Assembly (NCBI RefSeq): GCF_001570565.1
Contig: NZ_BBXE01000013.1
Span: forward strand, 264,984 to 328,983
Source: Herbidospora yilanensis
GTDB lineage: Bacteria; Actinomycetota; Actinomycetes; Streptosporangiales; Streptosporangiaceae
Length of the DNA: 64,000 nt
Reading direction: 5' to 3'
Part shown: positions 1 to 64,000 of the stretch, in pieces
Numbering within the stretch: position 1 is the stretch's first letter
How the letters are laid out: each line of letters begins with the position of its first letter
Notes under the pieces: generated by a model
Seen by the model: the letters and a program-made list of their open reading frames with translations, nothing else
What the model was told of the DNA's origin: nothing
The model's database searches: none
Program-made: the position numbers and the translations under genes

Positions 1-1899
1 GTGCTCCAGGTGGACGGCGGCGTCCTCGTGGGCGAACTGGCCGGAGGCGTGCCGCGCGGCGGCGCGGGCGTAGGTGATGGCCTTGGCCGCCATCCCCGAG
101 ATGACCAGGCCCTCGCGGTAGTGGTAGGCCAGCTCGCCCGGCTGGGTGCCCCGGCCTTCGAGCACGGCCGCGACCCTGGCGTGCATCCGGCGGCGGCGCA
201 ATGGGGCCAGGCCGTCGCGCAGCACGTCGCGCACGATGTCGTGACTGAAGGTGTAACTCAGCGACCGCTCGGTCAGCAGCCGGGCCTGCACCGCGGCGTC
301 GAGCACGTCGAGCACCTGGTCCTGCGGCAGGTCGAGCACGTCGAGCAGCACGCCCAACTCGGTCTCCCGGCCGATCAGGGCGGCGGCGCTCAGCACGTCG
401 TGGGCGCCCAGCGGCAGCGCGGCCAGCCGCCCGCGCAGCACCTCGGCCATCGCGCCCGGAGTGTCGCCCAGGCCGAGGAAGAACGGGTTGCCGCCGGTCC
501 GCCGCAGCTCCACCCCGGCCCGCAGCGGGTCGCCGCCCGAGCGGGCCAGGTATTCGGCCACCGCCTCCTCGGGCAGCCCGCCCAGGGTCACGCCCTCGAC
601 GTGGGACAGGCGGCGCAGCGCCGCCAGCACGCGGGCCAGCGGCTCACCGACCTCGGTGTCCCGGTACGTCGCCAGCACGGTCAGCCCCGGGCACGACCGC
701 GTGGTGGCCAGGAAGTCGAGCAGGCGCAGCGAGGAGGGGTCGGCCCACTGGAGGTCGTCGAGCACGACCACCGTCGGACCGGCCGCGTTGACCAGGCGGG
801 CGACGGCCTCGTACATGGGGAACTCGCCGGTGGCGGCGGTGATCTCGGCGAGCTCGCCGTCGCGGCCGGTCAGTTCGCGCAGCGCCGTCACCCACGGCCA
901 GAACGGCGGCGCGCCTCCCCCGTCCCAGCACCGCCCCACGACCACCCGCGCGCCGGTCGCGCGATGGGCGGCGGCCTCCACCAGGCTGGTCTTGCCGATG
1001 CCGGGCTCCCCGGCGACCAGCACGACCCGGTGCCCCGGCGCCTCGACGGCGGCGGCCAGCCGGGCCAGTTCGGCCGCGCGGCCCAGGATCTCCGCCTCCG
1101 GGGGCGGGGCGGCCAGGCGTACCGGAGCCGACGGGGAGAGCGCGGCGTCCTGGGCGAGGATGCGCGCCTCCAGCTCGCGGGTGCGCGGCTCGGGGTCGAG
1201 ACCGAGCTCGTCGACGAGCATCCGCCGCCCCTCGGCGAGCAGGGCCAGCGCGTCGGCCTGGCGGCCCGCCTGGTAGAGGGCGTGCGCGGCGTGTCTCCTG
1301 ACACGTTCTCTCGTCGGATACGCCGCCACCAGCCGCACCAGCTCCGGCACCAGCTCGGAGCCCCGGCCGAGGGCGAGGTCGGCCTCGTTGGCCTCCTCGA
1401 CGACGGTGAGCCGCAGCTCGTCGAGCGCGACGCGTTCCTCGCGCGCCCAGGGGAGGTTCTCGAACCCGGTCAGCGCGTCGCCGCGCCACTCGCTCAGGGC
1501 CAGCCGGAACTCCCGGGCCGCTTTCCCGGCGTCGCCCGCCGCGAGCAGCCGCCGCCCCTCGTCGACCCGCCCGGCCACCCGGCGCAGGTCGACGTCGCCG
1601 TCGGGGATGTCGAGGGCGTAGCCGCCGGCCCGCCCGACCAGGACGGCCGCGGCCCCCCGGCGCGACCGGCCCGGTTCGAGCACCCGCCGCAACTTCGAGA
1701 TGTACGCCTGGACGGTGTTGACCGCGCTGGTCGGCGGCTCCTCGTCCCACAGGGCGTCGATGATGCGCGTCACGGTCACCGGACGGGGTGAGGCCAGCAG
1801 GCAGAGCGCCAGCACCGACCGCTGTTGGAGCGGTCCGATGTCAAGGGCGACGCCGTCCGCGCCGATCACCGCGATGGGCCCGAGCACCCGGAATTCCAT
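1..1899 (-). CDS. SARP/AfsR-family transcriptional regulator (winged-helix + BTAD + P-loop NTPase); the C-terminal part runs off the window
   Basis: Not in the supplied ORF track because it is open-ended. My translation of the minus strand from ATG 1899-1897 reads MEFRVLGPIAVIGADGVALDIGPLQQRSVLALCLL...NTVQAYISKLRRVLEP (SARP DNA-binding). It continues through DELRLTVVEEANEADLALGR...ALYQAGRQADALA (BTAD), VVLVAGEPGIGKTSLVEAA (Walker A) and VVVLDDLQWAD (Walker B). The track ORFs over this span (1..1791+, 644..1750-) are low-complexity shadow frames. Confidence 0.85.
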   Translation of the reverse strand, partial: MEFRVLGPIAVIGADGVALDIGPLQQRSVLALCLLASPRPVTVTRIIDALWDEEPPTSAVNTVQAYISKLRRVLEPGRSRRGAAAVLVGRAGGYALDIPDGDVDLRRVAGRVDEGRRLLAAGDAGKAAREFRLALSEWRGDALTGFENLPWAREERVALDELRLTVVEEANEADLALGRGSELVPELVRLVAAYPTRERVRRHAAHALYQAGRQADALALLAEGRRMLVDELGLDPEPRTRELEARILAQDAALSPSAPVRLAAPPPEAEILGRAAELARLAAAVEAPGHRVVLVAGEPGIGKTSLVEAAAHRATGARVVVGRCWDGGGAPPFWPWVTALRELTGRDGELAEITAATGEFPMYEAVARLVNAAGPTVVVLDDLQWADPSSLRLLDFLATTRSCPGLTVLATYRDTEVGEPLARVLAALRRLSHVEGVTLGGLPEEAVAEYLARSGGDPLRAGVELRRTGGNPFFLGLGDTPGAMAEVLRGRLAALPLGAHDVLSAAALIGRETELGVLLDVLDLPQDQVLDVLDAAVQARLLTERSLSYTFSHDIVRDVLRDGLAPLRRRRMHARVAAVLEGRGTQPGELAYHYREGLVISGMAAKAITYARAAARHASGQFAHEDAAVHLEH

Positions 1900-1923
1900 T
1901 GGGGGATGCTACCGAAAAAAGGG

Positions 1924-3207
1924 TTAATGTCCGGCTCTGCGCAACAACCGGCGTGCCGGTCGAGGACCGGTGGTGCGCAACCAGATCTGGATGGCCGCGC
2001 CGCCCAGCGGCGACCGGTCGACCTTGAGGTGGCCGCCCGTCGACTCGGCCAGCCGGCGGGCGATGTCGAGCCCGAGACCGGTCGACCCCGCGCCGCTGTG
2101 GCCGCGCTTCAGCGCGCCCGCCGGATCGTCGATGCCGGGCCCCGCGTCGGCGATGAGGATGCCGACCATGCCGGACCCCTGGTGGAGGGTGACGGTGAAC
2201 GCGGTCCGTTCGGGGGTGTGCCGGAACACGTTGCCGAGGGTGGCGTCGATGACGGCGCTCAGATCGGCCGCCGCGACGGGGACCTTGGCGGGCTCCTCGG
2301 TGCCGTACAGATCCCACGGCCTGGCCTGGTCCTCGGCCAGCGCCGACCAGAAGGCGAGCCGCTCCTTCAGCACCGCGGCGGCGTCGCAGCCCTGCACCGG
2401 GCGGGAGGGCCGGCGTGCGGTCTCGATGATGGCGTCCACCTCGCGTTCGAGCCGGTCGACCTGCTCGGCGGCCGGGCCGTGGGTGCCGACGTGGAGGCGC
2501 AGGGCGGTGAGCGGGGTGCGCAGCCGGTGGGACAGGTCGGCCGCCAGTTCCCGCTCGGCCGCGAGCAGCCCGGCGACCTGGTCGGCCATGGTGTTGAAGG
2601 CCTGCCCGGCGGCGACCAGCTCGGGCGGCCCGGCGGGGGTGATGCGGACCGACAGGTCCCCGGCGCCGAGCGCGCCCGCGGCCTCGCCCAGGGACCGGGT
2701 CGCCTTCACCATCCGGGATCCGAGCCGGTCGGCCACCCCCACCGAGCCCGCGACCAGGGCGACGGCCACCCCGGTGAGGACCGCCCAGGAGGCGGCGACT
2801 CCCTCGCTGAGGGCGGCGTCGGGCACGTACACCTCGATGACCGCCCTTCTCCCCCGGTCGAGCGCGACCGGGCGGAGCACCGCGAACCCGCCCGCGACCT
2901 TGATGGTCTCGGCCCGCACGGTGGCGAGGTCGACGCCGCCGACCCGCGACACGCCGACCGAGGCCCCGTCGAGGTGGACGGCCAGCCGGCTCGCGCCCCC
3001 GGCGGCGGTGCTGGCCAGCGCCGGTTCGAGGCGGCCGGGATCGGTGGTGACGACGAGCGCCGGGACGATCATGCTGGCCTGTCGTTCGGCGTCGTTGAGC
3101 GCCCGGCTCTCGGCGGCCTGCTTGACGGCGGCGGCCAGCGGGATCAGGAACGCGAGCGCCACCATCGCCGTCACGGCCACGGCGACGAGCGCCAAGCTCC
3201 GGCGCAT
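1924..3207 (-). CDS. Sensor histidine kinase (two TM segments, HAMP, HisKA, HATPase_c)
   Basis: This is the C-terminal 427 aa of track ORF 1924..4362-. It starts MRRSLALVAVAVTAMVALAFLIPL, with HAMP-like PELVAAGQAFNTMADQVAGLL, H-box ELAADLSHRLRTPLTAL and ATP-lid motifs DAGPGI and GSTGLGLDIARRLAE. The ATG at 3207 overlaps the upstream regulator stop (ATGA). Confidence 0.85.
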   Translation of the reverse strand: MRRSLALVAVAVTAMVALAFLIPLAAAVKQAAESRALNDAERQASMIVPALVVTTDPGRLEPALASTAAGGASRLAVHLDGASVGVSRVGGVDLATVRAETIKVAGGFAVLRPVALDRGRRAVIEVYVPDAALSEGVAASWAVLTGVAVALVAGSVGVADRLGSRMVKATRSLGEAAGALGAGDLSVRITPAGPPELVAAGQAFNTMADQVAGLLAAERELAADLSHRLRTPLTALRLHVGTHGPAAEQVDRLEREVDAIIETARRPSRPVQGCDAAAVLKERLAFWSALAEDQARPWDLYGTEEPAKVPVAAADLSAVIDATLGNVFRHTPERTAFTVTLHQGSGMVGILIADAGPGIDDPAGALKRGHSGAGSTGLGLDIARRLAESTGGHLKVDRSPLGGAAIQIWLRTTGPRPARRLLRRAGH

Positions 3208-3887
3208 CAGACGCCGGGCGCGCTGAGCCGGACGCCGACCCCCCGCACCGTGTGGATGTACCGGGGACTCGACGCGCTCTCGCCGAGCTTGCGCCGCAAC
3301 CACGACAGGTGCACGTCGATCGTCTGGTCGTCGCCGTACGACTGCCGCCACACCTCGGTCAGCAGTTCCTTCCGCGAGACCACCCGGTCGGGCCGCGCCC
3401 CCAGATAGGCCAGCAGGTCGAACTCCCGGCGGGTCAGCTCCAGCGGTCTCCCGTCGAGCGCCGCCTCGCGCCGCGCCGGGTCGACGGTCAGCCCGCCGAT
3501 CCGGATCGGCGCCGTCGCCGGGGCGGTCCGCGCCCGCCGCAGCACCGCCTCGATGCGGGCGTTGAGATGGTCGCCGGAGAACGGCTTGACGAGATAGTCG
3601 TCGGCGCCGTCCCGCAGCAGCCGCACGATCTCGGCCTCGTCGTCGCGGGCCGTGGCGATGATGACCGGCACGTCGGAGATGGCCCGCAACATCTTCAGCG
3701 CCTCGGCCCCGTCGAGGTCGGGTAAGCCCAGGTCGAGCACGACCACGTCGGGCGGGAAGTGCGCGATGTCGCGCAGCGCGTCGAGAGCGCCGCCCGCGCT
3801 GCGCACGGCGTGGCTGCGGCCCCCCAGATCGCGGATGATCGCCGACCGGACGAACTCGTCGTCCTCCACCACCAGAACCGTCGCCAT
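3207..3887 (-). CDS. OmpR/PhoB-family response regulator
   Basis: MATVLVVEDDEFV...VVVLDLGLPDLDG...DDYLVKPF forms the receiver domain. The winged-helix output domain reads LTRREFDLLAYL...TIDVHLSWLRRKL...IHTVRGVGVRL. I took an internal start in track ORF 3207..4142-, because the longer N-terminus is Arg/Pro-rich junk. Confidence 0.9.
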   Translation of the reverse strand: MATVLVVEDDEFVRSAIIRDLGGRSHAVRSAGGALDALRDIAHFPPDVVVLDLGLPDLDGAEALKMLRAISDVPVIIATARDDEAEIVRLLRDGADDYLVKPFSGDHLNARIEAVLRRARTAPATAPIRIGGLTVDPARREAALDGRPLELTRREFDLLAYLGARPDRVVSRKELLTEVWRQSYGDDQTIDVHLSWLRRKLGESASSPRYIHTVRGVGVRLSAPGV

Positions 3888-3940
3888 GGCCCCACACGTT
3901 ACGACACGTTTCGATGGTCTTTCGGGGATAATGCCGCCAT

Positions 3941-4477
3941 ATGCGTGCGATCGGGTACACCGTGGCGTGGTGCGGGGCCACCGCCCTCGCCGTCGGAGTG
4001 GCCTGGTTCGGCGTGAGCGGCGTCCTGCGCACGGCTCTCGGCGACGGAGAGCCGCTGACCCCGCTGGTGGTCGCGGCCCCGAACCTGGTGTCGGGCGTCC
4101 AGCGCGAACCTCCCCCCGCACCGGACGAGAAGGCGGCGCCACCTCCCGCTCCGAGCACGACGCCCACCCCGGCCCCCCGGCCCAGGAAGAAGCCCACCGC
4201 GAGCAGCCGCCCGACGCCCACGCGGAAGAGCCCGGTCCCCTCTCCGGCCGCGGCGGAGAGACTGCACACCTTCACCCTCAAGGGCGGCCGGGCGACGGTG
4301 GCCGTCGGGGAGGGCGACTGCCGGATCGTGTCGGCCACCCCGGCGGAGGGCTGGGAGCTCAAGACGTGGACGGAGCCCTACTGGCTGCGCGTCACGTTCC
4401 TGAAGGACGGCCGGGAGTCGTCGGCCTTCTGCACGTGGAACACGTTGCCCCCGAGGCTCGACACCTACGAGACGTGA
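3941..4477 (+). CDS. Hypothetical membrane-anchored protein with a Pro-rich linker
   Basis: Track ORF with an N-terminal TM (CGATALAVGVAWFGVSGVL), a Pro/Thr-rich spacer and a globular C-terminus (HTFTLKGGRATVAVGEGDCRIVSATPAEGWELKTW). It has high GC3 and is divergent from the two-component operon. No family was recognised. Confidence 0.6.
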   Translation: MRAIGYTVAWCGATALAVGVAWFGVSGVLRTALGDGEPLTPLVVAAPNLVSGVQREPPPAPDEKAAPPPAPSTTPTPAPRPRKKPTASSRPTPTRKSPVPSPAAAERLHTFTLKGGRATVAVGEGDCRIVSATPAEGWELKTWTEPYWLRVTFLKDGRESSAFCTWNTLPPRLDTYET

Positions 4478-4503
4478 AAGGGGGCGGCTCGGCCGCCCCC
4501 TTT
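4477..4503. terminator. GC-rich hairpin between convergent genes (candidate bidirectional terminator)
   Basis: AAAGGGGGCGGC-TCG-GCCGCCCCCTTT is a perfect 11-12 bp stem. It lies directly after the stop at 4475-4477 and before the convergent gene that ends at 4515. Confidence 0.5.
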
Positions 4504-4514
4504 CGCCTGAATCG

Positions 4515-5180
4515 CTACTTGAGCGACTTCTGGTACTTCTGCAGTTCCTTCAGGTGCTTCCGGCCCGACTCGATGATCGCGTTGGCCATCTGGATCCCGG
4601 GCCCGAACTCGCCGCCGGCCGTCTCCTCCTCGGCCAGGGCCAGCGCCCCCTTCTGGTGCTCGATCATCAACGCCACGAAGCGCTCGTCGAAGGCGGCCCC
4701 GGCCGACCCGGCCAGGTCGGCCATGTCCTTGTCCGAGATGAGCCCCGGCATCGGCTTCCCGCGCTCAAGCGGCTCCACCGCCCACTCCGACAACCATGCC
4801 TTCAACGTCTGCACCTCGGGCTCGCGCGCCGCCCGGATCTCGGCGGCGAAGTCGCGCACCCACTGGTCGCCGGCGGCGGTCGCGGCCAGCCCGGTCAGGT
4901 CGTAGGCCTGGAGGTTGTGGGTGATCAACGTCGAGGCGAAGGTCTTGTCCGTCTCGTTGGGCGCGGCGTCGGCGACGACGGCCGGCTCCTCGGTGGGCGT
5001 CGGCTCCTCGGCCGCCTCGGTCGCCTGGGGCTCCTGCGACGCCGTCACGGTGGGGATGGCGTCGGGGGTGGTAGGGGCGGCCGGGGGCGGCGTGGCGGCG
5101 GTGCCGCTCCCGGAGGAGCACCCGGAGATCAGGGCCACGGCCGCGAGGGCGGGCAGGGCGATCCGGCGGAAGGTCGTCAT
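4515..5180 (-). CDS. DUF305-family lipoprotein
   Basis: Internal start MTTFRRIALPALAAVALISGC (lipobox LISGC) in track ORF 4515..5261-. A Pro/Thr/Glu linker follows, then duplicated four-helix DUF305-like segments (FASTLITHNLQA... and FVALMIEHQKGALALA). Confidence 0.75.
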   Translation of the reverse strand: MTTFRRIALPALAAVALISGCSSGSGTAATPPPAAPTTPDAIPTVTASQEPQATEAAEEPTPTEEPAVVADAAPNETDKTFASTLITHNLQAYDLTGLAATAAGDQWVRDFAAEIRAAREPEVQTLKAWLSEWAVEPLERGKPMPGLISDKDMADLAGSAGAAFDERFVALMIEHQKGALALAEEETAGGEFGPGIQMANAIIESGRKHLKELQKYQKSLK

Positions 5181-5412
5181 GGGGCGAGACCCTACCGAAA
5201 CCCACATAAGGGAGTGTTCAGCTAAAGGGCGAAGGGCCACAGACCGCCTGAATCGTGCCACTCAGCGAACTCTCCTAACTCTTTCGGTCAAACCATGGTG
5301 CGCTTCCGGAGCACGTGTTCTAACCTGCGACCATGCGCAAGTGGCCCGAAAATCGATGAAAGGTTTCATCCACTCGAAACCTCTGTTGACACGCACGAAA
5401 CAGTGATACGTT

Positions 5413-5430
5413 CTTGGGAGCGCTCCCAAG
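5413..5430. promoter_or_regulatory. Perfect CelR/CebR-type operator palindrome
   Basis: CTTGGGAGCGCTCCCAAG is an 18 bp perfect palindrome containing the 14 bp TGGGAGCGCTCCCA. It lies about 40 bp upstream of the LacI-family gene start at 5467. Confidence 0.6.
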
Positions 5431-5466
5431 CCGCCGCGTGACACAATTCGGGCCTGAGGAGACCGG

Positions 5467-6471
5467 ATGGCCGATCTTCCCACCCTCGCAGAGGTAGCCG
5501 CCGCTGCTGGCGTCTCCCCGGCAACCGCTTCCCGAGTCCTGACGGGCTCGGTCAGAGTGACAACAAGCACCAGGCGACAGGTCCACGACGCCATGTCGCG
5601 CCTGGGGTACGTCCGCCGGAGAGCCCCCCGGGGTTCCACCGCGCGCCGTACGGACCAGATCGTCGCCGCAGTGGTCTGCGAACAGACGCCTCGGTTGTTC
5701 ACCGAGCCGTACTACGCACGACTGTTGTCGGCCGCCGAAGAGGTCTTCGCCGGCCACGGGGTACCCCTCGTGGTCATGACGGCCACTCCGGCGACCGCCG
5801 CGATCGCCGCTCCGCCACTGGTGGCGGGGGCCGTCGACGGGGTGCTGCTGATCGGGGCGCGGGCCCGCCACCCGCTCGCCGTGACGCTCGCCGCCTCGGG
5901 GATCCCGGTCCGCAGTGCCGGGCGTCCACCGGACGGCGTGGACCTCCCCTACGTCGACATGGACAATCGCGACGGTGGCCGCCAGGCCGCCGAACACCTG
6001 CTGCTGGGCAACCGCAGGGTGATCGCCACGATCGCCGGGCCGCCGACTCTCCCGGCGGCCAGGGACCGGCTCGACGGGTTCCGGGAGACCCTCCGCGACG
6101 CGGGGGTCACCGACATGCCCGTCGCGTACGGCGACTTCACCCACGCCTCGGGCGCGCACGCCATGCAATGGCTGCTGCAACGCGCACCCAGGCTGGACGC
6201 GGTGTTCGCCGCGTCCGACGTGATGGCGGCCGGCGCGATCCAGGCGCTGCGGCGGGCCGGGCGCAAGGTGCCCGACGACGTCGCGGTGGTCGGGTTCGAC
6301 GACGCCCCCATCGCCCGGCACACCTCGCCGACGCTCACCACGGTCCGCCAGCCCGTAGAGGAACAGGCGGCCCTGGCCGCCCGGATGCTCCTCATGGCCC
6401 TCGCCGAAGGCGAGTCGCCCAAGGGGAACCCCGTCCTGCCCACGGAACTGATCGTCCGTGAATCGACCTGA
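5467..6471 (+). CDS. LacI-family transcriptional regulator (possible CelR/CebR-like)
   Basis: N-terminal HTH PTLAEVAAAAGVSPATASRVLTGS...RRQVHDAMSRLGY is followed by a periplasmic-binding-fold sugar sensor domain (VDGVLLIG, IATIAGP, DAVFAASDVMAAGAIQAL, PDDVAVVGFDD). Confidence 0.9.
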   Translation: MADLPTLAEVAAAAGVSPATASRVLTGSVRVTTSTRRQVHDAMSRLGYVRRRAPRGSTARRTDQIVAAVVCEQTPRLFTEPYYARLLSAAEEVFAGHGVPLVVMTATPATAAIAAPPLVAGAVDGVLLIGARARHPLAVTLAASGIPVRSAGRPPDGVDLPYVDMDNRDGGRQAAEHLLLGNRRVIATIAGPPTLPAARDRLDGFRETLRDAGVTDMPVAYGDFTHASGAHAMQWLLQRAPRLDAVFAASDVMAAGAIQALRRAGRKVPDDVAVVGFDDAPIARHTSPTLTTVRQPVEEQAALAARMLLMALAEGESPKGNPVLPTELIVREST

Positions 6472-7897
6472 GCTGGCCGAAGGCGATGTCCTGACCCGTC
6501 GCTATCTGCTCCAGGAGCGGATAGCGACGGGCGGCATGTCGGTCATCTGGAAGGCGTTCGACCAGTCTCTCCAGCGGACCGTCGCCATCAAGCTGCTCGA
6601 CTCGTCCCTCGACGGCGACAACCCCGGCCGGGAACTCATCCGCCGGGAGGCCAGGGCGACGGCCCGGCTGATCCACCCCGACGCCATCGAGGTCTACGAC
6701 TACGGCGAGACCGTCACCCCCCGGGGACGCCTCGCCGCCTACGTCGTCATGCGCCTCCTGGAGGGCAGGTCCCTGGCCGACCGCCTGGCCGAGGGCCCGC
6801 TCCCCTGGGAGGAGGCCGCGGCCACGGCCGCCCGCCTGGCCCTGGTGCTCGCCGCCGCCCACGAACGCGGCATCGTGCACCGCGACGTGACGCCGGAGAA
6901 CGTCCTCCTCACCCCGGAGGGCGCCAAGCTGCTCGACTTCGGCATCGCCGCGTTCGCCGGCGAGGCCGACGACGAGCTGGTCAAGGACTTCGGCACGCCG
7001 CCATACGTGGCCCCGGAACGCCTCAGGGAGTTGCCCGCCGCCCCCGCGGTCGACGTCTACTCCCTGGGCGTCCTCCTGTACGAGATGCTCAAGGGCCGCC
7101 CGCCCTATCCCGAGACGACCTGGGAGGGCATCGAACAGGCCCGCCGCGACGGCCCGCCCCCGGGCCCCGACGGCGTGCCCGGCCTCCCTTCCGAGATCGC
7201 CGCCCTCTGCCGCCGCTGTCTGTCGCCCGACCCGACGGAACGCCCGAGCGCGCGTGAGGTCGCCGCCGCCCTGATGCCCGGAGAGGCCGAACGCGAGCCC
7301 GGCTGGGTCAAGTGGGGAGCCGCGGTGGCCGGGGTGCTGGCGCTCGGCGTCCTGCTCGTCCAGCAGCCGGGCACCCCGGCCGGCCTGGCCGCCGACATCA
7401 GCCTGAGCGTGACCCCCACCAGCCAGGCCACCGCCCGCACCCCCGCCGACCGCAGCGTCCCGGTGCTGGACCCGGCCCCCGAGGCGGCCGAACCCAGGGC
7501 CACCGACGCGGGCTCACCCCCGATCACGGAGGACGAGCCGGAGCCGCCGCCGAAGAGCCCGCCGCCCCGGCCGACCCCGCGTCCCGGGTCGACGCTGGGC
7601 CCCATCCCGCTGGCCAGCCCCGCCCCCGGCGTCCCGACCGTGAAGGAGGCGGCGGCGGAGTTCGACCGTCTGGTGGCCGAGGGCGGCAAGGCGGGCCACA
7701 TCATCGGCTACGCGGCCGACGACCTGCGGCTGGAACTGCGCAACATGATCGCCAACGACGACGCCGGCGCGATCGGGAACCTGCGGACGAAACTCGACGA
7801 CCGCCTGAGGGAGGAGGTCCTCACCCCGGCCTTCAAGACCCGCCTGGAAGGGGCCCTCGACCGTTTGGCGGCGGCCTTCGCCGCGAAGGGCGCCTGA
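6458..7897 (+). CDS. Transmembrane Ser/Thr protein kinase (Hanks type)
   Basis: GGMSVIWKA...VAIKLL, HRDVTPENVLL, DFGIA and GTPPYVAPE are all present. A TM helix (AAVAGVLALGVLLV), a Pro-rich region and a helical extracellular tail follow. GTG start. Confidence 0.9.
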   Translation: MNRPELAEGDVLTRRYLLQERIATGGMSVIWKAFDQSLQRTVAIKLLDSSLDGDNPGRELIRREARATARLIHPDAIEVYDYGETVTPRGRLAAYVVMRLLEGRSLADRLAEGPLPWEEAAATAARLALVLAAAHERGIVHRDVTPENVLLTPEGAKLLDFGIAAFAGEADDELVKDFGTPPYVAPERLRELPAAPAVDVYSLGVLLYEMLKGRPPYPETTWEGIEQARRDGPPPGPDGVPGLPSEIAALCRRCLSPDPTERPSAREVAAALMPGEAEREPGWVKWGAAVAGVLALGVLLVQQPGTPAGLAADISLSVTPTSQATARTPADRSVPVLDPAPEAAEPRATDAGSPPITEDEPEPPPKSPPPRPTPRPGSTLGPIPLASPAPGVPTVKEAAAEFDRLVAEGGKAGHIIGYAADDLRLELRNMIANDDAGAIGNLRTKLDDRLREEVLTPAFKTRLEGALDRLAAAFAAKGA

Positions 7898-8194
7898 GCG
7901 ACGCCCCACAGAACAGTCCTCGGGCGTCTTCCACCTACGTTGCCGCGCTCTCAGAAAATGTCAGCCCCACCCGGGAGGCTCACTCCCCTGGGGCGGGCGG
8001 GCCGTTTCAATCGCCGGCCGCCCTTCATCCGGGCCGCGCTCCAAAAGCCCCCGCAAGCCCTCCGGAGTCCACTCCGTGGAACACCCGCTGGCGGACCTCG
8101 GTCCTGACCCGGCAGAGTAAAGCCAGATCGTGCGGGCCCCCGCACGTGTCCGCACGATCCGCGATTCCCTCCGCGCAAAACGCGCGATATCCCG

Positions 8195-8226
8195 TGGGAG
8201 CGCTCCCGTCAATGGGAGCGCTCCCA
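8195..8226. promoter_or_regulatory. Two tandem CelR/CebR-type palindromes
   Basis: TGGGAGCGCTCCCG (8195-8208) and TGGGAGCGCTCCCA (8213-8226) have centres 18 bp apart. They lie 120-150 bp upstream of mscL in an otherwise gene-free 450 bp gap. Confidence 0.55.
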
Positions 8227-8347
8227 GAATAAGCGTGTGTTTCATGCCCGTATCGCCTCGGTTGCCGGACCCACCCTTCACCTTCCCGCAAGCCTGCCGA
8301 ATCTTTCGTACGGATTCTGCGCCTTTCATTGGGTAGCCTGCGGGCCC

Positions 8348-8773
8348 ATGAGCGGATTCAAAAAATTCCTCCTCCGCGGCAACATCGTGGAGCTGGCGGT
8401 CGCCGTGGTCATCGGCGCCGCCTTCGGCGGTCTCGTCCAGGCCGTGGTCGCCGACTTCATCACTCCCCTGGTCAAGGCCATCACCGGCGGCGCCGAGCAG
8501 AGCTTCGGCGAGCTCAAGTTCACCGTCAACGGCAGCGACTTCGCCTACGGCCACTTCCTCAACACCCTGTTGAGCTTCGTGATCATCTCGGCGGTCGTCT
8601 ACTGGCTGGTGGTCACCCCCATGACCCGGCTGGTCGCCATGTTCGAGAAGGACAAGGTCGCCACAGAGAAGAAGTGCCCGGAATGTCTGAGCGACGTACC
8701 CGTCGAGGCCCGCAGGTGTGCCTTCTGCACGAGTGACCTGACCCCGGCGGCGGCCGAGCGGCCGGCCATGTAA
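8348..8773 (+). CDS. mscL: Large-conductance mechanosensitive channel MscL with a C-terminal CxxC...CxxC tail
   Basis: Internal start MSGFKKFLLRGNIVELAVAVVIGAAFGGLV...DFITPL (the MscL TM1 signature) in track ORF 8237..8773+. A second TM reads LLSFVIISAVVYWLVV, and the tail is KKCPECLSDVPVEARRCAFC. Confidence 0.9.
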   Translation: MSGFKKFLLRGNIVELAVAVVIGAAFGGLVQAVVADFITPLVKAITGGAEQSFGELKFTVNGSDFAYGHFLNTLLSFVIISAVVYWLVVTPMTRLVAMFEKDKVATEKKCPECLSDVPVEARRCAFCTSDLTPAAAERPAM

Positions 8774-8884
8774 GAGTTCGGGCATAAGGCCGGCGTAAAA
8801 GTTGTAAGCGGCGTGAAAGGCCGCCGCAAGTGGGCTTCCCTAGTGTCCCGTCTCGTCAAAGACAACTAGGAAGGCACTCTCCCA

Positions 8885-9253
8885 ATGAAGACCGCTCGCC
8901 TCATCCTCGTCGCCGGTGCGACCTCCCTCCTCATGGGCGTCGCCGCGTGTGGCGGTGGCTCGAACACGACCGAGGTCTGCAACGAGGCCATGAAGGCGTT
9001 CACCGACTACAGCACCAAGGTCGGCCAGGCCGCCGGAAACCTCGACGGGATCAACACCGAGACCCAGGCCCTCGCCACCCAGCTGAAGGGCCTGGCCGAC
9101 AAGGCCGACGGCGACCTCAAGTCGTCGCTCACCAAGATGGCCGACACGTGGGCCGCCCTCAAGATCGACCCGGCGAACCCCTCGGCGATCACGGAGTTCG
9201 CCACCAAGACCTCCGAGGCCACCCAGGAACTCGGCGTCGCCTGCGCCGGCTGA
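8885..9253 (+). CDS. Hypothetical helical lipoprotein
   Basis: The signal and lipobox read MKTARLILVAGATSLLMGVAACGG. An SD-like GAAGG lies upstream and GC3 is high. No family was recognised. Confidence 0.65.
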   Translation: MKTARLILVAGATSLLMGVAACGGGSNTTEVCNEAMKAFTDYSTKVGQAAGNLDGINTETQALATQLKGLADKADGDLKSSLTKMADTWAALKIDPANPSAITEFATKTSEATQELGVACAG

Positions 9254-9265
9254 CGCCCACCCGCA

Positions 9266-9293
9266 CCGCCGGGCCGCCACGACGGCCCGGCGG
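9266..9293 (+). terminator. GC hairpin after the lipoprotein gene (no U-tract)
   Basis: CCGCCGGGCC-N8-GGCCCGGCGG is a perfect 10 bp stem beginning 13 nt after the stop codon. Confidence 0.35.
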
Positions 9294-9477
9294 GGAACAA
9301 CCTTCTCTCCGTTACGGCTCCGCCCACCCCGGCACCGCCCGCCGCCCCCCTCCTGACCGCCCCCGGCGCCAACCGGCCGCGCACCCCCACCCCGCAACGC
9401 CTGCCCGACAAGAGGCCGAGCGATCCGGGGAGATCAGCCCGCCCACGAGCAGGCCCGGCCGGAGAAGACCGCGCCGC

Positions 9478-9745
9478 GGCCGAAGACCAAGAGGGAACGG
9501 CGTCAGGGCCCAAGACCCACCCGGAACGACATCGGGACCGAAGACCAGCAGGCGACCATGCCGGAGCCGAAAGCCCACAGGACACGGCGTCGGGCCGAAG
9601 ACCCACGGGCAACCCCCTCGGGGCCTGGAACGGCATCGGGACCGAAGACCGGCAGGCGACCGCGTCGGGGCCGAAGCCCACAGGGAACGACGTCGGGGCG
9701 CCCAAGGCCAGAACCGGCCACGTCCCACCGCCGAGGGCCCACGGG
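9478..9745. repeat. Degenerate tandem repeat, about 9 units with a 28-29 bp period
   Basis: Units start at 9478, 9506, 9534, 9563, 9592, 9620 (truncated), 9638, 9667 and 9695. The consensus is roughly GGGRCCGAAGACCCACRGGNAACGRCGTC. The period is not a multiple of 3, and no convincing ORF covers it. Confidence 0.5.
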
Positions 9746-10075
9746 ACCACGGCGAGCCACCGAGATTTACGAGAGGGCCTGCCCCGGACCACCCTCATGT
9801 GGCCGCGAAGGCCAGGGCACGTGTCCGCGAGAGAACAGGTCGGGCCGCGCCAGATTCAGCGGCCACGCGAGTCCGCCGGCCGCAACTCCAGGGCCAGGCG
9901 AACGATAAATCGGTCATTCAGTCAAAAACCGCCAGAAAAGGCTCTCGTAGGAGCTCGTCCAGCGATAACGCAGTCCCACCAGCCAAAACCCGGCAGGAAC
10001 AGATCCGGCCGGACGACCAGCCGGCGGGTGGAACCCAACCGGCAGGCCGTCGGCCGCACTCACATAGGTCAACCC

Positions 10076-10122
10076 GAGATCGCCGTACCCAAGAAACAGG
10101 GACGGCGATCTCGTGGTTTTCC
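10076..10122 (+). terminator. Strong intrinsic-terminator-like hairpin inside the non-coding gap
   Basis: GAGATCGCCGT-A-CCC-AAGAAACA-GGG-A-ACGGCGATCTC has an 11 bp perfect outer stem plus a 3 bp inner stem. It is followed by GTGGTTTTCC. Confidence 0.4.
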
Positions 10123-10500
10123 GGACAATCAGGCTGAGGGATCCAGACCGGGGTGGCATTCCCTGGTGACCCCGTCGACTCGGCGCGACGACGGGAGGGA
10201 CCGAACCGAATCCACCAGGAGACGGAATAGCGGGGGGAGGGGGAGGGAGCCCGGTTCTGGAGGAACCGTCACCCGGGATACATCGGGACGTTCTGTAGGA
10301 GAAACCACAGATGTCCTACATGTTTCGGGACGATAGATGGGACTTATGATTTTTGTCAACAGAAGTCTGCCGACCGACGAGATTAATTCCCCCGTCCAGG
10401 CCCATGTGACGTTGCACAAACCTGTATCTGCCAGCGAGAACACGCTCTCACGAGGCACGGGAACGGTCCGGCCTGGGATCACAATCAGCGTTGAGGCCCG

Positions 10501-10530
10501 TTGACCCTCCTCATATCCCGTAGTAACAAT
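10501..10530 (+). promoter_or_regulatory. Candidate sigma-70-type promoter
   Basis: TTGACC-N17-TAACAA(T) lies about 100 bp upstream of the GTG at 10628, in a locally AT-richer stretch. Confidence 0.25.
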
Positions 10531-10627
10531 GTCATCGATCAGCTCAAGGGCGGTGGCAGCCCGCGGGTCGACACAGAGTCACAGAGACGTGATCGGCGCA
10601 CGCGTCCCTCACCGAAGAGGAGTAAGC

Positions 10628-11791
10628 GTGAGCGACACGCATGCCCAAGACGACTCCCTCCGCCGCAAGCTGCGCCTGAACCGGCGCCAGTTCATGGCGG
10701 CCACCACTGGCGTGGCCGCGGCCACGGCGCTGCCGCTCGCTCTGCCCGGAGCCGCCATGGCCGATGACACCGTCCCCACGGCAGATCCCGCGCTGCCCGA
10801 CGACCGCAGCGCCCTGGTTCCCGCCTCGCAGCGAGGCATCATCCTCTACACCGTCCGTGACGCCACGGGCCGTGACCCCCTCGTCAACGACGCCCCCTCG
10901 GGCTTCCGCGAGGTGCTCCAGACCCTGTCGACGTTCGGTTACAAGCAGATCGAGTTCGCGGGCTACACCCAGCACGCGAACGCCGAAGGCGGCCGTTCCC
11001 TCGAGTCCGTCGCCGGCGCCCAGCTGCTGCGCTCCTGGCTCGACGAGTACGGCCTGCGGGCCCAGGGCAACCACGGCTTCATCCCCTCGTCGTGGCCGCT
11101 CAGCCAGGCCGACATCGACCGGTTCAAGCTGCACCTCGAAATCGCCAACACCCTCGGTATGCAGCACGTCGGCACCGGGTCCGACCCGACCGGCAGCAAC
11201 TACAAGGCCGACTGGGACGTCGCCATCGCCAAGTGGCACGCCCTGGGCGAGCTGGCGACCGCCGCCGGTCTGAAGCTGTACACGCACAACCACGACGCCG
11301 CGTACAACTTCCTGCTCGACAGCGGGCCGCTGGACGCGCTCGGCCGGCCGACCCGTTCGTCCGGCATCCGCAAGCTGGAGTACTTCCTCAGCCAGACGGA
11401 CAAGCACCTGGTCTTCCTGGAGATGGACCTGTACTGGGCGCACGTCGCGCAGTACAAGTACAGCAACTACACGGCGGCCGACGGCTCGGTCCAGCAGAAC
11501 ATCTTCAAGCCGTTCGAGCTGATCCGCGCCAACCAGAAGCGCTACCCGCTGTTCCACATCAAGGACGGCAAGAGCAACCCGGCCGTGCCGAACGGCTACG
11601 AGTTCGCCACGCTGGGCCAGGGCAACATCGACTACCGCGAGTTCTTCGAGATGGTGAAGATCCGCGACAAGCACCACCCGATGATCGAGCAGGACAACGC
11701 GCCGGGCGCCGACCCGATGCAGTCGCTGAACCTCGCCCAGCTCGCCTGGCTCAACTGGGCCGCCATGCGTGAAGACCGGTACTACGAGTAA
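10628..11791 (+). CDS. Tat-exported sugar phosphate isomerase/epimerase (xylose isomerase-like TIM barrel)
   Basis: GTG start preceded by GAGGAG, an internal start in track ORF 10529..11791+. The twin-arginine signal reads LRLNRRQFMAATTGVAAATALPLALPGAAMA. TIM-barrel segments follow (YKQIEFAGY, LGMQHVGTG, LKLYTHNHD, VFLEMDLYW, FHIKDG). Confidence 0.8.
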   Translation: MSDTHAQDDSLRRKLRLNRRQFMAATTGVAAATALPLALPGAAMADDTVPTADPALPDDRSALVPASQRGIILYTVRDATGRDPLVNDAPSGFREVLQTLSTFGYKQIEFAGYTQHANAEGGRSLESVAGAQLLRSWLDEYGLRAQGNHGFIPSSWPLSQADIDRFKLHLEIANTLGMQHVGTGSDPTGSNYKADWDVAIAKWHALGELATAAGLKLYTHNHDAAYNFLLDSGPLDALGRPTRSSGIRKLEYFLSQTDKHLVFLEMDLYWAHVAQYKYSNYTAADGSVQQNIFKPFELIRANQKRYPLFHIKDGKSNPAVPNGYEFATLGQGNIDYREFFEMVKIRDKHHPMIEQDNAPGADPMQSLNLAQLAWLNWAAMREDRYYE

Positions 11792-11964
11792 CCGCTGAGC
11801 GAGACGCGGACGGCCGAAGGCCGGCTGTGGCTCGCGCTCTGAATCTGCCTCGAAACACCGCCACAGGCCAGTTTCTCACCGGACCGCCGCGCGGATCCGC
11901 CGTTGCCCCGGCGGGCACGGCGGTCCGGTCACCGATACTCCTCGTCCAAGGAGAAGTACCTTCC

Positions 11965-14900
11965 ATGCAGCGTACCCGAAGGGCGCTGGGGGTCCTCGTG
12001 ACCACCCTGGCGCTTCCGTTAGGCATGCTCGGCGTCCCGGCGCAGGCCGCCGACGACCCGGCCGTCACCTGGTCGAACTACGAGAAGATCACCCTCACCA
12101 AGAACGTCGGCGAGCCCGTCGACATGGCCGTGCTCCCCGACCTCCGCGTGCTGCACACCGCGCGTAACGGCGACATCCGGCTGACCGACCCGTCGACCGG
12201 CGTCACCAAGATCATCAACACGATCCCGGTGTACAACAACTCCGAGGACGGTCTCCAGACCGTCGAGATCGACCCCGACTTCGCGACCAACAAGTGGGTG
12301 TACCTCTACTACGCCCCCCGCACGATGACCCCGCCCTACGTCGAGACCACCCCGACCGGCTCGGCGCCCAACACGCTGCCGGCGGGGCAGACCGACGCCT
12401 ACTGGGACCAGTGGAAGGGCTACAACCAGCTCTCCCGGTTCAAGTGGGACGGCGAGAAGCTCGACCTGACGACCGAGCAGGTCATCATCAAGGTCGAGAC
12501 CCAGCGCGGCCAGTGCTGCCACGTCGCCGGCGACGTCGACTGGGACGCCGACGGCAACCTCTACCTCGGCACGGGCGACAACACCCCCGCCTCCGCCCCC
12601 GGCGCCAACGGCTACGCGCCGAACAACGACGCCCCCGGCGTGAACCCGGGCATGGACACCCGTCGCGGCGCCGGCAACAGCAACGACCTGCGGGGCAAGA
12701 TCCTGCGCATCAAGGTCGCGGCCGACGGTTCGTACACGATCCCGCCGGGGAACCTGTTCCCGCCCGGCACGGAGAAGACCCGTCCGGAGATCTTCGTGAC
12801 CGGCGTGCGGAACCCGTTCCGCCTCGACGTCGACCCGTCGACCGGCACCCTCTCGTGGGCCGACTACGGCCCCGACGCCGGCGCGCCCAACCCCGACCGC
12901 GGCCCGATGGGCTACGTCGAGTGGAACACCACGCCGACGAACAAGCCGATCAACGCGGGCTGGCCGTACTGCACCGGCAACAACTTCAACTACAACAACT
13001 GGAACTTCGCGACCAACACCCCGCGTGAGTTCTTCGACTGCGCCGCCGGCCCGATCAGCGGCTCGCGGCACAACACGGGTCTGGCCCAGTTGCCGCCGGC
13101 CGTCCCGGCCGACCTCTACTACGGCGACAACAACACCCACCAGCCCGCCGAGTGGGCCGGTCTGACGGACTTCGAGCCCGCCGGTGGCCAGGGCCCCATG
13201 GGCGGCCCGATCTACCACTACGACGCCTCGAACCCGTCGACCTACAAGTTCCCCGAGTACTGGGACGGCAAGGCGTTCTTCGCCGAGTTCTCGCAGGACT
13301 ACCTGGCGGCCTTCACCGTCGCCGGCCCCGACGGCCCCGTGACGAAGATCGAGCACTTCTTCCCGAACCGGGCGCTCAACCAGGCGGCCATGCCGATCAC
13401 CGACAGCCCGATCGACATCGAGTTCGGCCCCGACGGCGCGCTCTACGTCCTCGACTACGGCGACGGCTTCTTCCGCGCGAACCCCGACGCCGGTCTCTAC
13501 CGGATCGACTACTCGCCGGACAACAAGACCCCGCAGGCCAAGATCAAGGTCGACAAGGCGTCGGCCAGCCAGCCGCCGCTGACCGTGAACTTCGACGGCA
13601 CGGGCTCCCGTGACCCCGAGGGCGACGCCCTCGCCTACGAGTGGGACGTCGACGGCGACGGCACCTTCGACAAGACCGGCGCCCAGGTCAGCCACACCTA
13701 CACCCAGACGGGTCTGTACTTCGCCCGGCTGAAGGTCACCGACGCCGGCGGCCGCTCGGCGCTGACGTCGATCGAGATCTCGGTCGGCAACACCGCCCCC
13801 GAGGTGTCGGTCAACAACCCGCCGAACGGTGGCTTCTTCGACTGGGGCCAGGCCATCCCGTTCAACCTGTCGGCCACCGACGCCGAGGACGGCCCGAACG
13901 CGGTCTGCTCCCGGATGCAGTGGAACTTCGGTCTCGGCCACGACTTCCACGCCCACCCGGAGACCCTGGGCACGGGCTGCACCGGCGCCTGGCCTACCCC
14001 GGCCAACGCCCCCGAGCACGGTGAGACCGAGAACATCTACGGCGTCATCGTGATCTCCTACCGGGACAACGGCGCCAACGGCCTCCCGCCCGCGCTGGGC
14101 GAGGCCAGCGTCATCCTCAACCCCAAGCTCCAGCAGGCCGAGCACGCCGACATCATCAACGGCGCGGTCGACACCGACGACCCGAACGCCTCGGGCCTCG
14201 GCAAGATCACCTCGCTTGACCCGGGCGACTCCATCGCGTGGGACCCGATCAACTTCGCCGGCATCGACAGCGTGAAGGTCCGCGCCTCCGGCGCCGGCAC
14301 CCTGGCGCTGCGCTGGAACTCGGCCACGGCCACGCCGTTCGCCAGCGTCACCATCCCGGCCGGAGCCGGCTGGCAGGAGGTCACCCAGTCGCTGGCCAAC
14401 GCCCCGACGGGCACCGGCCAGCTCTACGTCACCTCCACCGGCGGCGTCGAGGTGGACTCGTTCACCTACGTCGGCGGCGGCGTCGCCGACACCACCGCCC
14501 CGACCGTGACCGCGACGCCGAACCCGGCGCCGAACGCCAACGGGTGGAACGACGGCAACGTCAGCGTCACCGTCGCGGCGACCGACAACGGCACCGTCTC
14601 CAGCCGCCAGTACTCCACCAACGGCGGCCAGACCTGGGCCAACGCCAACAACCCGGTCAACATCACCGCCGAGGGCGTGACCACGTTCCTCTACCGGGCC
14701 ACCGACTCGGGCGGCAACGTCTCCCCGGTCGGCACGCTCACGGTGCGGATCGACAAGACCAACCCGACGGCCGCGGTCACCGGGGTCACCGCCACCGAGT
14801 ACGGCACCGGCGACGTCGTCACCCCCGTGGTGACCGGCACCGACGCCCACTCGGGGGTCGACACCACGACCGCCACGATCGACGGCGCCCCGATCACCCC

Positions 14901-15264
14901 GGGCCAGCCGTTCGAGTTGTGGAAGTTGTCGCTCGGCGAGCACACGCTCGTCGGCACGGTGAAGGACAAGGCCGGCCGCACCGCGACCGCCCAGGTCACG
15001 TTCACGGTGACGACGTCGTACGAGGACCTGGAGACGCTGATCCCCAGGCTCCGCGACGCCGGCAAGATCACCGCCAACGGCGCCACGGCGCTGCTGAACC
15101 ACCTGCGCGACGCGCAGCACAGCCTCAGCCTGAACAAGCCGAACGCGGCCAGGTCGGAGCTGAACGGCTTCATCCGCACGCTGTCCCAGCGTGACTACGT
15201 CAAGGACGCGGAAGTCCGCGCGGCGCTCGAAAGGGACGCCAACCAGCTTCTCTCCGAGATCTAG
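11965..15264 (+). CDS. Secreted multidomain PQQ-dependent sugar dehydrogenase-like protein (beta-propeller + PKD + carbohydrate-binding-like + Ig-like repeats)
   Basis: Internal start MQRTRRALGVLVTTLALPLGMLGVPAQA (signal peptide) with SD AAGGAGAA. The glucose/sorbosone-dehydrogenase-type propeller shows DGLQTVEIDPDF, GQCCHVAGDVDWDADGNLYLGTGDN, NDLRGKILRI and GVRNPFR. The PKD domain reads LTVNFDGTGSRDPEGDALAYEWDVDGDG, followed by a lectin-like module, Ig-like repeats (TTAPTVTATPNPAPNANGWNDGNVSVTV) and a helical tail. Confidence 0.8.
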   Translation: MQRTRRALGVLVTTLALPLGMLGVPAQAADDPAVTWSNYEKITLTKNVGEPVDMAVLPDLRVLHTARNGDIRLTDPSTGVTKIINTIPVYNNSEDGLQTVEIDPDFATNKWVYLYYAPRTMTPPYVETTPTGSAPNTLPAGQTDAYWDQWKGYNQLSRFKWDGEKLDLTTEQVIIKVETQRGQCCHVAGDVDWDADGNLYLGTGDNTPASAPGANGYAPNNDAPGVNPGMDTRRGAGNSNDLRGKILRIKVAADGSYTIPPGNLFPPGTEKTRPEIFVTGVRNPFRLDVDPSTGTLSWADYGPDAGAPNPDRGPMGYVEWNTTPTNKPINAGWPYCTGNNFNYNNWNFATNTPREFFDCAAGPISGSRHNTGLAQLPPAVPADLYYGDNNTHQPAEWAGLTDFEPAGGQGPMGGPIYHYDASNPSTYKFPEYWDGKAFFAEFSQDYLAAFTVAGPDGPVTKIEHFFPNRALNQAAMPITDSPIDIEFGPDGALYVLDYGDGFFRANPDAGLYRIDYSPDNKTPQAKIKVDKASASQPPLTVNFDGTGSRDPEGDALAYEWDVDGDGTFDKTGAQVSHTYTQTGLYFARLKVTDAGGRSALTSIEISVGNTAPEVSVNNPPNGGFFDWGQAIPFNLSATDAEDGPNAVCSRMQWNFGLGHDFHAHPETLGTGCTGAWPTPANAPEHGETENIYGVIVISYRDNGANGLPPALGEASVILNPKLQQAEHADIINGAVDTDDPNASGLGKITSLDPGDSIAWDPINFAGIDSVKVRASGAGTLALRWNSATATPFASVTIPAGAGWQEVTQSLANAPTGTGQLYVTSTGGVEVDSFTYVGGGVADTTAPTVTATPNPAPNANGWNDGNVSVTVAATDNGTVSSRQYSTNGGQTWANANNPVNITAEGVTTFLYRATDSGGNVSPVGTLTVRIDKTNPTAAVTGVTATEYGTGDVVTPVVTGTDAHSGVDTTTATIDGAPITPGQPFELWKLSLGEHTLVGTVKDKAGRTATAQVTFTVTTSYEDLETLIPRLRDAGKITANGATALLNHLRDAQHSLSLNKPNAARSELNGFIRTLSQRDYVKDAEVRAALERDANQLLSEI

Positions 15265-15282
15265 CCGGTAACTCGCAGGAAG

Positions 15283-15317
15283 AAGGTGGGGAGGCCCCCG
15301 TGGCCCCCCACCTTTTT
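15283..15317 (+). terminator. Rho-independent terminator
   Basis: AAGGTGGGG-AGGCCCCCGTGGCC-CCCCACCTT is followed by TTTCC, 19 nt after the stop at 15264. Confidence 0.6.
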
Positions 15318-15377
15318 CCATTCCGGCAGGCGGCGGAAAGGCGGACAAGCGCCTTTCCACCACCTGTGCGGCACTAT

Positions 15378-15590
15378 TTACAGGTCGAATTCGCCGCCCT
15401 TCACCCCGTGGACGAACGCGTCCCATTCGCCCGGGGTGAACGCGAGGATGGGCCCGGTCGGATTCTTGGAGTCGCGCAGCGCGATGGCGTGGCCCATCAG
15501 GGCCACCTCCACGCACTGGTCCCCCTGACTGTTGGACTTCTCGGCCTTGCGCCATGTCGCGGCCGAGACGTCGAGGTCGGTGAACTTCAC
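15378..15590 (-). CDS. DUF397-domain protein (BldB-like small protein)
   Basis: 70 aa: VKFTDLDVSAATWRKAEKSNSQGDQCVEVALMGHAIALRDSKNPTGPILAFTPGEWDAFVHGVKGGEFDL. It carries the typical W-R-K-S-S-x-S...CVEVA...RDSK signature. The GTG start overlaps the upstream stop (GTGA). Confidence 0.8.
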   Translation of the reverse strand: MKFTDLDVSAATWRKAEKSNSQGDQCVEVALMGHAIALRDSKNPTGPILAFTPGEWDAFVHGVKGGEFDL

Positions 15591-16432
15591 GAGGTCATCT
15601 CCTTCTCTGCGGATTCGAGTACTTCCAACGACCGTTCCGGGCTGAGTGCCGCGGCCCGTAAGTGGTCGAAGATGTGGGCGCAGCGCCTGAGCTGGTCGGG
15701 AGCCTCCAGGTAGAGTTCGCCGCCCGGGTTCTCGAGCAGCACGACCTCCCCGTCGGCGGGCCCGGCGAAGCTGAGGATGCTGAACGGACTGCCCATGCCG
15801 AGATAGGCGCCACCACGCAGAGAGAGCACCTGGATCGTGATGTTGGGGCGGTTGGCCAGTTCGTGCAGGTGGCGGAGTTGCTGGGCCATCACCTGCGGGC
15901 CGCCGACGCGGCGCCAGACGACTCCCTCGTCGAGCACCACCCACATCGCGAAGTCTGGCTGGTCGAGTTTGCGCTGCCGCTGAAGCCGCAGGGCGACCCG
16001 GCGGCCGGTGGCCTTCGGGGTCTCCTCCAGAGCGGCGCTGATGACGGCCCGCGCGTAGTCGGCGGTCTGGAGGAGTCCGGGGATGACCACCGATTCGTAG
16101 TTGCGCACCGACACGGCCTCCCATTCGAGCCCCACATAGGGCCCGGGGAGGACGTCACCGTAGGCGTGCCACCAGCCTCGGTCCCCCGCGTCACGGGCGA
16201 GGGCGACCAGGGCGGCCCGGTGGGCGGGGTCGGCATCGTACAGTTCGAGCAGGTCACGAAGGGTTCTGGCGCGGGGGCGGGTGAGCCCGGTCTCGATGCG
16301 GTAGACGGTGGAGAACGCGACACCGAGGTGGCTCGCGACCTCTTCGCGGCTGTAGCCGGATTCGGTGCGCAGGCGGGTCAGCTCACCGGCGAGGCGGCGT
16401 AACCGGATCGTCGGCAGTCGCCCAGTTCCCAT
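15587..16432 (-). CDS. XRE-family HTH regulator with a DUF5753-like C-terminal domain
   Basis: The HTH reads LRRLAGELTRLRTESGYSREEVASHLGVAFSTVYRIETG. The start at M20 of track ORF 15587..16489- is uncertain by 19 codons. Confidence 0.85.
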   Translation of the reverse strand: MGTGRLPTIRLRRLAGELTRLRTESGYSREEVASHLGVAFSTVYRIETGLTRPRARTLRDLLELYDADPAHRAALVALARDAGDRGWWHAYGDVLPGPYVGLEWEAVSVRNYESVVIPGLLQTADYARAVISAALEETPKATGRRVALRLQRQRKLDQPDFAMWVVLDEGVVWRRVGGPQVMAQQLRHLHELANRPNITIQVLSLRGGAYLGMGSPFSILSFAGPADGEVVLLENPGGELYLEAPDQLRRCAHIFDHLRAAALSPERSLEVLESAEKEMTS

Positions 16433-16585
16433 TTTACGAATTACCCCCAGCCGATTTCCTGGTAATGCCGGTGTCACGAAGTCTGCCACGCCGCGTTAGG
16501 GACTCCAGGTAATGCGGATTAGTGATGGTGGACATTTCTGCACCGCCGGAGAATCCCACGTCCTTCTTGGGGTAGCTGGCCTTGC

Positions 16586-18019
16586 ATGAAGCAGATCACG
16601 ACTGACATTCCCGCGCGGTTAGACCGACTGCCATGGTCGCGTTTCCACTGGCTCGTGCTGCTCGGGCTGGGCACCGTGTGGGTGCTCGACGGTCTCGAGG
16701 TCACCATCGTCGGAGTGATCGGGCCCCGGCTGACGAGCGACACCGGCGGGCTGAACCTGACCGACTCAGAAGTGGGCCTCGCGGCGGGCGTCTACGTGCT
16801 CGGCGCGTGCCTCGGCGCGCTCTTCTTCGGCCACCTGACCGACCGGTTCGGGCGGAAGAAGTTGTTCCTGGCGACGCTGGCCCTCTACCTGGCCGCCACG
16901 GTGGCGACGGCGTTCTCGTTCGAGCCCTGGTACTTCTTCCTGTGCCGGTTCTTCACCGGCGCCGGAATCGGGGGTGAGTACGCCGCCATCAACTCGGCCA
17001 TCGACGAGCTGATCCCGGCCCGGCTCCGGGGCCGGATCGACCTGATCATCAACGGTTCCTACTGGCTGGGCACGGTCTTCGGCGCGCTGGTGGCCATCCC
17101 GCTGCTCAACCCGGAGCTGCTGCCCGAGGACGTCGGGTGGCGTGTGCTGTTCGGGCTGGGCGCGATCCTGGGCATCGGCATCCTGCTGATCCGCAGGCTG
17201 GTGCCGGAGAGCCCGCGCTGGTTGTTCATCCACGGCAAGGACGAGGAGGCCGAGAGGATCGTCGCCGGCATCGAGCGGTCGGTGCACCGGGAGCTGCCGA
17301 AGGCCGACCGGCGGATCACGGTCAACCAGCGGGACCACACCCCGCTGTCGGAGGTCGCGATGACGCTGGTGCGGCGTTATCCGCGGCGTACCGTCGTCGG
17401 GTTGTCGCTGTTCGTCGGCCAGGCGTTCCTCTACAACTCGATCTTCTTCACCTACGCCCTGGTGCTGGCCACCTTCTTCGGGGTGCCCGACGGCTCGACC
17501 CCCTGGTATCTGATCCCGATCGCGATCGGGAACTTCCTGGGGCCGCTGCTGCTGGGCCACTTCTTCGACTCCATCGGCCGTCGGCCGTTGATCGCGGGCA
17601 CCTACGTGTTGTCGGGCCTGTTGCTCGTCGGCACGGCCCTGCTGTTCGACGCCGGGGTCCTCGACGCGACGACGCTGACCGTCTGCTGGATGGTGGTCTT
17701 CTTCTTCGCCTCGGCGGGGGCCTCGTCGGCCTACCTGACGGTGTCGGAGATCTTCCCGATGGAGACGAGGGCGCTGGCGATCGCGCTGTTCTACGCGGTC
17801 GGCACCGGCCTCGGCGGCATCATCGGGCCGGTGCTGTTCGGCCGGCTGGTGGAGAGCCAGCAGGTCGGGCAGGTGACGGTGGGCTACCTGATCGGGGCGG
17901 GGCTGATGGTCGCCGCCGGTCTGGTGCAGTGGTTCCTGGGCGTCGAGGCGGCCCGGCGGTCCCTGGAGGACATCGCCGAGCCGCTCAGCGCTCAGACCGT
18001 CGACCGCGCCCAGGCGTAG
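16586..18019 (+). CDS. MFS transporter
   Basis: About 12 predicted TM helices, with the MFS signature GHLTDRFGRKK between TM2 and TM3. The N-terminus LDRLPWSRFHW is typical of the sugar/aromatic-acid porter subgroup. Confidence 0.9.
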   Translation: MKQITTDIPARLDRLPWSRFHWLVLLGLGTVWVLDGLEVTIVGVIGPRLTSDTGGLNLTDSEVGLAAGVYVLGACLGALFFGHLTDRFGRKKLFLATLALYLAATVATAFSFEPWYFFLCRFFTGAGIGGEYAAINSAIDELIPARLRGRIDLIINGSYWLGTVFGALVAIPLLNPELLPEDVGWRVLFGLGAILGIGILLIRRLVPESPRWLFIHGKDEEAERIVAGIERSVHRELPKADRRITVNQRDHTPLSEVAMTLVRRYPRRTVVGLSLFVGQAFLYNSIFFTYALVLATFFGVPDGSTPWYLIPIAIGNFLGPLLLGHFFDSIGRRPLIAGTYVLSGLLLVGTALLFDAGVLDATTLTVCWMVVFFFASAGASSAYLTVSEIFPMETRALAIALFYAVGTGLGGIIGPVLFGRLVESQQVGQVTVGYLIGAGLMVAAGLVQWFLGVEAARRSLEDIAEPLSAQTVDRAQA

Positions 18020-19548
18020 TCGGCCTTGCCGTTGGCGTGCCGTCTCACCTGGGCGGCTCTGATGAACTCCTTCGGCACCTTGAACCCGGCGAGCCGGGCG
18101 GCGCACGCGTTCTTGAGCGCGGCGTCGTCCGGTTCCCCGGGTTCCCGCGTCTGTACGACGGCCACGACCTCCTGCCCCCACCTCTCGCTGGGCCGCCCGA
18201 CCACCAGGGCGTCGACCACGCCCTCGACCTCGCGCAGGACGCCCTCCACCTCCTCCGCGAAGACCTTCTCCCCCGCCGTGTTGATGACGGTGGCCTCCCG
18301 GCCGCGCAGGTCGACGGTGCCGTCCGCCCGCCAGACCGCCCGGTCGCCGGGGATGGCGTATCTGACCCCGTCCACCGTGCGGAAGGTGCGGGCGGTCTTC
18401 TCGGGGTCGCCCAGGTAGCCGAGCGGGATCGGGCCCGAGCGGGCCAGCCAGCCCTCCTCCGGGTCGCCGGGGGACAGGACGCGGGTCTGGTCGGCGCTCA
18501 GCACGACCGTCCACGGGCCGGCCTCGAAGCTGCCGCCGTCCATGCGCACGGCCGAGTTGCCGGTCTCGGAGGAGCCGAGGGTGTCGACGGTCCGCACGCC
18601 CGGGATCAGCTCGGCCAGGCGGGCGCGCAGGGCCTCTCCCAGGAAGGCCCCGCTCGTGCCGATCATGCCGAGCCTCAGGTCGTACACCCGGCTCTGGAGC
18701 TCTTCCACCAGGGGTCGGGCGAAGGCGTCGCCGACGATGACCGTGCCGGTGACGCGCTCGCGTTCGAGGGTGGCCAGCAGGCTCGGGCCGTCGAAGCGGT
18801 CGACGCGGTCGGCGATGACGACGGTCGAGCCCAGGCACCAGCCGTTGAGGGTGAACCAGACGCCGGTGCCGTGCATGAGGGGCGCGGCGGGGAGGATGCG
18901 GCGGCGGCTGGCGGCGGCGTGCTCGACCAGGGCGGCCAGCGACGGGAACGGCGAGCCGTCTCTGCGGCGCACGCCCACCGGGCCGTCGAGCAGGTCGCCG
19001 ATCCGCCAGACGACGCCTTTGGGCATGCCGGTCGTGCCGCCGGTGTAGATGACGTGGTGGTCGTCGGGCGACGGGGTCGCCGGCACCGGTTCGGGCGACG
19101 CGGCGGCCAGCGCCTCCTCGTAGGGGAGGGCTCCGGGCGCCAGGGGGTGGCCCGAGTCGTCCGCGACCTGGAGCAGGAGGGCCGACGGCGGCGCCACCTT
19201 CGCGACGAGCGGCGCGAAGGCGGCGTGGAAGACGACGACGGCCGGTCCGGCGTCGGCGAACAGGTAGGCCAGTTCGTCGGCCGTGTAGCGGTAGTTGACG
19301 TTGAACGGGGTCACCCGGGCCTTGTGGGCGCCGAGCAGGGCCTCCAGGTATTCGGGGCCGTTGTGCAGGTAGACGGCCATCCGCGCGCCGGGGCCGAGCC
19401 CTCGCGCGTGCAGCAGGTTGCCGAGCCGCCGGGTGCGCTCGGTCGTCTCCCGCCACGAACAGCGCCGGTCGCGCCACACCAGGCACTCCCGGTCGGGAAC
19501 CGCCGCCGCGATCGCCTCATGCAGCGTGGCCAGGTCGAACTGGGTCAC
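17992..19548 (-). CDS. Acyl-CoA synthetase / AMP-dependent ligase (ANL superfamily)
   Basis: The AMP-binding motif is IYTGGTTGMPKGV, with later motifs GSSETG, YAIPGD and INTAGEKV and a C-terminal ...FKVPKEF. It converges on the MFS gene with a 28 nt overlap. Confidence 0.9.
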   Translation of the reverse strand: MTQFDLATLHEAIAAAVPDRECLVWRDRRCSWRETTERTRRLGNLLHARGLGPGARMAVYLHNGPEYLEALLGAHKARVTPFNVNYRYTADELAYLFADAGPAVVVFHAAFAPLVAKVAPPSALLLQVADDSGHPLAPGALPYEEALAAASPEPVPATPSPDDHHVIYTGGTTGMPKGVVWRIGDLLDGPVGVRRRDGSPFPSLAALVEHAAASRRRILPAAPLMHGTGVWFTLNGWCLGSTVVIADRVDRFDGPSLLATLERERVTGTVIVGDAFARPLVEELQSRVYDLRLGMIGTSGAFLGEALRARLAELIPGVRTVDTLGSSETGNSAVRMDGGSFEAGPWTVVLSADQTRVLSPGDPEEGWLARSGPIPLGYLGDPEKTARTFRTVDGVRYAIPGDRAVWRADGTVDLRGREATVINTAGEKVFAEEVEGVLREVEGVVDALVVGRPSERWGQEVVAVVQTREPGEPDDAALKNACAARLAGFKVPKEFIRAAQVRRHANGKADYAWARSTV

Positions 19549-19692
19549 CGGACGCCCTCCAGAACAATAGTCCAGAACAATCGTCGGCGACCATTCTCAC
19601 ACAAACCGCATGTGTGATTACTTTCGCCCATATGGGTATGAATGTCACCGATGACACACATAGCGTCATCAGAGCCACTTTCGGGGGAAAAT

Positions 19693-19929
19693 ATGGCTGA
19701 AATGCCTCAGAAGCGCCAGCCCAAGGTCTCGGGCAAGGCCAAGCGCGCCACCATCAAGGACCAGCGTGCGGCCAAGCAGGAGAAGCGTGAGGGCGGCGAC
19801 GGCCGTCCCGAGCGTGAGGGCATGGGGGGCGGTTCGATGGGCAACCGCATGGGCAGCGGGGAGCGCCAGCAGCCGGGGCACTCCACGCAGCAGCAGCATC
19901 AGCAGCGCCAGGGTGGTCAGCACCACTGA
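19693..19929 (+). CDS. Small hydrophilic Lys/Gln/Gly/His-rich protein (78 aa), function unknown
   Basis: MAEMPQKRQPKVSGKAKRATIKDQRAAKQEKREGGDGRPEREGMGGGSMGNRMGSGERQQPGHSTQQQHQQRQGGQHH. It has an SD-like GGGGGAAAA upstream, high GC3 and its own terminator hairpin. Confidence 0.55.
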   Translation: MAEMPQKRQPKVSGKAKRATIKDQRAAKQEKREGGDGRPEREGMGGGSMGNRMGSGERQQPGHSTQQQHQQRQGGQHH

Positions 19930-19955
19930 CCCGCATAGTGGGGGTCTGAGGTGAA

Positions 19956-20002
19956 GGCTCGGGGAAGGGGGCGACCCGTTCCCCGAGCCTGTTCTGCTTT
20001 CT
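19956..20002 (+). terminator. Rho-independent terminator
   Basis: GGCTCGGGGAA-N12-TTCCCCGAGCC is a perfect 11 bp stem followed by TGTTCTGCTTTCTC. Confidence 0.5.
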
Positions 20003-20015
20003 CAGGGAGGGACGG

Positions 20016-23000
20016 ATGGCCGGCTATCTGCGCTTTCCCACCATCTTCCGCGACGTGGTGGTGTTCGCCGCCGAAGACGACCTCTGGATGGTCCACGCCG
20101 ACGGCGGCCGGGCCTTCCGGCTGACCGCCGGGGTCGCCGAGGCCGCCTACCCGCGCCTGTCCCCCGACGGCACCCAGATCGCCTTCGTCGGCCGCGAGGA
20201 GGGGCCCGAGGAGGTGTACGTCATGCCCGCCGACGGCGGCGCCGCCGAACGCCTCACCTTTCACGGCGCCGACTGCCAGGTCACCGGCTGGGATCCGCAC
20301 GGCGCGATCGTCTACACCAGCGACGAGGGCCAGCCCTTCCACGGCTACCGCTGGCTGCACCGGGTCGTCCCGGGAGGCGTGCCGGAGCCGCTGCCGTACG
20401 GCCCCGCCTCCGCCATCACCTACGGCCCCGGCGGCATCGTGCTCGGCCGCAACACCTCCGACCCGGCCCGCTGGAAGCGCTACCGGGGCGGCACGGTCGG
20501 CGACCTGTGGATCGGCGCGCGGCGGTTCCGCCGCCTGATCGCCCTGCCGGGCAACCTCGCCTCGCCCTGCTGGGTCGGCGACCGCGTCTTCTTCCTGTCC
20601 GACCACGAGGGCGTCGGCAACGTCTACTCGTGCTCCCCCGACGGCGGCGACCTGCGCCGGCACACCGACCACAACGACTACTACGCCCGCAACCTGTCCT
20701 CCGACGGGCGGCGGCTGGTCTACCACTGCGGCGCCGAACTGTTCCTGCTCGACCCCGGCGCCGACGAGCCGCGCCGCGTCGACGTGCGGCTCGGCAGTTC
20801 GCTGACCCAGCGCAACCGCCGGTTCGTGCCGGCGGCGGGCTTCCTCGACAGCGCGACCCTCAGCCCCGACGGCTCCCGGCTGGCCGTCACGACCCGGGGC
20901 AAGGCCTTCTCGTTCGCCTGCTGGGAGGGGCCCGTGCTCCAGCACGGCGAGCCCGACGGCGTCCGCTACCGGTTCCTGACCTGGCTCGACGACGACGGCG
21001 AACGGCTGGTCGCGGCGGCCAGCGACGACGGCGACCGCGAGGTGCTGGTCGTGTTGTCCCACGACGGTCCGGTCCGGCTCGACGACGCCGACACCGGGCG
21101 GATCACCGAACTGGAGGTCTCCCCCGGGGGCGACCGGATCGCCGTCACCAACCACCGCAACGAGCTCCTGGTCGTCGAACTGCACGACGACGGGGCGACG
21201 GTGACCGAGGTGGAGGCCAGCCCGTTCGGCGCGATCGAGGACCCGGCGTGGTCGCCCGACGGGACCTGGCTGGCCTACGCGTGCCCGGTGGCCCGGCAGA
21301 CCACGATCATCAAGCTGTTCAACGCCGAGACCGGCGAGATCGCCCCCGCGACCGACCCCGTGCTGGTCGACCGGCGGCCCGCCTTCGACCCCGAGGGCCG
21401 CTACCTGTACTTCATCGGGCAGCGGGTGTTCAACCCGGTCTACGACGAGCTCCAGTTCGACCTGGGTTTCCCGATGGGCACCCGCCCCTACGCCGTCGCG
21501 CTGCGCGAGGGCATCGGGTCGCCCTTCGTGCCGGAGCCCCGGCCGCTCGACCACGAGGACTCCGAGGAGCCCGACTTCGAGATCCACACCGAGGGGCTGA
21601 CCCGCCGGATCGTGGCCTTCCCCGTCGACGAGAACCGCTACCAGCGGATCGCCGGGCTCAAGGGCAAGGTCATCTACACGACGACCCCGGTGGTCGGCGA
21701 CCACGGGTCCACCCTGCACTGCTACGAGTACGCCAAGCAGAAGGCCGAGGAGCTCGTCTCCGACCTGGCCGACTTCAGCCTCGGCCGCGACCACTCGACC
21801 CTGCTCTACCGGTCGGGCGACCGGCTGCGCGTCATCAAGGCCGGGGAGTCGCCGTCGGAGGACGACGAGACCGACCGCAACGACGGCTGGATCGACCTCG
21901 ACCGCGTGAAGGTGTCGGTCGCGCCCGAGGCGGAGTGGCGGCAGATGTTCCGCGAGGCGTGGCGGCTCCAGCGCGAGAACTTCTGGGACGAGGACATGGC
22001 CGGCATCGACTGGGACGGCGTCTACGCCCGCTACCTGCCGCTGGTCGACCGGGTCGGCACCCGGGGCGAGTTCTCCGACCTGCTGTGGGAGCTGCTCGGC
22101 GAACTCGGCACCTCCCACGCCTTCGAGTCAGGCGGCGAATACCGCGACCGCCCCCACTACTGGCAGGGCAAACTCGGCGTCGACTGGCTGTACGAGGACG
22201 GCCGCTACATCATCGGCCGCATCGTCACCGGCGACCCCTGGGACCCGCTCGCGACCTCGCCGCTGAACCGCCTCGGGGTCGACGTGGCCCCCGGCGACGT
22301 CGTGGCCGCCATCAACGGGATGCCCGTCGGCCCGGACGCCTCACCCGGGCGGCTGCTGGTGAACCTCGCCGACGAGGAGGTCGAGCTGACCATCGAGCGC
22401 GACGACGAATACCACCTCGTGGTCGTCCGGGCCCTGTGCGACGAGCAGCCGGCCCGCTACCGCGACTGGGTCGACGCCAACCGCCGCCTCGTCCACGAGC
22501 ACACCTCCGGCCGGGTCGGCTACGTCCACGTCCCCGACATGGGCCCGGAGGGCTTCGCCGAGTTCCACCGGGGCTTCCTGACCGAGTACGACCGCGAGGC
22601 CCTCATCGTCGACGTGCGCTTCAACGGCGGGGGGAACGTGTCGGCGCTGCTGCTGGAGAAGTTGTCGCGGCGGCGGCTCGGCTACGACTTCCCGCGCTGG
22701 GGCGTGCCGGCGCCCTACCCCGACGAGTCGCCCCGCGGCCCCATCGTGGGCCTCACGAACGAGTGGGCCGGGTCCGACGGCGACATCTTCTGCCACACCT
22801 TCAAACTGCTCGGGCTGGGCACGCTGGTCGGGCGGCGCACGTGGGGCGGGGTCGTCGGGGTCTGGCCCCGCCACCGCCTGGCCGACGGGACGCTGACCAC
22901 GCAGCCCGAGTTCTCCTTCGCCTTCGACGACGTCGGCTGGCGGGTGGAGAACTACGGCGCCGACCCCGACGTGGAGGTCGACATCACCCCGCAGGAGTAC

Positions 23001-23183
23001 GCGATGGGGGTCGACGCCCAGTTGGAGCGGGCCGTCGAGATCGCCCTCGACCACCTCGACCGGACCCCCGCCCACACCGCCAACCCGGCCGACCGCCCCC
23101 GCCGGGTGGTGCCCACACTGCCGCCCCGGGTGGCCGCCTGGCGGGAAAGCGACGATCGCCGTGGTCGGGGTCGGCTAGCGTAG
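20016..23183 (+). CDS. Tricorn protease homolog (S41B peptidase with beta-propellers and PDZ)
   Basis: [26 protein letters not shown]...[11 protein letters not shown] is the tricorn N-terminus, and repeated propeller blades follow. The C-terminal S41 catalytic region includes [18 protein letters not shown] and [14 protein letters not shown]. Confidence 0.9.
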
Positions 23184-23188
23184 GCCGG

Positions 23189-24073
23189 GTGCCGCGCCTG
23201 CTACTCGTATCCCTGCTCTTGGTGACCGCCTGCTCTCCCGCGCCCGGTGGCGACGCGGCCGTCGGGAAGACGACGGTCGTGAAGACGGCCGTCGAGAAGG
23301 CGGCCCCGGCGAAGACCGCGCCGAAGCCGGTCAGCGTGCCCTCCGGTGTCACGACCGGCTATGTCGTGTACGACCGCGTCCAGAAGAAGATCACGGTCAG
23401 CAGGAACCCCCACAAACGATTCCGGTCCGCCTCCGTCGTGAAGCTGATGATCGCCATCGACCACCTGGAGCGGGTGCGGAAGCCCGACCTGGCCCTGCTC
23501 AAGCCGATGCTGCGGGTCAGCGACGACAACGCGGCGACGAGGCTCTGGTCGCTCGGCGGCCAGGGGAAGATCATCCAGCGGGTCGCGAAGAAGCTGAGGC
23601 TGACCGACTCGGGGCCGCCCCCGGCCGGCAAGCCCGGCTTCTGGGGCTACACCGCGATCAGCGCGCTCGACATCGCCAAGGTCTACCGCTACATCCTCGA
23701 AGAGGCCTCGCCCGCGGTCCGGAACACGATCATGGGCCACCTGCGGCAGGCCGGGCCCTGCGGCAGCGACGGCTTCGACCAATACTTCGGCATCCCACGC
23801 GGCGTCGCCCGGCCGTGGGCGGTGAAGCAGGGCTGGTCGGGCTACGGCTCGGTCCCGCCGGTCCGCTGCACGGGCAACGGCTCGACGGCCTTCTACCAGG
23901 CGCCGGCCCCGGTCGACTTCCGCAACGCCGTGCTGCACACCACCGGCGTCGTCGGCGCGGGCGACCGCTACATCGAGGTCGTCCTGACCACCCAGACCTC
24001 CCGCTGGTCCGACTCCGTCACGAAGATCACCCGGCTGGCCCGGGACGTCCACCGGGCGGCCCTCGCCCGATGA
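23189..24073 (+). CDS. Lipoprotein, class-A beta-lactamase-like serine hydrolase fold
   Basis: GTG start giving VPRLLLVSLLLVTAC (lipobox), from the last 294 codons of track ORF 20507..24073+. It shows SxxK (SASVVK), an SDN-like VSDDNAA and a KTG-like KQGWSG. Confidence 0.65.
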   Translation: MPRLLLVSLLLVTACSPAPGGDAAVGKTTVVKTAVEKAAPAKTAPKPVSVPSGVTTGYVVYDRVQKKITVSRNPHKRFRSASVVKLMIAIDHLERVRKPDLALLKPMLRVSDDNAATRLWSLGGQGKIIQRVAKKLRLTDSGPPPAGKPGFWGYTAISALDIAKVYRYILEEASPAVRNTIMGHLRQAGPCGSDGFDQYFGIPRGVARPWAVKQGWSGYGSVPPVRCTGNGSTAFYQAPAPVDFRNAVLHTTGVVGAGDRYIEVVLTTQTSRWSDSVTKITRLARDVHRAALAR

Positions 24074-25104
24074 GACTGGGACGACGGGTCGCCGAGGCGG
24101 CCGAGATCGCGCTGGCGACCCGCAAATACGTGACGGTCGTCGACGTGCTGACGGGCCTGCGCTGGGTCCACCACCGCCACGTCGAAAGCTGGCGGCAGGG
24201 CCGGGCGGGCTCCCTGGAGGAACTCGCCGCCGTCGACGCCGCCCGCATGACCGACGCGGCGGCGCTGCTGGCCGAATGGGCGGGCGACAAGGGCCTGATC
24301 GCCGGAGAGACCGCCTACGTCTCCGGCAGCCGCGACCGCTCGGCGCTGCGCTTCACCCGCGACGGCTCCGAGGAGCAGGAGCGGAACTTCCACCGGCAGT
24401 GGATCAGCCCCGCGATGTCCGAGACGCGCCGCCGCCGCCTGGCCGAGACCCAGAACCGCCCGCCCGACCTGCGGGTACTGGTCTCCCAGGAGCCGTGGCG
24501 CTGCGCCGGCTGCCGCGACACCGGCCCCTACCTCATCATGGAAGACGCCTCGCCTCACTGCCTGACCTGCGCCGACATGGACCATCTGGTGATGCTCCCG
24601 GCCGGTAACGCGGCCCTCAGCCGCCGCGCCAAGAAGGAGAGCGGCCTGTCGGCCGTCGTCGTCGAATACAACCCGCGCCGCAAACGCTTCGAACGACGCG
24701 GCGTCCTCGTCGAGGAGGCCGCGCTCGCCCGCGCCGAGGAACTCTGCCTGGAAGACGAGGAACTCCGCGCCCGCCGCCGCGACCGCGACGCCGAACGCCG
24801 CGCCTGCCAGGACGTCGAGTTCCAGGCCCGGATGGCGGCCGAGATCCGGCGCCTGTTCCCGGGCTGCCCCCGCGCCGACGAGATCGCCGCCCACGCGGCG
24901 GTGCGCGGCAGCGGCCGTGTCGGACGCACGTCGGCGGCGAAGGTCCTCGACGAGTCGGCGATCACGCTGGCCGTGGTGGCGTCGGTCCGCCACAAGGACA
25001 CGGCCTACGACGAACTGCTGATGAAGGGCGTGCCCCGGATGACGGCCCGTGCCCAGATCAGGGACCGGATCGAGGCGGTCCTGGAGTCGTGGCGGGAGGG
25101 CTGA
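24070..25104 (+). CDS. DUF2293-domain protein
   Basis: Start MRLGRRVAEAAEIAL overlaps the upstream stop (ATGA). A central CxxC...CxxC reads WRCAGCRDTGPYLIMEDASPHCLTCAD. The conserved tail is VASVRHKDTAYDELLMKGVPRMTARAQIRDRIEAVLESW. The family assignment is from memory. Confidence 0.6.
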   Translation: MRLGRRVAEAAEIALATRKYVTVVDVLTGLRWVHHRHVESWRQGRAGSLEELAAVDAARMTDAAALLAEWAGDKGLIAGETAYVSGSRDRSALRFTRDGSEEQERNFHRQWISPAMSETRRRRLAETQNRPPDLRVLVSQEPWRCAGCRDTGPYLIMEDASPHCLTCADMDHLVMLPAGNAALSRRAKKESGLSAVVVEYNPRRKRFERRGVLVEEAALARAEELCLEDEELRARRRDRDAERRACQDVEFQARMAAEIRRLFPGCPRADEIAAHAAVRGSGRVGRTSAAKVLDESAITLAVVASVRHKDTAYDELLMKGVPRMTARAQIRDRIEAVLESWREG

Positions 25105-25297
25105 GCCCGGCTCGGTGAGCGTTCGGGCGCCGGGCCTCGCGGTCGGCGCTGACGGTCCGCCTGCCGGTCACGAGCCGCCTCGTCCCCTGACCGAGCCGCC
25201 AAGGCTCCCGCCGTGACCGGTCGAGCCTGGTCTGCTCCGGAGCTGACCGGTCAGACGGACCTGACCCCGTCAGACCTGGGGGGAGGGCGCTCGTGCG

Positions 25298-26257
25298 TCA
25301 GCCTGCTCCGGACCTGACCCGGTCGAGCGCCTGTTCGGCCTCGGCGGCCAGGGTGGCGACGAGGTCCTCGGCCGAGGGGAGATCGCCGATGAGGTCGACG
25401 GCCTCCCCGGCCCAGACGGCGGGCGGGACGGCGCCGCTCGCCATGTCGTCCTTGGCGACCTGCCTGGTCTCCCCCGTGAGCTCGGCCTCTCTGCCGTGCC
25501 ATCGGTCGATGTACGGGTGGGCGAGACTCCGGCCGTCGTACTTCTCCGGCCAGTCGACGCCCTTGACGATGTCGAGCACGCTGCTGCGCTCGGTCTGCCC
25601 ACCCTGACTCTCGACGATGGCCGCGGTGATCGCGGGATCGACGATCGCCTCGGCGGTGGCCTGGAAGCGGGTGCCCAGCAGGGCCCCGGCCGCCCCGAGC
25701 ACCAGCGCGGCGGCCACCCCGCGCCCGTCGGCGATCCCCCCGGCCGCCAGCACCGGCGTATCGCCCGCCAGGTCGACGACGGTGGGCACGAACGGCAACG
25801 TCGAGCGGCCCCTCCGCGCGCCGTGGCCGCCGCTCTCGGTGCCCTGGACCACGATGACGTCGGCCCCGGCGTCCAAGGCCTGCTTCGCCTCGGTCAGGTC
25901 GGTGACCTGGATCATCAGCAGTGCCCCCGCCCGCCTGATCGGCTGCAGGAACGGGGTCGGGTCGCCGAACGACAACAGCACCGCCGCCGGGCCGAACTCC
26001 AGGGCGTATTCGACCCCGGCCACGTCGGCCGCCCAGCACACGAACCCGACGCCCCACGGTTCCCGGGTGCTGTGGGCGACGATCGGCAACTCCCGTTCGA
26101 GCCAGTCGCGGACCCCGAATCCGCCGCCCACGAACCCGAACCCGCCACCGCGCGACACGGCCGCCGCCAGCTCCCCACCGGCCGAGAAGGCCATGGGCGC
26201 GGACACGATCGGCTGCCGCACCCCGACCAACCTGGTGAAACTCGTCGTCAATGCCAT
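25298..26257 (-). CDS. Nitronate monooxygenase (NMO/2-nitropropane dioxygenase family, FMN TIM barrel)
   Basis: Internal start MALTTSFTRLVGVRQPIVSAPMAF.. in track ORF 25298..26464-. Motifs include VIVVQGTESGGHG and PVLAAGGIADGRGVAAALVLGAAGALLGTRF. It lies only 20 nt downstream of the giant ATPase gene on the same strand. Confidence 0.85.
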   Translation of the reverse strand: MALTTSFTRLVGVRQPIVSAPMAFSAGGELAAAVSRGGGFGFVGGGFGVRDWLERELPIVAHSTREPWGVGFVCWAADVAGVEYALEFGPAAVLLSFGDPTPFLQPIRRAGALLMIQVTDLTEAKQALDAGADVIVVQGTESGGHGARRGRSTLPFVPTVVDLAGDTPVLAAGGIADGRGVAAALVLGAAGALLGTRFQATAEAIVDPAITAAIVESQGGQTERSSVLDIVKGVDWPEKYDGRSLAHPYIDRWHGREAELTGETRQVAKDDMASGAVPPAVWAGEAVDLIGDLPSAEDLVATLAAEAEQALDRVRSGAG

Positions 26258-26277
26258 GTGATCATCATGACCCGGCG

Positions 26278-29200
26278 TCATTCGGGTACCGAGTAGCGCT
26301 CCTCGATCGGTTCTCCGCCGCGCCTTCCGTCGTTGAGGGAGGTGATCGCGCCGCTGAGGCGGTCGGCCAGGTGGGTGATGGCGGAGACGGTTCGGGTCGT
26401 CGGGTCGTCGTCGTCGCCGCCCATCGCCTTCGCCCGGCGGTAGGCCGCCTTCACCTCCTCCCACCGGACCTTCTGCTCGTCCGTCAGCACCCCCCGCAGT
26501 TCCGCCAGCTTGAGCAGGTTCGCCTCCGCGCCGGAGGTGAGGGTCTGCGCCTCACCCAGGTAGTGGTCGTCGATGACGCCCTCCAGCTCGGCGTCGGTCA
26601 GCACCGGCACCACCCGCTGGGCGAGCTTGTTCATGTTCCGGTACGACCCCTGCAGCAGGAACGGCGGCTCGGTCCGGCTGGCGTCGGATTGGGCGGCCGA
26701 GGCGATGTAGGCCCGGTTGTTGGCCAGCACCACCTCCTGCAGCCGCAACATCTTCCGCAACACGCTGAGGATCTGGTCGAGTTCGACCGTGCTGTAGGGA
26801 TGCGAGAGCTGGTCGGCGCTGCCCTCGCCGCGCGCCAGCCGCACCAGCTTCTCGACCTCCCCGTGGTCGGACACCGGAGCCAGCACCGAGTTCGCCGTCA
26901 GCGCGTTCTCGATGTAACTCAACGCGAAAAGGTCGTCCTTGCCGCTCAGCACCTCGCCCAGGTTCCACACGTCGGCGCGGTTGGCCAGCATGTCGGGCAC
27001 CCGGAACACCTGGCCCGACTCGGTGTACGGGTTGCCGGCCATGCAGACCGCGAAGCGTTTGCCCCGCAGGTCATACGTCCGGGCCGTGCCGTTCCACACG
27101 CCTTCCATCCGCCGCTGCGCGTCGCACAGGGAGATGAACTTCTGCAAGAGCTCAGGGGAGGTGTGCTGGATGTCGTCCAGGTAGAGGAGCACGTTGCTGC
27201 CCATCTCCAGGGCGAAGGAGATCTTCTCCACCTCCGACCGGGAGGTCGCGTCGGGGGCGTCGGCGGGGTCGACCGAGGTCACCTCGTGCCCGAGGGCGGG
27301 ACCGTTGACCTTGACGAAGACCAGGCCCAGGCGGCTGGCGACGTACTCCATCAGGGTCGTCTTGCCGTATCCGGGCGGGGAGATCAGCAGCAGCAGGCCC
27401 ATCCCGTGGTCGAGCTGCTTGGCCAGGTTGTCGCCGATCAGCGGCAGGTACACCTGGTCGATCAGGGCGTTCCGGACGAAGGAGTCCATGACCTTGGGGC
27501 GGTATTCGTCCAGGCGCAGGCGTTTCTTCTCGGCGGCGACCAGTTCGGCGCGGCGGCGCTGGTAGTCCCGGTACGCCGGGACCCGCTCCGCCCGGAAGAT
27601 CCTGGTCCGGGCGAGGAACTCGTCGAGCCGGATCTCCATCGACCGCCCCCGGATGCGGGGGTGCGCGCCGAGCAGCCCTTCGACGACGCCGTCCAGCGTG
27701 GCGGCCGACTCGTAGCGCGGCAGGTCGCACAGCAGGAGCGAGACGACTTCCGGCGAGACCTCACCCTTGCCGAAGGCGGCCAGCCAGGCCCGCGCGAGCT
27801 GGATGCGGGCGGGCAGGTCCAGTGTCGACAGTTCGGCGGTGAACGCGGCGAAACGTTCGGGTCCGAGGGCTTCGCGGAAGGCGTCGAGGAAGGACCGGGC
27901 CGCCGTGGAGGTGACGAATCCCGCTGGCGGGGAGGCGAGTTCCTCGATCAGGTAGTCGGCGGCGAGGGAGGCGGGTCCGTCGAGACAACCATGGGCCTCG
28001 ATCGCCGAAGCGAGCTCCTCGGCCAGCGTGTTCAGCGCCTCGGTGCCACCGCCGAACAGTTCCCTGGCCCGAGTGAGGGACTGGGCCCTGATCTCCCACG
28101 TCGCCGAGGGGTTGCCGTGCGCCCAGAAGAACTGCGCCGTCGCGCGTGCCGACGGCAGGTGGCGCAGCAGGCCGGCCGAGGCGTGCAGGCGGGTCACGAC
28201 GTCGAGGATGCGCACGGTGTCGTGGTCGTGCACGCCGCGCTCGTAGCCCTCGTCGTAGCGTGACTCCGCGGCCCGTCGCACGGCCTCCGCGGGATCCCCT
28301 TCGACGGGGAACAACGACGCCGCCAGATATTCGGCCCGGTAGACCTCCGTCGTCTCCGACACGAGCAGTTGGTCCCAGAAGTGCCGGGTGTCGTCGAAGC
28401 CGGTCACGGGGGCGCGGTAGTCGGTGCCGGTGACGGCGAACGACAACGATCCCTCGTGGGGCACCAGGGTCAGGTCGAGCGGCTGGGTGTTGACGGCGAA
28501 CCGGTGGCGGCCCAGTTTGACCGTGTCGCCGTCGAACAGGTCGGTGCGGTCCTTGAGGGCGCGGCCGGCCTCCTGGCGGGCGGCGCGCACCCGGCCGTCG
28601 AGTTCGTCGGCGCGGACCGGATCGCCGAGTTCCCGCAGGTCGGCCGCCACCGCGCGGAGCTTCGCCACCATCGGGTCGGCGGCGAAGTAGGCGTTGACCT
28701 CGTCCAGCGAGGCCAGCGTCGCGGAGCGGCGGCGCACCGTGCCGAGGATGCGGTCGGCCGACTCGGCGAGGCGGTCGGCCCGCCGCGCCCGGTCGTCGAG
28801 GAGGGTCTGCTTGCGGGCCGAGAAGGCCTCGTAGACCTCTTCGCGTTTGCGTTCGAGCTGTGCGAGGAAGTCGTCGAACTCGCCGAAGCGCGACTCCAGG
28901 CCTTCGATCTGGAGCAGCAGCCGGCCGAGGCGCTCGTCGCACTTCTCGGGGGTGTCGGCGCCGGTCAGCCCGGCCGTCACGGCCTGGCCGAGGAGGCCGA
29001 ACTCGGCGGCGAACTCGGCCCGGCCCTCGGCGTCGAGCAGTTCGCGCCGCCGCGCGTCGAGGGTGGCGCGCACGCGGTTGATCTCGGCGAGGACCGCGCC
29101 GACCTTCTCCAGGATGACGGTACGGGCGGTCGCCTCGACCTCCAGCGTGCCGACCACCTCGATCAGCGCCTCCAGCCCGTCGGACTGGGCGGCCAGCCGC

Positions 29201-30999
29201 TCCGACAGCGGCGCCGAGAGGGCCACGGTCGTGATCGCCTCGGCCTCCTCCGCGAGCGCGGAGACCGTGGCGTGGAAACCGGCGAACGCGTCGTCGCGTT
29301 GCAGGTCGGCGACCACCTGGGCGGCGGTCTCGGTCACCTGCCGCGCCACGGCCGAGGCGAGCGCGTCGAGGGCCGGGAGGTCGGCGTACCGGCGTTCGCG
29401 CAGTGTCACCAGGTGGCCCTGGGTCTGCCGCAGTTCGGCCAGCCGGGTGACGCCGGTCGAGCGGATCCCGGTGAAGCGGTCGCGGGCCTCGGCCACCGCC
29501 CGGGCGGCGTCCTCGGTCAGGCGCTGCACGTTCTCGAACTCGTCGAGCACCTGCTCCGCCGTCGCCCGCAGGGCCGCCAGCGGCTCGGCGAGGTCGTGTT
29601 CGCCGAGCCAGTGGTAGGCGTCGGAGATGCGGTCGCAGCCGGCGATCAGCGCCTCGAAGACGGCCTGCGCGGGCGCCATCTCGCCGACCATCCGGGCCAC
29701 CGACAGGCAGTCGGAGATGCCCCTGACCAGCTCCCCGTTGCCGATGCGCTCCAGCGGGCCGGTGCCGACCGGGGTGGCCGACTCGACCGCGAACGGGGTG
29801 TCCCACACCTGCATCGGGTGCACCCGCGACGGCTCGTCGGAGGTCCCCCGGAACACCACCAGCGTGCCGTCGTCGAACAACGAGTAGCCGTGACACGGCA
29901 GCGGGTTGGCGACCTCCTTGCGGATCACGTTGTACGGAAGCAGGAGGTATCGCCCCTCCTCCCGCGCGTGGAAGACGTAGAGCACGTCCTCCTCGCCCTG
30001 GATGGCCCGCTCGAACTCCAGCGCCGCCACGTCGGTCTCGAACGTCTTGGCCACGCCGGTCGTCAGGTAGTAGCCGCCGGGGAAGATGACCCCCTGGTCC
30101 TCGGGGAGCCGCCGGCAGGCCTGCCCGATCCCGTCGAGCCTGGTCACGCTCCTGGTACGGGTGTTGAAGACCAGGTAACGCCAGTCGGTCTCCTTGTAGG
30201 GCCGGATCTTGAGCAGGATCAGCGGCCCGACCCGCGCGTGGAACACGTCGGCGTCGGCGAGGCTCTGGAGCCGCTCGGTGACCGGTTCGGAGTAGACGCC
30301 CTCCCCCGACTCGGTGTTGTTCTCGACCTTGATGGTCAGGTCGCCGCCGACGGTCTCGACGAACAACTCGCCGCCGATGGAGATGTGCGGGTGCCGCCCG
30401 AGCACGTGGTCGTCGCGGGTGGTCTCGACCCACTCGAAGTCGTGGGAGGGCGGCAGGACGTGGTCGCGCTCGCCCCGCGAGTCGAGATAGGACAACGCGC
30501 CGTCGGCCGCCATCGTCCAGCGCAGCACCCGGACGTCCTGCGGCCCGGTCTGGAAGATCGCCAGGAGCTTGCCCTCGATCTTCCGCAGTTGCAGCAGCCG
30601 GGTGTCCTTGTAGTAGCGGTAGAGCTCGGCGAAGTCCTTCTCGAAGGCCGGGTCGCCGAGCACGCTCTCCGAGCCCGAGAAGGTGAAGGCGTCGCCGTCG
30701 CGGGAGAAGCGGTGGAAGGAGAAGACGTCGGAGACGCTGGTCCGCGGGCGCAGGCCGATGAACACGTTGTAGCCGAAGATCATGGTGTCGCCGGCGGAGA
30801 CCACGTCCCGGGGCACGCAGTTGTTCTCGGTGCGGATGCGCTCGGTTCCCACCAGCCGCATCTCCGAGCCGCCGAACACCGCGAGGCGCCGGGTGTTGAG
30901 CTCCCCGGCCCGGCCGGCCAGTTCCTTGGCCTGCTCGGCCAGCCGGGCGCGGAGGATCTCGTAGGTGCCGGCGTCGAGCCCGGTCATCCCCAGGGTCAC
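26278..30999 (-). CDS. Giant (1573 aa) flotillin-associated AAA+ ATPase of unknown function
   Basis: Track ORF whose GTG start overlaps the flotillin stop (GTGA). The N-terminal ~450 aa look beta-rich and the middle ~600 aa are long helical or coiled segments. The AAA module reads LLLISPPGYGKTTLMEYVASRLG (Walker A) ... NVLLYLDDIQH (Walker B) ... FAVCMAGNPY. Confidence 0.8.
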   Translation of the reverse strand: MTLGMTGLDAGTYEILRARLAEQAKELAGRAGELNTRRLAVFGGSEMRLVGTERIRTENNCVPRDVVSAGDTMIFGYNVFIGLRPRTSVSDVFSFHRFSRDGDAFTFSGSESVLGDPAFEKDFAELYRYYKDTRLLQLRKIEGKLLAIFQTGPQDVRVLRWTMAADGALSYLDSRGERDHVLPPSHDFEWVETTRDDHVLGRHPHISIGGELFVETVGGDLTIKVENNTESGEGVYSEPVTERLQSLADADVFHARVGPLILLKIRPYKETDWRYLVFNTRTRSVTRLDGIGQACRRLPEDQGVIFPGGYYLTTGVAKTFETDVAALEFERAIQGEEDVLYVFHAREEGRYLLLPYNVIRKEVANPLPCHGYSLFDDGTLVVFRGTSDEPSRVHPMQVWDTPFAVESATPVGTGPLERIGNGELVRGISDCLSVARMVGEMAPAQAVFEALIAGCDRISDAYHWLGEHDLAEPLAALRATAEQVLDEFENVQRLTEDAARAVAEARDRFTGIRSTGVTRLAELRQTQGHLVTLRERRYADLPALDALASAVARQVTETAAQVVADLQRDDAFAGFHATVSALAEEAEAITTVALSAPLSERLAAQSDGLEALIEVVGTLEVEATARTVILEKVGAVLAEINRVRATLDARRRELLDAEGRAEFAAEFGLLGQAVTAGLTGADTPEKCDERLGRLLLQIEGLESRFGEFDDFLAQLERKREEVYEAFSARKQTLLDDRARRADRLAESADRILGTVRRRSATLASLDEVNAYFAADPMVAKLRAVAADLRELGDPVRADELDGRVRAARQEAGRALKDRTDLFDGDTVKLGRHRFAVNTQPLDLTLVPHEGSLSFAVTGTDYRAPVTGFDDTRHFWDQLLVSETTEVYRAEYLAASLFPVEGDPAEAVRRAAESRYDEGYERGVHDHDTVRILDVVTRLHASAGLLRHLPSARATAQFFWAHGNPSATWEIRAQSLTRARELFGGGTEALNTLAEELASAIEAHGCLDGPASLAADYLIEELASPPAGFVTSTAARSFLDAFREALGPERFAAFTAELSTLDLPARIQLARAWLAAFGKGEVSPEVVSLLLCDLPRYESAATLDGVVEGLLGAHPRIRGRSMEIRLDEFLARTRIFRAERVPAYRDYQRRRAELVAAEKKRLRLDEYRPKVMDSFVRNALIDQVYLPLIGDNLAKQLDHGMGLLLLISPPGYGKTTLMEYVASRLGLVFVKVNGPALGHEVTSVDPADAPDATSRSEVEKISFALEMGSNVLLYLDDIQHTSPELLQKFISLCDAQRRMEGVWNGTARTYDLRGKRFAVCMAGNPYTESGQVFRVPDMLANRADVWNLGEVLSGKDDLFALSYIENALTANSVLAPVSDHGEVEKLVRLARGEGSADQLSHPYSTVELDQILSVLRKMLRLQEVVLANNRAYIASAAQSDASRTEPPFLLQGSYRNMNKLAQRVVPVLTDAELEGVIDDHYLGEAQTLTSGAEANLLKLAELRGVLTDEQKVRWEEVKAAYRRAKAMGGDDDDPTTRTVSAITHLADRLSGAITSLNDGRRGGEPIEERYSVPE

Positions 31000-33005
31000 T
31001 TCTCGACCGGGGTGATCGCCGGGCCGCCGCCGTTCTTCATGAGGGTGGCGAGGAACGCCGACACGGTCATGTCACGGACGGCGCCCGAGTCGACCCCGGA
31101 CACGATCTTGGCGAGGTCGGCGCTGAGACTGGCGTCGCCGTTCAGGTAGGGGTCGGCGAGGGTGCGGGCCACCTCGGAGTTGTCGACGAAGCCGTCGATG
31201 CTCTTGCCCATGGTCACCGCGCCGACGAGCTTGTCGAAGAAGACGCTGTCGCCGCCGACGATGTCGATGTTGGCCTTCGACAGACCGGCCGACAGGACCT
31301 CGGCCTGCGCCTCGGCGACCCTGCGGTGCACCTCGACCCCGGCCAGGCGGATCTCCTTCTCGGCCTCCAGCCGCAGGCGGTACTCCTCGTGGACGCGGCT
31401 CGCGTCGGACATCGCGGCCAGCGCGGCGGCCTTCTCGGTGAGACCCTCGGCCTCGGCCTTCAGCTTCTCGCCGACCATCATCGCGGCGGCCACGGCCTTG
31501 GCCTGCTCGCCGTCGGCCTCGGCCTTCAGCCGCTCGCGGGTGCCCTCGGCCGACGCCATGGCCTTCTCGCGTTCGACGATCGCCTCGGCCTTGCCGACCT
31601 TCTCGATCGCGGCGGCCGTGCGCTCCTTGACCTGCACCTCGGCCAGGCCCGTCGCGGCGGCCTCGGCCTGCACGCCCTCGGCGAGGCGGATCTTGGCGCG
31701 GGCGTCGAGCTCGGCGGCCTGCTGGCGCGACTCGGCCAGCACCAGCGCCTCACGCGCCCTGAACTTCGACGCGGCCTCGGCGGCCTCGGCGGCCTTGATG
31801 TCCTTGACCAGGTTCTCCTGCGCCTCGGCCTCGGCGGCGATGATGACCGACTGGCGGGTGCGCTCGGCCTCCTCGACGACGCGCAGGCGCTTGATCTGCT
31901 CCTCCTGCTCGGCCACCGTCTTCTCGACCGCGATGCGCTCGCGCATGACCTCGGCGATCGAGCGCTTCTCGACCTCCAGTTCCTTCTCCTTGGCGATGCG
32001 CGACAACTCGGTCTCCCGCTCCCGGGCGATGACCTCCAGCAGGCGGTCCTTCTCGATGCGCTCGCTCTCGATGGCGATCACGCGCTCGCGGTTCTTCTCG
32101 GCGACGGCGACCTCGCGGGCCTTGTTCTCGCTCTGGACGCCGATCTGCTCGTCGGTCTTGATCGCGGCGGCCTGGGCCTTGAGGCGCTCCTCGGCGCGGA
32201 CCCGGGAGATCTCCGCCTCCTCGCGGGCCCGCATGGTCTCGACCTCGCGCTTCTGCTTGATCTCGGCGTCGGCCTGGCGGCGCTCCAGTTCGAGGATGGC
32301 CTCCCGGGCGTCGACGTTCTGCCGGGTGATCTCCTTCTCCTCGTTGCGCTGGAACTCGTTGGTCCGCACGTGCTCGATCGCGGTCAGCTCGGTGATCTTC
32401 CGGATGCCCTGGGCGTCGAGGATGTTGGCCGGGTCGAGCTTGGACAGCGGCGTCTGCTCCAGGTAGTCGATGGCCGCGTCCTCCAGCGAGTAGCCGTTGA
32501 GGTCGGTGCCGATGACGCGGATGATCTGGTCGCGGAACTCGTCGCGCTGGGTGTAGAGGTCGACGAAGTCGAGTTGCTTGCCGACGGTCTTGAGCGCCTC
32601 GGAGAACTTGGCGTTGAACAGGGCCTGGAGGGTCGACTCGTCGCTGGCCCGGGCGGTGCCGATGGCCTGGGCGACCTTCACGACGTCCTCGGCGGTCTTG
32701 TTCACCCGCACGAAGAAGGTGATCTTGATGTCGGCGCGGATGTTGTCACGGCAGATCAGGCCCTCGTGGCCGGACCGCTCGATCTCGATGGTCTTCACCG
32801 AGATGTCCATGAACTCGGCCTTGTGCAGCACCGGTAAGACCACGGCGCCGGTGAAGGTGACGTCGACCCGGCGCACCTTCGACACGATCAGGGCCTTGCC
32901 CTGCTCGACCTTGCGGAACAACCGGCTGACCACGATCACCAGTGCGATGACGACGATCAGGACGACCGCGATGAGTATGCCGGCTCCCGCCGAGATGACG
33001 TCCAT
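30996..33005 (-). CDS. Flotillin-family SPFH/Band-7 protein (YqiK/FloT-like)
   Basis: An N-terminal TM (GILIAVVLIVVIALVIVV) precedes the SPFH domain (ALIVSKVRRVDVTFTGAVVLPVLHKAEFMDISVKTIEIER...). A ~300 aa Ala/Glu/Arg/Lys-rich coiled-coil flotillin region follows. Confidence 0.9.
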   Translation of the reverse strand: MDVISAGAGILIAVVLIVVIALVIVVSRLFRKVEQGKALIVSKVRRVDVTFTGAVVLPVLHKAEFMDISVKTIEIERSGHEGLICRDNIRADIKITFFVRVNKTAEDVVKVAQAIGTARASDESTLQALFNAKFSEALKTVGKQLDFVDLYTQRDEFRDQIIRVIGTDLNGYSLEDAAIDYLEQTPLSKLDPANILDAQGIRKITELTAIEHVRTNEFQRNEEKEITRQNVDAREAILELERRQADAEIKQKREVETMRAREEAEISRVRAEERLKAQAAAIKTDEQIGVQSENKAREVAVAEKNRERVIAIESERIEKDRLLEVIARERETELSRIAKEKELEVEKRSIAEVMRERIAVEKTVAEQEEQIKRLRVVEEAERTRQSVIIAAEAEAQENLVKDIKAAEAAEAASKFRAREALVLAESRQQAAELDARAKIRLAEGVQAEAAATGLAEVQVKERTAAAIEKVGKAEAIVEREKAMASAEGTRERLKAEADGEQAKAVAAAMMVGEKLKAEAEGLTEKAAALAAMSDASRVHEEYRLRLEAEKEIRLAGVEVHRRVAEAQAEVLSAGLSKANIDIVGGDSVFFDKLVGAVTMGKSIDGFVDNSEVARTLADPYLNGDASLSADLAKIVSGVDSGAVRDMTVSAFLATLMKNGGGPAITPVEK

Positions 33006-33007
33006 GA

Positions 33008-33517
33008 CTACAGGCCCCCTTCGTAAGGCATGACCCAGAAGAACTCGCCTTCCGCGTCATATTGGAAGATCAGCGCGGCCCCGCCCGCGCGGAAGACGTC
33101 GACGCCGGTCTGGCGCACCTGGATGACCGAGGTCGAGCCGTCGACGGCGCGGATCTCGGCCTGACCGAAGTCGGTGGAGACCGACTGGGTTCTGATGACG
33201 CAGATCTGCCCGACGAAGTCGTGCCGTGAGGGCACCTTCTCGGGCGCGGGCGTGAGGCGGCGTACCAGGAACGCGGCCCCGAGGCCCAGGACGAGCGCGG
33301 CGGCCAGGACCACCCAGCCGAGCGCCGGAAACAGCACGGATCCGGCCAGCGCGGCGAACCACCCCGTGGCCACGAACCCGGAGACCTCGGCCGCGGGCAG
33401 ACCGTCGAGGTCGACCACGCCGAAGGCCACGAGCAGCCAGAACCCGATGACGACGATCAGCGCGAAGCTGAACAGGACAGCCGGGAAGCCTAATGCGGCG
33501 TCCACGAAATCGCGCAA
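33008..33517 (-). CDS. NfeD/YqiJ-like membrane protein with a C-terminal OB-fold
   Basis: TTG start with AAAGGGGA upstream. It has 3-4 TM helices, then a soluble beta tail (GQICVIRTQSVSTDFGQAEIRAVDGSTSVIQVRQ...). Its stop lies 2 nt before the flotillin ATG. Confidence 0.75.
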   Translation of the reverse strand: MRDFVDAALGFPAVLFSFALIVVIGFWLLVAFGVVDLDGLPAAEVSGFVATGWFAALAGSVLFPALGWVVLAAALVLGLGAAFLVRRLTPAPEKVPSRHDFVGQICVIRTQSVSTDFGQAEIRAVDGSTSVIQVRQTGVDVFRAGGAALIFQYDAEGEFFWVMPYEGGL

Positions 33518-33601
33518 CTTCTATCCCCTTTACGGCATTTGCGCCGTCCCCTCTTGCAAACGTGGAATCTATCAGCGCGGTTCCGCAGGGAATAGGGTTA
33601 T

Positions 33602-34216
33602 TTATGCCGTACGCCCCCGCCGCGCGACGGCCCAAACCCCCAGCGCCGCCAGCGCGGCGATCTCCGTGAACACCAGCCCGCGCTCGACCGCCCCGAGCCC
33701 GACCGGCATGGCCCGCCACCAGGGGATCCCGTCGCGGGCGGCGGTGTAGCCGACCAGCACGATCCCGGCGATCCACCCGACGGCCCCGAACCCGAGCGCC
33801 GCCGCCACCTTCGCCATCGTGTCGCGCCACGGCCGGGCCAGCAGCAGCACGGCGACCGGCAGGCAGACGAAGGCCACCACGCTGCCGACGCGGTGCACCG
33901 AGCCGGAGAACGACGGCCCGACGGACCAGTCGTGCTTGGGGAAGGTCGCCACGACCAGCAGCCCGAGGCTCCACCCGGCCAGGGCGACCAGGCCCAGCGG
34001 CCGGGCCCGGCGCTGCGCGGCGAGGGTCGCCCCGATGCCGAGCGACCCCAGCGCGATCAGCGCCACCGAGACGCCGAACAACCAGGCGTGCTCGCCCAGT
34101 TGGTGTTCGCTGATCGTCCGGCGGGCCAGGTCGATGCCCGAGGAGAACTCCAGGGTCAGGATGGCGGCCGCGGCCACGGTGATGGCACCGAGACCGGCCT
34201 GGGCGGGAACGCGCAT
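33602..34216 (-). CDS. Polytopic membrane protein (DUF998-like)
   Basis: Internal start MRVPAQAGLGAITVAAAAIL in track ORF 33602..34363-, with six hydrophobic segments. The family call is from memory only. Confidence 0.55.
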   Translation of the reverse strand: MRVPAQAGLGAITVAAAAILTLEFSSGIDLARRTISEHQLGEHAWLFGVSVALIALGSLGIGATLAAQRRARPLGLVALAGWSLGLLVVATFPKHDWSVGPSFSGSVHRVGSVVAFVCLPVAVLLLARPWRDTMAKVAAALGFGAVGWIAGIVLVGYTAARDGIPWWRAMPVGLGAVERGLVFTEIAALAALGVWAVARRGRTA

Positions 34217-34234
34217 GCTCTCTAAAATGCCACC

Positions 34235-34678
34235 ATGCTCGTGGTGCAGCGGGTGCTGACTCGCTGGTCCAAGGCCGGTCGCGGTGCGGCCGCGGCCACG
34301 CTGCGGGGGTCGCTGCCGGATCGGGTGCCGCTGCCGGCCTGCACGGGAGACGCCGTCTTCCACGACGTGGTGCTCTCACCGCGCGCCGAGACGCTCCGGG
34401 AGCTGACCCTGCCCGCGACGGTGGCCGGCCTGCGCATCCGGCCCGGCGGCCGGGTGTCCCGGGCCCCCGTGCTCGCCTCCCATCCACGCGACCGGCGTCC
34501 GGTCGACCTGTTCACCCTGGCCCCCGGCCAGCGGGCGCGTTACCGGGCCAACTTCCGCTTCAGCGGATACGGCCTGGAGTGGCACTACGAACAGTGGACG
34601 GTCACACTGGCCCACGACGTCGGCCTGGAAGGCGCGTTCGACCACGAGGTCGACGACCGGGTCAGGCTCTATCCCTGA
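34235..34678 (+). CDS. Hypothetical protein
   Basis: 147 aa track ORF with strong GC3 bias. No motif was recognised. Confidence 0.5.
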   Translation: MLVVQRVLTRWSKAGRGAAAATLRGSLPDRVPLPACTGDAVFHDVVLSPRAETLRELTLPATVAGLRIRPGGRVSRAPVLASHPRDRRPVDLFTLAPGQRARYRANFRFSGYGLEWHYEQWTVTLAHDVGLEGAFDHEVDDRVRLYP

Positions 34679-35120
34679 GGGTCTTCAGGGCGCGGTCGGC
34701 GTGGTCGGTCATCATGACCTCGTTGTGGATGACGTCGAGGACGCGGAAGTCGGTGCCGATGACGAAGGTGATCCGCCGGGTGACGAACGGCCCCACGGCG
34801 ACCGAACGGCGCACCCCCATCTGCTTGGCCACCAGACCGTCCTCGTCGGACAGCAGCGGGTAGTCGAGCCGGTTGGCCTCGGCGAACATCTTCTGCCGTT
34901 TCACCTTGTCCTTGCTGATCCCGACGCGGACCGCTCCAGCGGATTTGAATTCGGCGGCCAGGTCACGGAAGTGACAGGTCTCGGCGGTGCACCCGGAGGT
35001 CATCGCCGCCGGATAGAAGAAGAGCACCACGGGCCCTTCCTTGAGGAACTCGCTCAGGCGACGGGTCTCCCCGTTCTCGTCCGGAAGCGCGAAGTCCGCG
35101 ACGAGTTCACCGATATTCAT
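34662..35120 (-). CDS. bcp: Thiol peroxidase / peroxiredoxin (Bcp, AhpC-TSA family)
   Basis: VVLFFYPAAMTSGCTAETCHFRD contains the peroxidatic and resolving Cys in the Bcp arrangement. Confidence 0.9.
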   Translation of the reverse strand: MNIGELVADFALPDENGETRRLSEFLKEGPVVLFFYPAAMTSGCTAETCHFRDLAAEFKSAGAVRVGISKDKVKRQKMFAEANRLDYPLLSDEDGLVAKQMGVRRSVAVGPFVTRRITFVIGTDFRVLDVIHNEVMMTDHADRALKTLRDRA

Positions 35121-35734
35121 GCCTCACTTTCTACCAGTGCGGGGTGTCGGGAATCATCCGCCCGAACCACCACATCCGCCCAATCCTGCGGCCGGACCTC
35201 CTCGGCGTACCGCTCGAAGGCGGGCAGGGTCCATTTCTCCTCGGTACGCCGCTCCAACGCCTTCTTCGACAGGCTCAGGTGGACGGAGAAGTCGATCGGC
35301 AACCCCTGCCCGAGGAGCAGCGGCCCGTCGAGGACGACGACGGCGTTCTCCGGGAGGACCTGGTAGGGCGCGCGGGTGGCCCGGTCTCTGACCGGGTCCC
35401 ACAACGAGGGGACGACCCGGCCGGTGCCGCCCGGTTCGAGCGGCTGGAGGACCTCCCGCGTCAGGCCCTTCACGTCGAGCCAGCCGTCGTAGTAGGAGTC
35501 GGGGTCCTGCCTGCCGAACTCGTAGCGGAGCGACGCGGCTCTGAGGAAGTCGCGGGCCGACACCCTGAGGACGTGCCGGTGGACCCTCAGCCGCGCCGCG
35601 ATCCGGTCGGCCAGCTCCCCCGGCCGGGCCGCGTCGGCACCGTCGACGGCCACTCGCACCCACCCGGGCCGTTCGGAGATCGTCTCGGCCAGTTCCGTGA
35701 CGAGCCCCTCGACGGAGACCGGTCGTACACCCAT
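35117..35734 (-). CDS. Uridine-kinase-like protein with a degenerate P-loop
   Basis: Internal start MGVRPVSVEGLVTELAE in track ORF 35117..36061-. VAVDGADAARPGELA sits where the Walker A (GxxGxGKS) would be. The stop overlaps the bcp start (ATGA). Confidence 0.5.
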   Translation of the reverse strand: MGVRPVSVEGLVTELAETISERPGWVRVAVDGADAARPGELADRIAARLRVHRHVLRVSARDFLRAASLRYEFGRQDPDSYYDGWLDVKGLTREVLQPLEPGGTGRVVPSLWDPVRDRATRAPYQVLPENAVVVLDGPLLLGQGLPIDFSVHLSLSKKALERRTEEKWTLPAFERYAEEVRPQDWADVVVRADDSRHPALVESEA

Positions 35735-35789
35735 CAGGCCATCATGCCCCGGTGGGGAAGTCTGCTGACAATATGGGGGCAGTACCCCC

Positions 35790-38102
35790 ATGTATGGGGG
35801 GAACCTCCCCCCAATACTGCTGGACGTGAGCGATTCGGCCGACCTTCCGCAGTTCCCCGGTGTCCTGGACACCGTGCGCGCCTGGCTCTCCTCCGCCGAT
35901 CCCCGGCCCCTCGTGCTGACCGGGCCGCCCGGCAGCGGCACCGCGGCGTTGCTGGCCCGGCTCGGCGAGCACCTCGCCGGAGAGCCGTCCGTCGTCGTCC
36001 GCGACGACCTCTGCGACGACCCCGCCCGGTTGCCGGCGCGGCCGGGTCTCCGCGTGATCACCCGGGCCCGCCGCCGGCACGACGGGCTGCTCTCCCTTCC
36101 GGTGCGGCCCCTGCGCGGCCACGGCCCCGACAGCGAGGTGGTCCGGTACTTCCTGCGGTGCCTGCGCCGCCACGACCCGACCGCCGTCGTCGCGGCCGAG
36201 GACCTGTCCCAGGTGAGCGAGGTCTGCGCGGCCTCGTTCGGGCTGTCCGCCGACGTCGACCTGCTGGCCGGGCTGGTCGCCCGCTACGGCCTGGCGGCCG
36301 TGCGCGACGCGGTCGCCGAGGACCACCAGCGCACCCGGCTGGCCGGGCTGCTCGGCGACGCCCACGGCCACCACGACCTGAGCGGCGACGAGATGGTCGT
36401 GCTGGCCTCGATCCTGGCGCTGCCGGGCGGGGCGAGCGAGAACGTGCTGCGCCACTCGTTGCCGCGGTGCGACATCGGCGGGCTGACCGCCTCCCTGGTC
36501 GAGCGCGGCCTGGTGGTGCGCGCCGAGCCCCGGCGCTGGCACCTGCGGGTGAGCGGCTTCCCGGCGGCGAGCTGGTGCGCCGCGCGGCCGGAGGTGTCGC
36601 TCGACGCGATCCGCCAGGCGCAGGCCGACTACCTGTCGGGCCAGGTCGCGCGGCTGGCCGCGGGTGTCTTCACCGACCACCAGCGGGCCGTGTTCGCCGA
36701 GTTCGACCACGAGCGGCGCAACCTCAACGCCGCCGTCGCCGAACTCGTCGGCGGCGGCCGGTACGCCCAGGCCGTCGCCCTCATGCGGGACGCCCTGCCG
36801 TTGCTGGCCCGCACCTCCGGCGTGGCCGGGCTGCTGCCGCACCTGCTGCCGGTCATCCGCAGGTACGCGCCCGCGACCCCGGCCGAACGGCACACGTTGT
36901 CGCGGCTGGCCGTGCGGGTGTTCGCGGCCGGAGGGGAACAGGAGGCCGCCGCCGTCTGCTTCGACGCGCTGCCGGAGACCGACCCGGACGTGCCGCTGCT
37001 GGCGGCCCTCGTGCACGCCGTGCCCGACCCGGAGGAGCTGGCCGCCTGCGTGCGGACCGCCCGCGAACAGGGCGACGCGGTCCGGCTGGGCGAGTCGGTC
37101 GGCGAGTACGTCGCCTGCCTGGCCCGGCTGCGCCGGTTCGACCGCGCCGACGCCGAATGCCGTACCGCCCTGTTCGAGGCGATGTGCGGCGGGGACGACC
37201 ACGCCGCGGCCTCGTTGCTGCTCTGGCGCGCGGCCGCCGCCACCGCCCTGGCCACCGGCGACAGCCGCCTGTACGTCGAACGGGCCCTCGCCAAGCTGCT
37301 GCCCCTCGGCCCGGCGGCGGCCATGTCGGCCATCGCCGCCGTGGTCGACGGACGCCACCAGCGCGACCTCCAGCAGAGCGCCGTCGACCTGGCGATGGTC
37401 GCCGGGTCGCTCGGCCGGGCCTGCGCGGCCGAGACGGAGCGTCCGGTCGAGGTCGGCGGGCTGCTGACCGGGCGCATCGGCGTCCGGCCGCTGCGCCGCT
37501 GGGTGACGGCGGGAGAGGGGGTCGACCTCGCCGACCTGCTGTGCGAGATCCTCCAGCGCAGGTTCGGCGACGACCCGGCCGCCCCCCGGCCGGTGCCGCA
37601 GGGCTCCGTCGACCCGAGGGTGCTGCGGGAACGGTCGCGGCTGACCGCCCGCGAGTCGGAGGTCGCCGGGCTGGTCGCGACCGGCCTGACGAACAAGCAG
37701 ATCGCCCGCCGGTTGCGCATCTCCGAGTGGACGGTGGTCAACCACCTGCGCCAGGTGATGCGCAAGCTCGACTGCGCCTCCCGGGTCCAGGTCGCCCGCT
37801 GGGTGCACGATCTGGAGGCCGGGTCAGCCCGTCTCGAACCGGCCGACGGCGACGGTGTGCAGCAGGGCCGGGTCGACCAGCGAGGCGAAGTCGGCCGTGA
37901 CGAGGTCGGCGTCCAGCGCGGCCAGCAGCCCGAGGTGCCGGTCGACGTACTCCGGGGGGTCGATGCCGCACGAGAGGAGTTCCGCGTACTGCTGGGTCAC
38001 GGCCAGGGTGGACTCGTACAGTTCGGGCGCGGCGGCGAGCATGCGGTCCCTGACCCGCGTGACCAGCCCCCCGTCGACGTCACCCTCGCGGAGCTGCGTT
38101 AA
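35790..38102 (+). CDS. Large LuxR-family regulator (LAL-like, degenerate P-loop) with a ~90 aa tail antisense to the next gene
   Basis: The N-terminus LVLTGPPGSGTAALLARL is Walker-A-like but lacks the Lys. A helical-repeat middle region follows. The C-terminal LuxR HTH reads LTARESEVAGLVATGLTNKQIARRLRISEWTVVNHLRQVMRKLDCASRVQVARWV. The frame stays open to 38102. Confidence 0.75.
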   Translation: MYGGNLPPILLDVSDSADLPQFPGVLDTVRAWLSSADPRPLVLTGPPGSGTAALLARLGEHLAGEPSVVVRDDLCDDPARLPARPGLRVITRARRRHDGLLSLPVRPLRGHGPDSEVVRYFLRCLRRHDPTAVVAAEDLSQVSEVCAASFGLSADVDLLAGLVARYGLAAVRDAVAEDHQRTRLAGLLGDAHGHHDLSGDEMVVLASILALPGGASENVLRHSLPRCDIGGLTASLVERGLVVRAEPRRWHLRVSGFPAASWCAARPEVSLDAIRQAQADYLSGQVARLAAGVFTDHQRAVFAEFDHERRNLNAAVAELVGGGRYAQAVALMRDALPLLARTSGVAGLLPHLLPVIRRYAPATPAERHTLSRLAVRVFAAGGEQEAAAVCFDALPETDPDVPLLAALVHAVPDPEELAACVRTAREQGDAVRLGESVGEYVACLARLRRFDRADAECRTALFEAMCGGDDHAAASLLLWRAAAATALATGDSRLYVERALAKLLPLGPAAAMSAIAAVVDGRHQRDLQQSAVDLAMVAGSLGRACAAETERPVEVGGLLTGRIGVRPLRRWVTAGEGVDLADLLCEILQRRFGDDPAAPRPVPQGSVDPRVLRERSRLTARESEVAGLVATGLTNKQIARRLRISEWTVVNHLRQVMRKLDCASRVQVARWVHDLEAGSARLEPADGDGVQQGRVDQRGEVGRDEVGVQRGQQPEVPVDVLRGVDAAREEFRVLLGHGQGGLVQFGRGGEHAVPDPRDQPPVDVTLAELR

Positions 38103-39089
38103 CACCCGGGTGATCGCCTCGGCGGCGGCGGGGGCGCGGCCGGCGTCCACGAAGCCGCTGACGATGAACACCCCGCCGGAGAAGAACGGCATGAACCGGG
38201 CCTCGATGCCGTAGCTGGCCCCCATCCGGCCGCGCAGTTCGCGGTTGAGCAGGGAGTCGGGGCCGCCGCCGAGCAGTTCGCCCGCGACCCGGGCCGACGG
38301 CCAGCGCGGGTCGAGCCGGTCGACCGCGAAGCCGCCCAGCACGAGCCGGGTCTGGGGGCCGCCCCGGCCCGGCCGGTGCGTGCGGCCGGGCGTGTCCGCC
38401 GGGAGCGGCGGGACGTCGGCGAGGGGCAGGTCGTCCCCGGCGGGCACGCCGGCGAACGCCTTCGCGGCGGCGTCGGCGGCGCCGGTCCCGGCCAGGTCGC
38501 CGGCCACGACCAGGGTCATCCGGGCGGCGCCGGGCACGACGGCGGCGACGTCGTCCAGGGTCAGCGTGCGCCAGACCGCCTCGGTGCCGCCGAGCGGGCG
38601 GCCGTACCGGGAGCCGGGGGCCAGCACCGACTCGTGCACGAGTTTGTTGCCGAGCGCGATCGGGTCGTCGGACTCCATGGCCCGTTCGGCCACGACCTGG
38701 CGGCGCAGCGCCTCGAACGAGCGGGCCGTCGGCGTGAAGGGGTGCACCATCGCGGCCATCGCCTCGAACAACCGGGGCAGTTCGGCGGCCGGGCAGTCGC
38801 CCATGACGATCGGGCCCCGGTGCCCGCACCGCGTGGTGACCATCCCGCCCGCCAGGGCGAGGTCGCCGACGGTCCCGTCGCGGTGGTGCGGCGCGTCGGC
38901 GTTGAGCAGCGCCGCGTACGCCGCCACCACCCCCTCGGTCTCCGGGCGTTCGACCGCCGTGGTCGGCAGCAGGATCGACAGGGCGGCGGTGGCGACGTGC
39001 CGTCCGGGCATGTCGGCGAGCAGCACCCGCAGGCCGTTGTCCAGCGTGAACGTCTCCGGCTGCGGGAAACGCCAGGTCACAGGATCCAT
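37824..39089 (-). CDS. M16-family peptidase-like subunit lacking the HxxEH zinc motif
   Basis: Internal start MDPVTWRFPQPETFTLDNGLRVLLADMPGR in track ORF 37824..39449-. It has the two-lobe M16 fold signature but no HxxEH. It overlaps the upstream M16 gene by 13 nt. Confidence 0.75.
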   Translation of the reverse strand: MDPVTWRFPQPETFTLDNGLRVLLADMPGRHVATAALSILLPTTAVERPETEGVVAAYAALLNADAPHHRDGTVGDLALAGGMVTTRCGHRGPIVMGDCPAAELPRLFEAMAAMVHPFTPTARSFEALRRQVVAERAMESDDPIALGNKLVHESVLAPGSRYGRPLGGTEAVWRTLTLDDVAAVVPGAARMTLVVAGDLAGTGAADAAAKAFAGVPAGDDLPLADVPPLPADTPGRTHRPGRGGPQTRLVLGGFAVDRLDPRWPSARVAGELLGGGPDSLLNRELRGRMGASYGIEARFMPFFSGGVFIVSGFVDAGRAPAAAEAITRVLTQLREGDVDGGLVTRVRDRMLAAAPELYESTLAVTQQYAELLSCGIDPPEYVDRHLGLLAALDADLVTADFASLVDPALLHTVAVGRFETG

Positions 39090-40258
39090 GAGGGTTCTCC
39101 GGCGGCGTGGAAGGCGACGACCGACGGCCGTGCCATCGGCCCGGCGGCCAGCGCGGCCACCTCGGCGTTGGTGACCCGGCGGACGGCGTCGAGCCGCGTG
39201 GTGACCCCGGCGGCGTCGCCCGACCAGGCGTGTTCCCGGCACAACTCCTCGGCGAGTGTGCGGGCGGCCCCGAGGGCCCCGAGTTGTTCCCTGATGCGCA
39301 GGGCCTTGGCGGCGGCCAGCACGTCGGGCGGCAGCCCGTCGCGGGCCACGGCGGCCAGACGGGCGGCGACGTCCCGTTCGAGCGCGGCCAGGTCGGCCGA
39401 GGCCGGGACCGACAGCTTGACCAGGCCGATCGACGGGCCGAGCGCGCACCGGGCGTGCTGGCCGAGCGCGCCGAGCAGGCCGGGCCGCGAGCCGAGCACC
39501 GACCAGGGGGCGCTGGCCAGCGCCGCCATCACCACCTCGGCGGCGGCCGATCCCGGCGGCAGGGCGAAGGTCAGCCGCACCATGGACGTCGGCTGGCCCT
39601 CCTCGACGTCCTCCCGCGCGCCCAGCGGCTCCCCGGTGACCGGCGGCGGGGCCGGCCGGCCCGAGGGAAACCCGGCCAGGTGGTTCCCGGCGATCTCCAC
39701 GGCCGCGTCGGGGTCGGCCGCGCCGACGACCGACACGACCAGCCGGTCGGCGCCGTAGTGGGCCTCCACGAACGTGGCCACGTCGTCGGGCGTCACGGCG
39801 GCGACCTCGGCGGGGTCGCCGACCGGCGGGCGGCCCGCCGGGTGGTCGCGCCCGAATAACAACCGCAGGCCGCGCCGCAGCCCCGACCCGAACCGGCCGG
39901 GTTCGTCGCGTTCGCGGATCTCCTCCAGCACGATCCGGCGGTGTCCCGCCAGCACGTCCCCGGTCACGCCGCGCCGGCCGCGCCGCACCCGGTCGCCGGC
40001 CTCGGCCAGCATCGCCGGGAGGGTGACCGCCGGGCCGGTCGCCACGTAGTTCGTGGACTCGTAGCCGGTGGTGGCCTGCGCCGAGCCGTTCTCGGACATG
40101 ACGTGCTCGACCACGTGAGCCAGGCCCGACCTGCCGATGGGGTCGTGCAGGGAGCCCGCGCCGTGCCAGGCGTTGACCGCGACGAAGCCGAGCCCCGGGT
40201 CGGGCCGCACGACCAGGGTCGCGCCGCCCGGCAGCCGGCGGGTGACCAGCCCGTCCAT
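39077..40258 (-). CDS. M16-family zinc metallopeptidase (pitrilysin/insulinase type)
   Basis: Internal start MDGLVTRRLPGGATLVV in track ORF 39077..40792-, with the inverted zinc motif GLAHVVEHVM (HxxEH). The start shares one base with the ABC gene stop (TGATG). Confidence 0.8.
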   Translation of the reverse strand: MDGLVTRRLPGGATLVVRPDPGLGFVAVNAWHGAGSLHDPIGRSGLAHVVEHVMSENGSAQATTGYESTNYVATGPAVTLPAMLAEAGDRVRRGRRGVTGDVLAGHRRIVLEEIRERDEPGRFGSGLRRGLRLLFGRDHPAGRPPVGDPAEVAAVTPDDVATFVEAHYGADRLVVSVVGAADPDAAVEIAGNHLAGFPSGRPAPPPVTGEPLGAREDVEEGQPTSMVRLTFALPPGSAAAEVVMAALASAPWSVLGSRPGLLGALGQHARCALGPSIGLVKLSVPASADLAALERDVAARLAAVARDGLPPDVLAAAKALRIREQLGALGAARTLAEELCREHAWSGDAAGVTTRLDAVRRVTNAEVAALAAGPMARPSVVAFHAAGEPSWIL

Positions 40259-41994
40259 CACGCGCCCACGGGGGCGGGGGCCGCCTGGGCGTGCACGAAC
40301 GCCTGGTAGGCGGGGCTGGCCGACGACAACGTGCCGTGGTCGCCCACGGCGGTGACGCGGCCGGCGTCGACGACCACGATCGTGCCGGCCGCGGCGACCG
40401 TCGACAGGCGGTGGGTGACCATCACCACGGCCCGGTCGCGGCCCAGGTCGGCGAGCAGGTCGGTGAGCCGCCGTTCGTTGACGCCGTCCATGTGCGCGGT
40501 CGGTTCGTCGAGCAGCAGGATCTCGGCGTCGGTCAGCAGGGCGCGGGCGATGGACAGGCGCTGCTCCTCGCCGCCGGACATCTGGTCGCCCGCGCCGAGC
40601 ACCGCGTCCAGCCCGGCGGGCAGGGCGCGCACGGCCTGCTCCAGGCCGACGTCGCGCAGCGCGGTCCACAACTCGTCGTCGGACGGGGCGTCCGACCGGC
40701 CCAGCGTCAGGTTCTCGCGCACGGTCATGGACAGGATCGCCGACCCCTGCTCGACCAGGGCGACCCGGCGGCGGGCCTCGGCTGTCGGCCACTCGTGGAG
40801 GGGCGCGCCGAGGAGCTCCACCCGCCCGGCGTCGGTCTCGACGAAGCCCTCCACCACGTTGAGCAGAGTCGACTTGCCCGCTCCCGACGGTCCGACGATC
40901 GCCAGCACCCCGGTGCGCGGCACCTCAAGAGACACCCCGTCGAGCACCGGCTTGCCGCCGAGCGACACCACGACGTCCGAGAGCCGCAGCGCCGGCGCGC
41001 CCGGCGTCACCTCGGGCGCGCGGGCCGCCCCGGCCGGTTCGGTCTCCGCGCCGAGCACCTCGTCGACCCGCCGCGCGGCGGCCTTGCCGACCGCGATCCT
41101 GCCCGCGCCCTGCGCCAGCGCCATCAGCGGGTTGACGAGCTGGAACAGGTACATCAGGAAGGCGATGAACGCCGTGGTCTCCAGCGCGCCCGAGGCCAGG
41201 CGCACCCCGCCCACGGCGAGCACGCCGATGATGGCGACCTGCTGGCCCAGGCCCATCAGCGGGCTGATCGCCGCCTGGGCCCGCGCCGAGCGCACCGCCG
41301 ACGCCGCCGCCTCGCCGATCTCGTTCTCCAGCGGGGCGATGGCCCGGTCCTCCGCCCGGTACGCCTTGACCGTCGTCACCATCGTGAACACCGACTGCGC
41401 GGCCTGGGCCAGCCGGCCGAGCGCGGCCTGCTGCGCCTCGGCCGCCCGGCGCATGCCCGCCAGGAAGGCCCTGATGGCGATCGCGGCCACGACGAACGTG
41501 CCGACCGTCACGGCCAGCATCACCCAGTCGAGGATGCCCATCACGATCAGGTACGCCGTCACCATCACCGCCGAGACCGGCATGACCGTGACGCCCGTGT
41601 CGGTGATCGCGCGCATCTGGGCGGCGTCGGGCCCCATCCGGGAGACCACCTCGCCCACGCCGATCCGCCGGATCACCGGCACCCGCAGGCGCACCGCCCG
41701 GCGCACCACGGCCAGGCGCACGTCCTCGATGGCCCGTTCCCCGGCCGCGCTCAGCAGGTAGGACGACCAGCCTCCGGCGAACGCCCCGGCCAGCACGATC
41801 ACGACGAGCTGCGCCACCGGCCAGACGACGTCCCCGCCCGTCCCGCCGATCACGCCCAGGATGCGGGCGATCAGCAGCGGCGTGACGATCCCGGCCGCGG
41901 CCGAGACCAGGGCGAGCACCACCGAGGCGGCCAGCCGGCCCCGCCGCGCCCTAACCGACCGGGACAACAACCCGAGTGTCGGCGACTCCGCCAT
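40258..41994 (-). CDS. ABC exporter, fused permease and ATPase (type I exporter)
   Basis: Six N-terminal TM helices. Walker A is GPSGAGKST, the signature is MSGGEEQRLSIARAL and Walker B is ILLLDEPTAHMD. Confidence 0.9.
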   Translation of the reverse strand: MAESPTLGLLSRSVRARRGRLAASVVLALVSAAAGIVTPLLIARILGVIGGTGGDVVWPVAQLVVIVLAGAFAGGWSSYLLSAAGERAIEDVRLAVVRRAVRLRVPVIRRIGVGEVVSRMGPDAAQMRAITDTGVTVMPVSAVMVTAYLIVMGILDWVMLAVTVGTFVVAAIAIRAFLAGMRRAAEAQQAALGRLAQAAQSVFTMVTTVKAYRAEDRAIAPLENEIGEAAASAVRSARAQAAISPLMGLGQQVAIIGVLAVGGVRLASGALETTAFIAFLMYLFQLVNPLMALAQGAGRIAVGKAAARRVDEVLGAETEPAGAARAPEVTPGAPALRLSDVVVSLGGKPVLDGVSLEVPRTGVLAIVGPSGAGKSTLLNVVEGFVETDAGRVELLGAPLHEWPTAEARRRVALVEQGSAILSMTVRENLTLGRSDAPSDDELWTALRDVGLEQAVRALPAGLDAVLGAGDQMSGGEEQRLSIARALLTDAEILLLDEPTAHMDGVNERRLTDLLADLGRDRAVVMVTHRLSTVAAAGTIVVVDAGRVTAVGDHGTLSSASPAYQAFVHAQAAPAPVGA

Positions 41995-42970
41995 CGGACC
42001 CTCCCCTCGCGCGCACGGCGGCGAAGATCTCGCGCAGGTCGCGCATGCACTCGTCCTGGCCGTACATGTTGTTGACCGAGCTGGGGTTGACGACCACCTC
42101 GTCCACCCCCAGGTCGTGGTACTTGGCGATCTCGTCGGCGATGTGGTCGGGGTCGCCGTAGACGTACACCCCGGCCTGGACGAGTTCCCTGGCGCCCGAC
42201 ACCGGGTCGGAGGCGTCCACGTCGAGGCCCGCCCTGCGCAGCATGTCGGTGTAGTGGGGGGCCGACAGGTGGCTGATGCTGCCGTACTGGGCCAGCAGGT
42301 TGGCCGACCGGCCGGGCCGGGCGACGGCCGCGTGCACGACCGACACGATGCGCGGCGGCGGCTGCACCCCGGCCGCGCCCTGCGCGACGGCCGGCATGAC
42401 GACGTCCTCGATGTACTTGAGCGGCGTCAGCCACGTCATCGCGAGGTCGCCGCAGCGGCCGGTGACCCGGGCCATGGCGGGCCGCAGCACCCCCGCGCCG
42501 ATCTCCACCGGCGGGCAGTCCATCGGCGGCAGCGCGGCGTCGACGGTGAAGTGCTCTCCCTTGTGCCGCACGTGCTCGTTGCGGGCCAGCCGGCGGGCGA
42601 CGTCGATGAACTCGCCGACGATCGCGGCCGGTCTGGCGTACGGCTCGCCGCGCAACTGCGTCACGTACTGCGGGTAGGCGGCGCCGTAGCCGATCGCCAC
42701 CGGTTGTCCCATGAGCCGGGCCAGCGACCGGGCCTGCAACGCCGCGTCGTACGGGTGGCGCAGCACGATCAGCCCGACGGCCATGCCGATCGAGATCCGG
42801 CAGCCCGTCCCGGCCAGGTAGGCGACCGCCGGGTGGGACTCGATCCGCAACGACTGCCCGAGCCACAACCGCGCCGCGCCGATCTCCTCGGTCAGCCGGC
42901 CGTACGGGACGATCGTGTCCGGGTCGGTCGGCTGGTGCGGGAACATGAACGACACCTTGCGCGAGCTCAC
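41951..42970 (-). CDS. LLM-class (luciferase-like) flavin/F420-dependent oxidoreductase, candidate LanJ-type dehydroamino-acid reductase
   Basis: The C-terminal ~339 aa of track ORF 41951..43954-. The GTG start overlaps the upstream stop (GTGA), giving VSSRKVSFMFPHQP... (first beta-strand of the LLM TIM barrel). It continues ...LWLGQSL...IGMAVGLIVLRHPYDAA...GDPDHIADEIAKYHDLGVDEVVV. Confidence 0.75.
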   Translation of the reverse strand: MSSRKVSFMFPHQPTDPDTIVPYGRLTEEIGAARLWLGQSLRIESHPAVAYLAGTGCRISIGMAVGLIVLRHPYDAALQARSLARLMGQPVAIGYGAAYPQYVTQLRGEPYARPAAIVGEFIDVARRLARNEHVRHKGEHFTVDAALPPMDCPPVEIGAGVLRPAMARVTGRCGDLAMTWLTPLKYIEDVVMPAVAQGAAGVQPPPRIVSVVHAAVARPGRSANLLAQYGSISHLSAPHYTDMLRRAGLDVDASDPVSGARELVQAGVYVYGDPDHIADEIAKYHDLGVDEVVVNPSSVNNMYGQDECMRDLREIFAAVRARGGSDGGVADTRVVVPVG

Positions 42971-43938
42971 GACGCCACCTCCACCAGCGGGCTGTCGGCG
43001 TTGCGGTGCGGCGCGAGCGGGTCGGCGTTCGCCTCGGCGAGCGCCTCGGCGACGGCCTCGGCCAGGTCGCGGCCGTCGAACAGGTGCCGCGCCACGCCGT
43101 CGGCGACCGCCATCGTGCGGTGCTGGCCCAGGCTCATGCGGTCCCATCCGGGCCGGGTGTCGCGCGGCTCCCAGCCGTACGCGACGCCGTCGGCGATCGG
43201 GCTGGTCATCACCGAGTGGGCCGGGTTCAGGCCGGGCAGGTTCCGCACCGCCGCGACGAGGCCGCCCACGGCGTGCCACGACTCCTCGGTCAGGTAGACG
43301 ACGATCGCGTCCCGCCTCGGATACTGGTCGGCCTTCGCCAGCACCTTCGCCCGGTAGGTCGCCCCGGCGCCCTCCAGCCGACTCAGCACCGCGTGCCACA
43401 CGGCGGGCGCCATCGACGGCTCGTCGACGTGCAGGTAGATCCGCAGCATGTGGCCGCCGGCCCCGTGGCCGCCCGCCGAGCCGTTGACCAGGAAGAACCC
43501 GGGAGAGAGCGTCGGCCTGATCGCGGGCAGCTCCAGCGTGGTGCGGGTGCCGATCTCCGGCAGCGGCGTCGGGCTCTCGCCCCCGGGGATGCGCAGGCGC
43601 ACCCGGCCGACGTCGAAGAGCACGTGCCGGCCGAGCGGGCCGTCGATCATGGCCGACCGAACGACCGCCGGGGTGCGGCTGGTGCGGTGGGGGGTGGCCT
43701 CCCGCAGGAGGTCCTCGAAGTCGTAGTCGCGGCGCGGGTCCCACTCGCCGGTCCTGACGGCCGAGCCGCTGTGCCAGTGGCGGTAGAGCACCGGCCCGAG
43801 GTCCTGGCGCAACCGGGTGCGGTTGTCGCCCGTGACCGTCTCGTCCCCGACGGTCACCGACCGGGTGTCGGGGTCGAGGCGCAGGTCGCCGAGCAGGTGG
43901 TCGAGCCGGTCGAGGAGACCCTGGTGGGCGATGGTCAT
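42967..43938 (-). CDS. HopA1-effector-family protein, candidate phospho-Ser/Thr lyase (LxmY/TvaD-like)
   Basis: Internal start MTIAHQGLLDRLDHLL in track ORF 42967..44727-, 323 aa. It sits between an APH-type kinase and an LLM reductase, as in class V lanthipeptide and thioamitide clusters. Motifs such as MLRIYLHV, YRAKV and PRRDAIVVYL match my memory of the HopA1 family, but this was not verified by search. Confidence 0.6.
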   Translation of the reverse strand: MTIAHQGLLDRLDHLLGDLRLDPDTRSVTVGDETVTGDNRTRLRQDLGPVLYRHWHSGSAVRTGEWDPRRDYDFEDLLREATPHRTSRTPAVVRSAMIDGPLGRHVLFDVGRVRLRIPGGESPTPLPEIGTRTTLELPAIRPTLSPGFFLVNGSAGGHGAGGHMLRIYLHVDEPSMAPAVWHAVLSRLEGAGATYRAKVLAKADQYPRRDAIVVYLTEESWHAVGGLVAAVRNLPGLNPAHSVMTSPIADGVAYGWEPRDTRPGWDRMSLGQHRTMAVADGVARHLFDGRDLAEAVAEALAEANADPLAPHRNADSPLVEVAS

Positions 43939-43940
43939 GA

Positions 43941-45047
43941 TCAGTTCTCTCCAAGGCCGATGGTGGGGGCGAACTTCTCCGGCGTCGTGAGCGCGTTGCG
44001 GCCGATCCCGGCCATGCCGCGCTCCACCGCGCTGAGCCGCGCGCCGTGCACGGCGCCCGCGAGCAGCCGGTCGAAGAAGTGCCACCCGATGTAGCCGGTG
44101 GCCCGCACGGCCAGGCCCTCGTCCGGCTCGGCGACCTCCCGGTAGCCCTGCCAGAAGCGGCGGATGTGCTCGCGCACGGCCGACAGGTGCCGGTCGCCCG
44201 CGGCGACGATCGCCTCGTGGGCGGCGCCCGGCGACAGGCCCGTGTCCAGGTCGAGCTCGCGGAACATGCGCGCCACCGCGTGGTGCACGAACTCGCCCGC
44301 GAAGGCCCCGACGTCCCGGGCCGGGTCGTGGTGCCGGAACTCCTCCCAGTCGATGACGTACAGGTCGTCGCCGGAGCACAGGAACTGGTCCAGGCGCAGG
44401 TCGCCGTGGGTGACGGTGGCGGGGGCGGCGGCCGAGACCCGGTGCAGCGCGGCGAGCGCCTCGACCAGCACCTTGTCGTGCTGGAGCAGCGCCCACGCCT
44501 CGACCTCGCCGCCGCTGCAGTTGGCGTAGTCCTCGGGGCTCAGCGCGTAGAAGGCGTTGGCCCGGCGGTCGTCGGCCGACTCGGGCAGGTCCTCGGCGCG
44601 CGGCAGCGAGTGCACCTCGCCCAGCACCCGGCCCATCCGGTGGGCCAGCTCGACGTCGAGCTCCCCGGCCGCCAGCAGGTCGGAGGCGGCGCGGGAGTCC
44701 GGCACGTACTCGAAGACCAGCAGGCATTCGCCGGCGTCGGCGCCGTGGAAGGCCGGCACCCGCAGCTCGGCCGTCGCACGGCCGGCGATCAGCCGCTGGA
44801 AGGCCAGCACCCGGTCCATCCGGGCGGCGGCGTGCGCGCGGTCCCCCCGCAGGCGCTTGACGAACAGGTCGGGTCCCTCGGCGGTCGGCACCAGCCAGTT
44901 GTCGTTGCGGCCGAGGAAGCCGCGCATGCCCTCCACGATGGGCGTGGCCCCGCTGAGCGAGGCGACCGCCTGGACGAACTCCTCCGGGCGCGACACCGGC
45001 CGGGCCGCGACCAGCCGGGTCGTCTGTGTTTCCTCTTTCACGTCCAT
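43941..45047 (-). CDS. APH/choline-kinase-fold phosphotransferase, candidate RiPP Ser/Thr kinase (LxmK/TvaC-like)
   Basis: The catalytic loop is VTHGDLRLDQFL and the metal-binding segment is YVIDWEEF. The nucleotide-lobe segment reads DLFVKRL...LLVFEYVP. The start is taken at MDVKEETQ (M18 of track ORF 43941..45098-) and is uncertain. Confidence 0.75.
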   Translation of the reverse strand: MDVKEETQTTRLVAARPVSRPEEFVQAVASLSGATPIVEGMRGFLGRNDNWLVPTAEGPDLFVKRLRGDRAHAAARMDRVLAFQRLIAGRATAELRVPAFHGADAGECLLVFEYVPDSRAASDLLAAGELDVELAHRMGRVLGEVHSLPRAEDLPESADDRRANAFYALSPEDYANCSGGEVEAWALLQHDKVLVEALAALHRVSAAAPATVTHGDLRLDQFLCSGDDLYVIDWEEFRHHDPARDVGAFAGEFVHHAVARMFRELDLDTGLSPGAAHEAIVAAGDRHLSAVREHIRRFWQGYREVAEPDEGLAVRATGYIGWHFFDRLLAGAVHGARLSAVERGMAGIGRNALTTPEKFAPTIGLGEN

Positions 45048-45246
45048 GCGCCGAAATCTATGGACGCGGAAAGGCCCCGCGACATCCCAGGAAAGCACCG
45101 GCAGCAGGCATATGGCAGATGCCTGACAGATCCTTGCCGGCCGGTGTTCCCGAATGGCAGTCGGCCGGTGACGCGGGCGCGCAAATCCTCGTCATTTCGC
45201 CAGGACCGGCGGCCTAGTTTCCTTTGTTCCGAAGGAAGGAGATCTC

Positions 45247-45387
45247 ATGTCCAGCGAACTCATCGCGGGATACGCGAACTACGCCAGCACCGAATCGGTC
45301 CTGAGCGAGAACACGACCGCCGAGTGGTGGCCGATCACGTCGTACACCGTCACGCTCTCCACGACGACCACCTCGATCTGGATCTGA
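45247..45387 (+). CDS. RiPP precursor peptide 1 (46 aa)
   Basis: Not in the track because it is under 60 aa. SD GGAAGGAGA lies 6 nt upstream. The sequence is MSSELIAGYANYASTESVLSENTTAEWWPITSYTVTLSTTTTSIWI. It shares its leader with four downstream paralogs. Confidence 0.8.
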   Translation: MSSELIAGYANYASTESVLSENTTAEWWPITSYTVTLSTTTTSIWI

Positions 45388-45397
45388 GGGGCGCGCC

Positions 45398-45538
45398 GTG
45401 TCCGAGCTGATCGCGGGTTACGCCAATTACGCCAGCACCGAGGCGGTGCTCCAGGAACGTTCCGAGGCCGGCCGCTGGATCGAGTGGACCCTCTGGTTCA
45501 CCGTCACCATCTCCGTCACCCCCACCTCCTCCCTCTGA
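45398..45538 (+). CDS. RiPP precursor peptide 2 (46 aa, GTG start)
   Basis: (M)SELIAGYANYASTEAVLQERSEAGRWIEWTLWFTVTISVTPTSSL. GAGGGG lies upstream, and the ORF starts 10 nt after the peptide 1 stop. Confidence 0.75.
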   Translation: MSELIAGYANYASTEAVLQERSEAGRWIEWTLWFTVTISVTPTSSL

Positions 45539-45559
45539 ACCTGCTGAGAAAGGAAGACC

Positions 45560-45709
45560 ATGTCCGAGCTGATCGCCGGTTACGCCAACTACGCCTCCAC
45601 CGAGGCCATCCTCCAGGAGCGGCAGCTCGCCGCCCGTGAGCCCGAGACCGGCCTGTTCACGCTCACCATCACGATCTCGCTGACCATCACGGTCACGATC
45701 AGCCTCTGA
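45560..45709 (+). CDS. RiPP precursor peptide 3 (49 aa)
   Basis: MSELIAGYANYASTEAILQERQLAAREPETGLFTLTITISLTITVTISL. The SD is GAAAGGAAG. Confidence 0.8.
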   Translation: MSELIAGYANYASTEAILQERQLAAREPETGLFTLTITISLTITVTISL

Positions 45710-45722
45710 CCAGGAGGTCCCG

Positions 45723-45872
45723 ATGCACGAGCTCGTCGCCGGATACGCGAACTATGCCTCGGCCGAGGCGATCCTGCGGGAACAGGCCGCCGGGCGTGTT
45801 CTCGAAGCGGGTCTCTTCTTCTCGGTGACCTTCAGCTTCACCCACAGCAATTCCATCTCCTTCTCCATCTGA
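45723..45872 (+). CDS. RiPP precursor peptide 4 (49 aa)
   Basis: MHELVAGYANYASAEAILREQAAGRVLEAGLFFSVTFSFTHSNSISFSI. The SD is AGGAGG. Confidence 0.8.
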   Translation: MHELVAGYANYASAEAILREQAAGRVLEAGLFFSVTFSFTHSNSISFSI

Positions 45873-45890
45873 CCGAAAGGAAACGGGCGA

Positions 45891-46046
45891 ATGAACGACC
45901 TCATCGCCGGATACGCCAACTACGCCTCCACCGAGGCCATCCTGCACGAGCGGCAGATCGCGAGCCGCGACGCCGAATCGATCAGCGCGACCGTGACGGT
46001 CACCTGGACCCTCACCGTCTCCTGGTCCTACTCCTGGTCCTACTAG
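45891..46046 (+). CDS. RiPP precursor peptide 5 (51 aa)
   Basis: MNDLIAGYANYASTEAILHERQIASRDAESISATVTVTWTLTVSWSYSWSY. The SD is GAAAGGAAA. Its TAG stop shares the CTAG palindrome with the convergent LuxR gene stop. Confidence 0.8.
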   Translation: MNDLIAGYANYASTEAILHERQIASRDAESISATVTVTWTLTVSWSYSWSY

Positions 46047-48934
46047 GAATCGCGCAGCACCGCGGCGTGGTCCCCCAGCGCCCCCCGGTTGGAAAGCCCG
46101 GTCTTGGCCAGCAGGCTGGCCACGTGCTTCTCCACCGTCCGCGGTGAGATGAAAAGTCGTCGGCCGATCTCGACGTTGCCGAGCCGTTCGGCGAGCAACA
46201 TCAGAACCTGGTGCTCGCGCACGGTCACGCCGAGGTTGCGCAGTTCGCCGGGCACCCCCTCCCGCCCGGGCCGACGGTACGACACCGCCGCCCCCGCCTG
46301 GCGCAGCAACGTGCGGCAGGCCGCCGTCACCGCCGTCACGCCCGCCTCGTGGAAGTGGTCCTCGGCCGCCCGCAACCACACCACCGGCTCGCCCCATCCG
46401 TCGGCCAGCGCGGCCTCCGCGACCAGCCGCGCCCCCAGGTGCGCCGCCTGCGGGAACGGCTCCCCGGCCGCCCGCGCCTCCGCCATCGTCCGCCCGGCCG
46501 CCGCGTGCTCGCCCCGCCCGCCCAGCAACACCGCGCGGGCGAGCAGCAGGAAGTGCCGGTTCCACCGCAGTTCGGCGGCCGGCTGGGCGTGCACGGCCGC
46601 CCAGTCGTCGAGGGTGAGCTCGCCGGCGAGCGCGCCCAGCAGCACGGCCAGGCCGTAGCGGCCCGTCATGTAGTAGAGCGTGGGATGTTCGTCCTCCCAC
46701 GCGCGTGCCCTGGCGAGCAACTCCGCCGCCTGGTCGCGGTCCTCCTCCAGCAGGGCGCAGAACGCCTGGCAGAGGCCGTACACGACCGGGGTGTGCAGGC
46801 TCTGCTCACCGCCCCACCTGCGGAAATCGGCCAGGGCGTGCTCCATGGCCTCGCGCCGCCCCTGGTGGGCGGCCAGTGTCGCCTGCGCCATCAGCAGATA
46901 CTGGGTGTAGGCCGTGTGCCCCAGCCGGATCGTGGTCTCGACGCACGCGGCGGCGGTCTCGGCGGCGCTCTTGTACTCCGCCCGCAGCACCCGCGTCATC
47001 ACCAGGGACGCCTCCGCGCTGTGCACCAGGCTGATCGCGCCCGCCTGGGTGGCCGCCCGCAGCACCTCCTCAAGCGGATCGCTCTCCCCGGTACGCATGT
47101 TGTGGTTGGCCGCCAGCCGGTACATCGCCCGCAACCGCCACAGGCTCAGCCCGTGCACCTCGGCGATGGCCTTCATCCGGGTCAGGCACCGGTCGGGCTC
47201 GCCGAACCCGTGCACCCTGGTCAGCATGGCCAGCCGCTCCCACGCCTGGCAGGCCACCTCGGGCAGCGGCAGCCGCTCGGCCACCTCGGCGGCGCGTCGC
47301 GACAGCGCCTCGGCGGCGGCCATCTCGGCCGGCCCGGCTTCGTTGACGCCGTGGTCGGGGAACAACAACTGCGCCTCGATCACGTCGATCGCGGCGCCGC
47401 GCGCCTCGTCGGGCAGGCTCTCCAGCGACCGCCGCACGGCCGCCACGTGGGCGCGCCCGGCGGGCAACTCGCCGATCTCGGCGGCCACCCACGCCAGCTT
47501 GGTGCGCAGGTCGACCTCCTGCCACAGCCCCATCGACAGGTCGTCGGACGCGCACTCCCTGGCCAGCTCCAGCGCCCGGTCGGCCCGGCCGCCCTCGGTC
47601 AGCGCGTGCAGCAACCGCTGGAGCGTGTGGGCCCGCGCCGGGGCGGGGCCGCCCTCCTGGAGCCGGTCGGCCCGTTCGAGCAGGGTCGCCGCGACGTCGG
47701 CGGCGCCGCCGTTCAGGTAACGTTCGCCCGCCTCGGCCAGCAACGCCCCGGCCGTGTGGACCTCACCGGCCGTCAGCCGCAGGCTCGCGGCGATCTGGAG
47801 CCACTCGTCCGGGAGCCCCGGATACAGGCGTTCGACCGACCGGGCCGCCTGGCGGGCCAGCCGGGCCCGCTCCGCCGGGATCAGCTCCGCCGACAACGCC
47901 TCGGCGGTCAGGGCGTGGCGGAAGGCGTACCATTCCCCGGCCGGTTCGTCGGGCACGACGAGCCGCGCCGTGGTGGCCGCCCGCAGGATCGCCTCGACCC
48001 CCCGGTCGTCGAGGCCGGAGACGTCCTGGATGACCGGCACCGGGAAGCGGTTCCCGAACACCGCCCCGGTCAGCAGCAGCTCGTGCGCCGCCGGCACGAG
48101 CGTCGCCATGCGCGCCGCGATCCCGCGCGCCGCCGAGTTCGGCCCCCGCGCGCCCGGGTCGTCTTTCAGGGCGTCGACGAACTCCTCGACCAAATACGGC
48201 ACGCCGTCCGTCTCGGCCACGAGGCGGTCCATCACTCCGTCCGGCAGCACGTCCGGCAACTCGTCCGGCCGTGCCAGGCAGGCCGCGACGAGCCGGCGGG
48301 TCTCGTCGGGCGACAGCGGCGGCAACTCGACGACCTCCGCCACCTGGCGGCGGGCGCAGTCGTCGGCCACGGTCCGCGCCGGGCCGGCGTGCCCGCGCAG
48401 GTTCACCAGGAGCAACGCCGGCACGTCGGCGAGGTTGTCGGCCAGGTATTCGACCACGCCCAGCGTGCCCGCGTCGGCGTCGTGCAGGTCCTCCAGCACC
48501 AGCACGCCGCCGCGCGACTCCCGTCCGAGAACGGTCAGGAGCCGCAACACGGCCTCGGCGAGGATGACCGCCGACTCCAGCCGCCGCGCGCCCCCCTCCT
48601 CCCGCCACTCGGGCACCAGCGTCGTCAACGCAGGGAGATAGGGCCGCAACAGCGGATCGTCGGGCGGCCTGCGCGACCGGGCGAGCGAGAACAACGCCTC
48701 GCTCAGCGGCTTGAACGGGATGTCCGCGCTGACCGCGCTACCCCGCCCGCGCAGGCTCACCAGCCCCAGGTCACCGGCCCGCCGGAGCACCTCCGACGTC
48801 AACCGGGACTTCCCGATGCCGGGATCGCCGACCAGGAAGACGGTCTTCCCGCGACCGTCCCCGACCTGCTCCAGACACCTGTCGAACAGCGCTTTCTCGG
48901 GTTCCCGCCCGATCAGGACCGGCGACCTGGACAC
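46043..48934 (-). CDS. LAL-type LuxR-family regulator (AAA ATPase + TPR-like repeats + LuxR HTH)
   Basis: GTG start gives VSRSPVLIGREPEKALFDRCLEQVGDGRGKTVFLVGDPGIGKSRL (Walker A), and Walker B is VLVLEDLHDAD. The C-terminal HTH reads LTVREHQVLMLLAERLGNVEIGRRLFISPRTVEKHVASLLAKTGLSNR. Confidence 0.85.
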   Translation of the reverse strand: MSRSPVLIGREPEKALFDRCLEQVGDGRGKTVFLVGDPGIGKSRLTSEVLRRAGDLGLVSLRGRGSAVSADIPFKPLSEALFSLARSRRPPDDPLLRPYLPALTTLVPEWREEGGARRLESAVILAEAVLRLLTVLGRESRGGVLVLEDLHDADAGTLGVVEYLADNLADVPALLLVNLRGHAGPARTVADDCARRQVAEVVELPPLSPDETRRLVAACLARPDELPDVLPDGVMDRLVAETDGVPYLVEEFVDALKDDPGARGPNSAARGIAARMATLVPAAHELLLTGAVFGNRFPVPVIQDVSGLDDRGVEAILRAATTARLVVPDEPAGEWYAFRHALTAEALSAELIPAERARLARQAARSVERLYPGLPDEWLQIAASLRLTAGEVHTAGALLAEAGERYLNGGAADVAATLLERADRLQEGGPAPARAHTLQRLLHALTEGGRADRALELARECASDDLSMGLWQEVDLRTKLAWVAAEIGELPAGRAHVAAVRRSLESLPDEARGAAIDVIEAQLLFPDHGVNEAGPAEMAAAEALSRRAAEVAERLPLPEVACQAWERLAMLTRVHGFGEPDRCLTRMKAIAEVHGLSLWRLRAMYRLAANHNMRTGESDPLEEVLRAATQAGAISLVHSAEASLVMTRVLRAEYKSAAETAAACVETTIRLGHTAYTQYLLMAQATLAAHQGRREAMEHALADFRRWGGEQSLHTPVVYGLCQAFCALLEEDRDQAAELLARARAWEDEHPTLYYMTGRYGLAVLLGALAGELTLDDWAAVHAQPAAELRWNRHFLLLARAVLLGGRGEHAAAGRTMAEARAAGEPFPQAAHLGARLVAEAALADGWGEPVVWLRAAEDHFHEAGVTAVTAACRTLLRQAGAAVSYRRPGREGVPGELRNLGVTVREHQVLMLLAERLGNVEIGRRLFISPRTVEKHVASLLAKTGLSNRGALGDHAAVLRDS

Positions 48935-48935
48935 G

Positions 48936-49136
48936 TTACTTGTGCGACACCGAGACGGGGTTGACGGGGTCGCCCTCAAGTCCGAGCGCGATGGTCGCGC
49001 CCGCGGCGGTGTCGGGCGACTTAAGGATCAGGGTCGCGCCCGCGGTCAGCCCCGCCAGCACGAGCGCCCGGGTGAGCGGCCTGATGTTGGCCAGCCGCGC
49101 GCCGGCCGCGAGCACCGGATTCTGCTCAGTGTTCAT
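48936..49136 (-). CDS. Small hypothetical protein (66 aa) translationally coupled to the LanM-like gene
   Basis: MNTEQNPVLAAGARLANIRPLTRALVLAGLTAGATLILKSPDTAAGATIALGLEGDPVNPVSVSHK. The ATG overlaps the LanM-like stop (ATGA) and GC3 is high. It has one hydrophobic segment and no Cys. Confidence 0.55.
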   Translation of the reverse strand: MNTEQNPVLAAGARLANIRPLTRALVLAGLTAGATLILKSPDTAAGATIALGLEGDPVNPVSVSHK

Positions 49137-51634
49137 CTGTTCTTCGTCGCCTCTCGAAAGGGGTGCAGCAACAGCACCGATGGAATCTGTCCGGGCGCGG
49201 CCAGCCGCAGCAGACCGTGCCCGATCCCGGCCAGCCCGAGGAGCAGGCCGGGTGTGGAGACGTGGCCGGGAGTGGCGCATCGTGCTCCGTGGCGGCGCAG
49301 GGACGCGAGCACCGAAGGGCCCTCACGTTCCTGGAGTTCGGGCACTCCGAGCCTGCCCACACGTCCGTGGCACAGGCTGTCGTCGGGCAGGAGCACGCTG
49401 GGCGGGGCCGTCCGGCGGGTCAGCAGCCCGCCGCACCAGGTGTGGCCCTCGACCGGGCCGATCGGGACGTCGAGCCCGTACCGGCCGAGCGCCCAGGCGA
49501 TGCCGGCCCGTCCGAACGCGAAGCCGTCGGGCAGATCCGGCGGCAGGTCCCGGCCGGTCAGCAGGTCGGCGCAGGCCGCCGCGACCGTCTCCGCCCCGAT
49601 GGCGAGCATCGCCGCCAGGCACCCGGCCAGCCCGTCGTGCACGTCGAGGGCGCTGCGCTCGGAGATCGTCGCCTCGGCCAGCTCGACCGCCCGGCCGGAC
49701 CACGCGAGCACCTCCGCGTCGCCGAGCAGGTGCCCGATCTGGGCCAGGCCGTAGGCCATGCCGCCCAGCCCGCCGAACCCGCCGCACCCCACGATCTCGG
49801 CCAGCAGCGGTTCGGCGGCCAGGGCGTCCAGCAGCGCGGGCGACGGGGAGAGGGCCTGCCGCGCGGTCTCCAGGAAGTCGCCGCGCCCGGTGACCGTGCC
49901 GGCCTGGGCCAGGAACAGCGCCACGCCGAGATAGCCGGAGGCCAGACCGCCGCCCAGGGGCATGACGGCGAGGCCGCCCTCGTCGTCGGCCTCCAGCCCC
50001 AGCCAGTTGACGGCCGCGCCCCGGCGGTGCGCGCTCGCGAGCAGTTCATCGGCGATCTTGACGGCCGCCGCCAGATAATCTCCGGTCTCGGCTTCGGACG
50101 GCTGATCGGGGCGTGGCGGATCGCCATCGACCCCCTTCGGGTCATGGCTTGGGGCCCCCGCCCGCGTTGCCAGTGACGCGCGAATGATCCACTCCTGCTT
50201 GCCCCGGTCGGCAGGCCCCAGCCCCGTCAGCTTCTCGCCCACCGATTCACGGCCCGTGCGGGCCAACTTCCACGGCACCCCGATGCCGTCCCCAGCGTAG
50301 ATCGTAAGGGAATCCGGCGATGTCCAGAAATAGGGGACATCGCATGAATTTATGCCCTCTGCCTCGAACGGCGCCGCCGCCCGCTGGAGGGCATCGTGCC
50401 CCGACAGCTCCATGAGCAGGGAAAGTGCGCGCTTACCTGAGTCGTCAAGGGCGGATTCCCATAACAGCTCGGAATAGATTCGGGTGGGCCGCAGAAGCAG
50501 TCGCACCCGCATGGGCCCGAACCGGGGGAACAACAACCGGTCCAGGTCGTGCCGCCCCTCCGCGATGGCGTCATAGGCCGCGCGAAAGCCACCGACCAGG
50601 TCGTCCACGTACGCGGCGGGGTCGGCAGGCCGCCCGTCGAGCCGGGGACGATTGGCGGCCCCCGCGAACGGACGCGGCCCGCGCACCGGCCGCATCAGAT
50701 CGGTGTCGCGGTCCTCCCACACGATCCCCGAATAGGCGTGCACCCCTGGGTCGCCGCCCAGCGCCGAGACGTCCTGGACCGCCTGGTCGCCGATCAGCAA
50801 CCTGGGCAGAATCGCGGTCCGGTCGACCGAACGCACGAGCGCGTCGTGGGCCGGATCGGCCGCGTCCGCGCTCAGCACAGGGTGGAACAGCGTCTCGGCG
50901 TCGACGACGACGGGCTGGTCGCCGGCCGCGACGACGTTCTCGAAATGGAGGTCGATCGTGTCCAGCGCGTGCGCCAGCGCGAGCAGCGCCCCCATCCGGC
51001 GATGGAACCGCGCCACCTCCGCCGCGGACGCGCAGGGCCGCGCCTCGGCGAACTCGACCCAGCCGTGCTCCTCACGGGCGACGACCCGGAGCGTACGCAG
51101 CCCGAGGCCGGGCACCCGGCCGTTCAGCCAGCCGATCGCGGCGTTCAGGCACAGATGCGCCTCGACCGGTCGCGGCCGGTAGACGACCCGGGCCCCCGAG
51201 GCGAACCGCACCACCGAGACCGACCGGCCACCGGAATGCGGATCACCGGCGGCCGAGAACGCCACCGGCCCTCCCGCTTCTCCCGGCATCAGGCCGCGCA
51301 CGGCCCTCTCGTCCCGCCGGAACCGGTCCAGCAACTCCATCGCGTGGCGTAACGCCAGGTCGGCCAGGTCGGCCACGGCCGGGTCCGGCTCACGCGCGGC
51401 CCGCCGGGCGAAGCCGGCGTACCTCTCCTCCGGCGTCGCCCCCGGCAACTCGCCCCGATCTCCGGCCTCGGCCAGCCGTACGGCCAGCGCCGGCGCGGCC
51501 CGCTCCGACAACCGGCCCACGAGATCCGCCGCGAAGGCCTCGGCGAACGCGGCCGCTCCGGGATACGCGGCCACCAGCCGGTCGGCGGCACGGCGGGCGA
51601 CGGGTTCGACGACGGCGGAGAAAGGGTGCGTCAC
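49133..51634 (-). CDS. Short (833 aa) LanM-like class II lanthipeptide synthetase (DUF4135 dehydratase-like + LanC-like cyclase domain)
   Basis: GTG start. The kinase-like dehydratase core reads VVYRPRPVEAHL...DLHFENVVAAGDQPVVVDAETLF. The C-terminal LanC-like repeats are GLASGYLGVALFL, GGFGGLGGMAYGL, HDGLAGCLAAM and GFAFGRAGIAWAL. Putative Zn ligands are HTWCGG and SLCHGRVG, followed by GLLLGLAGIGHGLL. Confidence 0.8.
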   Translation of the reverse strand: MTHPFSAVVEPVARRAADRLVAAYPGAAAFAEAFAADLVGRLSERAAPALAVRLAEAGDRGELPGATPEERYAGFARRAAREPDPAVADLADLALRHAMELLDRFRRDERAVRGLMPGEAGGPVAFSAAGDPHSGGRSVSVVRFASGARVVYRPRPVEAHLCLNAAIGWLNGRVPGLGLRTLRVVAREEHGWVEFAEARPCASAAEVARFHRRMGALLALAHALDTIDLHFENVVAAGDQPVVVDAETLFHPVLSADAADPAHDALVRSVDRTAILPRLLIGDQAVQDVSALGGDPGVHAYSGIVWEDRDTDLMRPVRGPRPFAGAANRPRLDGRPADPAAYVDDLVGGFRAAYDAIAEGRHDLDRLLFPRFGPMRVRLLLRPTRIYSELLWESALDDSGKRALSLLMELSGHDALQRAAAPFEAEGINSCDVPYFWTSPDSLTIYAGDGIGVPWKLARTGRESVGEKLTGLGPADRGKQEWIIRASLATRAGAPSHDPKGVDGDPPRPDQPSEAETGDYLAAAVKIADELLASAHRRGAAVNWLGLEADDEGGLAVMPLGGGLASGYLGVALFLAQAGTVTGRGDFLETARQALSPSPALLDALAAEPLLAEIVGCGGFGGLGGMAYGLAQIGHLLGDAEVLAWSGRAVELAEATISERSALDVHDGLAGCLAAMLAIGAETVAAACADLLTGRDLPPDLPDGFAFGRAGIAWALGRYGLDVPIGPVEGHTWCGGLLTRRTAPPSVLLPDDSLCHGRVGRLGVPELQEREGPSVLASLRRHGARCATPGHVSTPGLLLGLAGIGHGLLRLAAPGQIPSVLLLHPFREATKNR

Positions 51635-51694
51635 GCCCGCGATTATGTCGACCTGAAGTCCCGGAATGTCCCGGTCGTGCCCGGGAACCCGGGT

Positions 51695-52126
51695 TCACTT
51701 CCGGGGAGTCTCCTTGGGACCGGTGATGGGCACCCGCGTGGCCGACTCCTTCTTGGTCTCGCCCAGCTTGACGGTGACCTCCAGGATCCCCTTGTCGTAG
51801 ACGGCGGTGACCTCTTCCTCCATCGCCGTCGGCGGCAGCGCCACGGAGCGGGTCAGGCTGCCGTACCTGAACTCGCTGTGCTCCGCGTCCGACTCCTCGC
51901 GGTGCCGTTCGGCGTGTACGGTCAGAATCCCGTCGGCCACCGTGACCTCGACGTCCTTCTCCGGGTCGACGCCGGGCAGTTCGGCCCGCAGGACGTATTC
52001 GCCGTCCCGCATGACGTCCTCGAACCGTACGGGCTGCTGCATCGCCCGCAAGCCCAGGAACGGGTTCTCGAACAGATCGAAGATGTCGGGCAGCAGTGCC
52101 TTCTCCCGGCGCATGAGCGTGCTCAT
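51695..52126 (-). CDS. Hsp20/alpha-crystallin small heat-shock protein
   Basis: The alpha-crystallin domain reads YVLRAELPGVDPEKDVEVTVADGILTVHAER...FRYGSLTRSVALP...AVYDKGILEVTV. Confidence 0.9.
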   Translation of the reverse strand: MSTLMRREKALLPDIFDLFENPFLGLRAMQQPVRFEDVMRDGEYVLRAELPGVDPEKDVEVTVADGILTVHAERHREESDAEHSEFRYGSLTRSVALPPTAMEEEVTAVYDKGILEVTVKLGETKKESATRVPITGPKETPRK

Positions 52127-52307
52127 GGCCCACCTCCACGCTTTGCGCGTCGATTGCCGCGGGCGTATCGCCCGCTACCCCTCCAGCCTGCGGAAACACC
52201 CGTCCAGGCGGTAGGGCCTTTGGTCCCGGCGACAGGTGACGAGGGGCGACCCCCCCAGCCTTTGAGGTGGATTCACCGTCCGGACAGGGGCGATCTACAG
52301 TGGGCGG

Positions 52308-53171
52308 ATGGGCATGGTGAAGACGGTCGGGCTGGTCCTGCATCCGCGCCGCGACTCCAAAGAGGCCATCGACACGATCATCGAATGGGCTCGCGGACGC
52401 GGCGTGACGGTGCTCGGGCTGCCCGAGGAGGTCGGGCGGATCGACTGCAGCGCCCTGCCCGTCGGCCCCGCCGAACTGGCCGCGCGGTCCGACCTGATGG
52501 TCAGCCTCGGCGGCGACGGGACCATGCTCCGGACGATGCGGCTGATCGCCGGCCTGCCGACGCCGGTGCTCGGGGTCAACCTGGGCAAACTGGGCTTCCT
52601 CGCCGAGATCGACGTCGAGGAGCTGCCCCCGGCGCTGACGGCCATCGACGCCCACGAACACTTCGTCGAGGCGCGCATGGCCGTCCGGACGCTGCTGCCC
52701 GACCACGGCGAGGTGCTGGCGTTCAACGACATCGCCCTGGTCCGGCACCCCGGCGACGGGATGGCGGCCGTGGCGGTCTCGGTGGCGGGCCATCCGTTCG
52801 TACGGCTGGCGGCCGACGCGGTGATCGTGGCGACCTCGACCGGGTCGACGGCCTACAGCTTCTCGGCCGGGGGGCCGATCGTCTCGCCCAACGTCGAGGG
52901 GTTCCTCGTGGTGCCGGCGGCGGCACACTCGACGTTCAACCGGGCACTGGTGTTGTCGGCCGACGAGGAGGTGACGCTGGAGGTGCTGCCGACCAGCGGG
53001 CACATCGCGGTCGAGGTCGACGGGACGATCGCCGGGCACCTGTCTCCCGGGCACCGGATCACCGTGACGGCGGTCCGGGCGGCGGCCCGGGTGGTGCGGT
53101 TCGGGGCGACCTCCTTCTACGAGCGGGCCCGGCGGAAACTGCGCGTCAACGGGAGCGCCGAGGTCGACTAG
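52308..53171 (+). CDS. nadK: NAD(+) kinase
   Basis: The GGDGT motif is LMVSLGGDGTMLRTMR. Other motifs are GVNLGKLGFL, NDIAL and STAYSFSAGGPIV. Confidence 0.85.
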   Translation: MGMVKTVGLVLHPRRDSKEAIDTIIEWARGRGVTVLGLPEEVGRIDCSALPVGPAELAARSDLMVSLGGDGTMLRTMRLIAGLPTPVLGVNLGKLGFLAEIDVEELPPALTAIDAHEHFVEARMAVRTLLPDHGEVLAFNDIALVRHPGDGMAAVAVSVAGHPFVRLAADAVIVATSTGSTAYSFSAGGPIVSPNVEGFLVVPAAAHSTFNRALVLSADEEVTLEVLPTSGHIAVEVDGTIAGHLSPGHRITVTAVRAAARVVRFGATSFYERARRKLRVNGSAEVD

Positions 53172-54391
53172 CGCGTCACGTCGGCGAGCCGGGCCAGCAG
53201 GTGGCGGCGTTCCGGCTCGCTGCCGACCAGCTCCAGGGCCTCGCGGAACGCCCCCGCCGCCTCGGCCGGACGGCCCAGCCGGCGCAGCAGCTCGCCCCGG
53301 GCGGCCGGATAGACGTGCAGGCCGCGCAGCCGGGGCTCCCCCGCCAGGGCGTCGAGCAGGGCCAGGCCCGCCTCCGGGCCGTCGCGCATGGCGACGGCGA
53401 CCGCGCGGTTGAGGTCGACCACCGGCGACGGGGCCAGCGACCGGAGGACGTCATACAGGCTGACGATCTGGGGCCAGTCGGTGGGCTCCTCGTCGTGCAG
53501 GGCGGCGATGGCGGCCTGCACGCCGTAGGGGCCGGGCGGGCCGCCGGTCAGCGCGGTGACGACCAGGGGCTCGCCTTCGTCGATCATGGCGCGGTCCCAC
53601 CGGGAGCGGTCCTGGTCTTCGAGGAGGACCAGCCCGCCGTCGGGGCCGGTGCGGGCGGCGCGGCGGGCGTGGGTGAGCAGCATCAGCGCCAGCAGGCCGG
53701 TGGCCTCGCGTTCCCCCGGCAGAAGTCGGTGCAGGATGCGGGCCAGGCGCAGCGCCTCCTCGGCCAGGTCGTGGCGGACGAGGTCGGGGCCGGCGCTGGC
53801 GGCGTAGCCCTCGGTGAAGATCGAGTAGATCGCCTGGAGCACGCCGGGCAGGCGGGCCGGGAGCTCGTGGGGTTCCGGCACGCGGAAGGGGATCCGCGCC
53901 ACGCTGATCTTCTTCTTGGCCCTGACCAGGCGTTTGGCCATGGTCTCCACCGGCACCAGGTAGGCCCGCGCCACCTCGGCGGTGGTCAGGCCGGCCAGGT
54001 AGCGCAGCGTCAGCGCGCCCCGGTCGGCCTCGGGGAGAGCGGGGTGGGCGAAGGTGAAGAACAGGCGCAGCCGCTCGTCGGGCAGGGTGCCCTCGAAGAC
54101 CGGCGGCCCCGTCCGGTCCACCTCCACCTGGAGCAGGGCCAGCCGGGCGGCGTAGGTCCTGTCGCGGCGCAGCCGGTCGACGGCGCGGCGGCGGGCGGTG
54201 GTCATCAGCCAGGCCCCCGGGCTGGCCGGGACTCCGTCGGCGGGCCAGTGGACGAGGGCCGCCTCGATCGCCTCGGAGGTCACCTCTTCGGCCAGGTCGA
54301 GGTCGCCGAACCGCCGGACGAGCGCGGCCAGCAACCGGCCGCGCTCCTCGCGGAAGATCGCCTCGACCGACGCGTTGACGTCGCCGGTCAT
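53168..54391 (-). CDS. ECF-type RNA polymerase sigma factor with a long C-terminal TPR-like extension (COG4941-type)
   Basis: Region 2 reads EEVTSEAIEAALVHWP...PGAWLMTTARRRAVDRLRR. Region 4 reads LTLRYLAGLTTAEVARAYLVPVETMAKRLVRAKKKI. A ~230 aa helical tail follows. Confidence 0.85.
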   Translation of the reverse strand: MTGDVNASVEAIFREERGRLLAALVRRFGDLDLAEEVTSEAIEAALVHWPADGVPASPGAWLMTTARRRAVDRLRRDRTYAARLALLQVEVDRTGPPVFEGTLPDERLRLFFTFAHPALPEADRGALTLRYLAGLTTAEVARAYLVPVETMAKRLVRAKKKISVARIPFRVPEPHELPARLPGVLQAIYSIFTEGYAASAGPDLVRHDLAEEALRLARILHRLLPGEREATGLLALMLLTHARRAARTGPDGGLVLLEDQDRSRWDRAMIDEGEPLVVTALTGGPPGPYGVQAAIAALHDEEPTDWPQIVSLYDVLRSLAPSPVVDLNRAVAVAMRDGPEAGLALLDALAGEPRLRGLHVYPAARGELLRRLGRPAEAAGAFREALELVGSEPERRHLLARLADVTR

Positions 54392-54396
54392 GGAGG

Positions 54397-54723
54397 TCAG
54401 GTGTACTCGATGATCGGCCGCACCACCATCGAGCCGCCGTGCCGGGCGCCGGGGCAGCGGGCCGCCCAGTCGGTGGCGGCGTCGAGGTCGGGCACGTCGA
54501 TGATGTAGTAGCCGCCGAGCACCTCACGGGCCTCGGCGTAGGGGCCGTCGGTGACGACCTTCTCGCCGTCGGCGGAGATGTGGACGGCGGTCGACAGGGA
54601 CGGCTCCCCCAGCGGGTTGCCGTCGACGTGGACGCCGGCGTCGCGCAGCGACTTGTCGTAGTCGCCCCACTCCTGCGGAGTGCAGGCGTCGCTCGCGCCG
54701 TGGATCAGCAACATGTACTTCAT
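54397..54723 (-). CDS. YciI-family protein (108 aa)
   Basis: MKYMLLIHGASDAC...VVTDGPYAEAREVLGGYYIIDVPDLDAATDWAARCPG, from the last 108 codons of track ORF 54397..56334-. The start shares one base with the upstream stop. Confidence 0.8.
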   Translation of the reverse strand: MKYMLLIHGASDACTPQEWGDYDKSLRDAGVHVDGNPLGEPSLSTAVHISADGEKVVTDGPYAEAREVLGGYYIIDVPDLDAATDWAARCPGARHGGSMVVRPIIEYT

Positions 54724-55043
54724 CAGAACTGCTCGCATTCCCGCAGCACGACCGCGCCGCCCTCCCACGAGCCGGGGCAGCGGGCCGCCCAGTCGAGGGC
54801 GGTCTCCCTGTCGGGGACGTCGAGGACGTAGTAGCCGCCGAGCACCTCCCGGCTCTCGGCGAACGGGCCGTCGGTCACGACCCGCTCGGCGCCGTCGACG
54901 CGGACGGTGGTGGCCTGGGCGATGTCGGTCAGGGACTCGCCGGAGACGTAGACGCCGGCTTCCTTGACCGACTTGTCGTAGTCCATCCAGGCCGCGAAGT
55001 CGCCCGCCGCGCCGCCGCTGTAGATCAAGAGCATGTATTTCAT
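54723..55043 (-). CDS. YciI-family protein (106 aa)
   Basis: MKYMLLIYSGGAAGDF...VVTDGPFAESREVLGGYYVLDVPDRETALDWAARCPG. Confidence 0.85.
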   Translation of the reverse strand: MKYMLLIYSGGAAGDFAAWMDYDKSVKEAGVYVSGESLTDIAQATTVRVDGAERVVTDGPFAESREVLGGYYVLDVPDRETALDWAARCPGSWEGGAVVLRECEQF

Positions 55044-55134
55044 CGAGCCGACGCTCCTTGGTTCTTGTGGTCTGACGGGATGACGACGAACGGGTCCTCT
55101 TCAGATGGACACCGGAGCCGGGAAAATATTCCGC

Positions 55135-56364
55135 ATGCTCATCGTGCACAACGCCGCCCTCCGCGGCCGCCCGGGCCGGTGGTCGCTGACCGCCGAGCGG
55201 GGCCGCATCACCTCGATCGGCCCCGATTCCGGCACGACCCCCGCCGCCCCCGCCCTCGACGCCGAGGGCAACCTGGTCACCGAGCCCTTCGTCGACGCCC
55301 ACCTCCACCTCTGCAAGGTCCACACGCTCGACCTGGCGGGCGGGGGGCCGCTGGCGGCGTACACGAAGGGGACCATGGGCGCGGCCATGGACGCCATCGA
55401 CGGCGCCTCGGCCGTGAAGGCCGGCCAGACCGAGGAGGCCGTCACCGAACGCGCCCGGTCGGCCCTGGTCGAGTCGGTCCGCCACGGGGTGCGGGCGGTG
55501 CAGGCCTTCGCCGACGTCGACCCGGTGGCCGGGCTGACCGGGGTGCGGGCCCTGCTGGCGCTGAAGGAGGAGTTCCGGGAGTTCGTGGACGTCAGGGTCG
55601 TCGCCTTCCCCCAGGACGGCCTGCTGAAGGCCCCCGGCACCGAGGAGCTCGTCGAGCGGGCGGTCGGCCTCGGCGCCGACGTGGTCGGCGGGATCCCGTG
55701 GATCGAGTTCACCGACGCCGACGCCGCCGAGCACGTGAGGCGCATGGTCGCGCTGGCGAAGCGCACCGGCAGGCGGGTCGCGATGCTCGTCGACGACGCG
55801 GGCGACCCCGGCCTGCGCACCACCGAGACCCTGGCCGCCGAGCTCCTCGCGCAGGACATGACCGGCCGGGCGAGCGCCCAGCACGCCCGCGCGATGGCCC
55901 TCTACCCCGAGCCCTACCTGCGCCGGCTGACCGGGCTGCTCGCCAAGGCGGGCCTCGGGCTGGTCAGCGACCCGCACACCGGCCCGCTCCACCTGCCGGT
56001 CCTCCCCCTGACCGACGCCGGGATCCCGGTCGCGCTGGGCCAGGACGACATCGAGGACGCCTACTACCCGTTCGGCCGCCACAACCTCCTGGAGGTCGCC
56101 TTCCTGGCCGCGCACCTCCTCGGCCCGGACCGCCTCGACGACCTGTACGACATGGTCACCACCACCGCCGCCCAGGTGATCGGCCGGGAGTCCGGCGGTT
56201 TGAAGGAGGGCGCCGCGGCCGACTTCGTCGTCCTCGACGGCACGACGATCAGGGAGGCGCTGACCCGCCACAACCCGCCCCGGCACGTCGTCGTGGGCGG
56301 CCGGGTGATCGCCTCGACGAAGTCCCGGACCCACTTTCCCGCGTTCCCCGGAAAATCGGCGTAA
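55135..56364 (+). CDS. Amidohydrolase-superfamily protein (cytosine-deaminase-like)
   Basis: Start MLIVHNAAL (M11 of the track ORF). The metal-binding HxH is FVDAHLHLCK, with later VQAFADVDP, DVVGGIPW and GQDDIEDAYYPFG. Confidence 0.8.
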   Translation: MLIVHNAALRGRPGRWSLTAERGRITSIGPDSGTTPAAPALDAEGNLVTEPFVDAHLHLCKVHTLDLAGGGPLAAYTKGTMGAAMDAIDGASAVKAGQTEEAVTERARSALVESVRHGVRAVQAFADVDPVAGLTGVRALLALKEEFREFVDVRVVAFPQDGLLKAPGTEELVERAVGLGADVVGGIPWIEFTDADAAEHVRRMVALAKRTGRRVAMLVDDAGDPGLRTTETLAAELLAQDMTGRASAQHARAMALYPEPYLRRLTGLLAKAGLGLVSDPHTGPLHLPVLPLTDAGIPVALGQDDIEDAYYPFGRHNLLEVAFLAAHLLGPDRLDDLYDMVTTTAAQVIGRESGGLKEGAAADFVVLDGTTIREALTRHNPPRHVVVGGRVIASTKSRTHFPAFPGKSA

Positions 56365-56447
56365 CCCCCTTTATGGTGAGGTCTCGGTGCGGAGTGACGC
56401 GTGTACGGACGGTCACCGCAAGAGACCTTTCCCCTGATGGAGGCCCC

Positions 56448-56825
56448 GTGCAGGCGGACGACCTGGCCGGGCTGGCGACCGACGAGCGGTTCCGCCTGCT
56501 CAAAACACGCTTCCGGCGACTGGCGCTGACGATCGTTGGAGCGTTCCTCGGCTGGTATTTCCTCTACATCGCCCTGTCGGCGTTCGCCCGCGACTTCATG
56601 GCCATGCCCGCGATCGGCAACGTCAACGTCGCGCTGCTGCTCGGGGTGCTCCAGTTCGTCTCGACGTTCGCGCTGGCCTGGCGCTACACCCGGTACGCCC
56701 GGCGGAAGCTCGACCCGCTGTCGGCCGAGCTGCGCGACGAGGCCGGTCAGCGCCAGGCCGAACGCGAACGGGAACGCCGCATCCTGGCCGAGCGCCACCG
56801 CATCGAGAACTGGACGCGCCGATGA
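56448..56825 (+). CDS. DUF485 (YjcH-like) inner membrane protein
   Basis: GTG start with GGAGG 6 nt upstream. It has two TM helices (LTIVGAFLGWYFLYIALSAF, ALLLGVLQFVSTFALAW). The stop overlaps the actP-like start (ATGA), the classical yjcH-actP arrangement. Confidence 0.75.
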   Translation: MQADDLAGLATDERFRLLKTRFRRLALTIVGAFLGWYFLYIALSAFARDFMAMPAIGNVNVALLLGVLQFVSTFALAWRYTRYARRKLDPLSAELRDEAGQRQAERERERRILAERHRIENWTRR

Positions 56826-58468
56826 CCATCGGGCTGTTCGCCGTCTTCATCGTGATCACCCTCGGGGTGACGATCTGGGCCCGCGTCAACACCAGGGGCA
56901 CCGACGACTTCTACGCCGGCGGCCGGGCGTTCTCCGGCGCGCAGAACGGCCTGGCCCTCGCCGGCGACTACATGTCGGCGGCCTCGTTCCTGGGCATCGC
57001 CGGCATCATCGCGTTGTCGGGCTACGACGGGTTCCTCTACTCGATCGGCTTCCTGGTGGCGTGGCTGCTGACGCTGCTGCTGGTCGAGCTGATGCGCAAC
57101 GCCGGCCGGTTCACCATGGCCGACGTGTTGTCCTACCGGGTGGGCAGGCGGCCGATGGTGCGCACCGCCGCCGCCGTCTCGACGGTGACCGTGTCGGTGT
57201 TCTACCTGGTCGCGCAGATGGTCGGCGCGGGCGCGCTGGTCTCGCTGCTGCTCGGCATCCACCCGGGCGAGACGTTCATGGGCATCTCGCCGGAGGCCGC
57301 CCAGGTCATCACGATCCTGGTCGTCGGCATGATGATGATCTTCTACGTCAGCTACGGCGGCATGAAGGGCACCACCTGGGTGCAGATCATCAAGGCCGTG
57401 CTGCTGATGGCCGGGACCACCGCGCTGACCGTCCTGGTGCTCAGCAGGTTCGGCTTCAACCTGAGCGAGATGCTGGGCGCGGCCGACGCCCGCAGCGGCC
57501 GGCCCGGCGAGTTCCTCAACCCCGGCCAGCGCTACGCCAAGGACGCCGACGGCATCGTCGGCAAACTCGACTTCGCCAGCCTGGCGGTCGCGCTGGTGCT
57601 CGGCACCGCCGGGCTGCCGCACATCGTCGGCCGGTTCTTCACCGTCCCCGACGCACGCGCCGCCCGCACGTCGGTGAACTGGGCGATCGGCCTGGTCGGC
57701 GCCTTCTACCTGATGACCCTCGCGCTCGGATTCGGGGCGACCGCGCTGGTCGGCCAGGAGGCCATCACCGCCCAGGACCCGTCGGGCAACACGGCGGCGC
57801 TGCAACTCGCGCAGGCGGTCGGCGCGTCGGTGGCCGGCCCGGTCGGCGGCGAGATCCTGCTCGCCTTCATCGGCGCGGTGGCGTTCGCGACGATCCTCGC
57901 CGTGGTGTCCGGGCTGGTGCTGGCGTCGTCGACGTCGCTGGCCCACGACTTCTTCGGGCACGTGCTGATGTTCGGCAAGCCGAAGGAGTCGCAGGAGGTC
58001 GCGGTGGCCCGCTTCTCCGCGTTCGTCATCGGCGTGTTCGCGGTCTTCCTGGCCGTGCTGGTACGCGATATGAACGTGGCGTTCCTGGTCGCGCTGGCCT
58101 TCGCGATGGCCGCCTCGGCGAACCTGCCCGCGATCGTGTTGTCGTTGTTCTGGCGGCGCTTCAACTCGACCGGGGTGGTGTGCGGGATCTACGGCGGACT
58201 GCTGGGCTCGATCGCGCTCGTGGCGCTGTCACCGGTGGTGTCGGGCGGCCCGAGGTCGCTGCTGCCGCCGCCGGTCGACTTCCACGTGTTCCCGCTGGAG
58301 AACCCGGGTCTGGTGTCGATCCCGTTCGCGTTCCTGTGCGCGGTCGCCGGGACGCTGCTGAGCGGGGAGAAGTCGGATCCGGGCCGCTACTCGGAACTGT
58401 CGGTGCGCGCCCTCACCGGCGCCGGGGCCCACGGGCAGCCCGCGAAGAATGTCGGTGGTGCTCGTTAG
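56822..58468 (+). CDS. actP: Cation/acetate symporter (SSS family, ActP-like)
   Basis: DFYAGGRAFSGAQNGLALAGDYMSAASFLGIAGIIALSGYDGFLYSIGF is the SSS signature region. About 13-14 TM helices. Confidence 0.85.
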   Translation: MTIGLFAVFIVITLGVTIWARVNTRGTDDFYAGGRAFSGAQNGLALAGDYMSAASFLGIAGIIALSGYDGFLYSIGFLVAWLLTLLLVELMRNAGRFTMADVLSYRVGRRPMVRTAAAVSTVTVSVFYLVAQMVGAGALVSLLLGIHPGETFMGISPEAAQVITILVVGMMMIFYVSYGGMKGTTWVQIIKAVLLMAGTTALTVLVLSRFGFNLSEMLGAADARSGRPGEFLNPGQRYAKDADGIVGKLDFASLAVALVLGTAGLPHIVGRFFTVPDARAARTSVNWAIGLVGAFYLMTLALGFGATALVGQEAITAQDPSGNTAALQLAQAVGASVAGPVGGEILLAFIGAVAFATILAVVSGLVLASSTSLAHDFFGHVLMFGKPKESQEVAVARFSAFVIGVFAVFLAVLVRDMNVAFLVALAFAMAASANLPAIVLSLFWRRFNSTGVVCGIYGGLLGSIALVALSPVVSGGPRSLLPPPVDFHVFPLENPGLVSIPFAFLCAVAGTLLSGEKSDPGRYSELSVRALTGAGAHGQPAKNVGGAR

Positions 58469-58477
58469 CGTGGCCGC

Positions 58478-58984
58478 ATGGGCGTTCCCGGACGATTGAC
58501 CATGGCGGTCGACGCGCTCGATCTGAAGCCCGACGCGTGGGTGCTGGAGATCGGGTGTGGTCGTGGGGGCGCCGCGCGGCTGGTGCTGGAGAGGCTGACG
58601 ACCGGCCGTTATCTCGGCGTCGACCGGTCGGAGACCGCCATCAGGGCCGCGCGGGAGAAGGTGCCGGAGGGCGACTTCCGGTGTGCGGCGCTGGAGCGCC
58701 TGTCGGTCGAGGGCGAGTTCGACGTCATCTTCGCGGTCAACGTCAACCACTTCTGGGTGCGCGACCCGGCCGCCGAGATGGAGCGGCTGCTGGCTCTGCT
58801 GGCGCCGGGCGGCTCGCTCACGCTCGTCTACGAGACGCCCGGCGAGCGGTCGGCCGAGCTCGGCGGGCGATTGTCCGAGGTGTTCGCCCGCCACGGCCTC
58901 CGGCCCGAGGTGAGCGTGCTCGGGCCGAAGGTGTTCGCGGTGGCGGGTCAGTCGCCCAGGGCCTCCCAGACCTCCCACAGATGA
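58478..58984 (+). CDS. Class I SAM-dependent methyltransferase
   Basis: Motif I is WVLEIGCGRGGAA, followed by YLGVDRSE and DVIFAVNVNHF. Confidence 0.75.
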   Translation: MGVPGRLTMAVDALDLKPDAWVLEIGCGRGGAARLVLERLTTGRYLGVDRSETAIRAAREKVPEGDFRCAALERLSVEGEFDVIFAVNVNHFWVRDPAAEMERLLALLAPGGSLTLVYETPGERSAELGGRLSEVFARHGLRPEVSVLGPKVFAVAGQSPRASQTSHR

Positions 58985-59685
58985 CCGCTGACCGGCTGGT
59001 AGTAGACCTTCACCGTCACCGGGCCCGCGTGCCTGATGGCGTTGCGGAACGCCGTCGCGCTGCACGGCTTGGTGCCGATGCCGGCCTCCTCGTTGGGCAC
59101 GTTCGCGGTCCAGCCGTCGGAGCAGCTCTTCGTCACGCGGTTGAAACCGAGGTGGGTGTAGCGGAGCTTCACGGCGGCCCTGCCGGGGCGCTTGAACAAC
59201 ACCGTCCGGTCGTCGACGCGCTTCATCGAGCCGTAGGCGGTGACCGGGTTGGTCGGGACGGCGAGGAACTCGGCGACGGTGGTCAGCGACGGCGTGATGG
59301 TGATCTTCACCGGGGCGGGGCCGAGGCTGAGCACGAACTTGAGGTCGAGGGCGTCGCAGTCGGTGGTGCCCAGTCCCTTCTTGTCCTGCCTGATCCGGCC
59401 CTCGGTCTCCTTGAGGTCACATGCGGTGGTGATGCGGCGGAAGCGCACGCCGTCGGTGAAGATCCGGCGTTCCTTCGCGCCGGCGACGGTGGTCAGTTTG
59501 TAGCGGCGCACGCCGTGCTGCGTCACGAGCCTGGCCTTGGCGGGCGTGATGCGCAGGTGGTTGGAACCGTCCGCCCAGGCGTAGCCGTAGATGGTCTGTG
59601 TCTTCGCGGTGGCGGCGGCGGGTGTGGCCATGAGCGTGCTCGCGGCCAAGACGGTCACGGCGGCGGCGATCAGCGGGCGGGTCAT
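58948..59685 (-). CDS. Secreted hypothetical protein
   Basis: The signal peptide is MTRPLIAAAVTVLAASTLMATPAAATA. The mature part is beta-rich with four Cys, and GC3 is good. No family was recognised. Confidence 0.6.
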   Translation of the reverse strand: MTRPLIAAAVTVLAASTLMATPAAATAKTQTIYGYAWADGSNHLRITPAKARLVTQHGVRRYKLTTVAGAKERRIFTDGVRFRRITTACDLKETEGRIRQDKKGLGTTDCDALDLKFVLSLGPAPVKITITPSLTTVAEFLAVPTNPVTAYGSMKRVDDRTVLFKRPGRAAVKLRYTHLGFNRVTKSCSDGWTANVPNEEAGIGTKPCSATAFRNAIRHAGPVTVKVYYQPVSGHLWEVWEALGD

Positions 59686-59842
59686 TCGGTTTCCCCCGGG
59701 GGTGGTCGGTTCGTGCTGAAAAACGTCTCTCGGGGAGTGGGACTCGCCGATGACGGTGAAAGTTCATGGCCCTCGACGGTCGTGACGCAACTGGAATCGC
59801 CCATGGGGGCGGGATGTTCTAGCAATTCGTGGAGGTAACGAG

Positions 59843-60652
59843 ATGTTCACACTGATGGCCGTGCACGCCCATCCCGACGACGAGGTGATGGGAACGGGCG
59901 GCACGTTCGCCCACTACGCCGCCCAGGGCGTGCGTACGGTGCTGGTGACGTGCACCAACGGAGAGCAGGGAGACGGGCCCGACGGGGTGAAACCGGGCCA
60001 GCCGGGCCACGACGACGAGGCGGTGGCGAAGGTCCGGCTGGCGGAGCTGCGCGAGTCGGCCGCCCATCTGGGCATCTCCGACGTGGAGCTGCTCGGCTAC
60101 CGCGACTCGGGCATGGACGGCTGGGACGGCAACGGCCACGAGCGCGCGTTCGCCAACGTCCCGGTCGACGAGGCGGCCGGGCGGCTGGCCGAGCTGATGC
60201 GGACCTACCGGCCGCAGGTGGTGCTGACCTACGACGAGAACGGCGGCTACGGCCACCCCGACCACATCCAGGCCCACCGGGTGGCGGCGCGGGCGGTCGA
60301 GCTGAGCGGCGTACCGGCGAAGTTCTACTACACCGCCACCCCGCGAAGCTGGATGAAGGACATGTACGACGGCATGGTCGCCGCCGGCATGGAGACCGAG
60401 GGCTGGGACGAGTACGAGAGCTGGACCACCCCCGACGAGAAGATCAGCGCGATCCTCGACACCTCGCCCTACGTCGAGCACAAGATCAAGGCGATCACCG
60501 CCCACGGCAGCCAGGGCGACAGCGCGTTCTTCCTGAGCCTGCCGCCCGACGTGCAGCGGAGCATGTTCTCGGGTGAGGCCTACACGCTGGTCAGGTCGAC
60601 GGTCCCGGCCGCCGAAGGGGTCGAGGACGACCTGTTCCGCGGGCTGCGTTAG
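59843..60652 (+). CDS. PIG-L family deacetylase (MshB/Mca-like)
   Basis: AVHAHPDDEVMGTGG and YGHPDHIQAH are the zinc-binding motifs of LmbE/PIG-L enzymes. Confidence 0.85.
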   Translation: MFTLMAVHAHPDDEVMGTGGTFAHYAAQGVRTVLVTCTNGEQGDGPDGVKPGQPGHDDEAVAKVRLAELRESAAHLGISDVELLGYRDSGMDGWDGNGHERAFANVPVDEAAGRLAELMRTYRPQVVLTYDENGGYGHPDHIQAHRVAARAVELSGVPAKFYYTATPRSWMKDMYDGMVAAGMETEGWDEYESWTTPDEKISAILDTSPYVEHKIKAITAHGSQGDSAFFLSLPPDVQRSMFSGEAYTLVRSTVPAAEGVEDDLFRGLR

Positions 60653-61182
60653 GACGTGCGGCGGGCGCGCTCGGCGTCGACGTTGAGCGCCGCCCGCACC
60701 CCCGCCGGATCGGGCGCCACGCCGGTCCGGCGGATGGTCTCCGAGGTGATCTTCCCCGCCTGGAAGACCTTCGTGGCCTGCACGACCGTCTCCGAGCCGA
60801 AGTAGAAGGCGATGGCGACCGTCATGAACTGGCGCAGCGTGTCCCAGAACTCCTTGCGGTCGTCGAGCGGGCCGATGACGAACGCGTAGGTGTTCAGCAG
60901 CAGCCACGCCACGAACAGCGCGCCCGCGAGGGCCACCCGCATCTTCCTGACCGACGCGTAGAGGCCGAAGAACGCCACGATGCCGGTCAGCGTGACCGTC
61001 GCGCCGACGATCCACTGCTCGGTGAGCGTGGTCGGCACCGTGAGCAGGATCCACGACGTGGCGACCAGCGCGGTCAGCAGGAATCCGGTGAACACCAGGC
61101 CGCGTACCGAGACCTCCTCCGCGTCCCGCTTGTCGGTCAGGGAGAACATCGCGGGGCGCGGCGGCTGCACCGGCTCGGCCAT
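60649..61182 (-). CDS. Hypothetical integral membrane protein (4 TM)
   Basis: Track ORF with four hydrophobic helices. No family was recognised. Confidence 0.6.
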   Translation of the reverse strand: MAEPVQPPRPAMFSLTDKRDAEEVSVRGLVFTGFLLTALVATSWILLTVPTTLTEQWIVGATVTLTGIVAFFGLYASVRKMRVALAGALFVAWLLLNTYAFVIGPLDDRKEFWDTLRQFMTVAIAFYFGSETVVQATKVFQAGKITSETIRRTGVAPDPAGVRAALNVDAERARRTS

Positions 61183-61238
61183 ATGGAACGCTCCTGGGCG
61201 CGTCGATGATCAGGACAGCCCAGTGTCCGGTGAGCCGG

Positions 61239-63308
61239 TTAACCCGTGGTTACCACTTTGAATCGGCCGGGCAACCGATCGATCTCGGCGGCCCCGGCGG
61301 CGTCGACCGATACGGACACCGGCGTGCCGGCGACCACGAACCCGTCAGCGGTGACCGCGCCGAGGGGCGCGCCGGCCATCGGGCGCAGGTCGACCGTGCC
61401 GCCCGGCACGTCGGGGTAGAGGCCGACCGCCGCGTGGGCGATGACCACGGCGGCCGCCGCCGACCAGGCCTGCGGGCGGCAGGAGGCCGGGTAGGGCACC
61501 GGGCGGCCGACCGCGTCGCGGGCGTCGCCGGACAGCAGTTCGGGCAGCCGGTTCTCGAAAGGCTCGGCCGCGGCGAGCAGCCCCTCGGCGAGGACGGCGG
61601 CCTCGGCGCCGAAGCCGTCGCGGGCCAGGCCGGCGATGACGACGGCGGTGTCGTGGGGCCAGACCGAGCCGCAGTGGTAGGACAGCGGGCTGAAGCCCTT
61701 GTCGGCCGACGACATCGTGCGCAGGCCGAACCCGGCCGACATCTCGGGTGCGGCGAGGAAGGAGGCTACCCGGGCCGACTCCTCGTGGTTGAGGATGCCG
61801 GTCCCGAGCAGGTGGCCGATGTTGCTGGTCAGCGCATCGACCGGCCGCTTGTCGCGGTCGAGCGCGAGAGCGGGGTAGCCGCCCTCGACCCAGAACCGCT
61901 CGCGGAATCGGTGGGCCATCGCGGCGGCGTACGCGCGCCAGACGTCGGCGCCGGGGCGGCCGAAGGCGTCCAGGATCGCGGCGCCCTTGACGGCGGCCTC
62001 GTAGGCGTAACCCTGGACCTCGGCCAGGGCGATGGGCGGTTCGGCCAGGCTTCCGTCGTGGAACCTGACCGAGTCGCCGGAGTCCTTCCAGCCCTGGTTG
62101 GCCAGGCCGCGCCCGCTGGCGTCGATGTACTCCAGGAAGCCGTCGCCGTCGGGGTCGGCGTCGGTGGCCAGCCAGCTCAGGGCCGCCTCCATGGCCGGGA
62201 GCAGCGCCTCGACCTCCCCGTCGGGCAGGCCCCAGCGCCAGGCGTCGTGCAGCAGGCTGATCCACAGCGGGGTGGCGTCGATCGTGCCGTAGTAGGCGGC
62301 CGGGAGCCGCAGCCCGTTCACGGGCACCACGAACTCGCCCCTGCGGAGCTCGTGCATGATCTTGCCGGGGGCCTCGCCGGTCAGCGGGTCGTTCCTGACG
62401 CCCTGGCGGCGGGCCAGCACCCGCAGGGTGCCGCGCGCCAGCTCGGTGCCGAGCGGCAGCAGCATGCGGGCGGCCCACAGGCTGTCGCGGCCGAACACGG
62501 TCAGGAACCACGGCACGCCCGCCCCCAGGAAGGTGTCGGCGGGATGGCCGGTCTCGGTGAGGCGCAGGCCTTGGAGGTCGTCGAGACTCTGGGACAACAG
62601 ACGGCTCAGCCTTCTGTCCGTGACCGTCAAGGACGGACGCGTCCACTCGACCGGGCCCGGCGGCGCGGCCACGACGGCGGCCGGGTCGGTCACCATCACG
62701 CGCCAGCACAACGTCTTGGTCTCACCGGGTTCGAGGGTCACCTCCCAGCGCAGTTCACGCCCGTGCACCTCGGCCCCCTCGCCGGTCATCGCCACGGTGG
62801 TGCCGCCCGACGCCCAGGTCAGCTCGCCCGCGACCGGGGTCACCGGTTCGGCGACGTGGCCCGACTTGACGGTCTCGATGGCGGCCAGGTCGCAGTTCAC
62901 CCGCATCGCCACGGTCATGGCCACGGGCATGGTGGCGGTCGAGGCGATGGTGATCTCCTCGGCCATGCCGTACGCGCGGATCTCGCGCAGCCGGTCGACG
63001 CGGACCACCGGGTCGGGCTGCACGTCGCCGAGCCAGCGCGCCAGCGAGGTGAACCGGCTGCGGCCGGGGCCGGCGGCGGCGTGCGCGATCGGCTCGGCCT
63101 CCCGGCCGTCGATCAGCAAGACCGCCTCCGAGACCACCCGCCGGTCGGCGTGGAAGGTCCCCTGCACCCCGGCCGCCCGTATCTGGCCGTCGGCGCCGCT
63201 GAGCGCGCTCGTGGGCGCCATGACGGTGCTGACCAGGTCGTGCAGGAGCGGCTGCAGCCGGACGTCGGCGGCGGAGGGGGAGTCGGCAGGCACGCGGTGG
63301 TCCTTCAC
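61239..63308 (-). CDS. Amylo-alpha-1,6-glucosidase / glycogen-debranching-enzyme-like glycoside hydrolase
   Basis: An N-terminal beta-sandwich precedes an (alpha/alpha)6 barrel. Motifs include GVPWFLTVFGRDSLWAA, GKIMHELRRGE, YYGTIDATPLW, GFLEY...GLANQGWKDS and FSPLSYHCGSVWPHD. Confidence 0.8.
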   Translation of the reverse strand: MKDHRVPADSPSAADVRLQPLLHDLVSTVMAPTSALSGADGQIRAAGVQGTFHADRRVVSEAVLLIDGREAEPIAHAAAGPGRSRFTSLARWLGDVQPDPVVRVDRLREIRAYGMAEEITIASTATMPVAMTVAMRVNCDLAAIETVKSGHVAEPVTPVAGELTWASGGTTVAMTGEGAEVHGRELRWEVTLEPGETKTLCWRVMVTDPAAVVAAPPGPVEWTRPSLTVTDRRLSRLLSQSLDDLQGLRLTETGHPADTFLGAGVPWFLTVFGRDSLWAARMLLPLGTELARGTLRVLARRQGVRNDPLTGEAPGKIMHELRRGEFVVPVNGLRLPAAYYGTIDATPLWISLLHDAWRWGLPDGEVEALLPAMEAALSWLATDADPDGDGFLEYIDASGRGLANQGWKDSGDSVRFHDGSLAEPPIALAEVQGYAYEAAVKGAAILDAFGRPGADVWRAYAAAMAHRFRERFWVEGGYPALALDRDKRPVDALTSNIGHLLGTGILNHEESARVASFLAAPEMSAGFGLRTMSSADKGFSPLSYHCGSVWPHDTAVVIAGLARDGFGAEAAVLAEGLLAAAEPFENRLPELLSGDARDAVGRPVPYPASCRPQAWSAAAAVVIAHAAVGLYPDVPGGTVDLRPMAGAPLGAVTADGFVVAGTPVSVSVDAAGAAEIDRLPGRFKVVTTG

Positions 63309-63319
63309 GAAGTTGTGTC

Positions 63320-63348
63320 TTGACAGATCAAGAGCAGGGGTGCAGATT
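63320..63348 (+). promoter_or_regulatory. Candidate promoter for the LacI gene
   Basis: TTGACA (63320-63325), a 17 nt spacer, then CAGATT (63343-63348). Confidence 0.3.
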
Positions 63349-63366
63349 GCGAAACAATTCTCTAAC

Positions 63367-63408
63367 TTGAACGATCAAATCATGCATTACTTCCGTTTGA
63401 TCGTTCAA
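63367..63408. promoter_or_regulatory. Pair of inverted 13 bp LacI-operator-like sites
   Basis: TTGAACGATCAAA (63367-63379) and its exact reverse complement TTTGATCGTTCAA (63396-63408). Each is itself a CG-centred pseudo-palindrome. They lie in the divergent region between the glucosidase gene and the LacI gene. Confidence 0.5.
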
Positions 63409-63427
63409 CCCCCCGAAAGGTGCACAG

Positions 63428-64000
63428 ATGGCCGACAAGGTGACGATCGCCGACGTGGCGCGCGCTGCCGGTGTATCTCGCCAGACGGTCTCCAACGCGC
63501 TGAACACCCCCGAGGTGGTCCGTGAGGAGACCCGGCGCCGGGTCCTCGACGTCGTCGAGGAGCTCGGCTACCGGGTCAACCAGGCGGCCCGCCAGATGCG
63601 GACCGGCCGGTCCCGGTTGATCGCCGCCCGCATCGACCCCGAGCAGGACGGCATCAACGGCTCGGTCGGCGACCGGTTCCTGCACGGCCTCACCGAGACG
63701 GCCGCCCGCGAGGGCTACCGGGTGCTGCTCTACACCGCCGACGGCGACGACGCCGAGACCGCCGCCTTCGACGACCTGCTCGGCGCGTACGAACCCGACG
63801 CCTTCGTGCTGATGGCCACCCACCACGGCGACCGGCGCACGAGCTGGCTGGCCGAGCGGGGTGTGCCGTTCGTCACCTTCGGCCGGGCGTGGAGCGAGCC
63901 GGACGCCCCCCACTGCTGGGTCGACGTCGACGGCGCCGCCGGCACCGAGGCCGCCACCCGGCACCTGCTCTCCCGGGGCCACCGCCGGATCGGCTTCCTC
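63428..64000 (+). CDS. LacI-family transcriptional regulator; the C-terminus runs off the window
   Basis: Not in the track because it is open-ended. My translation from ATG 63428 reads MADKVTIADVARAAGVSRQTVSNALNTPEVVREETRRRVLDVVEELGYRVNQAARQMRTGRS... (LacI HTH), then the sugar-binding core (YRVLLYTADG, DAFVLMATHH). Confidence 0.85.
   Translation, partial: MADKVTIADVARAAGVSRQTVSNALNTPEVVREETRRRVLDVVEELGYRVNQAARQMRTGRSRLIAARIDPEQDGINGSVGDRFLHGLTETAAREGYRVLLYTADGDDAETAAFDDLLGAYEPDAFVLMATHHGDRRTSWLAERGVPFVTFGRAWSEPDAPHCWVDVDGAAGTEAATRHLLSRGHRRIGFL

Follow-up and report, generated by a model that had tools for sequence, protein, structure and literature searches.

A cysteine-free class-V-type RiPP core and its conserved LanM-like neighbour in Herbidospora yilanensis

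We found that a LanM-like gene in Herbidospora yilanensis is a conserved, and not a chance, neighbour of a class-V-type RiPP core. Both lie in the 64-kb window that we analysed (the whole stretch of DNA). An initial annotation had proposed a compact RiPP cluster with a split class-V-type kinase/HopA1 pair, a luciferase-like (LLM) oxidoreductase, an ABC exporter, a pair of M16 peptidases and LuxR regulators, and HMM searches upheld this composition. The annotation also saw class V and class II enzymes combined in one locus. The LanM-type gene does belong to the neighbourhood, but the idea of a single joint pathway acting on the five encoded precursors was not supported. Instead, we think it reasonably probable that the region holds two RiPP modules, travelling together in Herbidospora and Sphaerimonospora and separable elsewhere, with the roles proposed below. 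Module 1 (35,790-46,046) is best read, from its sequence, as a side branch of the class V lanthipeptide clusters with precursors that have no Cys; module 2 (46,043-51,634) comprises the LanM-like gene, a 66-aa ORF and a LAL regulator.

Gene organisation and class-V-type enzymes

The gene map of the window was rebuilt from a GC3 frame plot and ORF lists, and every gene named in the annotation was found at its coordinates. Six minus-strand genes form an operon in the order previously given: kinase (43,941-45,047, with an alternative GTG start at 45,098), HopA1 lyase (42,967-43,938), LLM (41,951-42,970), ABC exporter (40,258-41,994), M16A (39,077-40,258) and M16B (37,824-39,089). Coordinates and codons returned the same junctions: the kinase and lyase genes are 2 nt apart, GTGA, a 44-nt overlap and TGATG follow in turn, and the two M16 genes overlap by 13 nt. 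On the plus strand, LuxR1 (35,790-38,102) encodes a large regulator of the LuxR family with a GerE helix-turn-helix at aa 617-671 (PF00196, E=2e-18) and overlaps M16B convergently over its final 279 nt. A second minus-strand unit, running from the LanM-like gene through the 66-aa ORF to the LAL regulator (51,634 down to 46,043), was likewise reproduced. Housekeeping genes (AhpC, Hsp20 and NAD kinase) flank the cluster.

Profile searches recovered the HopA1, Bac_luciferase, ABC, M16, GerE and DUF4135 families that had been assigned; the exception was the kinase, which had no Pfam APH match at E<0.01. The kinase is of the LxmK Ser/Thr type, with an APH/EPK-like fold: it scored 364 bits against NF038156 (LxmK; cut-off 315 bits) and matched chain A of PDB 9DK1 (LxmK) with E=1e-54, HGDLRLDQF and IDWEEF being conserved. 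The LxmY-type lyase matched PF17914 (E=6.6e-41) and chain B of 9DK1 (LxmY; E=1e-40), with the active-site stretch SPGFF conserved. PDB 9DK1 is the LxmK/LxmY lexapeptide dehydratase (PMC12141560).

The third enzyme is a luciferase-like, F420-type oxidoreductase (PF00296, E=1e-32). Its top NCBIfam matches were all F420-dependent LLM families, the best being TIGR03564 (MSMEG_4879) at 100.6 bits, far under the 234-bit cut-off, and its best PDB matches were F420-dependent Mer enzymes. MSMEG_4879 is the family named for LxmJ and Cao12 (PMC8068269). The LLM gene is present in 8/8 loci of the precursor family at 71-98% identity and adjoins the kinase/lyase pair in all of them, as it does in the canonical class V loci L006 and L008, where an LLM 42-44% identical to that of the window lies directly upstream of kinase and lyase. 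At 0.13, its dN/dS is the lowest of the cluster, and outside Herbidospora no enzyme is better conserved, L012 excepted. In class V clusters, LLM reductases are the source of D-Ala and D-Abu (PMC7794033, PMC8068269, PMC11186320), and LanJC enzymes favour hydrophobic residues at positions -2 to +2 (PMC13348032). We regard the LLM as a candidate LanJC-type dehydroamino acid reductase that would convert Dha/Dhb to D-Ala/D-Abu.

The peptidase genes have the arrangement of a heterodimeric M16B-type enzyme, with two adjacent M16 genes that overlap by 13 nt and HxxEH in one of them. M16A, an insulinase-type subunit (Peptidase_M16_C, E=6e-11, and a weak Peptidase_M16 match), carries the motif as HVVEH at aa 48 and is the probable leader peptidase. 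A motif search found no HxxEH in M16B (Peptidase_M16_C, E=1.5e-17), which is presumed to be non-catalytic. Class V clusters as a rule encode insulinase/M16 proteases (PMC11186320, PMC7794033). The exporter is a fused permease/ATPase (ABC_membrane, E=9e-31; ABC_tran, E=5e-31) that has no C39 peptidase domain; its best NCBIfam matches were MsbA and bacteriocin-exporter types, all under cut-off. Pfam and NCBIfam scans of all cluster genes and flanks found neither LanD (HFCD decarboxylase) nor LanX, and the cluster has no evident immunity gene and encodes no terminal capping enzyme.

The core, consisting of precursors, kinase, HopA1 lyase, LLM and large LuxR, is complete in all eight family loci, which come from six actinomycete genera. 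Locus L009 is a minimal cluster with kinase, lyase, LLM, precursors and LuxR only. LuxR1 homologues (46-94% identity) stand beside the core in L001-L004, L009, L011 and L012; LuxR1 is the regulator that the whole precursor family retains. The clusters for lexapeptide (lxm), cacaoidin (cao), pristinin (spr) and triantimycin (stn) have the same split LxmK and LxmY/HopA1, and likewise combine an M16/insulinase protease and ABC exporter(s) with a LuxR regulator and multiple precursors. Their F420-type LLM reductases (LxmJ, Cao12, SprOR, StnJ) are the counterparts of the candidate reductase here, and their leader motif resembles that of the window precursors. Compared with these class V clusters, the window lacks precursor Cys, the HFCD decarboxylase, the second kinase-fold LanX cyclase and a methyltransferase, and its cores are strict (S/T)-hydrophobic repeats. 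With no Cys, no LanD and no LanX, lanthionine and AviCys cannot form.

Precursors, divergent promoter and predicted products

Five plus-strand precursor genes lie between the two minus-strand units: A1 (MSSELIAGYANYASTESVLSENTTAEWWPITSYTVTLSTTTTSIWI, 45,247-45,387, no Cys), A2 ((M/V)SELIAGYANYASTEAVLQERSEAGRWIEWTLWFTVTISVTPTSSL, 45,398-45,538), which is identical to Herbidospora yilanensis protein P0008, and, from the ORF list and an analysis of Ser/Thr spacing, A3 (MSELIAGYANYASTEAILQERQLAAREPETGLFTLTITISLTITVTISL, 45,560-45,709), A4 (MHELVAGYANYASAEAILREQAAGRVLEAGLFFSVTFSFTHSNSISFSI, 45,723-45,872) and A5 (MNDLIAGYANYASTEAILHERQIASRDAESISATVTVTWTLTVSWSYSWSY, 45,891-46,046). A Shine-Dalgarno-like sequence precedes each, and neighbouring precursor genes are 10-21 nt apart. 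The substrates had been described as Cys-free, and Cys indeed occurs in 0/5 precursors of the window; it is also absent from all 32 unique precursors of the eight family loci. The core Cys that defines lanthipeptides through (Me)Lan or Avi(Me)Cys is accordingly missing from the family.

The core regions are instead marked by alternation. In A5, 11 Ser/Thr follow one another at i,i+2 spacing, a run reached by 0/2000 shuffles, and A3 has a run of eight (shuffle fraction 0.0005). Compared with shuffled sequences, significant period-2 runs of up to 11 in a row occur in 23/32 unique precursors. The residues between the alternating Ser/Thr are V, I, L, W and F, several cores end in an aromatic-rich C-terminus (WSYSWSY, WTWTWTWTY), and Thr outnumbers Ser across the family cores (182 to 107). 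The leaders carry a class-V-like motif, xELIAGYANYASTEAIL, resembling the leaders of the Cys-containing precursors in the canonical class V loci L006, L007 and L008 (e.g. DLIAGYTAYTSA, ELVAGYDIYTTAEEL). The LxmA_leader profile NF038146 gave 16.5 bits for A3 and 16.5-16.8 bits for the leaders, below its 25-bit cut-off.

The divergent promoter region (45,048-45,246) contains ATGGCAG twice, at 45,112 and 45,154, as had been noticed. By itself the 7-mer shows no enrichment, with 3 copies in the window and about 4.4 expected. It sits, however, within a conserved 21-bp palindrome, CAGGCATATG-G-CAGATGCCTG (45,105-45,125; inverted repeat I2, 90% complementary). Conservation of the promoter block extends to L001-L003, L012 and, in part, L004, so that it is found also in loci that have no LanM cassette. 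LuxR1 probably acts at this palindrome.

Together, these features suggest the following route for module 1. The class-V-like leader would dock the precursors on the LxmK/LxmY-type heterodimer, where the kinase would phosphorylate the alternating core Ser/Thr and the HopA1 lyase would eliminate phosphate to give Dha/Dhb. The F420-type LLM, acting like LanJC, would reduce these to D-Ala/D-Abu, the M16 heterodimer would cleave the leader and the ABC transporter would export the product. The end products of the five precursors are probably linear peptides with many dehydro or D-amino acids. Since no precursor has a Cys, a thioether is impossible, and the predicted products are linear, uncharged and very hydrophobic peptides of about 16-24 residues. 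As to stereochemistry, D-Abu/D-Ala would alternate with L-Val/Ile/Leu/Trp/Phe/Tyr, and such chains could fold as a membrane beta-helix. The sequence itself documents the gene identities, the synteny, the lack of Cys and the alternation; the dehydration, the reduction, its extent, the stereochemistry and any biological activity are predictions.

How far reduction proceeds is less certain, because LxmJ failed on Dhb and the cores hold more Thr than Ser. Module 1 might end at dehydration or after a few reductions, yielding linaridin-like linear poly-Dhb/Dha peptides, with the LLM acting otherwise or on Dha only. The S28T variant in which LxmJ was unable to reduce Dhb (PMC8068269) and the Thr-rich cores of the family speak for this outcome, and Kloosterman et al. 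foresaw clusters with a SprPT/SprH3 pair that leave residues dehydrated (PMC7794033). The LLM, however, is kept in all eight loci, minimal L009 included, and evolves under the lowest dN/dS in the cluster, and class V products with D-Abu exist (pristinin, cacaoidin, triantimycin). An end at dehydration, or after a few reductions, seems to us possible but unlikely.

The predicted products also invite comparison beyond class V. Gramicidin A, which is non-ribosomal, and the ribosomal polytheonamides/proteusins show the D,L alternation that is predicted here for a hydrophobic peptide, and the aromatic-rich C-termini of several cores recall the (D-Leu-L-Trp) repeats of gramicidin A. They use NRPS epimerisation domains and radical-SAM epimerases, respectively, whereas dehydration followed by F420H2 reduction is predicted here. 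A channel of strictly gramicidin type is disfavoured by the free charged termini and the want of a capping enzyme. Lacticin 3147, bicereucin and rodencin (class II with LanJ) contain D-Ala/D-Abu made, after dehydration, by reduction of Dha/Dhb (PMC8068269, PMC11519912), as predicted for module 1. These peptides keep lanthionine rings and use LanM with LanJA/LanJB, whereas module 1 has a class-V-type dehydratase and a LanJC-type candidate reductase, and no ring is possible.

If this route is correct, the pair of class V dehydratase and LanJC reductase would be a stand-alone writer of D-amino acids, able to put up to about 11 alternating D residues into a genetically encoded peptide. It would constitute a three-enzyme, leader-guided path to protease-resistant D,L peptides, potential ion-channel formers or surfactants, and class V machinery would extend beyond lanthipeptides.

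The LanM-like cassette and its relation to the core

The LanM-like gene (49,133-51,634, minus strand) encodes a protein of 833 aa that matches DUF4135 (E=6e-86) and TIGR03897 (459 bits; cut-off 304 bits). Its dehydratase motifs DLHxEN, DxET and RPTxxY align to those of CylM and LicM2, and the zinc-ligand motifs WCxG (WCGG) and LCHG are kept. The DUF4135 catalytic and zinc-ligand motifs are those of canonical LanMs, among them CylM, LicM2 and the second LanM of L013 and L014. The cyclase domain differs: where canonical LanMs have GFSHGxGG, the window protein has GFAFGRAG (GFAFGxxG), and the next 25-45 aa are deleted. From NisC studies, the His of GxxHGxxG is a putative catalytic residue of the cyclase. 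The full-length LanMs of L013 and L014 carry GFSHGAGG at this site. The best LANC_like (Pfam) stretch covers only profile positions 4-120 of 350. Canonical LanMs, at about 1000-1100 aa with the cyclase His, are thus longer than the window protein with its Phe and deletion; they also differ from it in that its gene is always operonic with a LAL regulator and adjoins a family of substrate-like ORFs mostly devoid of Cys.

The 66-aa ORF (48,936-49,136, minus strand) begins with an ATG that overlaps the LanM-like stop codon (ATGA). It encodes a cassette-specific small protein whose family, comprising 16 clusters, all from Streptosporangiaceae, has a member between the LanM-like gene and the LAL gene in every locus examined. 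The family has a conserved layout, SWQxRLGxPAGSI...GG...PV(S/T)x(S/T); the Herbidospora ORF lacks the PAGSI and GG motifs present in other genera. It has no Cys, which occurs in only 5/16 family members, and BLASTP found no significant similarity to the neighbouring LanAs. The small protein may be a LanA-like substrate of the LanM-like enzyme; another possibility is that its hydrophobic middle serves as a membrane or signal segment. The LAL gene (46,043-48,934, minus strand) was taken to start at the GTG at 48,934, 1 nt past the stop of the 66-aa ORF; a TTG at 48,979 is an alternative. At 963-978 aa, with an AAA_16 ATPase (E=1.5e-21) and GerE (E=6e-10), the product fits the layout of LAL regulators (about 900-1000 aa), and it is 54-66% identical to the cassette LALs of L002, L003 and L013-L016.

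The adjacency of cassette and core could have been fortuitous, and the initial annotation had named independent occurrence and chance abutment together as grounds for doubt. The two halves do occur independently elsewhere. On the one side, the core with the same precursor family is found with no LanM in Rhizohabitans, Streptosporangium amethystogenes, Embleya and Streptomyces sp. HPF1205, the cassette being absent from family loci L004, L009, L011 and L012. On the other, six loci of Streptosporangium, Sphaerisporangium and Nonomuraea have the trio and no class V genes. In 4/6 of these (L013, L014, L017, L018) a complete class II cluster, with a full-length LanM, a LanT and Cys-rich LanAs of its own, has the trio immediately upstream, and in L015 and L016 the trio stands beside regulatory genes. 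The cassette genes are orthologous across all these contexts. Chance abutment, by comparison, did not stand, and the adjacency here is inherited: the entire block from LanM-like gene, 66-aa ORF and LAL to LuxR1 sits between different flanking genes in Herbidospora and two Sphaerimonospora genomes.

Such co-travel might reflect a hybrid pathway in which dehydration of the five Cys-free precursors is shared by the LanM-like enzyme and the class V kinase/lyase, with, for example, Ser and Thr, or different regions, divided between them. The conserved adjacency despite different flanking genes fits this scheme, as do the intact dehydratase motifs, the purifying selection on the LanM-like gene and a cyclase domain minus its putative catalytic His, which would suit Cys-free substrates. 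Because LanM-free cores and class-V-free cassettes exist, however, it is only partly supported. Similar precursors are made in four genera with no LanM, orthologous cassettes adjoin class II clusters that already own a full LanM, the cassette has a small co-translated ORF of its own, and the five leaders resemble the LxmA (class V) type and not the LanM type. We judge a shared pathway quite unlikely. If the cassette is regulatory, regions of this kind would also call for caution in genome mining, since antiSMASH-style rules would label them class II/class V hybrids.

Alternatively, the cassette might be what is left of a class II lanthipeptide cluster in decay, with the regulator alone still in use. 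Several traits point that way: among the cassette LanMs the Herbidospora protein is the shortest and has extra deletions in the LanC-like domain, the small ORF has lost PAGSI and GG and has no Cys, and the LanM-like dN/dS (0.32) is the highest in the cluster. The three genes are nevertheless intact and tightly packed (4-nt overlap, 1-nt gap), and dN/dS values from 0.17 (66-aa ORF, against L001) to 0.32 indicate selection, with the LanC-like domain (0.24) more constrained than the dehydratase domain (0.33). Moreover, the His-to-Phe change and the deletion are common to six of six aligned cassette LanMs from five genera, which marks the short protein as an old, stable form. Decay is, in our estimate, very improbable.

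The reading with two modules, which we prefer, assigns the cassette a task of its own. The LanM-like enzyme would act as a dehydratase on its own small peptide, at the C-terminal motif P-V/I-S/T-x-S/T, and the operon would serve the adjacent RiPP cluster in regulation or signalling instead of co-modifying the five precursors. A regulatory cassette would represent a new coupling of a modified-peptide signal to RiPP cluster expression. In its most far-reaching form, the model has all sites of module 1 reduced to give ribosomal D,L-alternating beta-helix peptides, and a Streptosporangiaceae-only peptide-signal module (His-less LanM, mini-LanA and LAL) activating the adjacent RiPP cluster; that both hold seems unlikely to us.

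The combination of a LanM gene with HopA1/kinase genes had been thought undescribed. We found no characterised product for the cluster. In cyanobacteria, an earlier study had reported LanM genes that adjoin HopA1/kinase clusters (Eyles et al., bioRxiv 10.1101/2020.12.17.423248). The RiPPER dataset of the same study lists the precursors of the sister strain NEAU-GS84.

Organization and limits of the cluster

A gene map of the window, which has a GC content of ~72%, was built from a GC3 frame plot, ORF lists, and HMM searches. The cluster was present as the initial annotation had described it, and the gene junctions reported there were accurate. On the minus strand lie the kinase (43941-45047), the HopA1 lyase (42967-43938), a luciferase-like F420-type oxidoreductase (LLM; 41951-42970), an ABC exporter (40258-41994), and the M16 pair, M16A (39077-40258) and M16B (37824-39089). 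The five precursors (45247-46046) are on the plus strand, as is the large LuxR regulator LuxR1 (35790-38102), and a second minus-strand unit encodes a LanM-like protein (49133-51634), a 66-aa ORF (48936-49136), and a LAL regulator (46043-48934). The LanM-like protein, precursor A2, and the 66-aa ORF product are each identical to a protein of Herbidospora yilanensis. The flanks carry housekeeping genes (AhpC, Hsp20, NAD kinase), and we therefore place the cluster bounds at ~35.8-51.6 kb. In the window, the Hsp20 gene (51695-52126) lies between the LanM-like and NAD kinase genes; in H. solisilvae the LanM-like gene directly adjoins the NAD kinase gene, and no Hsp20 match was found within the 21-kb locus.

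A class-V-type core with cysteine-free precursors

The kinase did not match Pfam APH at E<0.01, and its assignment was recovered through the NCBIfam LxmK model, whose curated cut-off it exceeded (364 vs 315 bits), and through PDB 9DK1. In this structure, LxmK and LxmY form the heterodimer responsible for dehydration of the lexapeptide precursor (PMC12141560). The kinase matched one chain (E=1e-54) and the HopA1 protein the other (E=1e-40), and both proteins keep the catalytic stretches. No NCBIfam model matched the HopA1 protein. The best family matches of the LLM were all F420-dependent LLMs, and the top one, with a score below the family cut-off, was MSMEG_4879, the family in which LxmJ and Cao12 have been placed (PMC8068269). 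The HxxEH motif is present in M16A and missing from M16B. The clusters for pristinin, lexapeptide, cacaoidin, and triantimycin usually encode a kinase, a lyase, an LLM reductase, an M16 protease, an ABC exporter, and a LuxR regulator, and the present cluster has this whole set. It encodes no LanD decarboxylase, no LanX (the second kinase-fold protein), and no methyltransferase, and its substrates are devoid of cysteine.

Relatives of the locus were collected by scanning species-representative genomes with the kinase, by searching proteins with precursor A3, and by looking up contigs. The precursor family was recovered in Herbidospora, Sphaerimonospora, Rhizohabitans, Streptosporangium amethystogenes, Embleya, Streptomyces sp. 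HPF1205, and a few metagenome contigs. The leader xELIAGYANYASTEAILQE is common to all 32 unique precursors, and cysteine is absent from every one. Within the last 22 residues, 23/32 place Ser/Thr at alternate positions in runs that shuffles almost never reach. The longest such run counts 11, and the intervening residues are V, I, L, W, and F, most commonly the first three. The same scan returned three canonical class V loci, whose precursors contain cysteine and have a clearly related leader; in two of them (L006 and L008) an LLM 42-44% identical to that of the window adjoins the kinase and lyase. On these grounds, the precursor family is a Cys-free branch of class V clusters. The H. solisilvae array (L001 8832-9801) has six precursors in an order that differs from the five in the window, indicating that the array is reshuffled between close species; the extra peptide is MHELVAGYANYASTEALLREQLSGLEAGYYPTIFSVTAPNSVTLSWTSTL.

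In full-text literature outside subscription journals, we found no characterized product for the precursor family, no paper printing its sequences, and no description of the Cys-free alternating pattern or of the LanM/small-ORF/LAL cassette. The only literature trace of the precursor family was a supplementary RiPPER table by Eyles et al., which lists NEAU-GS84 peptides. The same table holds HopA1-associated peptides from Herbidospora mongoliensis with the same T-I-T-I alternation but a terminal cysteine (for example, ...PTITITTITTISAISVTYGIGC); these peptides may be AviCys-capped and related to the Cys-free family.

The linked reductase and a candidate route to D,L-alternating peptides

The precursors, kinase, lyase, LLM, and large LuxR are present in all eight family loci, which span six genera, and the ABC exporter and M16 pair in seven of them; a minimal Streptomyces locus keeps nothing beyond the kinase and lyase, the LLM, the precursors, and LuxR. 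In most loci the LLM is the best conserved enzyme, with 71-80% identity across genera, and its dN/dS against H. solisilvae (0.13) is the lowest in the cluster. Such tight retention of a reductase beside the dehydratase argues that the LLM acts on dehydrated peptides. LLMs of class V clusters have been credited with converting Dha to D-Ala and Dhb to D-Abu (PMC11186320, PMC8068269, PMC7794033). LanJC enzymes, the type to which we provisionally assign the LLM, favor hydrophobic neighboring residues (PMC13348032), and these are what the precursor cores offer. However, LxmJ left Dhb unreduced in one context that was tested (PMC8068269), and reduction of the Thr-rich cores may therefore be incomplete.

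The divergent promoter contains a 21-bp palindrome, CAGGCATATG-G-CAGATGCCTG, at 45105-45125 that is conserved across genera, including in loci that lack the LanM cassette. The palindrome sits inside an outer inverted repeat, CACCGGC...GCCGGTG, and GGCAG/GACAG words are repeated and conserved across Herbidospora, Sphaerimonospora, and Streptosporangium. Together the repeats at 45096-45146 look like a putative operator array. The 7-mer ATGGCAG by itself was not enriched within the window, and scanning the divergent region for sigma-70 promoters gave no match, as expected for a high-GC actinomycete.

For the class-V-type core as a whole we infer the following mechanism. LuxR1 would drive the divergent promoter, and the leader of each precursor would dock on the kinase/lyase heterodimer. 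The alternating Ser/Thr residues would be phosphorylated and the phosphate then eliminated, and the LLM would reduce the resulting Dha/Dhb to D-Ala/D-Abu. Finally, the M16 pair would remove the leader and the ABC transporter would export the product. The predicted products are linear, uncharged peptides with alternating D/L residues and aromatic-rich C-termini, a pattern that recalls gramicidin A and the polytheonamides. By definition, such products would not be lanthipeptides, and the cluster is a plausible candidate route to D,L-alternating ribosomal peptides. Kloosterman et al. have warned that clusters with a kinase/HopA1 pair need not make lanthipeptides (PMC7794033).

A portable LanM/small-ORF/LAL cassette

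Judged by its sequence, the LanM-like protein is a genuine LanM relative. It matches DUF4135 (E=6e-86), scores above the TIGR03897 cut-off, and has dehydratase motifs that align to those of CylM and LicM2. At 833 aa the protein is short. All six cassette LanMs that were aligned have GFAFGxxG in place of GxxHGxxG and lack the 25-45 residues that follow, and the zinc-ligand motifs WCxG and LCHG are kept. The full-length LanMs encoded alongside the cassette in Streptosporangium and Sphaerisporangium carry GFSHGAGG at that position. Decay of the gene is argued against by dN/dS, which indicates purifying selection in both the dehydratase (0.33) and LanC-like (0.24) domains. A hidden Cys-containing LanA nearby, as an alternative substrate, was also rejected, as the stretch from 46043 to 52126 leaves no space for another coding sequence.

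The LanM-like gene and the 66-aa ORF overlap stop to start (ATGA), the GTG start of the LAL gene lies 1 nt past the stop of that ORF, and the closest LanM homologues (42-50% identity) all occur in the same three-gene arrangement, of which the LAL is always part. In four Streptosporangium and Sphaerisporangium loci (L013, L014, L017, and L018) the cassette immediately precedes a complete class II cluster with a second full-length LanM and a C39-ABC LanT, and with four or five Cys-rich LanAs in the three (L013, L014, and L018) where the sequence extends far enough. In two Nonomuraea genomes (L015 16026-22091 and L016 16237-22355) it is followed by a conserved BTAD regulator, S8 peptidase, GAF protein, 61-aa ORF, and guanylate-cyclase/AAA_16/TPR protein. 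The cassette genes are orthologs in all of these settings; identity to the window is 54-64% for the LAL, 42-48% for the LanM, and 55-61% for the small ORF.

The initial annotation had seen class V and class II enzymes combined in one RiPP cluster, with chance abutment of the two halves as the alternative. That reading is supported in part: the cluster is real and unusual, but it does not contain a merged class V/class II synthetase. The halves do occur apart, with the cassette missing from four relatives that have the class-V-type core and present beside class II clusters. However, the outer neighbors of the cassette-plus-core block differ in Herbidospora, Sphaerimonospora sp. CA-214678, and S. 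cavernae, indicating that the adjacency is inherited rather than accidental. LanM clusters beside HopA1 clusters were noted in cyanobacteria by Eyles et al. (bioRxiv 10.1101/2020.12.17.423248). All the enzymes are members of known families; what makes the cluster unusual is the pairing of Cys-free alternating substrates with a reductase that is always linked to them, together with a modular LanM/small-peptide/LAL cassette.

The small-ORF family comprises 16 sequence clusters, all from Streptosporangiaceae. Most have the layout SWQxRLGxPAGSIMIRLAGVSPVTRALVLAGLT...SPDTAA...GG-DDTVxP(V/I)(S/T)x(S/T)x, which we take to resemble the WKxP...PAGxI leaders and GG cleavage site of class II LanAs. The small ORF of Herbidospora is shorter, with neither the PAGSI nor the GG motif, and only 5/16 family members contain cysteine; the two Nonomuraea small ORFs have several. 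BLASTP of a cassette small ORF against one neighboring LanA was not significant, and the PAG-x-I motif common to both therefore stays anecdotal. With moderate to low confidence, we infer as a working model that the short LanM dehydrates the small peptide and that the LAL-containing operon regulates or signals for the adjacent RiPP cluster. Direct action of the LanM-like enzyme on the five precursors is also possible. The LAL itself weakly matched (E=5e-18, far below the cut-off) the regulatory part of TIGR03903, a TOMM system kinase/cyclase fusion protein from another RiPP-associated regulator family.

Additional features of the locus

Upstream of the cluster, a minus-strand run (26278-33517) encodes a 1597-aa DUF3686/DUF7902/AAA protein followed by proteins of 669 and 169 aa; the latter two had no Pfam or NCBIfam match, and PADLOC matched none of the three. 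A 314-aa minus-strand ORF (35117-36061), with no Pfam match, overlaps the LuxR1 start. Its H. solisilvae counterpart matches in two pieces in differing frames, and likely only the 3' part (roughly 35117-35790) is a real gene. At its other end, the LuxR1 frame runs ~100 aa past the GerE domain, in a 279-nt convergent overlap with the 3' end of M16B (37824-38102). In S. cavernae, tblastn picks up this tail only as a segment of its own (50.6% identity); the tail may have no function and be no more than a frame left open on the antisense strand of a GC-rich gene. Finally, the cluster genes contain four TTA (Leu) codons in this 72% GC genome: one each in M16A (codon 134) and M16B (codon 330) and two in the LanM-like gene (codons 95 and 391). 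In Streptomyces, TTA codons can link expression to bldA.

Follow-up and report, generated by a model that had tools for sequence, protein, structure and literature searches.

A probable M16B-type leader peptidase pair beside an ABC exporter in a lexapeptide-like peptide cluster of Herbidospora yilanensis

The 64,000-nucleotide stretch of Herbidospora yilanensis DNA analysed here (the window) carries an ABC exporter gene followed by two overlapping genes for M16 proteins, hereafter M16A and M16B. This arrangement is confirmed. M16A and M16B probably act together as a cytoplasmic, heterodimeric zinc leader peptidase of the M16B type, dedicated to the surrounding cluster and working beside a plain exporter. 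Support for this reading comes from conserved motifs, structural homology, conserved translational coupling and synteny, and from agreement with published lanthipeptide clusters of classes V and III. Most likely, the role of the module is leader removal and export in a rare, lexapeptide-like (class V) peptide cluster.

Gene order in the window and in orthologous clusters

Gene models obtained from GC3 frame analysis and ORF calls place three minus-strand genes at 37824-41994, with the positions and content described in the initial annotation (Table 1). Exporter, M16A and M16B form the tail of an operon, the upstream part of which encodes a LanK kinase, a HopA1 lyase (LanY) and an F420-type LLM reductase. 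At its start, the exporter gene shares 44 nt with the LLM gene, the ATG of M16A shares one base with the exporter stop codon (TGATG, a 1-nt overlap) and the ATG of M16B lies inside the 3′ end of M16A, giving a 13-nt overlap. The latter is kept in the window and in loci L001, L003-L008 and L020; it would fit an equimolar co-production of the two subunits. Among the ORFs scanned in the cluster, no protease other than the M16 pair was found. The 3′ end of M16B is itself overlapped over 279 nt by the ORF of a LuxR-family regulator, a convergent partner conserved in 15 loci. The LAL-type regulator adjoins the cluster in Herbidospora and Sphaerimonospora only.

Table 1. Features of the cluster, in positions of the window.
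Feature	Position	Strand	Remarks
ABC exporter	40258-41994	minus	578 aa; fused transmembrane and ATPase domains; no C39 peptidase domain
M16A, putatively active M16B-type zinc peptidase subunit	39077-40258	minus	393 aa; HVVEH
HxxEH codons of M16A (H48-V-V-E51-H52)	40103-40117	minus	direct sequence reading
E113 codon of M16A (LEEIR), predicted third zinc ligand	39920-39922	minus	MPP-beta alignment
M16B, non-catalytic M16 subunit	37824-39089	minus	421 aa; no HxxEH
M16B codons R286-Y293 (ELRGRMGASYG), R/Y substrate-binding pair of inactive M16B subunits	38211-38234	minus	
LLM-class F420-type oxidoreductase, LanJC-like candidate dehydroamino-acid reductase	41951-42970	minus	339 aa
HopA1-like phospho-Ser/Thr lyase (LanY)	42967-43938	minus	323 aa; PF17914 6.6e-41
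APH-like Ser/Thr kinase (LanK)	43941-45047	minus	368 aa; NCBIfam lant_syn_V_LxmK equivalog
Five tandem precursor genes, presumed substrates	45247-46046	plus	divergent from operon
Individual precursors	45247-45387, 45398-45538, 45560-45709, 45723-45872, 45891-46046	plus	
Convergent LuxR-family regulator	35790-38102	plus	GerE 2.1e-18 at residues 617-671
LAL-type regulator (AAA_16 + GerE), flanks precursors	46043-48979	minus	Pfam

Orthologous clusters were drawn from Herbidospora, Sphaerimonospora, Streptosporangium, Rhizohabitans, Embleya, Streptomyces, Flexivirga, a MAG and metagenomes. According to the initial annotation, a consistent absence of the pair from such clusters would speak against the module. 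The opposite was observed: the M16 pair is found downstream of LanK-LanY-LLM in 16 of the 17 intact clusters, spread over about 10 actinomycete genera in which the genes flanking the cluster differ. Since an identical gene order is found at 16 further loci, the arrangement goes far beyond chance. The module is, however, not indivisible, as three situations illustrate. Streptomyces sp. HPF1205 (L014) keeps LanK-LanY-LLM together with three intact precursors, but no exporter and no M16 pair lie within 10 kb of them; thus, the M16 pair is not strictly required in cis. In Flexivirga (L020), the M16 pair is kept and the exporter alone is missing. In Streptomyces-type clusters, three genes separate the exporter from the pair.

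Precursors, modification enzymes and a proposed order of steps

The window holds five tandem precursor genes, instead of the three mentioned at first. Their leaders follow the consensus x-E-L-[IFL]-A-G-Y-A-N-Y-A-S-T-E-A-I-L-x-E-[QR] and all five weakly match the LxmA_leader model (15.2-23.5 bits, cut-off 25). The Y-x-x-Y element of the leader (AGYANYAS) is similar to the Tyr -20/Tyr -17 pair of the RosA1 leader helix, and the RosA1 helix around these residues is required (PMC12291118). The five cores are devoid of Cys and carry Ser/Thr at alternate positions; in the whole family, Cys occurs in only 3 of about 55 precursors. These substrates, Cys-free in the window and with alternating Ser/Thr, are a more unusual feature than the module itself. 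Because the cores lack Cys and neither a LanX cyclase, a LanD decarboxylase nor a methyltransferase is encoded in the cluster, the product is not a lanthipeptide.

The modification enzymes are encoded upstream of the exporter. LanK is recognised by the NCBIfam lant_syn_V_LxmK equivalog (364 bits, cut-off 315) and is 100% identical to a Herbidospora yilanensis LxmK entry. For the lyase step, the role of CaoY and RosY has been shown (PMC9486802, PMC12291118). The LLM enzyme has a Bac_luciferase domain (Pfam, 1e-32), and its best NCBIfam matches, each below its cut-off, are without exception to families of F420-dependent LLM enzymes. With 71-80% identity across genera and a dN/dS of 0.13, it is better conserved than any other protein of the cluster. 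Inside the operon, no second APH-like gene, flavoprotein or LanC was found.

The exporter consists of ABC_membrane (22-290) and ABC_tran (351-500) domains (Pfam) and shares 41% identity over 529 aa with its counterpart in the canonical class V cluster of S. tuirus. Like the window exporter, the C39 LanT/PCAT transporters are ABC_membrane plus ABC_tran half-transporters exporting RiPPs. However, they carry an N-terminal C39 domain, whereas the window exporter starts directly with its membrane domain; no C39 peptidase domain was detected and the bacteriocin cleavage/export models match only from profile position ~125-216 onward. Cleavage and export would therefore be carried out by separate proteins, with cleavage in the cytoplasm. 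The absence of a signal peptide from both M16 subunits also points to leader removal in this compartment.

Considering these properties, the following order of steps may be envisaged. LanK and LanY would dehydrate Ser/Thr residues of the five precursors, probably after recognising the conserved N-terminal segment around the two invariant Tyr, which by analogy with RosA1 is assumed to be helical. The F420-type LLM enzyme would then reduce some or all of the dehydro residues. Thereafter, the M16 pair would cut off the leader, and the ABC half-transporter, as a homodimer, would export the mature hydrophobic peptide.

A conserved E-(A/T)-G immediately before the core had been put forward as a plausible cleavage site. 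The triplet is indeed present in three of the window precursors (SEAG/RW, PETG/LF and LEAG/LF, the slash marking the leader-core junction), the two remaining junctions of the window being TAE/WW and DAE/SI, but no junctional copy exists in the other genera. In Streptomyces, E-(A/T)-G, where present, is followed by P-D before the core (AEAGPD/SS). As a feature of the Herbidospora paralogues, it is thus weak evidence for a cut site. On the other hand, in 49/50 precursors, family-wide, an Asp or Glu is the final charge to occur ahead of the uncharged tail with its alternating Ser/Thr. Cleavage would probably take place within the variable linker, close to this last acidic residue, and may be followed by aminopeptidase trimming, as for PttP1/PttP2.

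No conserved sequence motif was found at the leader-core junction of the family precursors compared. This counts against a leader peptidase and would agree with another role, in which the pair is a PreP/pitrilysin-like enzyme of peptide clearing or self-protection. Such an enzyme would degrade the released leader, un- or mis-modified precursors or mature peptide present in the cytoplasm, and an unlinked housekeeping peptidase would remove the leader. M16 chambers, such as those of PreP, IDE and pitrilysin, usually break down short peptides that lack structure, and they do so with little specificity. The cluster of Streptomyces sp. HPF1205, having precursors and modification enzymes without the pair, can also be understood in this way. 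Unclustered proteases serve many lanthipeptide clusters (PMC8960859). Nevertheless, a clearing function is unlikely. All RiPP-linked M16B pairs characterised so far act as specific maturation proteases (PMC8960859), and for an enzyme devoted to clearing one would not expect a private clade kept in 16/17 clusters with a conserved 13-nt coupling. Moreover, Flexivirga keeps its M16 pair despite the absence of the exporter.

Putative active and inactive subunits

M16A reads GLAHVVEHVM at residues 45-54, with the HxxEH motif of the initial annotation at residues 48-52. The motif is present in every M16A homologue examined, even in the two members that diverge most (33-37% identity), and H48, E51, H52 and E113 are invariant in an 11-sequence alignment (A2, homologues 46-94% identical). 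In an alignment with yeast MPP-beta, E113 falls on the zinc-binding Glu. Sequence searches with M16A retrieve MPP-beta and the active subunit 3amj_C, and its AF2 model (pLDDT 80, pTM 0.80) gives 3ami_A, 4nnz and 1hr6 beta as top Foldseek matches (TM 0.83-0.86).

Peptidase_M16_C is found in M16A (Pfam, 5.8e-11). Its N-domain is atypical: the N-terminal Peptidase_M16 domain stays below the Pfam threshold (17.1 vs 22.3 bits), the segment after the HxxEH helix is short and the structural Glu is replaced by His106. The H52-E113 spacing is 61 residues, versus ~76 usually, a difference due to a clade-wide shortening of the segment that follows the helix; this segment measures 9-20 residues, versus ~26 usually, and its length varies within the clade. 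The structural Glu of the E-x6-E pattern, seven residues before the zinc-binding Glu, is absent from window M16A, and relatives have H, Q or E at this position. The departure is minor and leaves the zinc ligands untouched.

M16B had been described as having the M16 fold without a zinc motif, and both observations stand. Peptidase_M16_C is detected (Pfam, 1.5e-17), and HxxEH is absent from the window protein and from all homologues examined, the equivalent helix reading EGVVAAYAALL. The best PDB sequence match is 3amj_B, a 'zinc peptidase inactive subunit' (8.1e-13). The AF2 model (pLDDT 87.6, pTM 0.85) matches 3gwb and 3amj_B in Foldseek with TM 0.84-0.85. R286, Y293 and G294 are invariant in alignment A3, which includes relatives of 26-27% identity, and R286/Y293 align with eiRdkrglsYg of 3amj_B. 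Such an R/Y pair has been described for Bcn-gP1 and PttP1 (PMC8960859).

As modelled, M16A and M16B are both complete two-domain M16 subunits, with TM values of 0.83-0.87 over their whole length to 3ami, 4nnz, 3gwb, 3amj and 1hr6. Both genes are under purifying selection, with dN/dS of 0.27 for M16A (vs H. solisilvae) and 0.32 for M16B, similar to the 0.28 of LanK. In the proposed heterodimer, M16A would supply the zinc site (H48, H52 and E113) and the catalytic base E51, and M16B would supply the second half of a clam-shell chamber together with the R286/Y293 substrate-binding pair.

The M16 fold can also be non-proteolytic, as in the core proteins of vertebrate cytochrome bc1. The divergent N-domain of M16A (sub-threshold in Pfam, about 15 residues shorter and with His for the structural Glu) could accordingly be taken as the mark of a catalytically dead or impaired pair that binds leaders and assists the modification enzymes or the exporter as a scaffold or chaperone. 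Such a role is quite improbable, as the invariance of the four active-site residues in A2 and the retention of HxxEH at 33-37% identity would be unexpected if catalysis had been lost. Furthermore, the R/Y pair of M16B is conserved too, and the shortened M16A loop varies within the clade, so that it tolerates change.

MsbA-like ABC exporters are common in actinomycete genomes, and so are M16 pairs (35991 matches at E<=1e-3 in the M16 search). That exporter and pair are housekeeping genes which happen to lie here and are functionally unrelated to the precursors is nonetheless hardly credible, since these genes overlap one another as well as the LLM gene upstream, the synteny between differing flanks in about 10 genera contradicts it, and the M16A clade is tiny (~10 close homologues among 5.8 billion proteins), all inspected members with a readable neighbourhood sitting in a LanK-LanY-LLM cluster type.

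Comparison with known M16 pairs

The pair had been likened, in its heterodimer logic, to PqqF/G-type and mitochondrial-processing-type M16 proteases. The window system and PqqF/PqqG both involve an active/inactive M16 pair and a ribosomal precursor peptide, but PqqF/PqqG is a logical analogue only. A PqqF identity is rejected by the TIGR02110 equivalog (16 bits, cut-off 320), and the ORFs scanned around the cluster (26-38 and 46-54.5 kb) included no pqq genes. LxmP1/LxmP2, RosP1/RosP2 and PttP1/PttP2 are the nearest functional analogues. Sph2681/Sph2682 of Sphingomonas sp. A1 (PDB 3amj) and MPP alpha/beta share the fold and the division of labour of the window pair. However, they are only 16-21% identical to it and are not RiPP-associated; compared with them, M16A is short by ~15 residues in the segment behind its active-site helix, and a His occupies the position of the structural Glu.

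In class V clusters, LxmP1/LxmP2 and RosP1/RosP2 are M16B pairs annotated by prediction and proposed to remove the LxmA-type leader (PMC8068269, PMC12291118). Like the window pair, they comprise one subunit with HxxEH and one without, and their genes adjoin those for LanK, LanY, a LanJ-type F420 reductase and ABC transporters. Yet, class V products are lanthipeptides, with core Cys and LanX and/or LanD, which the window cluster does not have. The canonical class V cluster of S. tuirus (L021) shows the same active-then-inactive order, with a 4-nt overlap. With this one class V pair, the matches are reciprocal by type: 28% identity between the active subunits (3e-12) and 26% between the inactive ones (7e-7). 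With the M16A profile, the active subunit of L021 reaches only 79 bits, a score exceeded by more than 150 generic M16 proteins, so that orthology with the LxmP-type pairs is not established.

For PttP1/PttP2 and Bcn-gP1/Bcn-gP2, interaction of the subunits has been shown, and class III leaders are cleaved after QAAD before aminopeptidase trimming (PMC8960859, PMC10885120). These pairs also combine an HxxEH subunit with an R/Y subunit and were modelled on 3amj (PMC8960859). They differ in belonging to Firmicutes and to class III LanKC pathways, and in being often encoded outside the cluster. Their cut after an acidic residue agrees with the family-wide Asp/Glu before the core observed here. Thus, the window pair is a divergent representative of the kind of active/inactive M16B pair known in class V and class III clusters: the module itself is ordinary and already known from related clusters, and it is the peptides served by it that are unusual.

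Gene organisation around the M16 pair

The DNA of the window has the composition of a high-GC actinomycete (~72% GC). Gene calls based on a GC3 frame plot and on inspection of start codons gave a single minus-strand operon, encoding a LanK kinase (APH-like), a LanY lyase (HopA1-like), an F420-type luciferase-like reductase (LLM), an ABC half-transporter and two M16 proteins, M16A and M16B. Domains were assigned with Pfam and NCBIfam (see table). LanK matches a Herbidospora yilanensis entry at 100% identity.

Features of the operon and of its surroundings
Feature	Position	Strand	Description
LanK-type kinase	43941-45047	-	368 aa; LxmK equivalog 364 bits, cut-off 315 bits (NCBIfam)
HopA1-type lyase (LanY)	42967-43938	-	323 aa
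LLM oxidoreductase	41951-42970	-	339 aa
ABC exporter	40258-41994	-	578 aa
M16A	39077-40258	-	393 aa
M16B	37824-39089	-	421 aa
Conserved segment of M16B	~38790-38828	-	residues 88-100
Five tandem precursor genes	45247-46046	+	divergent from the operon
LuxR ORF	35790-38102	+	770 residues; convergent
LAL regulator	46043-48979	-	adjoins the precursors
LanM class II lanthipeptide synthetase	49133-51694	-	853 aa; DUF4135, LANC_like
HSP20 gene	51695-52174		abuts the LanM start
ATPase region	26278-33517	-	1573-aa ATPase (DUF3686, DUF7902, AAA_5), then 669-aa and 169-aa proteins

One base is common to the exporter stop and the M16A start (TGATG), and the ATG of M16B sits 13 nt within M16A, an overlap that is kept across 37% to 95% identity. 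At its 3′ end, M16B is overlapped over 279 nt (37824-38102) by a convergent LuxR ORF. The GerE domain of the latter reaches no further than residue 671 of 770, and the GC3 of the overlap tracks the M16B frame; therefore, the LuxR tail is probably a stop-codon-poor extension. The same tail-to-tail overlap is found in comparison loci L002-L004 (48 nt), L006 (173 nt) and L022 (~270 nt). Beyond the precursors, the stop of the fifth gene overlaps that of the convergent LAL regulator by 4 nt. The nearby LanM synthetase, close to which no Cys-containing LanA was seen, is paired with the LAL regulator in Herbidospora and Sphaerimonospora; the clusters of Streptomyces, Embleya and Flexivirga lack this pairing. 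The 1573-aa ATPase region, whose 669-aa and 169-aa proteins have no Pfam match, appears unrelated to the peptide cluster. A scan of positions 37000-46300 for promoters and terminators returned nothing exceeding shuffled expectation.

The M16A and M16B subunits

The initial annotation described the first M16 gene as carrying GLAHVVEHVM and the second as having the M16 fold without the zinc motif. Both descriptions hold. In M16A, HVVEH corresponds to residues 48-52. HxxEH is missing from M16B, in which the corresponding helix reads EGVVAAYAALL. Peptidase_M16_C is found in both proteins; the Pfam match to the M16A N-domain stays under its threshold (17.1 vs 22.3 bits). Fold models of M16A (pLDDT 80, pTM 0.80) and M16B (pLDDT 87.6, pTM 0.85) are both those of complete two-domain M16 subunits, with TM scores of 0.83-0.87 to M16B-type subunits and to the mitochondrial processing peptidase (MPP).

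A sequence search against solved structures matched M16A to MPP-beta and to the 'active subunit' of the Sphingomonas M16B heterodimer (3amj_C), and M16B to the 'inactive subunit' (3amj_B, 8.1e-13). The latter alignment takes in ELRGRMGASYG, the counterpart of an R/Y substrate-binding pair reported in Bcn-gP1 and PttP1 (PMC8960859). Among M16A homologues, H48, E51, H52 and E113 are all invariant, E113 being aligned with the zinc-binding Glu of MPP-beta; R286 and Y293 of M16B are likewise invariant, even in relatives of 26-27% identity. Comparison with Herbidospora solisilvae gave dN/dS values of 0.27 for M16A, 0.32 for M16B and 0.28 for LanK. The 'inactive' subunit, with a value similar to that of LanK, is therefore also under constraint.

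The two proteins depart in places from canonical M16 subunits. In the clade of M16A, the segment following the HxxEH helix has 9-20 residues, as compared to ~26. In the window M16A, His106 stands where canonical members have a structural Glu, seven residues ahead of the zinc-binding Glu. In M16B, the place of the NAxT..E.T.Y strand of canonical N-domains is occupied by a C-x-H-R-G-P ... D-C-P segment shared by the homologues, with H90 and G92 invariant; both Cys are missing in some members (L006, L010, L019, L022). Membership of the PqqF/G type was rejected: the PqqF model gives 16 bits against 320 and no pqq context was seen among the ORFs scanned around the cluster (26-38 and 46-54.5 kb), so that the likeness drawn by the initial annotation is one of analogy only. 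A Tat-exported or otherwise secreted M16A, suggested by the N-terminal TRRLPGG, was also rejected on reading of the sequence, because this stretch aligns with the first M16 beta-strand and is followed by charged residues, without a hydrophobic h-region.

Distribution of the cluster and proposed pathway

The M16A and M16B clades are very small: 5.8 billion clustered proteins include about ten close homologues of each. When 1.84 billion representatives were searched with a profile, the clade scored 715-296 bits, and generic M16 proteins levelled off below it at no more than 250 bits; the nearest matches outside the clade are generic 'pitrilysin/insulinase' proteins of Planctomycetota, Micromonospora and Streptomyces. 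Whenever the neighbourhood of a clade member was readable, it contained one to six precursors, the order LanK-LanY-LLM-ABC-M16A-M16B and a convergent LuxR gene. Further loci were added by a LanK-alignment genome scan and by look-ups of more distant LanK proteins. The family remains rare, with ~20 loci retrieved when 185,579 species genomes were scanned and public protein collections searched.

Far from being consistently lacking in orthologous clusters, the pair is present in 16 of the 17 intact clusters tallied by tblastn, from Herbidospora, Sphaerimonospora, Streptosporangium, Rhizohabitans, Embleya, Streptomyces, Flexivirga, a MAG and metagenomes. The exporter lies upstream in 15 of these 16; the Flexivirga operon has retained the pair without it. 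In Streptomyces sp. HPF1205 (L014, 9148-15606), three intact precursors and LanK-LanY-LLM are directly followed by the LuxR gene, and both the exporter and the M16 pair are absent within 10 kb. Actinacidiphila soli (L017, 9502-14183) has only fragments of LanK, LanY, M16A, M16B and LuxR, and thus represents a decaying cluster. In Streptomyces-type clusters (L002-L005, L015, L019; for instance 8046-9986 in L003), the exporter is separated from M16A by three extra genes, encoding a PLDc_N-like protein (69-73 aa), a DrrA/lantibiotic-protection-like ABC ATPase and a membrane protein of 254-267 aa without Pfam match. This insert, not found in the Herbidospora cluster, is probably a self-immunity transporter.

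A four-step pathway may be envisaged. First, LanK and LanY would dehydrate Ser and Thr of the precursors, as demonstrated for CaoK/CaoY and RosK/RosY (PMC9486802, PMC12291118). The Y-x-x-Y of the window leader (AGYANYAS) resembles the helix around Tyr -20/Tyr -17 of the RosA1 leader, which is needed for recognition (PMC12291118). Second, the dehydro residues would be reduced by the LLM enzyme, which shows the strongest conservation within the cluster (71-80% identity, dN/dS 0.13) and may be LanJC-like as judged by family only. Third, a cytoplasmic M16A/M16B heterodimer would remove the leader and, finally, the ABC half-transporter would export the product. The last two steps are proposed because of homology and synteny, and because the cluster encodes no further protease or peptidase domain. 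The exporter consists of membrane and ATPase parts and aligns to bacteriocin cleavage/export models only past their peptidase domain; a peptidase-containing ABC transporter was ruled out, the C39 domain being absent. A heterodimeric leader peptidase acting with an exporter is the best explanation of the M16 pair and the ABC gene, and a fairly probable one. The leader-removal and export module put forward at the outset is supported in part; its E-(A/T)-G cleavage site is unsupported beyond Herbidospora.

Precursor junctions, predicted products and known systems

The window contains five tandem precursors, not three as initially counted, and E-(A/T)-G does occur at the leader-core junction in three of the five. 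Comparison of 50 distinct precursors shows that the leader is strongly conserved as far as x-E-L-[IFL]-A-G-Y-A-N-Y-A-S-T-E-A-I-L-x-E-[QR]-x-x-A-[AS] and is followed by a linker variable in sequence and length. At the junction position, E-(A/T)-G is limited to Herbidospora paralogues, and it was rejected as a family-wide cleavage motif. Elsewhere, junctions read AEAGPD|SS (Streptomyces) or NE|SI, ME|SI, EQA|LL and QTE|LL. Cleavage after Gly is therefore possible in the three window peptides but unsupported as a family rule. Asp or Glu is the final charged residue in 49 of the 50 precursors, and the uncharged tail that follows has 13-29 residues, with Ser/Thr at every other position. In two Sphaerimonospora peptides, the region around the junction lacks acidic residues. 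PttP1/PttP2 cut after QAAD and then themselves act as an aminopeptidase (PMC10885120). By analogy, a cut near the acidic residue followed by trimming would suit the variability of the junctions better than a site after Gly.

The window cores contain no Cys and have Ser/Thr at every second position (for instance LFTLTITISLTITVTISL, and LLSITITITITITITI in L010). Such Cys-free alternating cores also occur in L001, L009-L015, L019, L020 and L022, Cys being present in only 3 of ~55 family precursors. Together with the presence of LanK, LanY and an F420-type LLM reductase and the lack of a cyclase or decarboxylase (LanX/LanD), these cores predict linear peptides, either poly-dehydrated or alternating D/L. 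It may further be imagined, as a tentative and on balance doubtful reading, that the pair and the exporter are dedicated to the maturation of a RiPP class not yet described. Its linear peptides, Cys-free in the window, would have every second residue (Ser/Thr) dehydrated by LanK/LanY and reduced by LLM to D-Ala/D-Abu, giving D/L alternation. The protease, from an M16 clade recruited separately from LxmP-type pairs, would cut the acidic linker and trim to the first modified residue without reading a sequence motif, which would explain the freely varying junction. Alternating D/L residues are otherwise known from gramicidin A and polytheonamides. No description of such a cluster, or of alternating D-residue RiPPs made via LanK/LanY/LanJ, was found; coverage of subscription journals was thin and an earlier report is possible.

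If the products are linear peptides that are poly-dehydrated or alternate in D and L residues, the cluster would represent a new product type built by known enzymes. The substrates hold more interest than the module, whose own value is practical: the likely leader peptidase and exporter are co-expression partners required for the mature product of a rare cluster family. Moreover, a small, well-delimited clade with 50 distinct natural substrates and varied junctions would make a good system for studying cut-site choice by M16B heterodimers.

Class V lanthipeptide clusters are known to include M16 peptidases, of which LxmP1 (inactive) and LxmP2 (active) were proposed to form a heterodimer (PMC8068269). 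Further examples are RosP1/RosP2 (PMC12291118), StnP (PMC11186320) and the fused Cao15. Co-occurrence of peptidases with actinobacterial HopA1 clusters was noted earlier in genome mining (bioRxiv 10.1101/2020.12.17.423248). The literature searched yielded no assay of any class V-type M16 pair. In the canonical class V cluster of S. tuirus (L021), the M16 genes are likewise in the order active then inactive, with an overlap of 4 nt, and the exporter is 41% identical to that of the window. Identity at the level of the M16 proteins is only 26-28%, and the clade profile scores the S. tuirus active subunit at 79 bits, under many generic M16 proteins. On this one comparison, the window pair and LxmP-type pairs share a common logic and would at most be putative orthologues. 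The M16-exporter module is a divergent new relative of an already known class V-type arrangement; what is unusual is the family of substrates.

Follow-up and report, generated by a model that had tools for sequence, protein, structure and literature searches.

We propose that the gene located at positions 41951..42970 (minus strand) of the window, that is, the whole 64-kb stretch of Herbidospora yilanensis DNA that was analysed, probably codes for a dehydroamino-acid reductase of the LanJC type, with F420H2 as its most probable cofactor, and that it belongs to a RiPP operon divergent from a tandem array of five precursor genes. The product of this gene is an LLM-fold oxidoreductase of 339 amino acids (Bac_luciferase, PF00296, E = 1e-32), a candidate Dha/Dhb reductase that would act after two other tailoring enzymes and complete the tailoring in a compact operon comprising LanK, LanY, the LLM protein, an ABC exporter and a pair of M16 peptidase subunits. 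The LanJ-C-type reductase assignment, which had been put forward in a sequence-only reading of this DNA, is supported by the F420-LLM family matches, the Mer-like fold and the lanthipeptide-cluster relatives found at 44-51% identity.

The oxidoreductase gene and its operon

The occurrence of an LLM-family gene at 41951..42970, as called in the sequence-only reading, was ascertained by the Bac_luciferase match and by a GC3 frame plot, in which a minus-strand coding frame runs from about 41975 to 42900 with two further minus-strand frames on either side. The open reading frame starts with a GTG at 42970, preceded 6-10 nt upstream by GGAGG, and this start agrees with the N-termini of the homologues in an alignment (MS--SRKVSFMFP versus MT--STRVSFMFP). 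Both gene overlaps noted in that reading were recovered. At the 5' end, the TGA of the HopA1 gene (42969..42967) has two bases in common with the GTG of the LLM gene (42970..42968), in the junction ...GGAGGTGGCGTC-GTGA-GCTCG, and a similar overlap (ATGA or GTGA) between the stop of the lyase gene and the start of the LLM gene occurs in Sphaerimonospora, Rhizohabitans, Flexivirga, Micromonospora, Jatrophihabitans and one metagenome contig. At the 3' end, the TAG stop of the LLM gene occupies 41953..41951 and the ATG of the ABC exporter gene, with GAGGGGAGGG ahead of it, lies at 41994, so that the two genes overlap by 44 nt. This 3' overlap is real here but not conserved, since the last 12 residues of the LLM protein, encoded in the stretch shared with the ABC gene, show no conservation and are disordered in the structural model, and since the LLM and ABC genes of a relative (L085) do not overlap.

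The first gene of the operon encodes a LanK-type Ser/Thr kinase with an APH fold (43941..45047, minus strand, 368 aa), which scores 364 bits against the NCBIfam model NF038156 'class V lanthionine synthetase subunit LxmK' (cut-off 315). It is followed, on the same strand, by a LanY-type phosphoSer/phosphoThr lyase of the HopA1 family (42967..43938, 323 aa; Pfam HopA1 6.6e-41), whose stop overlaps the LLM start, by the LLM gene itself, and by an ABC exporter with fused permease and ATPase (40258..41994, 578 aa; Pfam ABC_membrane and ABC_tran), whose start overlaps the LLM 3' end. Two M16 peptidase subunits complete the operon, also on the minus strand: one with an HxxEH motif, here HVVEH (39077..40261; Pfam Peptidase_M16_C and weak Peptidase_M16), and one without the zinc motif (37824..39089; Pfam Peptidase_M16_C, 1.5e-17). 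The HVVEH-bearing protein is probably the active subunit of the leader protease. The genes are tightly packed: the gap between lanK and lanY is 2 nt, the lanY-LLM junction is a GTGA, the LLM and exporter genes overlap by the 44 nt mentioned above, and the junction of the exporter with the first M16 gene is again a GTGA. A promoter/terminator scan of positions 37000-46300 yielded no signal beyond shuffle expectation and no terminator-like site inside the operon on its strand. The LLM gene is translationally coupled to lanY, and both lanK and the five precursor genes lie at most 3 kb away from it.

Beyond the precursor genes stands a large LuxR-family regulator (46043..48979, minus strand, start codon uncertain; Pfam AAA_16 and GerE), which is kept beside the precursors in five related loci (L084, L085, L086, L092 and L094). 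The operon contains no leftover unassigned gene, and in the window, as in the Embleya locus (L084), the kinase, the lyase and the LLM protein are the only tailoring enzymes. An adjacent LanM was considered as a necessary part of the pathway and rejected, as it is missing in most relatives and the cores have no Cys; its Micromonospora counterpart has its own, Cys-containing LanA.

Family placement and relatives of the LLM protein

An SsuD-type monooxygenase identity was rejected by the HMM, profile and fold rankings, all of which are headed by F420 families or Mer; the clustering with monooxygenase-type LLMs, which the sequence-only reading had named as evidence against itself, did not occur. 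First, the ten best NCBIfam families for the LLM protein are all F420-dependent LLM subfamilies, which outscore the FMN families by 60-75 bits (TIGR03564 MSMEG_4879, 100.6 bits; TIGR03841, 83.5 bits; SsuD, 23 bits), with all F420 scores lying far under the curated cut-offs (100.6 versus 234 bits, for example). Second, the top match in a family profile search is the F420-dependent Mer (2e-16), SsuD following at about 5e-7. Third, the AlphaFold (AF2) model of the protein (pLDDT 94.8) superposes best on Mer-F420 complexes (TM 0.74-0.79, versus 0.61-0.68 for SsuD/MsuD). Fourth, the core of about 325 residues is free of insertions, like the F420-type members. Mer (PDB 1z69 and 8qpl), the closest solved structure by both profile and fold, is an F420H2-dependent hydride-transfer reductase; it differs from the window protein (about 20% identity) in being an archaeal enzyme of C1 metabolism with a small-molecule substrate.

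What could recommend an FMN-dependent monooxygenase, or another non-reductive enzyme that would oxidise, for example, Trp/Tyr or the terminus and leave the dehydro residues as they are, is the database name of the protein ('LLM class flavin-dependent oxidoreductase'), the near-equal Foldseek E-values of F420- and FMN-type LLMs, with SsuD/MsuD among the matches, and the position of every F420-family HMM score under its cut-off. We regard such an enzyme as very improbable, in view of the bit-score lead of the F420 families, the first rank of Mer by profile and TM-score, the insertion-free core, and the fact that the whole clade resides in lanthipeptide clusters with D-Ala products, for which there is genetic evidence in the case of RosJ (two Dha stay unreduced upon rosJ deletion). 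Moreover, no residue changes set the subclade of the window apart: the conserved residues are common throughout the clade, and the single position that separates the subclades is F141, which gives no sign of altered chemistry. The same position was all that emerged when determinants of Dhb specificity were sought as residues distinguishing the kinase-lyase-LLM subclade from the LanJCs of class V and class I clusters, and it is uninformative in this respect.

The LanJC reductases LxmJ (lexapeptide), CaoJC/Cao12 (cacaoidin), RosJ (rosin), StnJ (triantimycin) and KinJ (kintamdin) resemble the window protein in having an LLM TIM-barrel with MSMEG_4879/TIGR03564 as the best domain family; an MSMEG_4879 domain has been reported for LxmJ and Cao12 (PMC8068269), and in the classification of Mascotti et al. 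the 'Type A' reductase clade contains both LxmJ and the Mer enzymes. The window protein aligns with UUB23867.1, a 325-aa LLM protein of Streptomyces sp. RK44, at 47% identity over 311 aa (E = 5e-88), and this entry is probably KinJ itself, as strain, length and annotation agree. No fbi/cof genes of F420 biosynthesis were found within the 64-kb window; F420 is made by most Actinomycetota.

Relatives of the LLM protein occur in 426 species genomes, all from Actinomycetota. Among the best 80 of these 426, the 11 closest (54-97% identity) stand in kinase-lyase-LLM (K-Y-J) clusters devoid of LanD and LanX. Nearly all of the remainder (44-51% identity) belong to class V (LanD/LanX, with or without the kinase and lyase), class I (LanB/LanC) or class II clusters, and they fill the LanJC slot of the class V clusters (ABC-LLM-LanD-LanX, as in cao11-cao12-caoD-cao14). 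This genomic context is decisive for assigning the LLM protein to its family. In a tree of the lanthipeptide-associated LLMs, the window's subclade is monophyletic and forms a separate branch, with at least 54% identity within itself. The window cluster and about 15 relatives from at least nine actinomycete genera keep LanK, LanY, the LLM protein and the ABC exporter, and usually the M16 pair, and the K-Y-J synteny, with the LLM gene close to the dehydratase genes and the precursors, was seen in 15 of the 15 related loci examined.

A tblastn search using the LanX of a 44-51% locus (L081) as the query found no LanX in the window, in L001-L011, in L084 or in L085, and detected it in most of the 44-51% loci; similarly, neither the window cluster nor its close relatives have a LanD homologue. 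With no LanX, no LanD and cores essentially free of Cys, window-type clusters differ from class V clusters, are not of the lanthipeptide type and can form neither lanthionine nor AviCys. They share with the LanJC clusters the LanK kinase, the HopA1-type LanY, the M16B pair (also present in the ros and kin clusters), the ABC exporter, the LuxR regulator and, to judge by a motif, probably the LxmA-like leaders. Four further loci were added by exact-protein look-ups. A first metagenome scan, for the coding sequence of AGYANYASTEA, returned zero matches, and another one, performed with the LLM protein as the single query, returned five unrelated loci at 26% identity and no expansion of the family. 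We found no description of the alternating K/Y/J cluster family in the searchable literature (subscription journals and figures being outside its scope).

Precursor peptides and the predicted product

The five precursor genes lie on the plus strand at 45247..45387 (MSSELIAGYANYASTESVLSENTTAEWWPITSYTVTLSTTTTSIWI, with an orthologue in L001), 45398..45538 (MSELIAGYANYASTEAVLQERSEAGRWIEWTLWFTVTISVTPTSSL), 45560..45709 (MSELIAGYANYASTEAILQERQLAAREPETGLFTLTITISLTITVTISL, eight Ser/Thr in strict alternation), 45723..45872 (MHELVAGYANYASAEAILREQAAGRVLEAGLFFSVTFSFTHSNSISFSI) and 45891..46046 (MNDLIAGYANYASTEAILHERQIASRDAESISATVTVTWTLTVSWSYSWSY, 11 Ser/Thr in strict alternation across 21 residues). Their cores, like those of the relatives, consist of (S/T)-hydrophobic repeats (TLTITISLTITVTISL and SVSWSYSWSY are examples from the family), in which Ser/Thr occupies every second position, with aliphatic or aromatic residues between. 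The Ser/Thr counts of the five cores (10, 8, 8, 8 and 11) bear out the 8-11 potential dehydro residues per substrate announced in the sequence-only reading. The overall precursor set amounts to about 40 sequences, in 2-6 tandem copies per cluster. In 32 family precursors from 11 clusters, 87% of the in-phase positions are S/T and 85% of the out-of-phase positions are one of AVILMFWY, and the alternation exceeds that of 99% of shuffles for 23 of the 32. Cys is missing from the five window precursors and occurs once in total among the 32. The leader motif L-[IL]-A-G-Y-[AT]-[NA]-Y-[AT]-[SN] is common to the window-type precursors and to those of L081, which are tagged PF28162 LxmA-like_leader in the contig database; by itself, this motif suggests that the window leaders are LxmA-like.

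By homology with the class V enzymes, LanK would bind the putative LxmA-like leader (ELIAGYANYASTEAIL) and phosphorylate the Ser/Thr of the core, and LanY would remove the phosphate to generate Dha/Dhb. Judging from its family, the LLM protein would then transfer a hydride from F420H2 to C-beta, a proton being added to C-alpha, thereby turning Ser into D-Ala and Thr into D-Abu; this reduction may extend to every dehydro residue or only to the Ser-derived ones. Finally, the leader would be cut off by the M16 pair and the product exported by the ABC protein. From the alternation of Ser/Thr with hydrophobic spacers and the absence of Cys, the product is predicted to be linear and uncharged, some 15-22 residues long and alternating D and L, with an aromatic-rich C-terminus, its D/L configuration depending on a reductase that acts at all sites.

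As a tentative proposal, to which we give somewhat less than even odds, the products would be ribosomal 'gramicidin-like' peptides in which all the alternate Ser/Thr residues become D-Ala/D-Abu, forming beta-helices and membrane channels, and the LLM protein would be the first iterative (8-11 sites), Dhb-acting LanJC. The weak link of this full-alternation model is Thr. LxmJ reduces Dha to D-Ala using F420H2, and it is unable to reduce the Dhb at position 28 of LxmA S28T; KinJ acts on three Dha, for which a linear peptide suffices as substrate, and six Dhb persist alongside the three reduced Dha both in kintamdin and in its linear shunt product. The inertness of these characterised enzymes on Dhb matters because Thr accounts for 59% of the target positions (134 of the 227 in-phase S/T). 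Known LanJCs act at 1-5 sites per peptide, whereas the window cores offer 8-11, at every second residue and mostly Thr-derived. With so many Thr sites, full reduction requires an activity on Dhb, which among LanJC enzymes has been inferred for CaoJC only.

These precedents, along with the reduction of two Dha by RosJ, argue for a Dha-selective LanJC of the LxmJ/KinJ kind, which would make D-Ala from Ser and leave Dhb in place, yielding Dhb-rich linear peptides with interspersed D-Ala. They are joined by family members whose cores are nearly all Ser, such as TSVSLSVSLSLSVSWSWSWSW and TSISLSLSVSYSVSVSWSISWSL, for which Dha-selective and full reduction predict the same product. We nevertheless hold Dha selectivity to be rather unlikely, on the following grounds. 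First, S and T swap freely between related cores (102 S<->T swaps versus 18 between S/T and other residues), which indicates that the hydroxyl, not the methyl, is under selection and fits poorly with one outcome being planar sp2 and the other D-sp3. Second, Thr-dominated cores like ALLSITITITITITITI (1 S, 6 T) would nearly deprive a conserved, translationally coupled reductase of its substrate. Third, D-Abu is present in cacaoidin, for which CaoJC is the sole reductase candidate.

Since (S/T)-X repeats are classically associated with beta-strands, the peptides might also be little modified, their Ser/Thr-hydrophobic alternation making amphipathic beta-strands and the LLM protein acting at one or a few sites. 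This reading has, in our estimate, next to no chance of being correct: the leaders carry a motif of the class V type, the precursors always adjoin the kinase, lyase and LLM genes, CaoK/CaoY work iteratively (eight dehydrations), and selection at each in-phase position retains the hydroxyl while letting S and T interchange.

Comparison with other D-residue peptides and significance

The LanJA (LtnJ, NpnJA and RodJA; zinc/NADPH) and LanJB (BsjJB of bicereucin and CrnJ; flavin) reductases also turn Dha/Dhb into D-Ala/D-Abu after dehydration, and LanJB and RodJA accept Dhb. Their folds and cofactors are unrelated to those of the window protein, they belong to Firmicutes or cyanobacterial class I/II systems, and their products, unlike the one predicted here, keep lanthionine rings and show no regular alternation. 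Bicereucin, with many D-residues made by dehydration and reduction, is the nearest precedent.

Like the polytheonamides and other proteusins (made with the radical SAM epimerase PoyD) and the nonribosomal gramicidin A, the predicted product would be hydrophobic, uncharged and D/L alternating. The Trp-rich C-terminal half of the cores (SWSYSWSY, SWTWTWTWTY, SWSWSWSW) may parallel the Trp-D-Leu repeats of gramicidin A, a pattern that supports its beta-6.3 helix channel. The route would differ: where those peptides rely on epimerisation at C-alpha or on NRPS E-domains, Ser/Thr would here be dehydrated and then hydrogenated, so that every D-residue would be D-Ala or D-Abu. Another difference from polytheonamide and gramicidin A is that enzymes for terminal capping are absent from the window cluster.

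Should the reductase act everywhere, three small enzymes and a gene-encoded template would suffice for an alternating D/L stereochemistry, in which the D positions would be programmable by the placement of Ser/Thr codons. Nature would then have three mechanistically independent ways of making alternating D/L peptides, the other two being the epimerisation domains of NRPSs and the radical SAM epimerases. Full reduction would also extend LanJC enzymology from 1-5 Dha sites to iterative reduction, probably with Dhb. It would moreover offer a genetically tractable and mutable access to gramicidin- or polytheonamide-like peptides that are membrane-active, protease-resistant and D-rich, the natural multi-copy precursor sets serving as a ready substrate library. 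In such clusters, the class V lanthipeptide machinery would have been re-used for a non-lanthipeptide product class, which genome-mining rules would mislabel.

Operon layout and family of the oxidoreductase

Since raw open reading frame (ORF) lists are of no use at the G+C content of the window (70-77%), genes were called by third-position GC and candidate starts. Six nearly gapless minus-strand genes span 37.8-45.05 kb: K (LanK-type kinase, 43941-45047), Y (LanY-type lyase, 42967-43938), the luciferase-like oxidoreductase (LLM, 41951-42970), an ABC exporter (40258-41994) and two M16 peptidase genes (39077-40261 and 37824-39089). The overlaps described in the sequence-only reading were found on both sides of the LLM gene: its GTG start at 42970, preceded by GGAGG and backed by the N-termini of homologues, overlaps the TGA of Y (GTGA), and the ATG of the ABC gene lies 44 nt before its TAG (41953-41951). 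The lyase/LLM junction (ATGA/GTGA) is also present in six other genera; the 3' overlap is less general, and the C-terminal 12 residues of the LLM are variable across homologues and disordered in the model. A plus-strand LuxR-type ORF (35790-38102) converges on the second M16 gene with a 3' overlap of about 280 nt, in which the frame plot tracks the minus-strand gene; Embleya (locus L084) has a shorter annotated convergent overlap (48 nt).

Y belongs to the HopA1 family (Pfam, 6.6e-41), and K scores above the cut-off (364 versus 315 bits) of NCBI's equivalog model for the class V lanthipeptide kinase LxmK. Class V systems dehydrate Ser/Thr in two steps, phosphorylation by LanK and loss of the phosphate through the HopA1-like LanY; reconstituted CaoK/CaoY performed eight successive dehydrations (PMC9486802). 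One member of the M16 pair has HxxEH. The ros, stn and kin clusters likewise have an M16B pair and an ABC exporter, together with a LuxR regulator.

The proposal that the LLM (Pfam Bac_luciferase, 1e-32) is a dehydroamino-acid reductase gained support from the following observations. First, its top ten NCBIfam families are all F420-dependent LLM subfamilies, headed by TIGR03564 (MSMEG_4879; 100.6 bits), with FMN-type models at 24 bits or less and every match under the curated cut-off of its family; LxmJ (lexapeptide) and Cao12 (cacaoidin) likewise both contain an MSMEG_4879-family domain (PMC8068269). Second, a 17-sequence profile searched against all PDB chains placed the F420-dependent Mer on top (2e-16 to 1e-14), then SsuD, FGD and Adf near 5e-7. 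Third, the AlphaFold model built from a 78-sequence alignment (pLDDT 94.8) matched Mer-F420 complexes best in Foldseek (TM 0.74-0.79), then FGD2 and Adf, with SsuD/MsuD at 0.61-0.68. Fourth, the LLM falls in a lanthipeptide-associated clade. From these rankings and the classification of Mascotti et al., in which LxmJ shares the reductase ('Type A') clade with Mer and fPKR, the LLM does not cluster with monooxygenase-type LLMs, the grouping that the sequence-only reading had set against a reductase. No F420 biosynthesis gene lies within the 64-kb window.

Relatives and adjoining genes

Herbidospora cretacea and H. solisilvae encode proteins that share 97% identity with the LLM. With each species represented by a single genome, a scan gave matches in 426 genomes, and the best 80 loci were searched by tblastn with K, Y, ABC, M16, LanD (decarboxylase), LanX (cyclase), LanB, LanC and LanM. 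K, Y and LLM genes are contiguous in the closest 11 of these 80 loci (54-97% identity), in which tblastn found neither LanD nor LanX; almost all of those at 44-51% identity have LanD and LanX (class V), LanB/LanC (class I) or LanM. For example, L081 comprises ABC-LLM-Flavoprotein-LanX (the cacaoidin order cao11-cao12-caoD-cao14), an M16 pair, APH, HopA1 and two precursors tagged PF28162 (LxmA-like_leader), while in L082 the LLM follows LanC, LanB and an ABC gene. A neighbour-joining tree with Mer as its root groups the LLMs accompanied by K and Y only into a single clade within the lanthipeptide-associated LLMs; F141 is the sole residue setting them apart, the conserved residues, including the HYTDMLR motif, being common to the whole clade. 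A homologue-cluster look-up also returned UUB23867.1 (325 aa; 47% identity, E = 5e-88) from Streptomyces sp. RK44, the kintamdin producer, whose KinJ is a 325-aa LLM. The window enzyme probably represents a new branch within the known LanJC kind and acts as a reductase of this type on the five precursors of the window.

LanJC-type LLMs also end class I (LanB/LanC) operons in many Streptomyces (L082/L083, L041, L044, L048, L066, L068), which suggests D-residue formation outside class V. In Streptomyces sp. NBC_01190 (L085, identical to L009), a branch without the M16 pair, a 663-aa radical SAM protein (5210-7201) that may perform a further modification is encoded right after the two precursors.

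A class II lanthipeptide synthetase gene, LanM (49133-51634, minus strand; 833 aa, DUF4135 and LANC_like, TIGR03897 459 bits), with apparent zinc-ligand motifs WCGG and CHG, adjoins the window cluster, and no Cys-containing precursor was found near it. LanM likewise lies beside the cluster in Sphaerimonospora (L086) and Micromonospora (L093); the Micromonospora LanM comes with a Cys-rich LanA of its own and a C39 ABC transporter. The two peptide systems may be functionally paired, or may repeatedly have come to lie side by side. A conserved 66-aa ORF (48936-49136, minus strand; MNTEQNPVLAAGARLANIRPLTRALVLAGLTAGATLILKSPDTAAGATIALGLEGDPVNPVSVSHK) has its ATG within the LanM stop (ATGA), and at its other end it runs into the called start of LuxR. 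A small ORF in the corresponding position in Sphaerimonospora shares 53% identity with it, and L092 and L095 have similar ORFs with hydrophobic N-termini next to LuxR. The product may be an immunity protein, a signal or a secreted peptide. Elsewhere in the window (26278-33520, minus strand), a 1597-aa protein with an AAA_5 domain, DUF7902 and DUF3686 ('ATPase involved in DNA repair'), followed by 686-aa and 170-aa ORFs with no Pfam match, may form with them a defence or repair module.

Precursor peptides

Beyond the sequence-only reading, the main result concerns five small genes on the plus strand (45247-46046), divergent from the K-Y-LLM operon. The leaders they encode (S/N-E-L-I-A-G-Y-A-N-Y-A-S-T-E-A-I-L) are similar to the LxmA-like ones of L081 (LLAGYTAYTNAE), and the cores are (S/T)-X repeats up to the penultimate residue: TSYTVTLSTTTTSIWI, TLWFTVTISVTPTSSL, TLTITISLTITVTISL, SVTFSFTHSNSISFSI and SISATVTVTWTLTVSWSYSWSY. 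Related clusters, each with two to six such genes, occur in Sphaerimonospora, Rhizohabitans, Embleya, Streptomyces, Catenulispora, Actinospica, Flexivirga, Micromonospora, Jatrophihabitans and MAGs (example cores: ALLSITITITITITITI, SITLTVTVSWTWTWTWTY and TSVSLSVSLSLSVSWSWSWSW). Across 32 precursors, S or T fills 87% of the in-phase positions (every second core residue; 134 T, 93 S), and V, I, W, L, F, Y, A or M fills 85% of the out-of-phase ones, where charged residues make up 2.5%. The alternation run has a median of 8, 23 of the 32 exceed 99% of shuffles, and they hold one Cys in total. Between related cores, S and T replaced each other 102 times at in-phase positions, versus 18 changes to any other residue.

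With LanX absent and no Cys in the cores, hence no possible thioether, the window cluster lacks two defining features of a class V lanthipeptide system and would be better classed as a Cys-free dehydration-reduction system of lanthipeptide descent. A literature search, literal peptide strings included and with most subscription journals outside its scope, returned no account of this precursor or cluster family. A few relatives carry Cys near the C-terminus in clusters without LanX and LanD (L008, about 7423-7600, ...SWSWSWSCG; L092, 5572-5721, ...TVTTICSCTL; L011, 6873-7034, ...VIVRGCN), where thioethers may form spontaneously or with the help of LanY.

Candidate residues for reduction and the putative product

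The window cluster, like that of Embleya (L084), encodes no tailoring enzyme besides K, Y and the LLM, so the chemistry should consist of phosphorylation, elimination and whatever the LLM does. We propose that K would phosphorylate Ser/Thr, that Y would then eliminate the phosphate, and that the LLM, given its lineage, would most probably hydrogenate the resulting Dha and Dhb with F420H2 to D-Ala and D-Abu.

As 59% of the target positions are Thr, a Dha-selective LLM would instead produce Dhb-rich peptides with scattered D-Ala. LxmJ left Dhb unreduced in LxmA S28T, kintamdin and its linear shunt product retain six Dhb with three Dha reduced, and RosJ (rosin) reduces two Dha, all in line with such selectivity; the single D-Abu of cacaoidin is the sole pointer suggesting that a LanJC can accept Dhb. 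The free interchange of S and T at in-phase positions, and the retention of a translationally coupled reductase in clusters with nearly all-Thr cores, argue against selectivity and lead us to infer that both Ser- and Thr-derived residues would be reduced.

Since the targets occupy every second residue, reduction of both kinds would give a product with alternating D and L residues. The predicted cores recall gramicidin A in their aliphatic N-terminal and Trp/Tyr-rich C-terminal halves. It is the alternation of chirality along a hydrophobic chain that lets gramicidin and the polytheonamides form beta-helix channels. We tentatively raise the possibility that the window system yields fully alternating D/L peptides.
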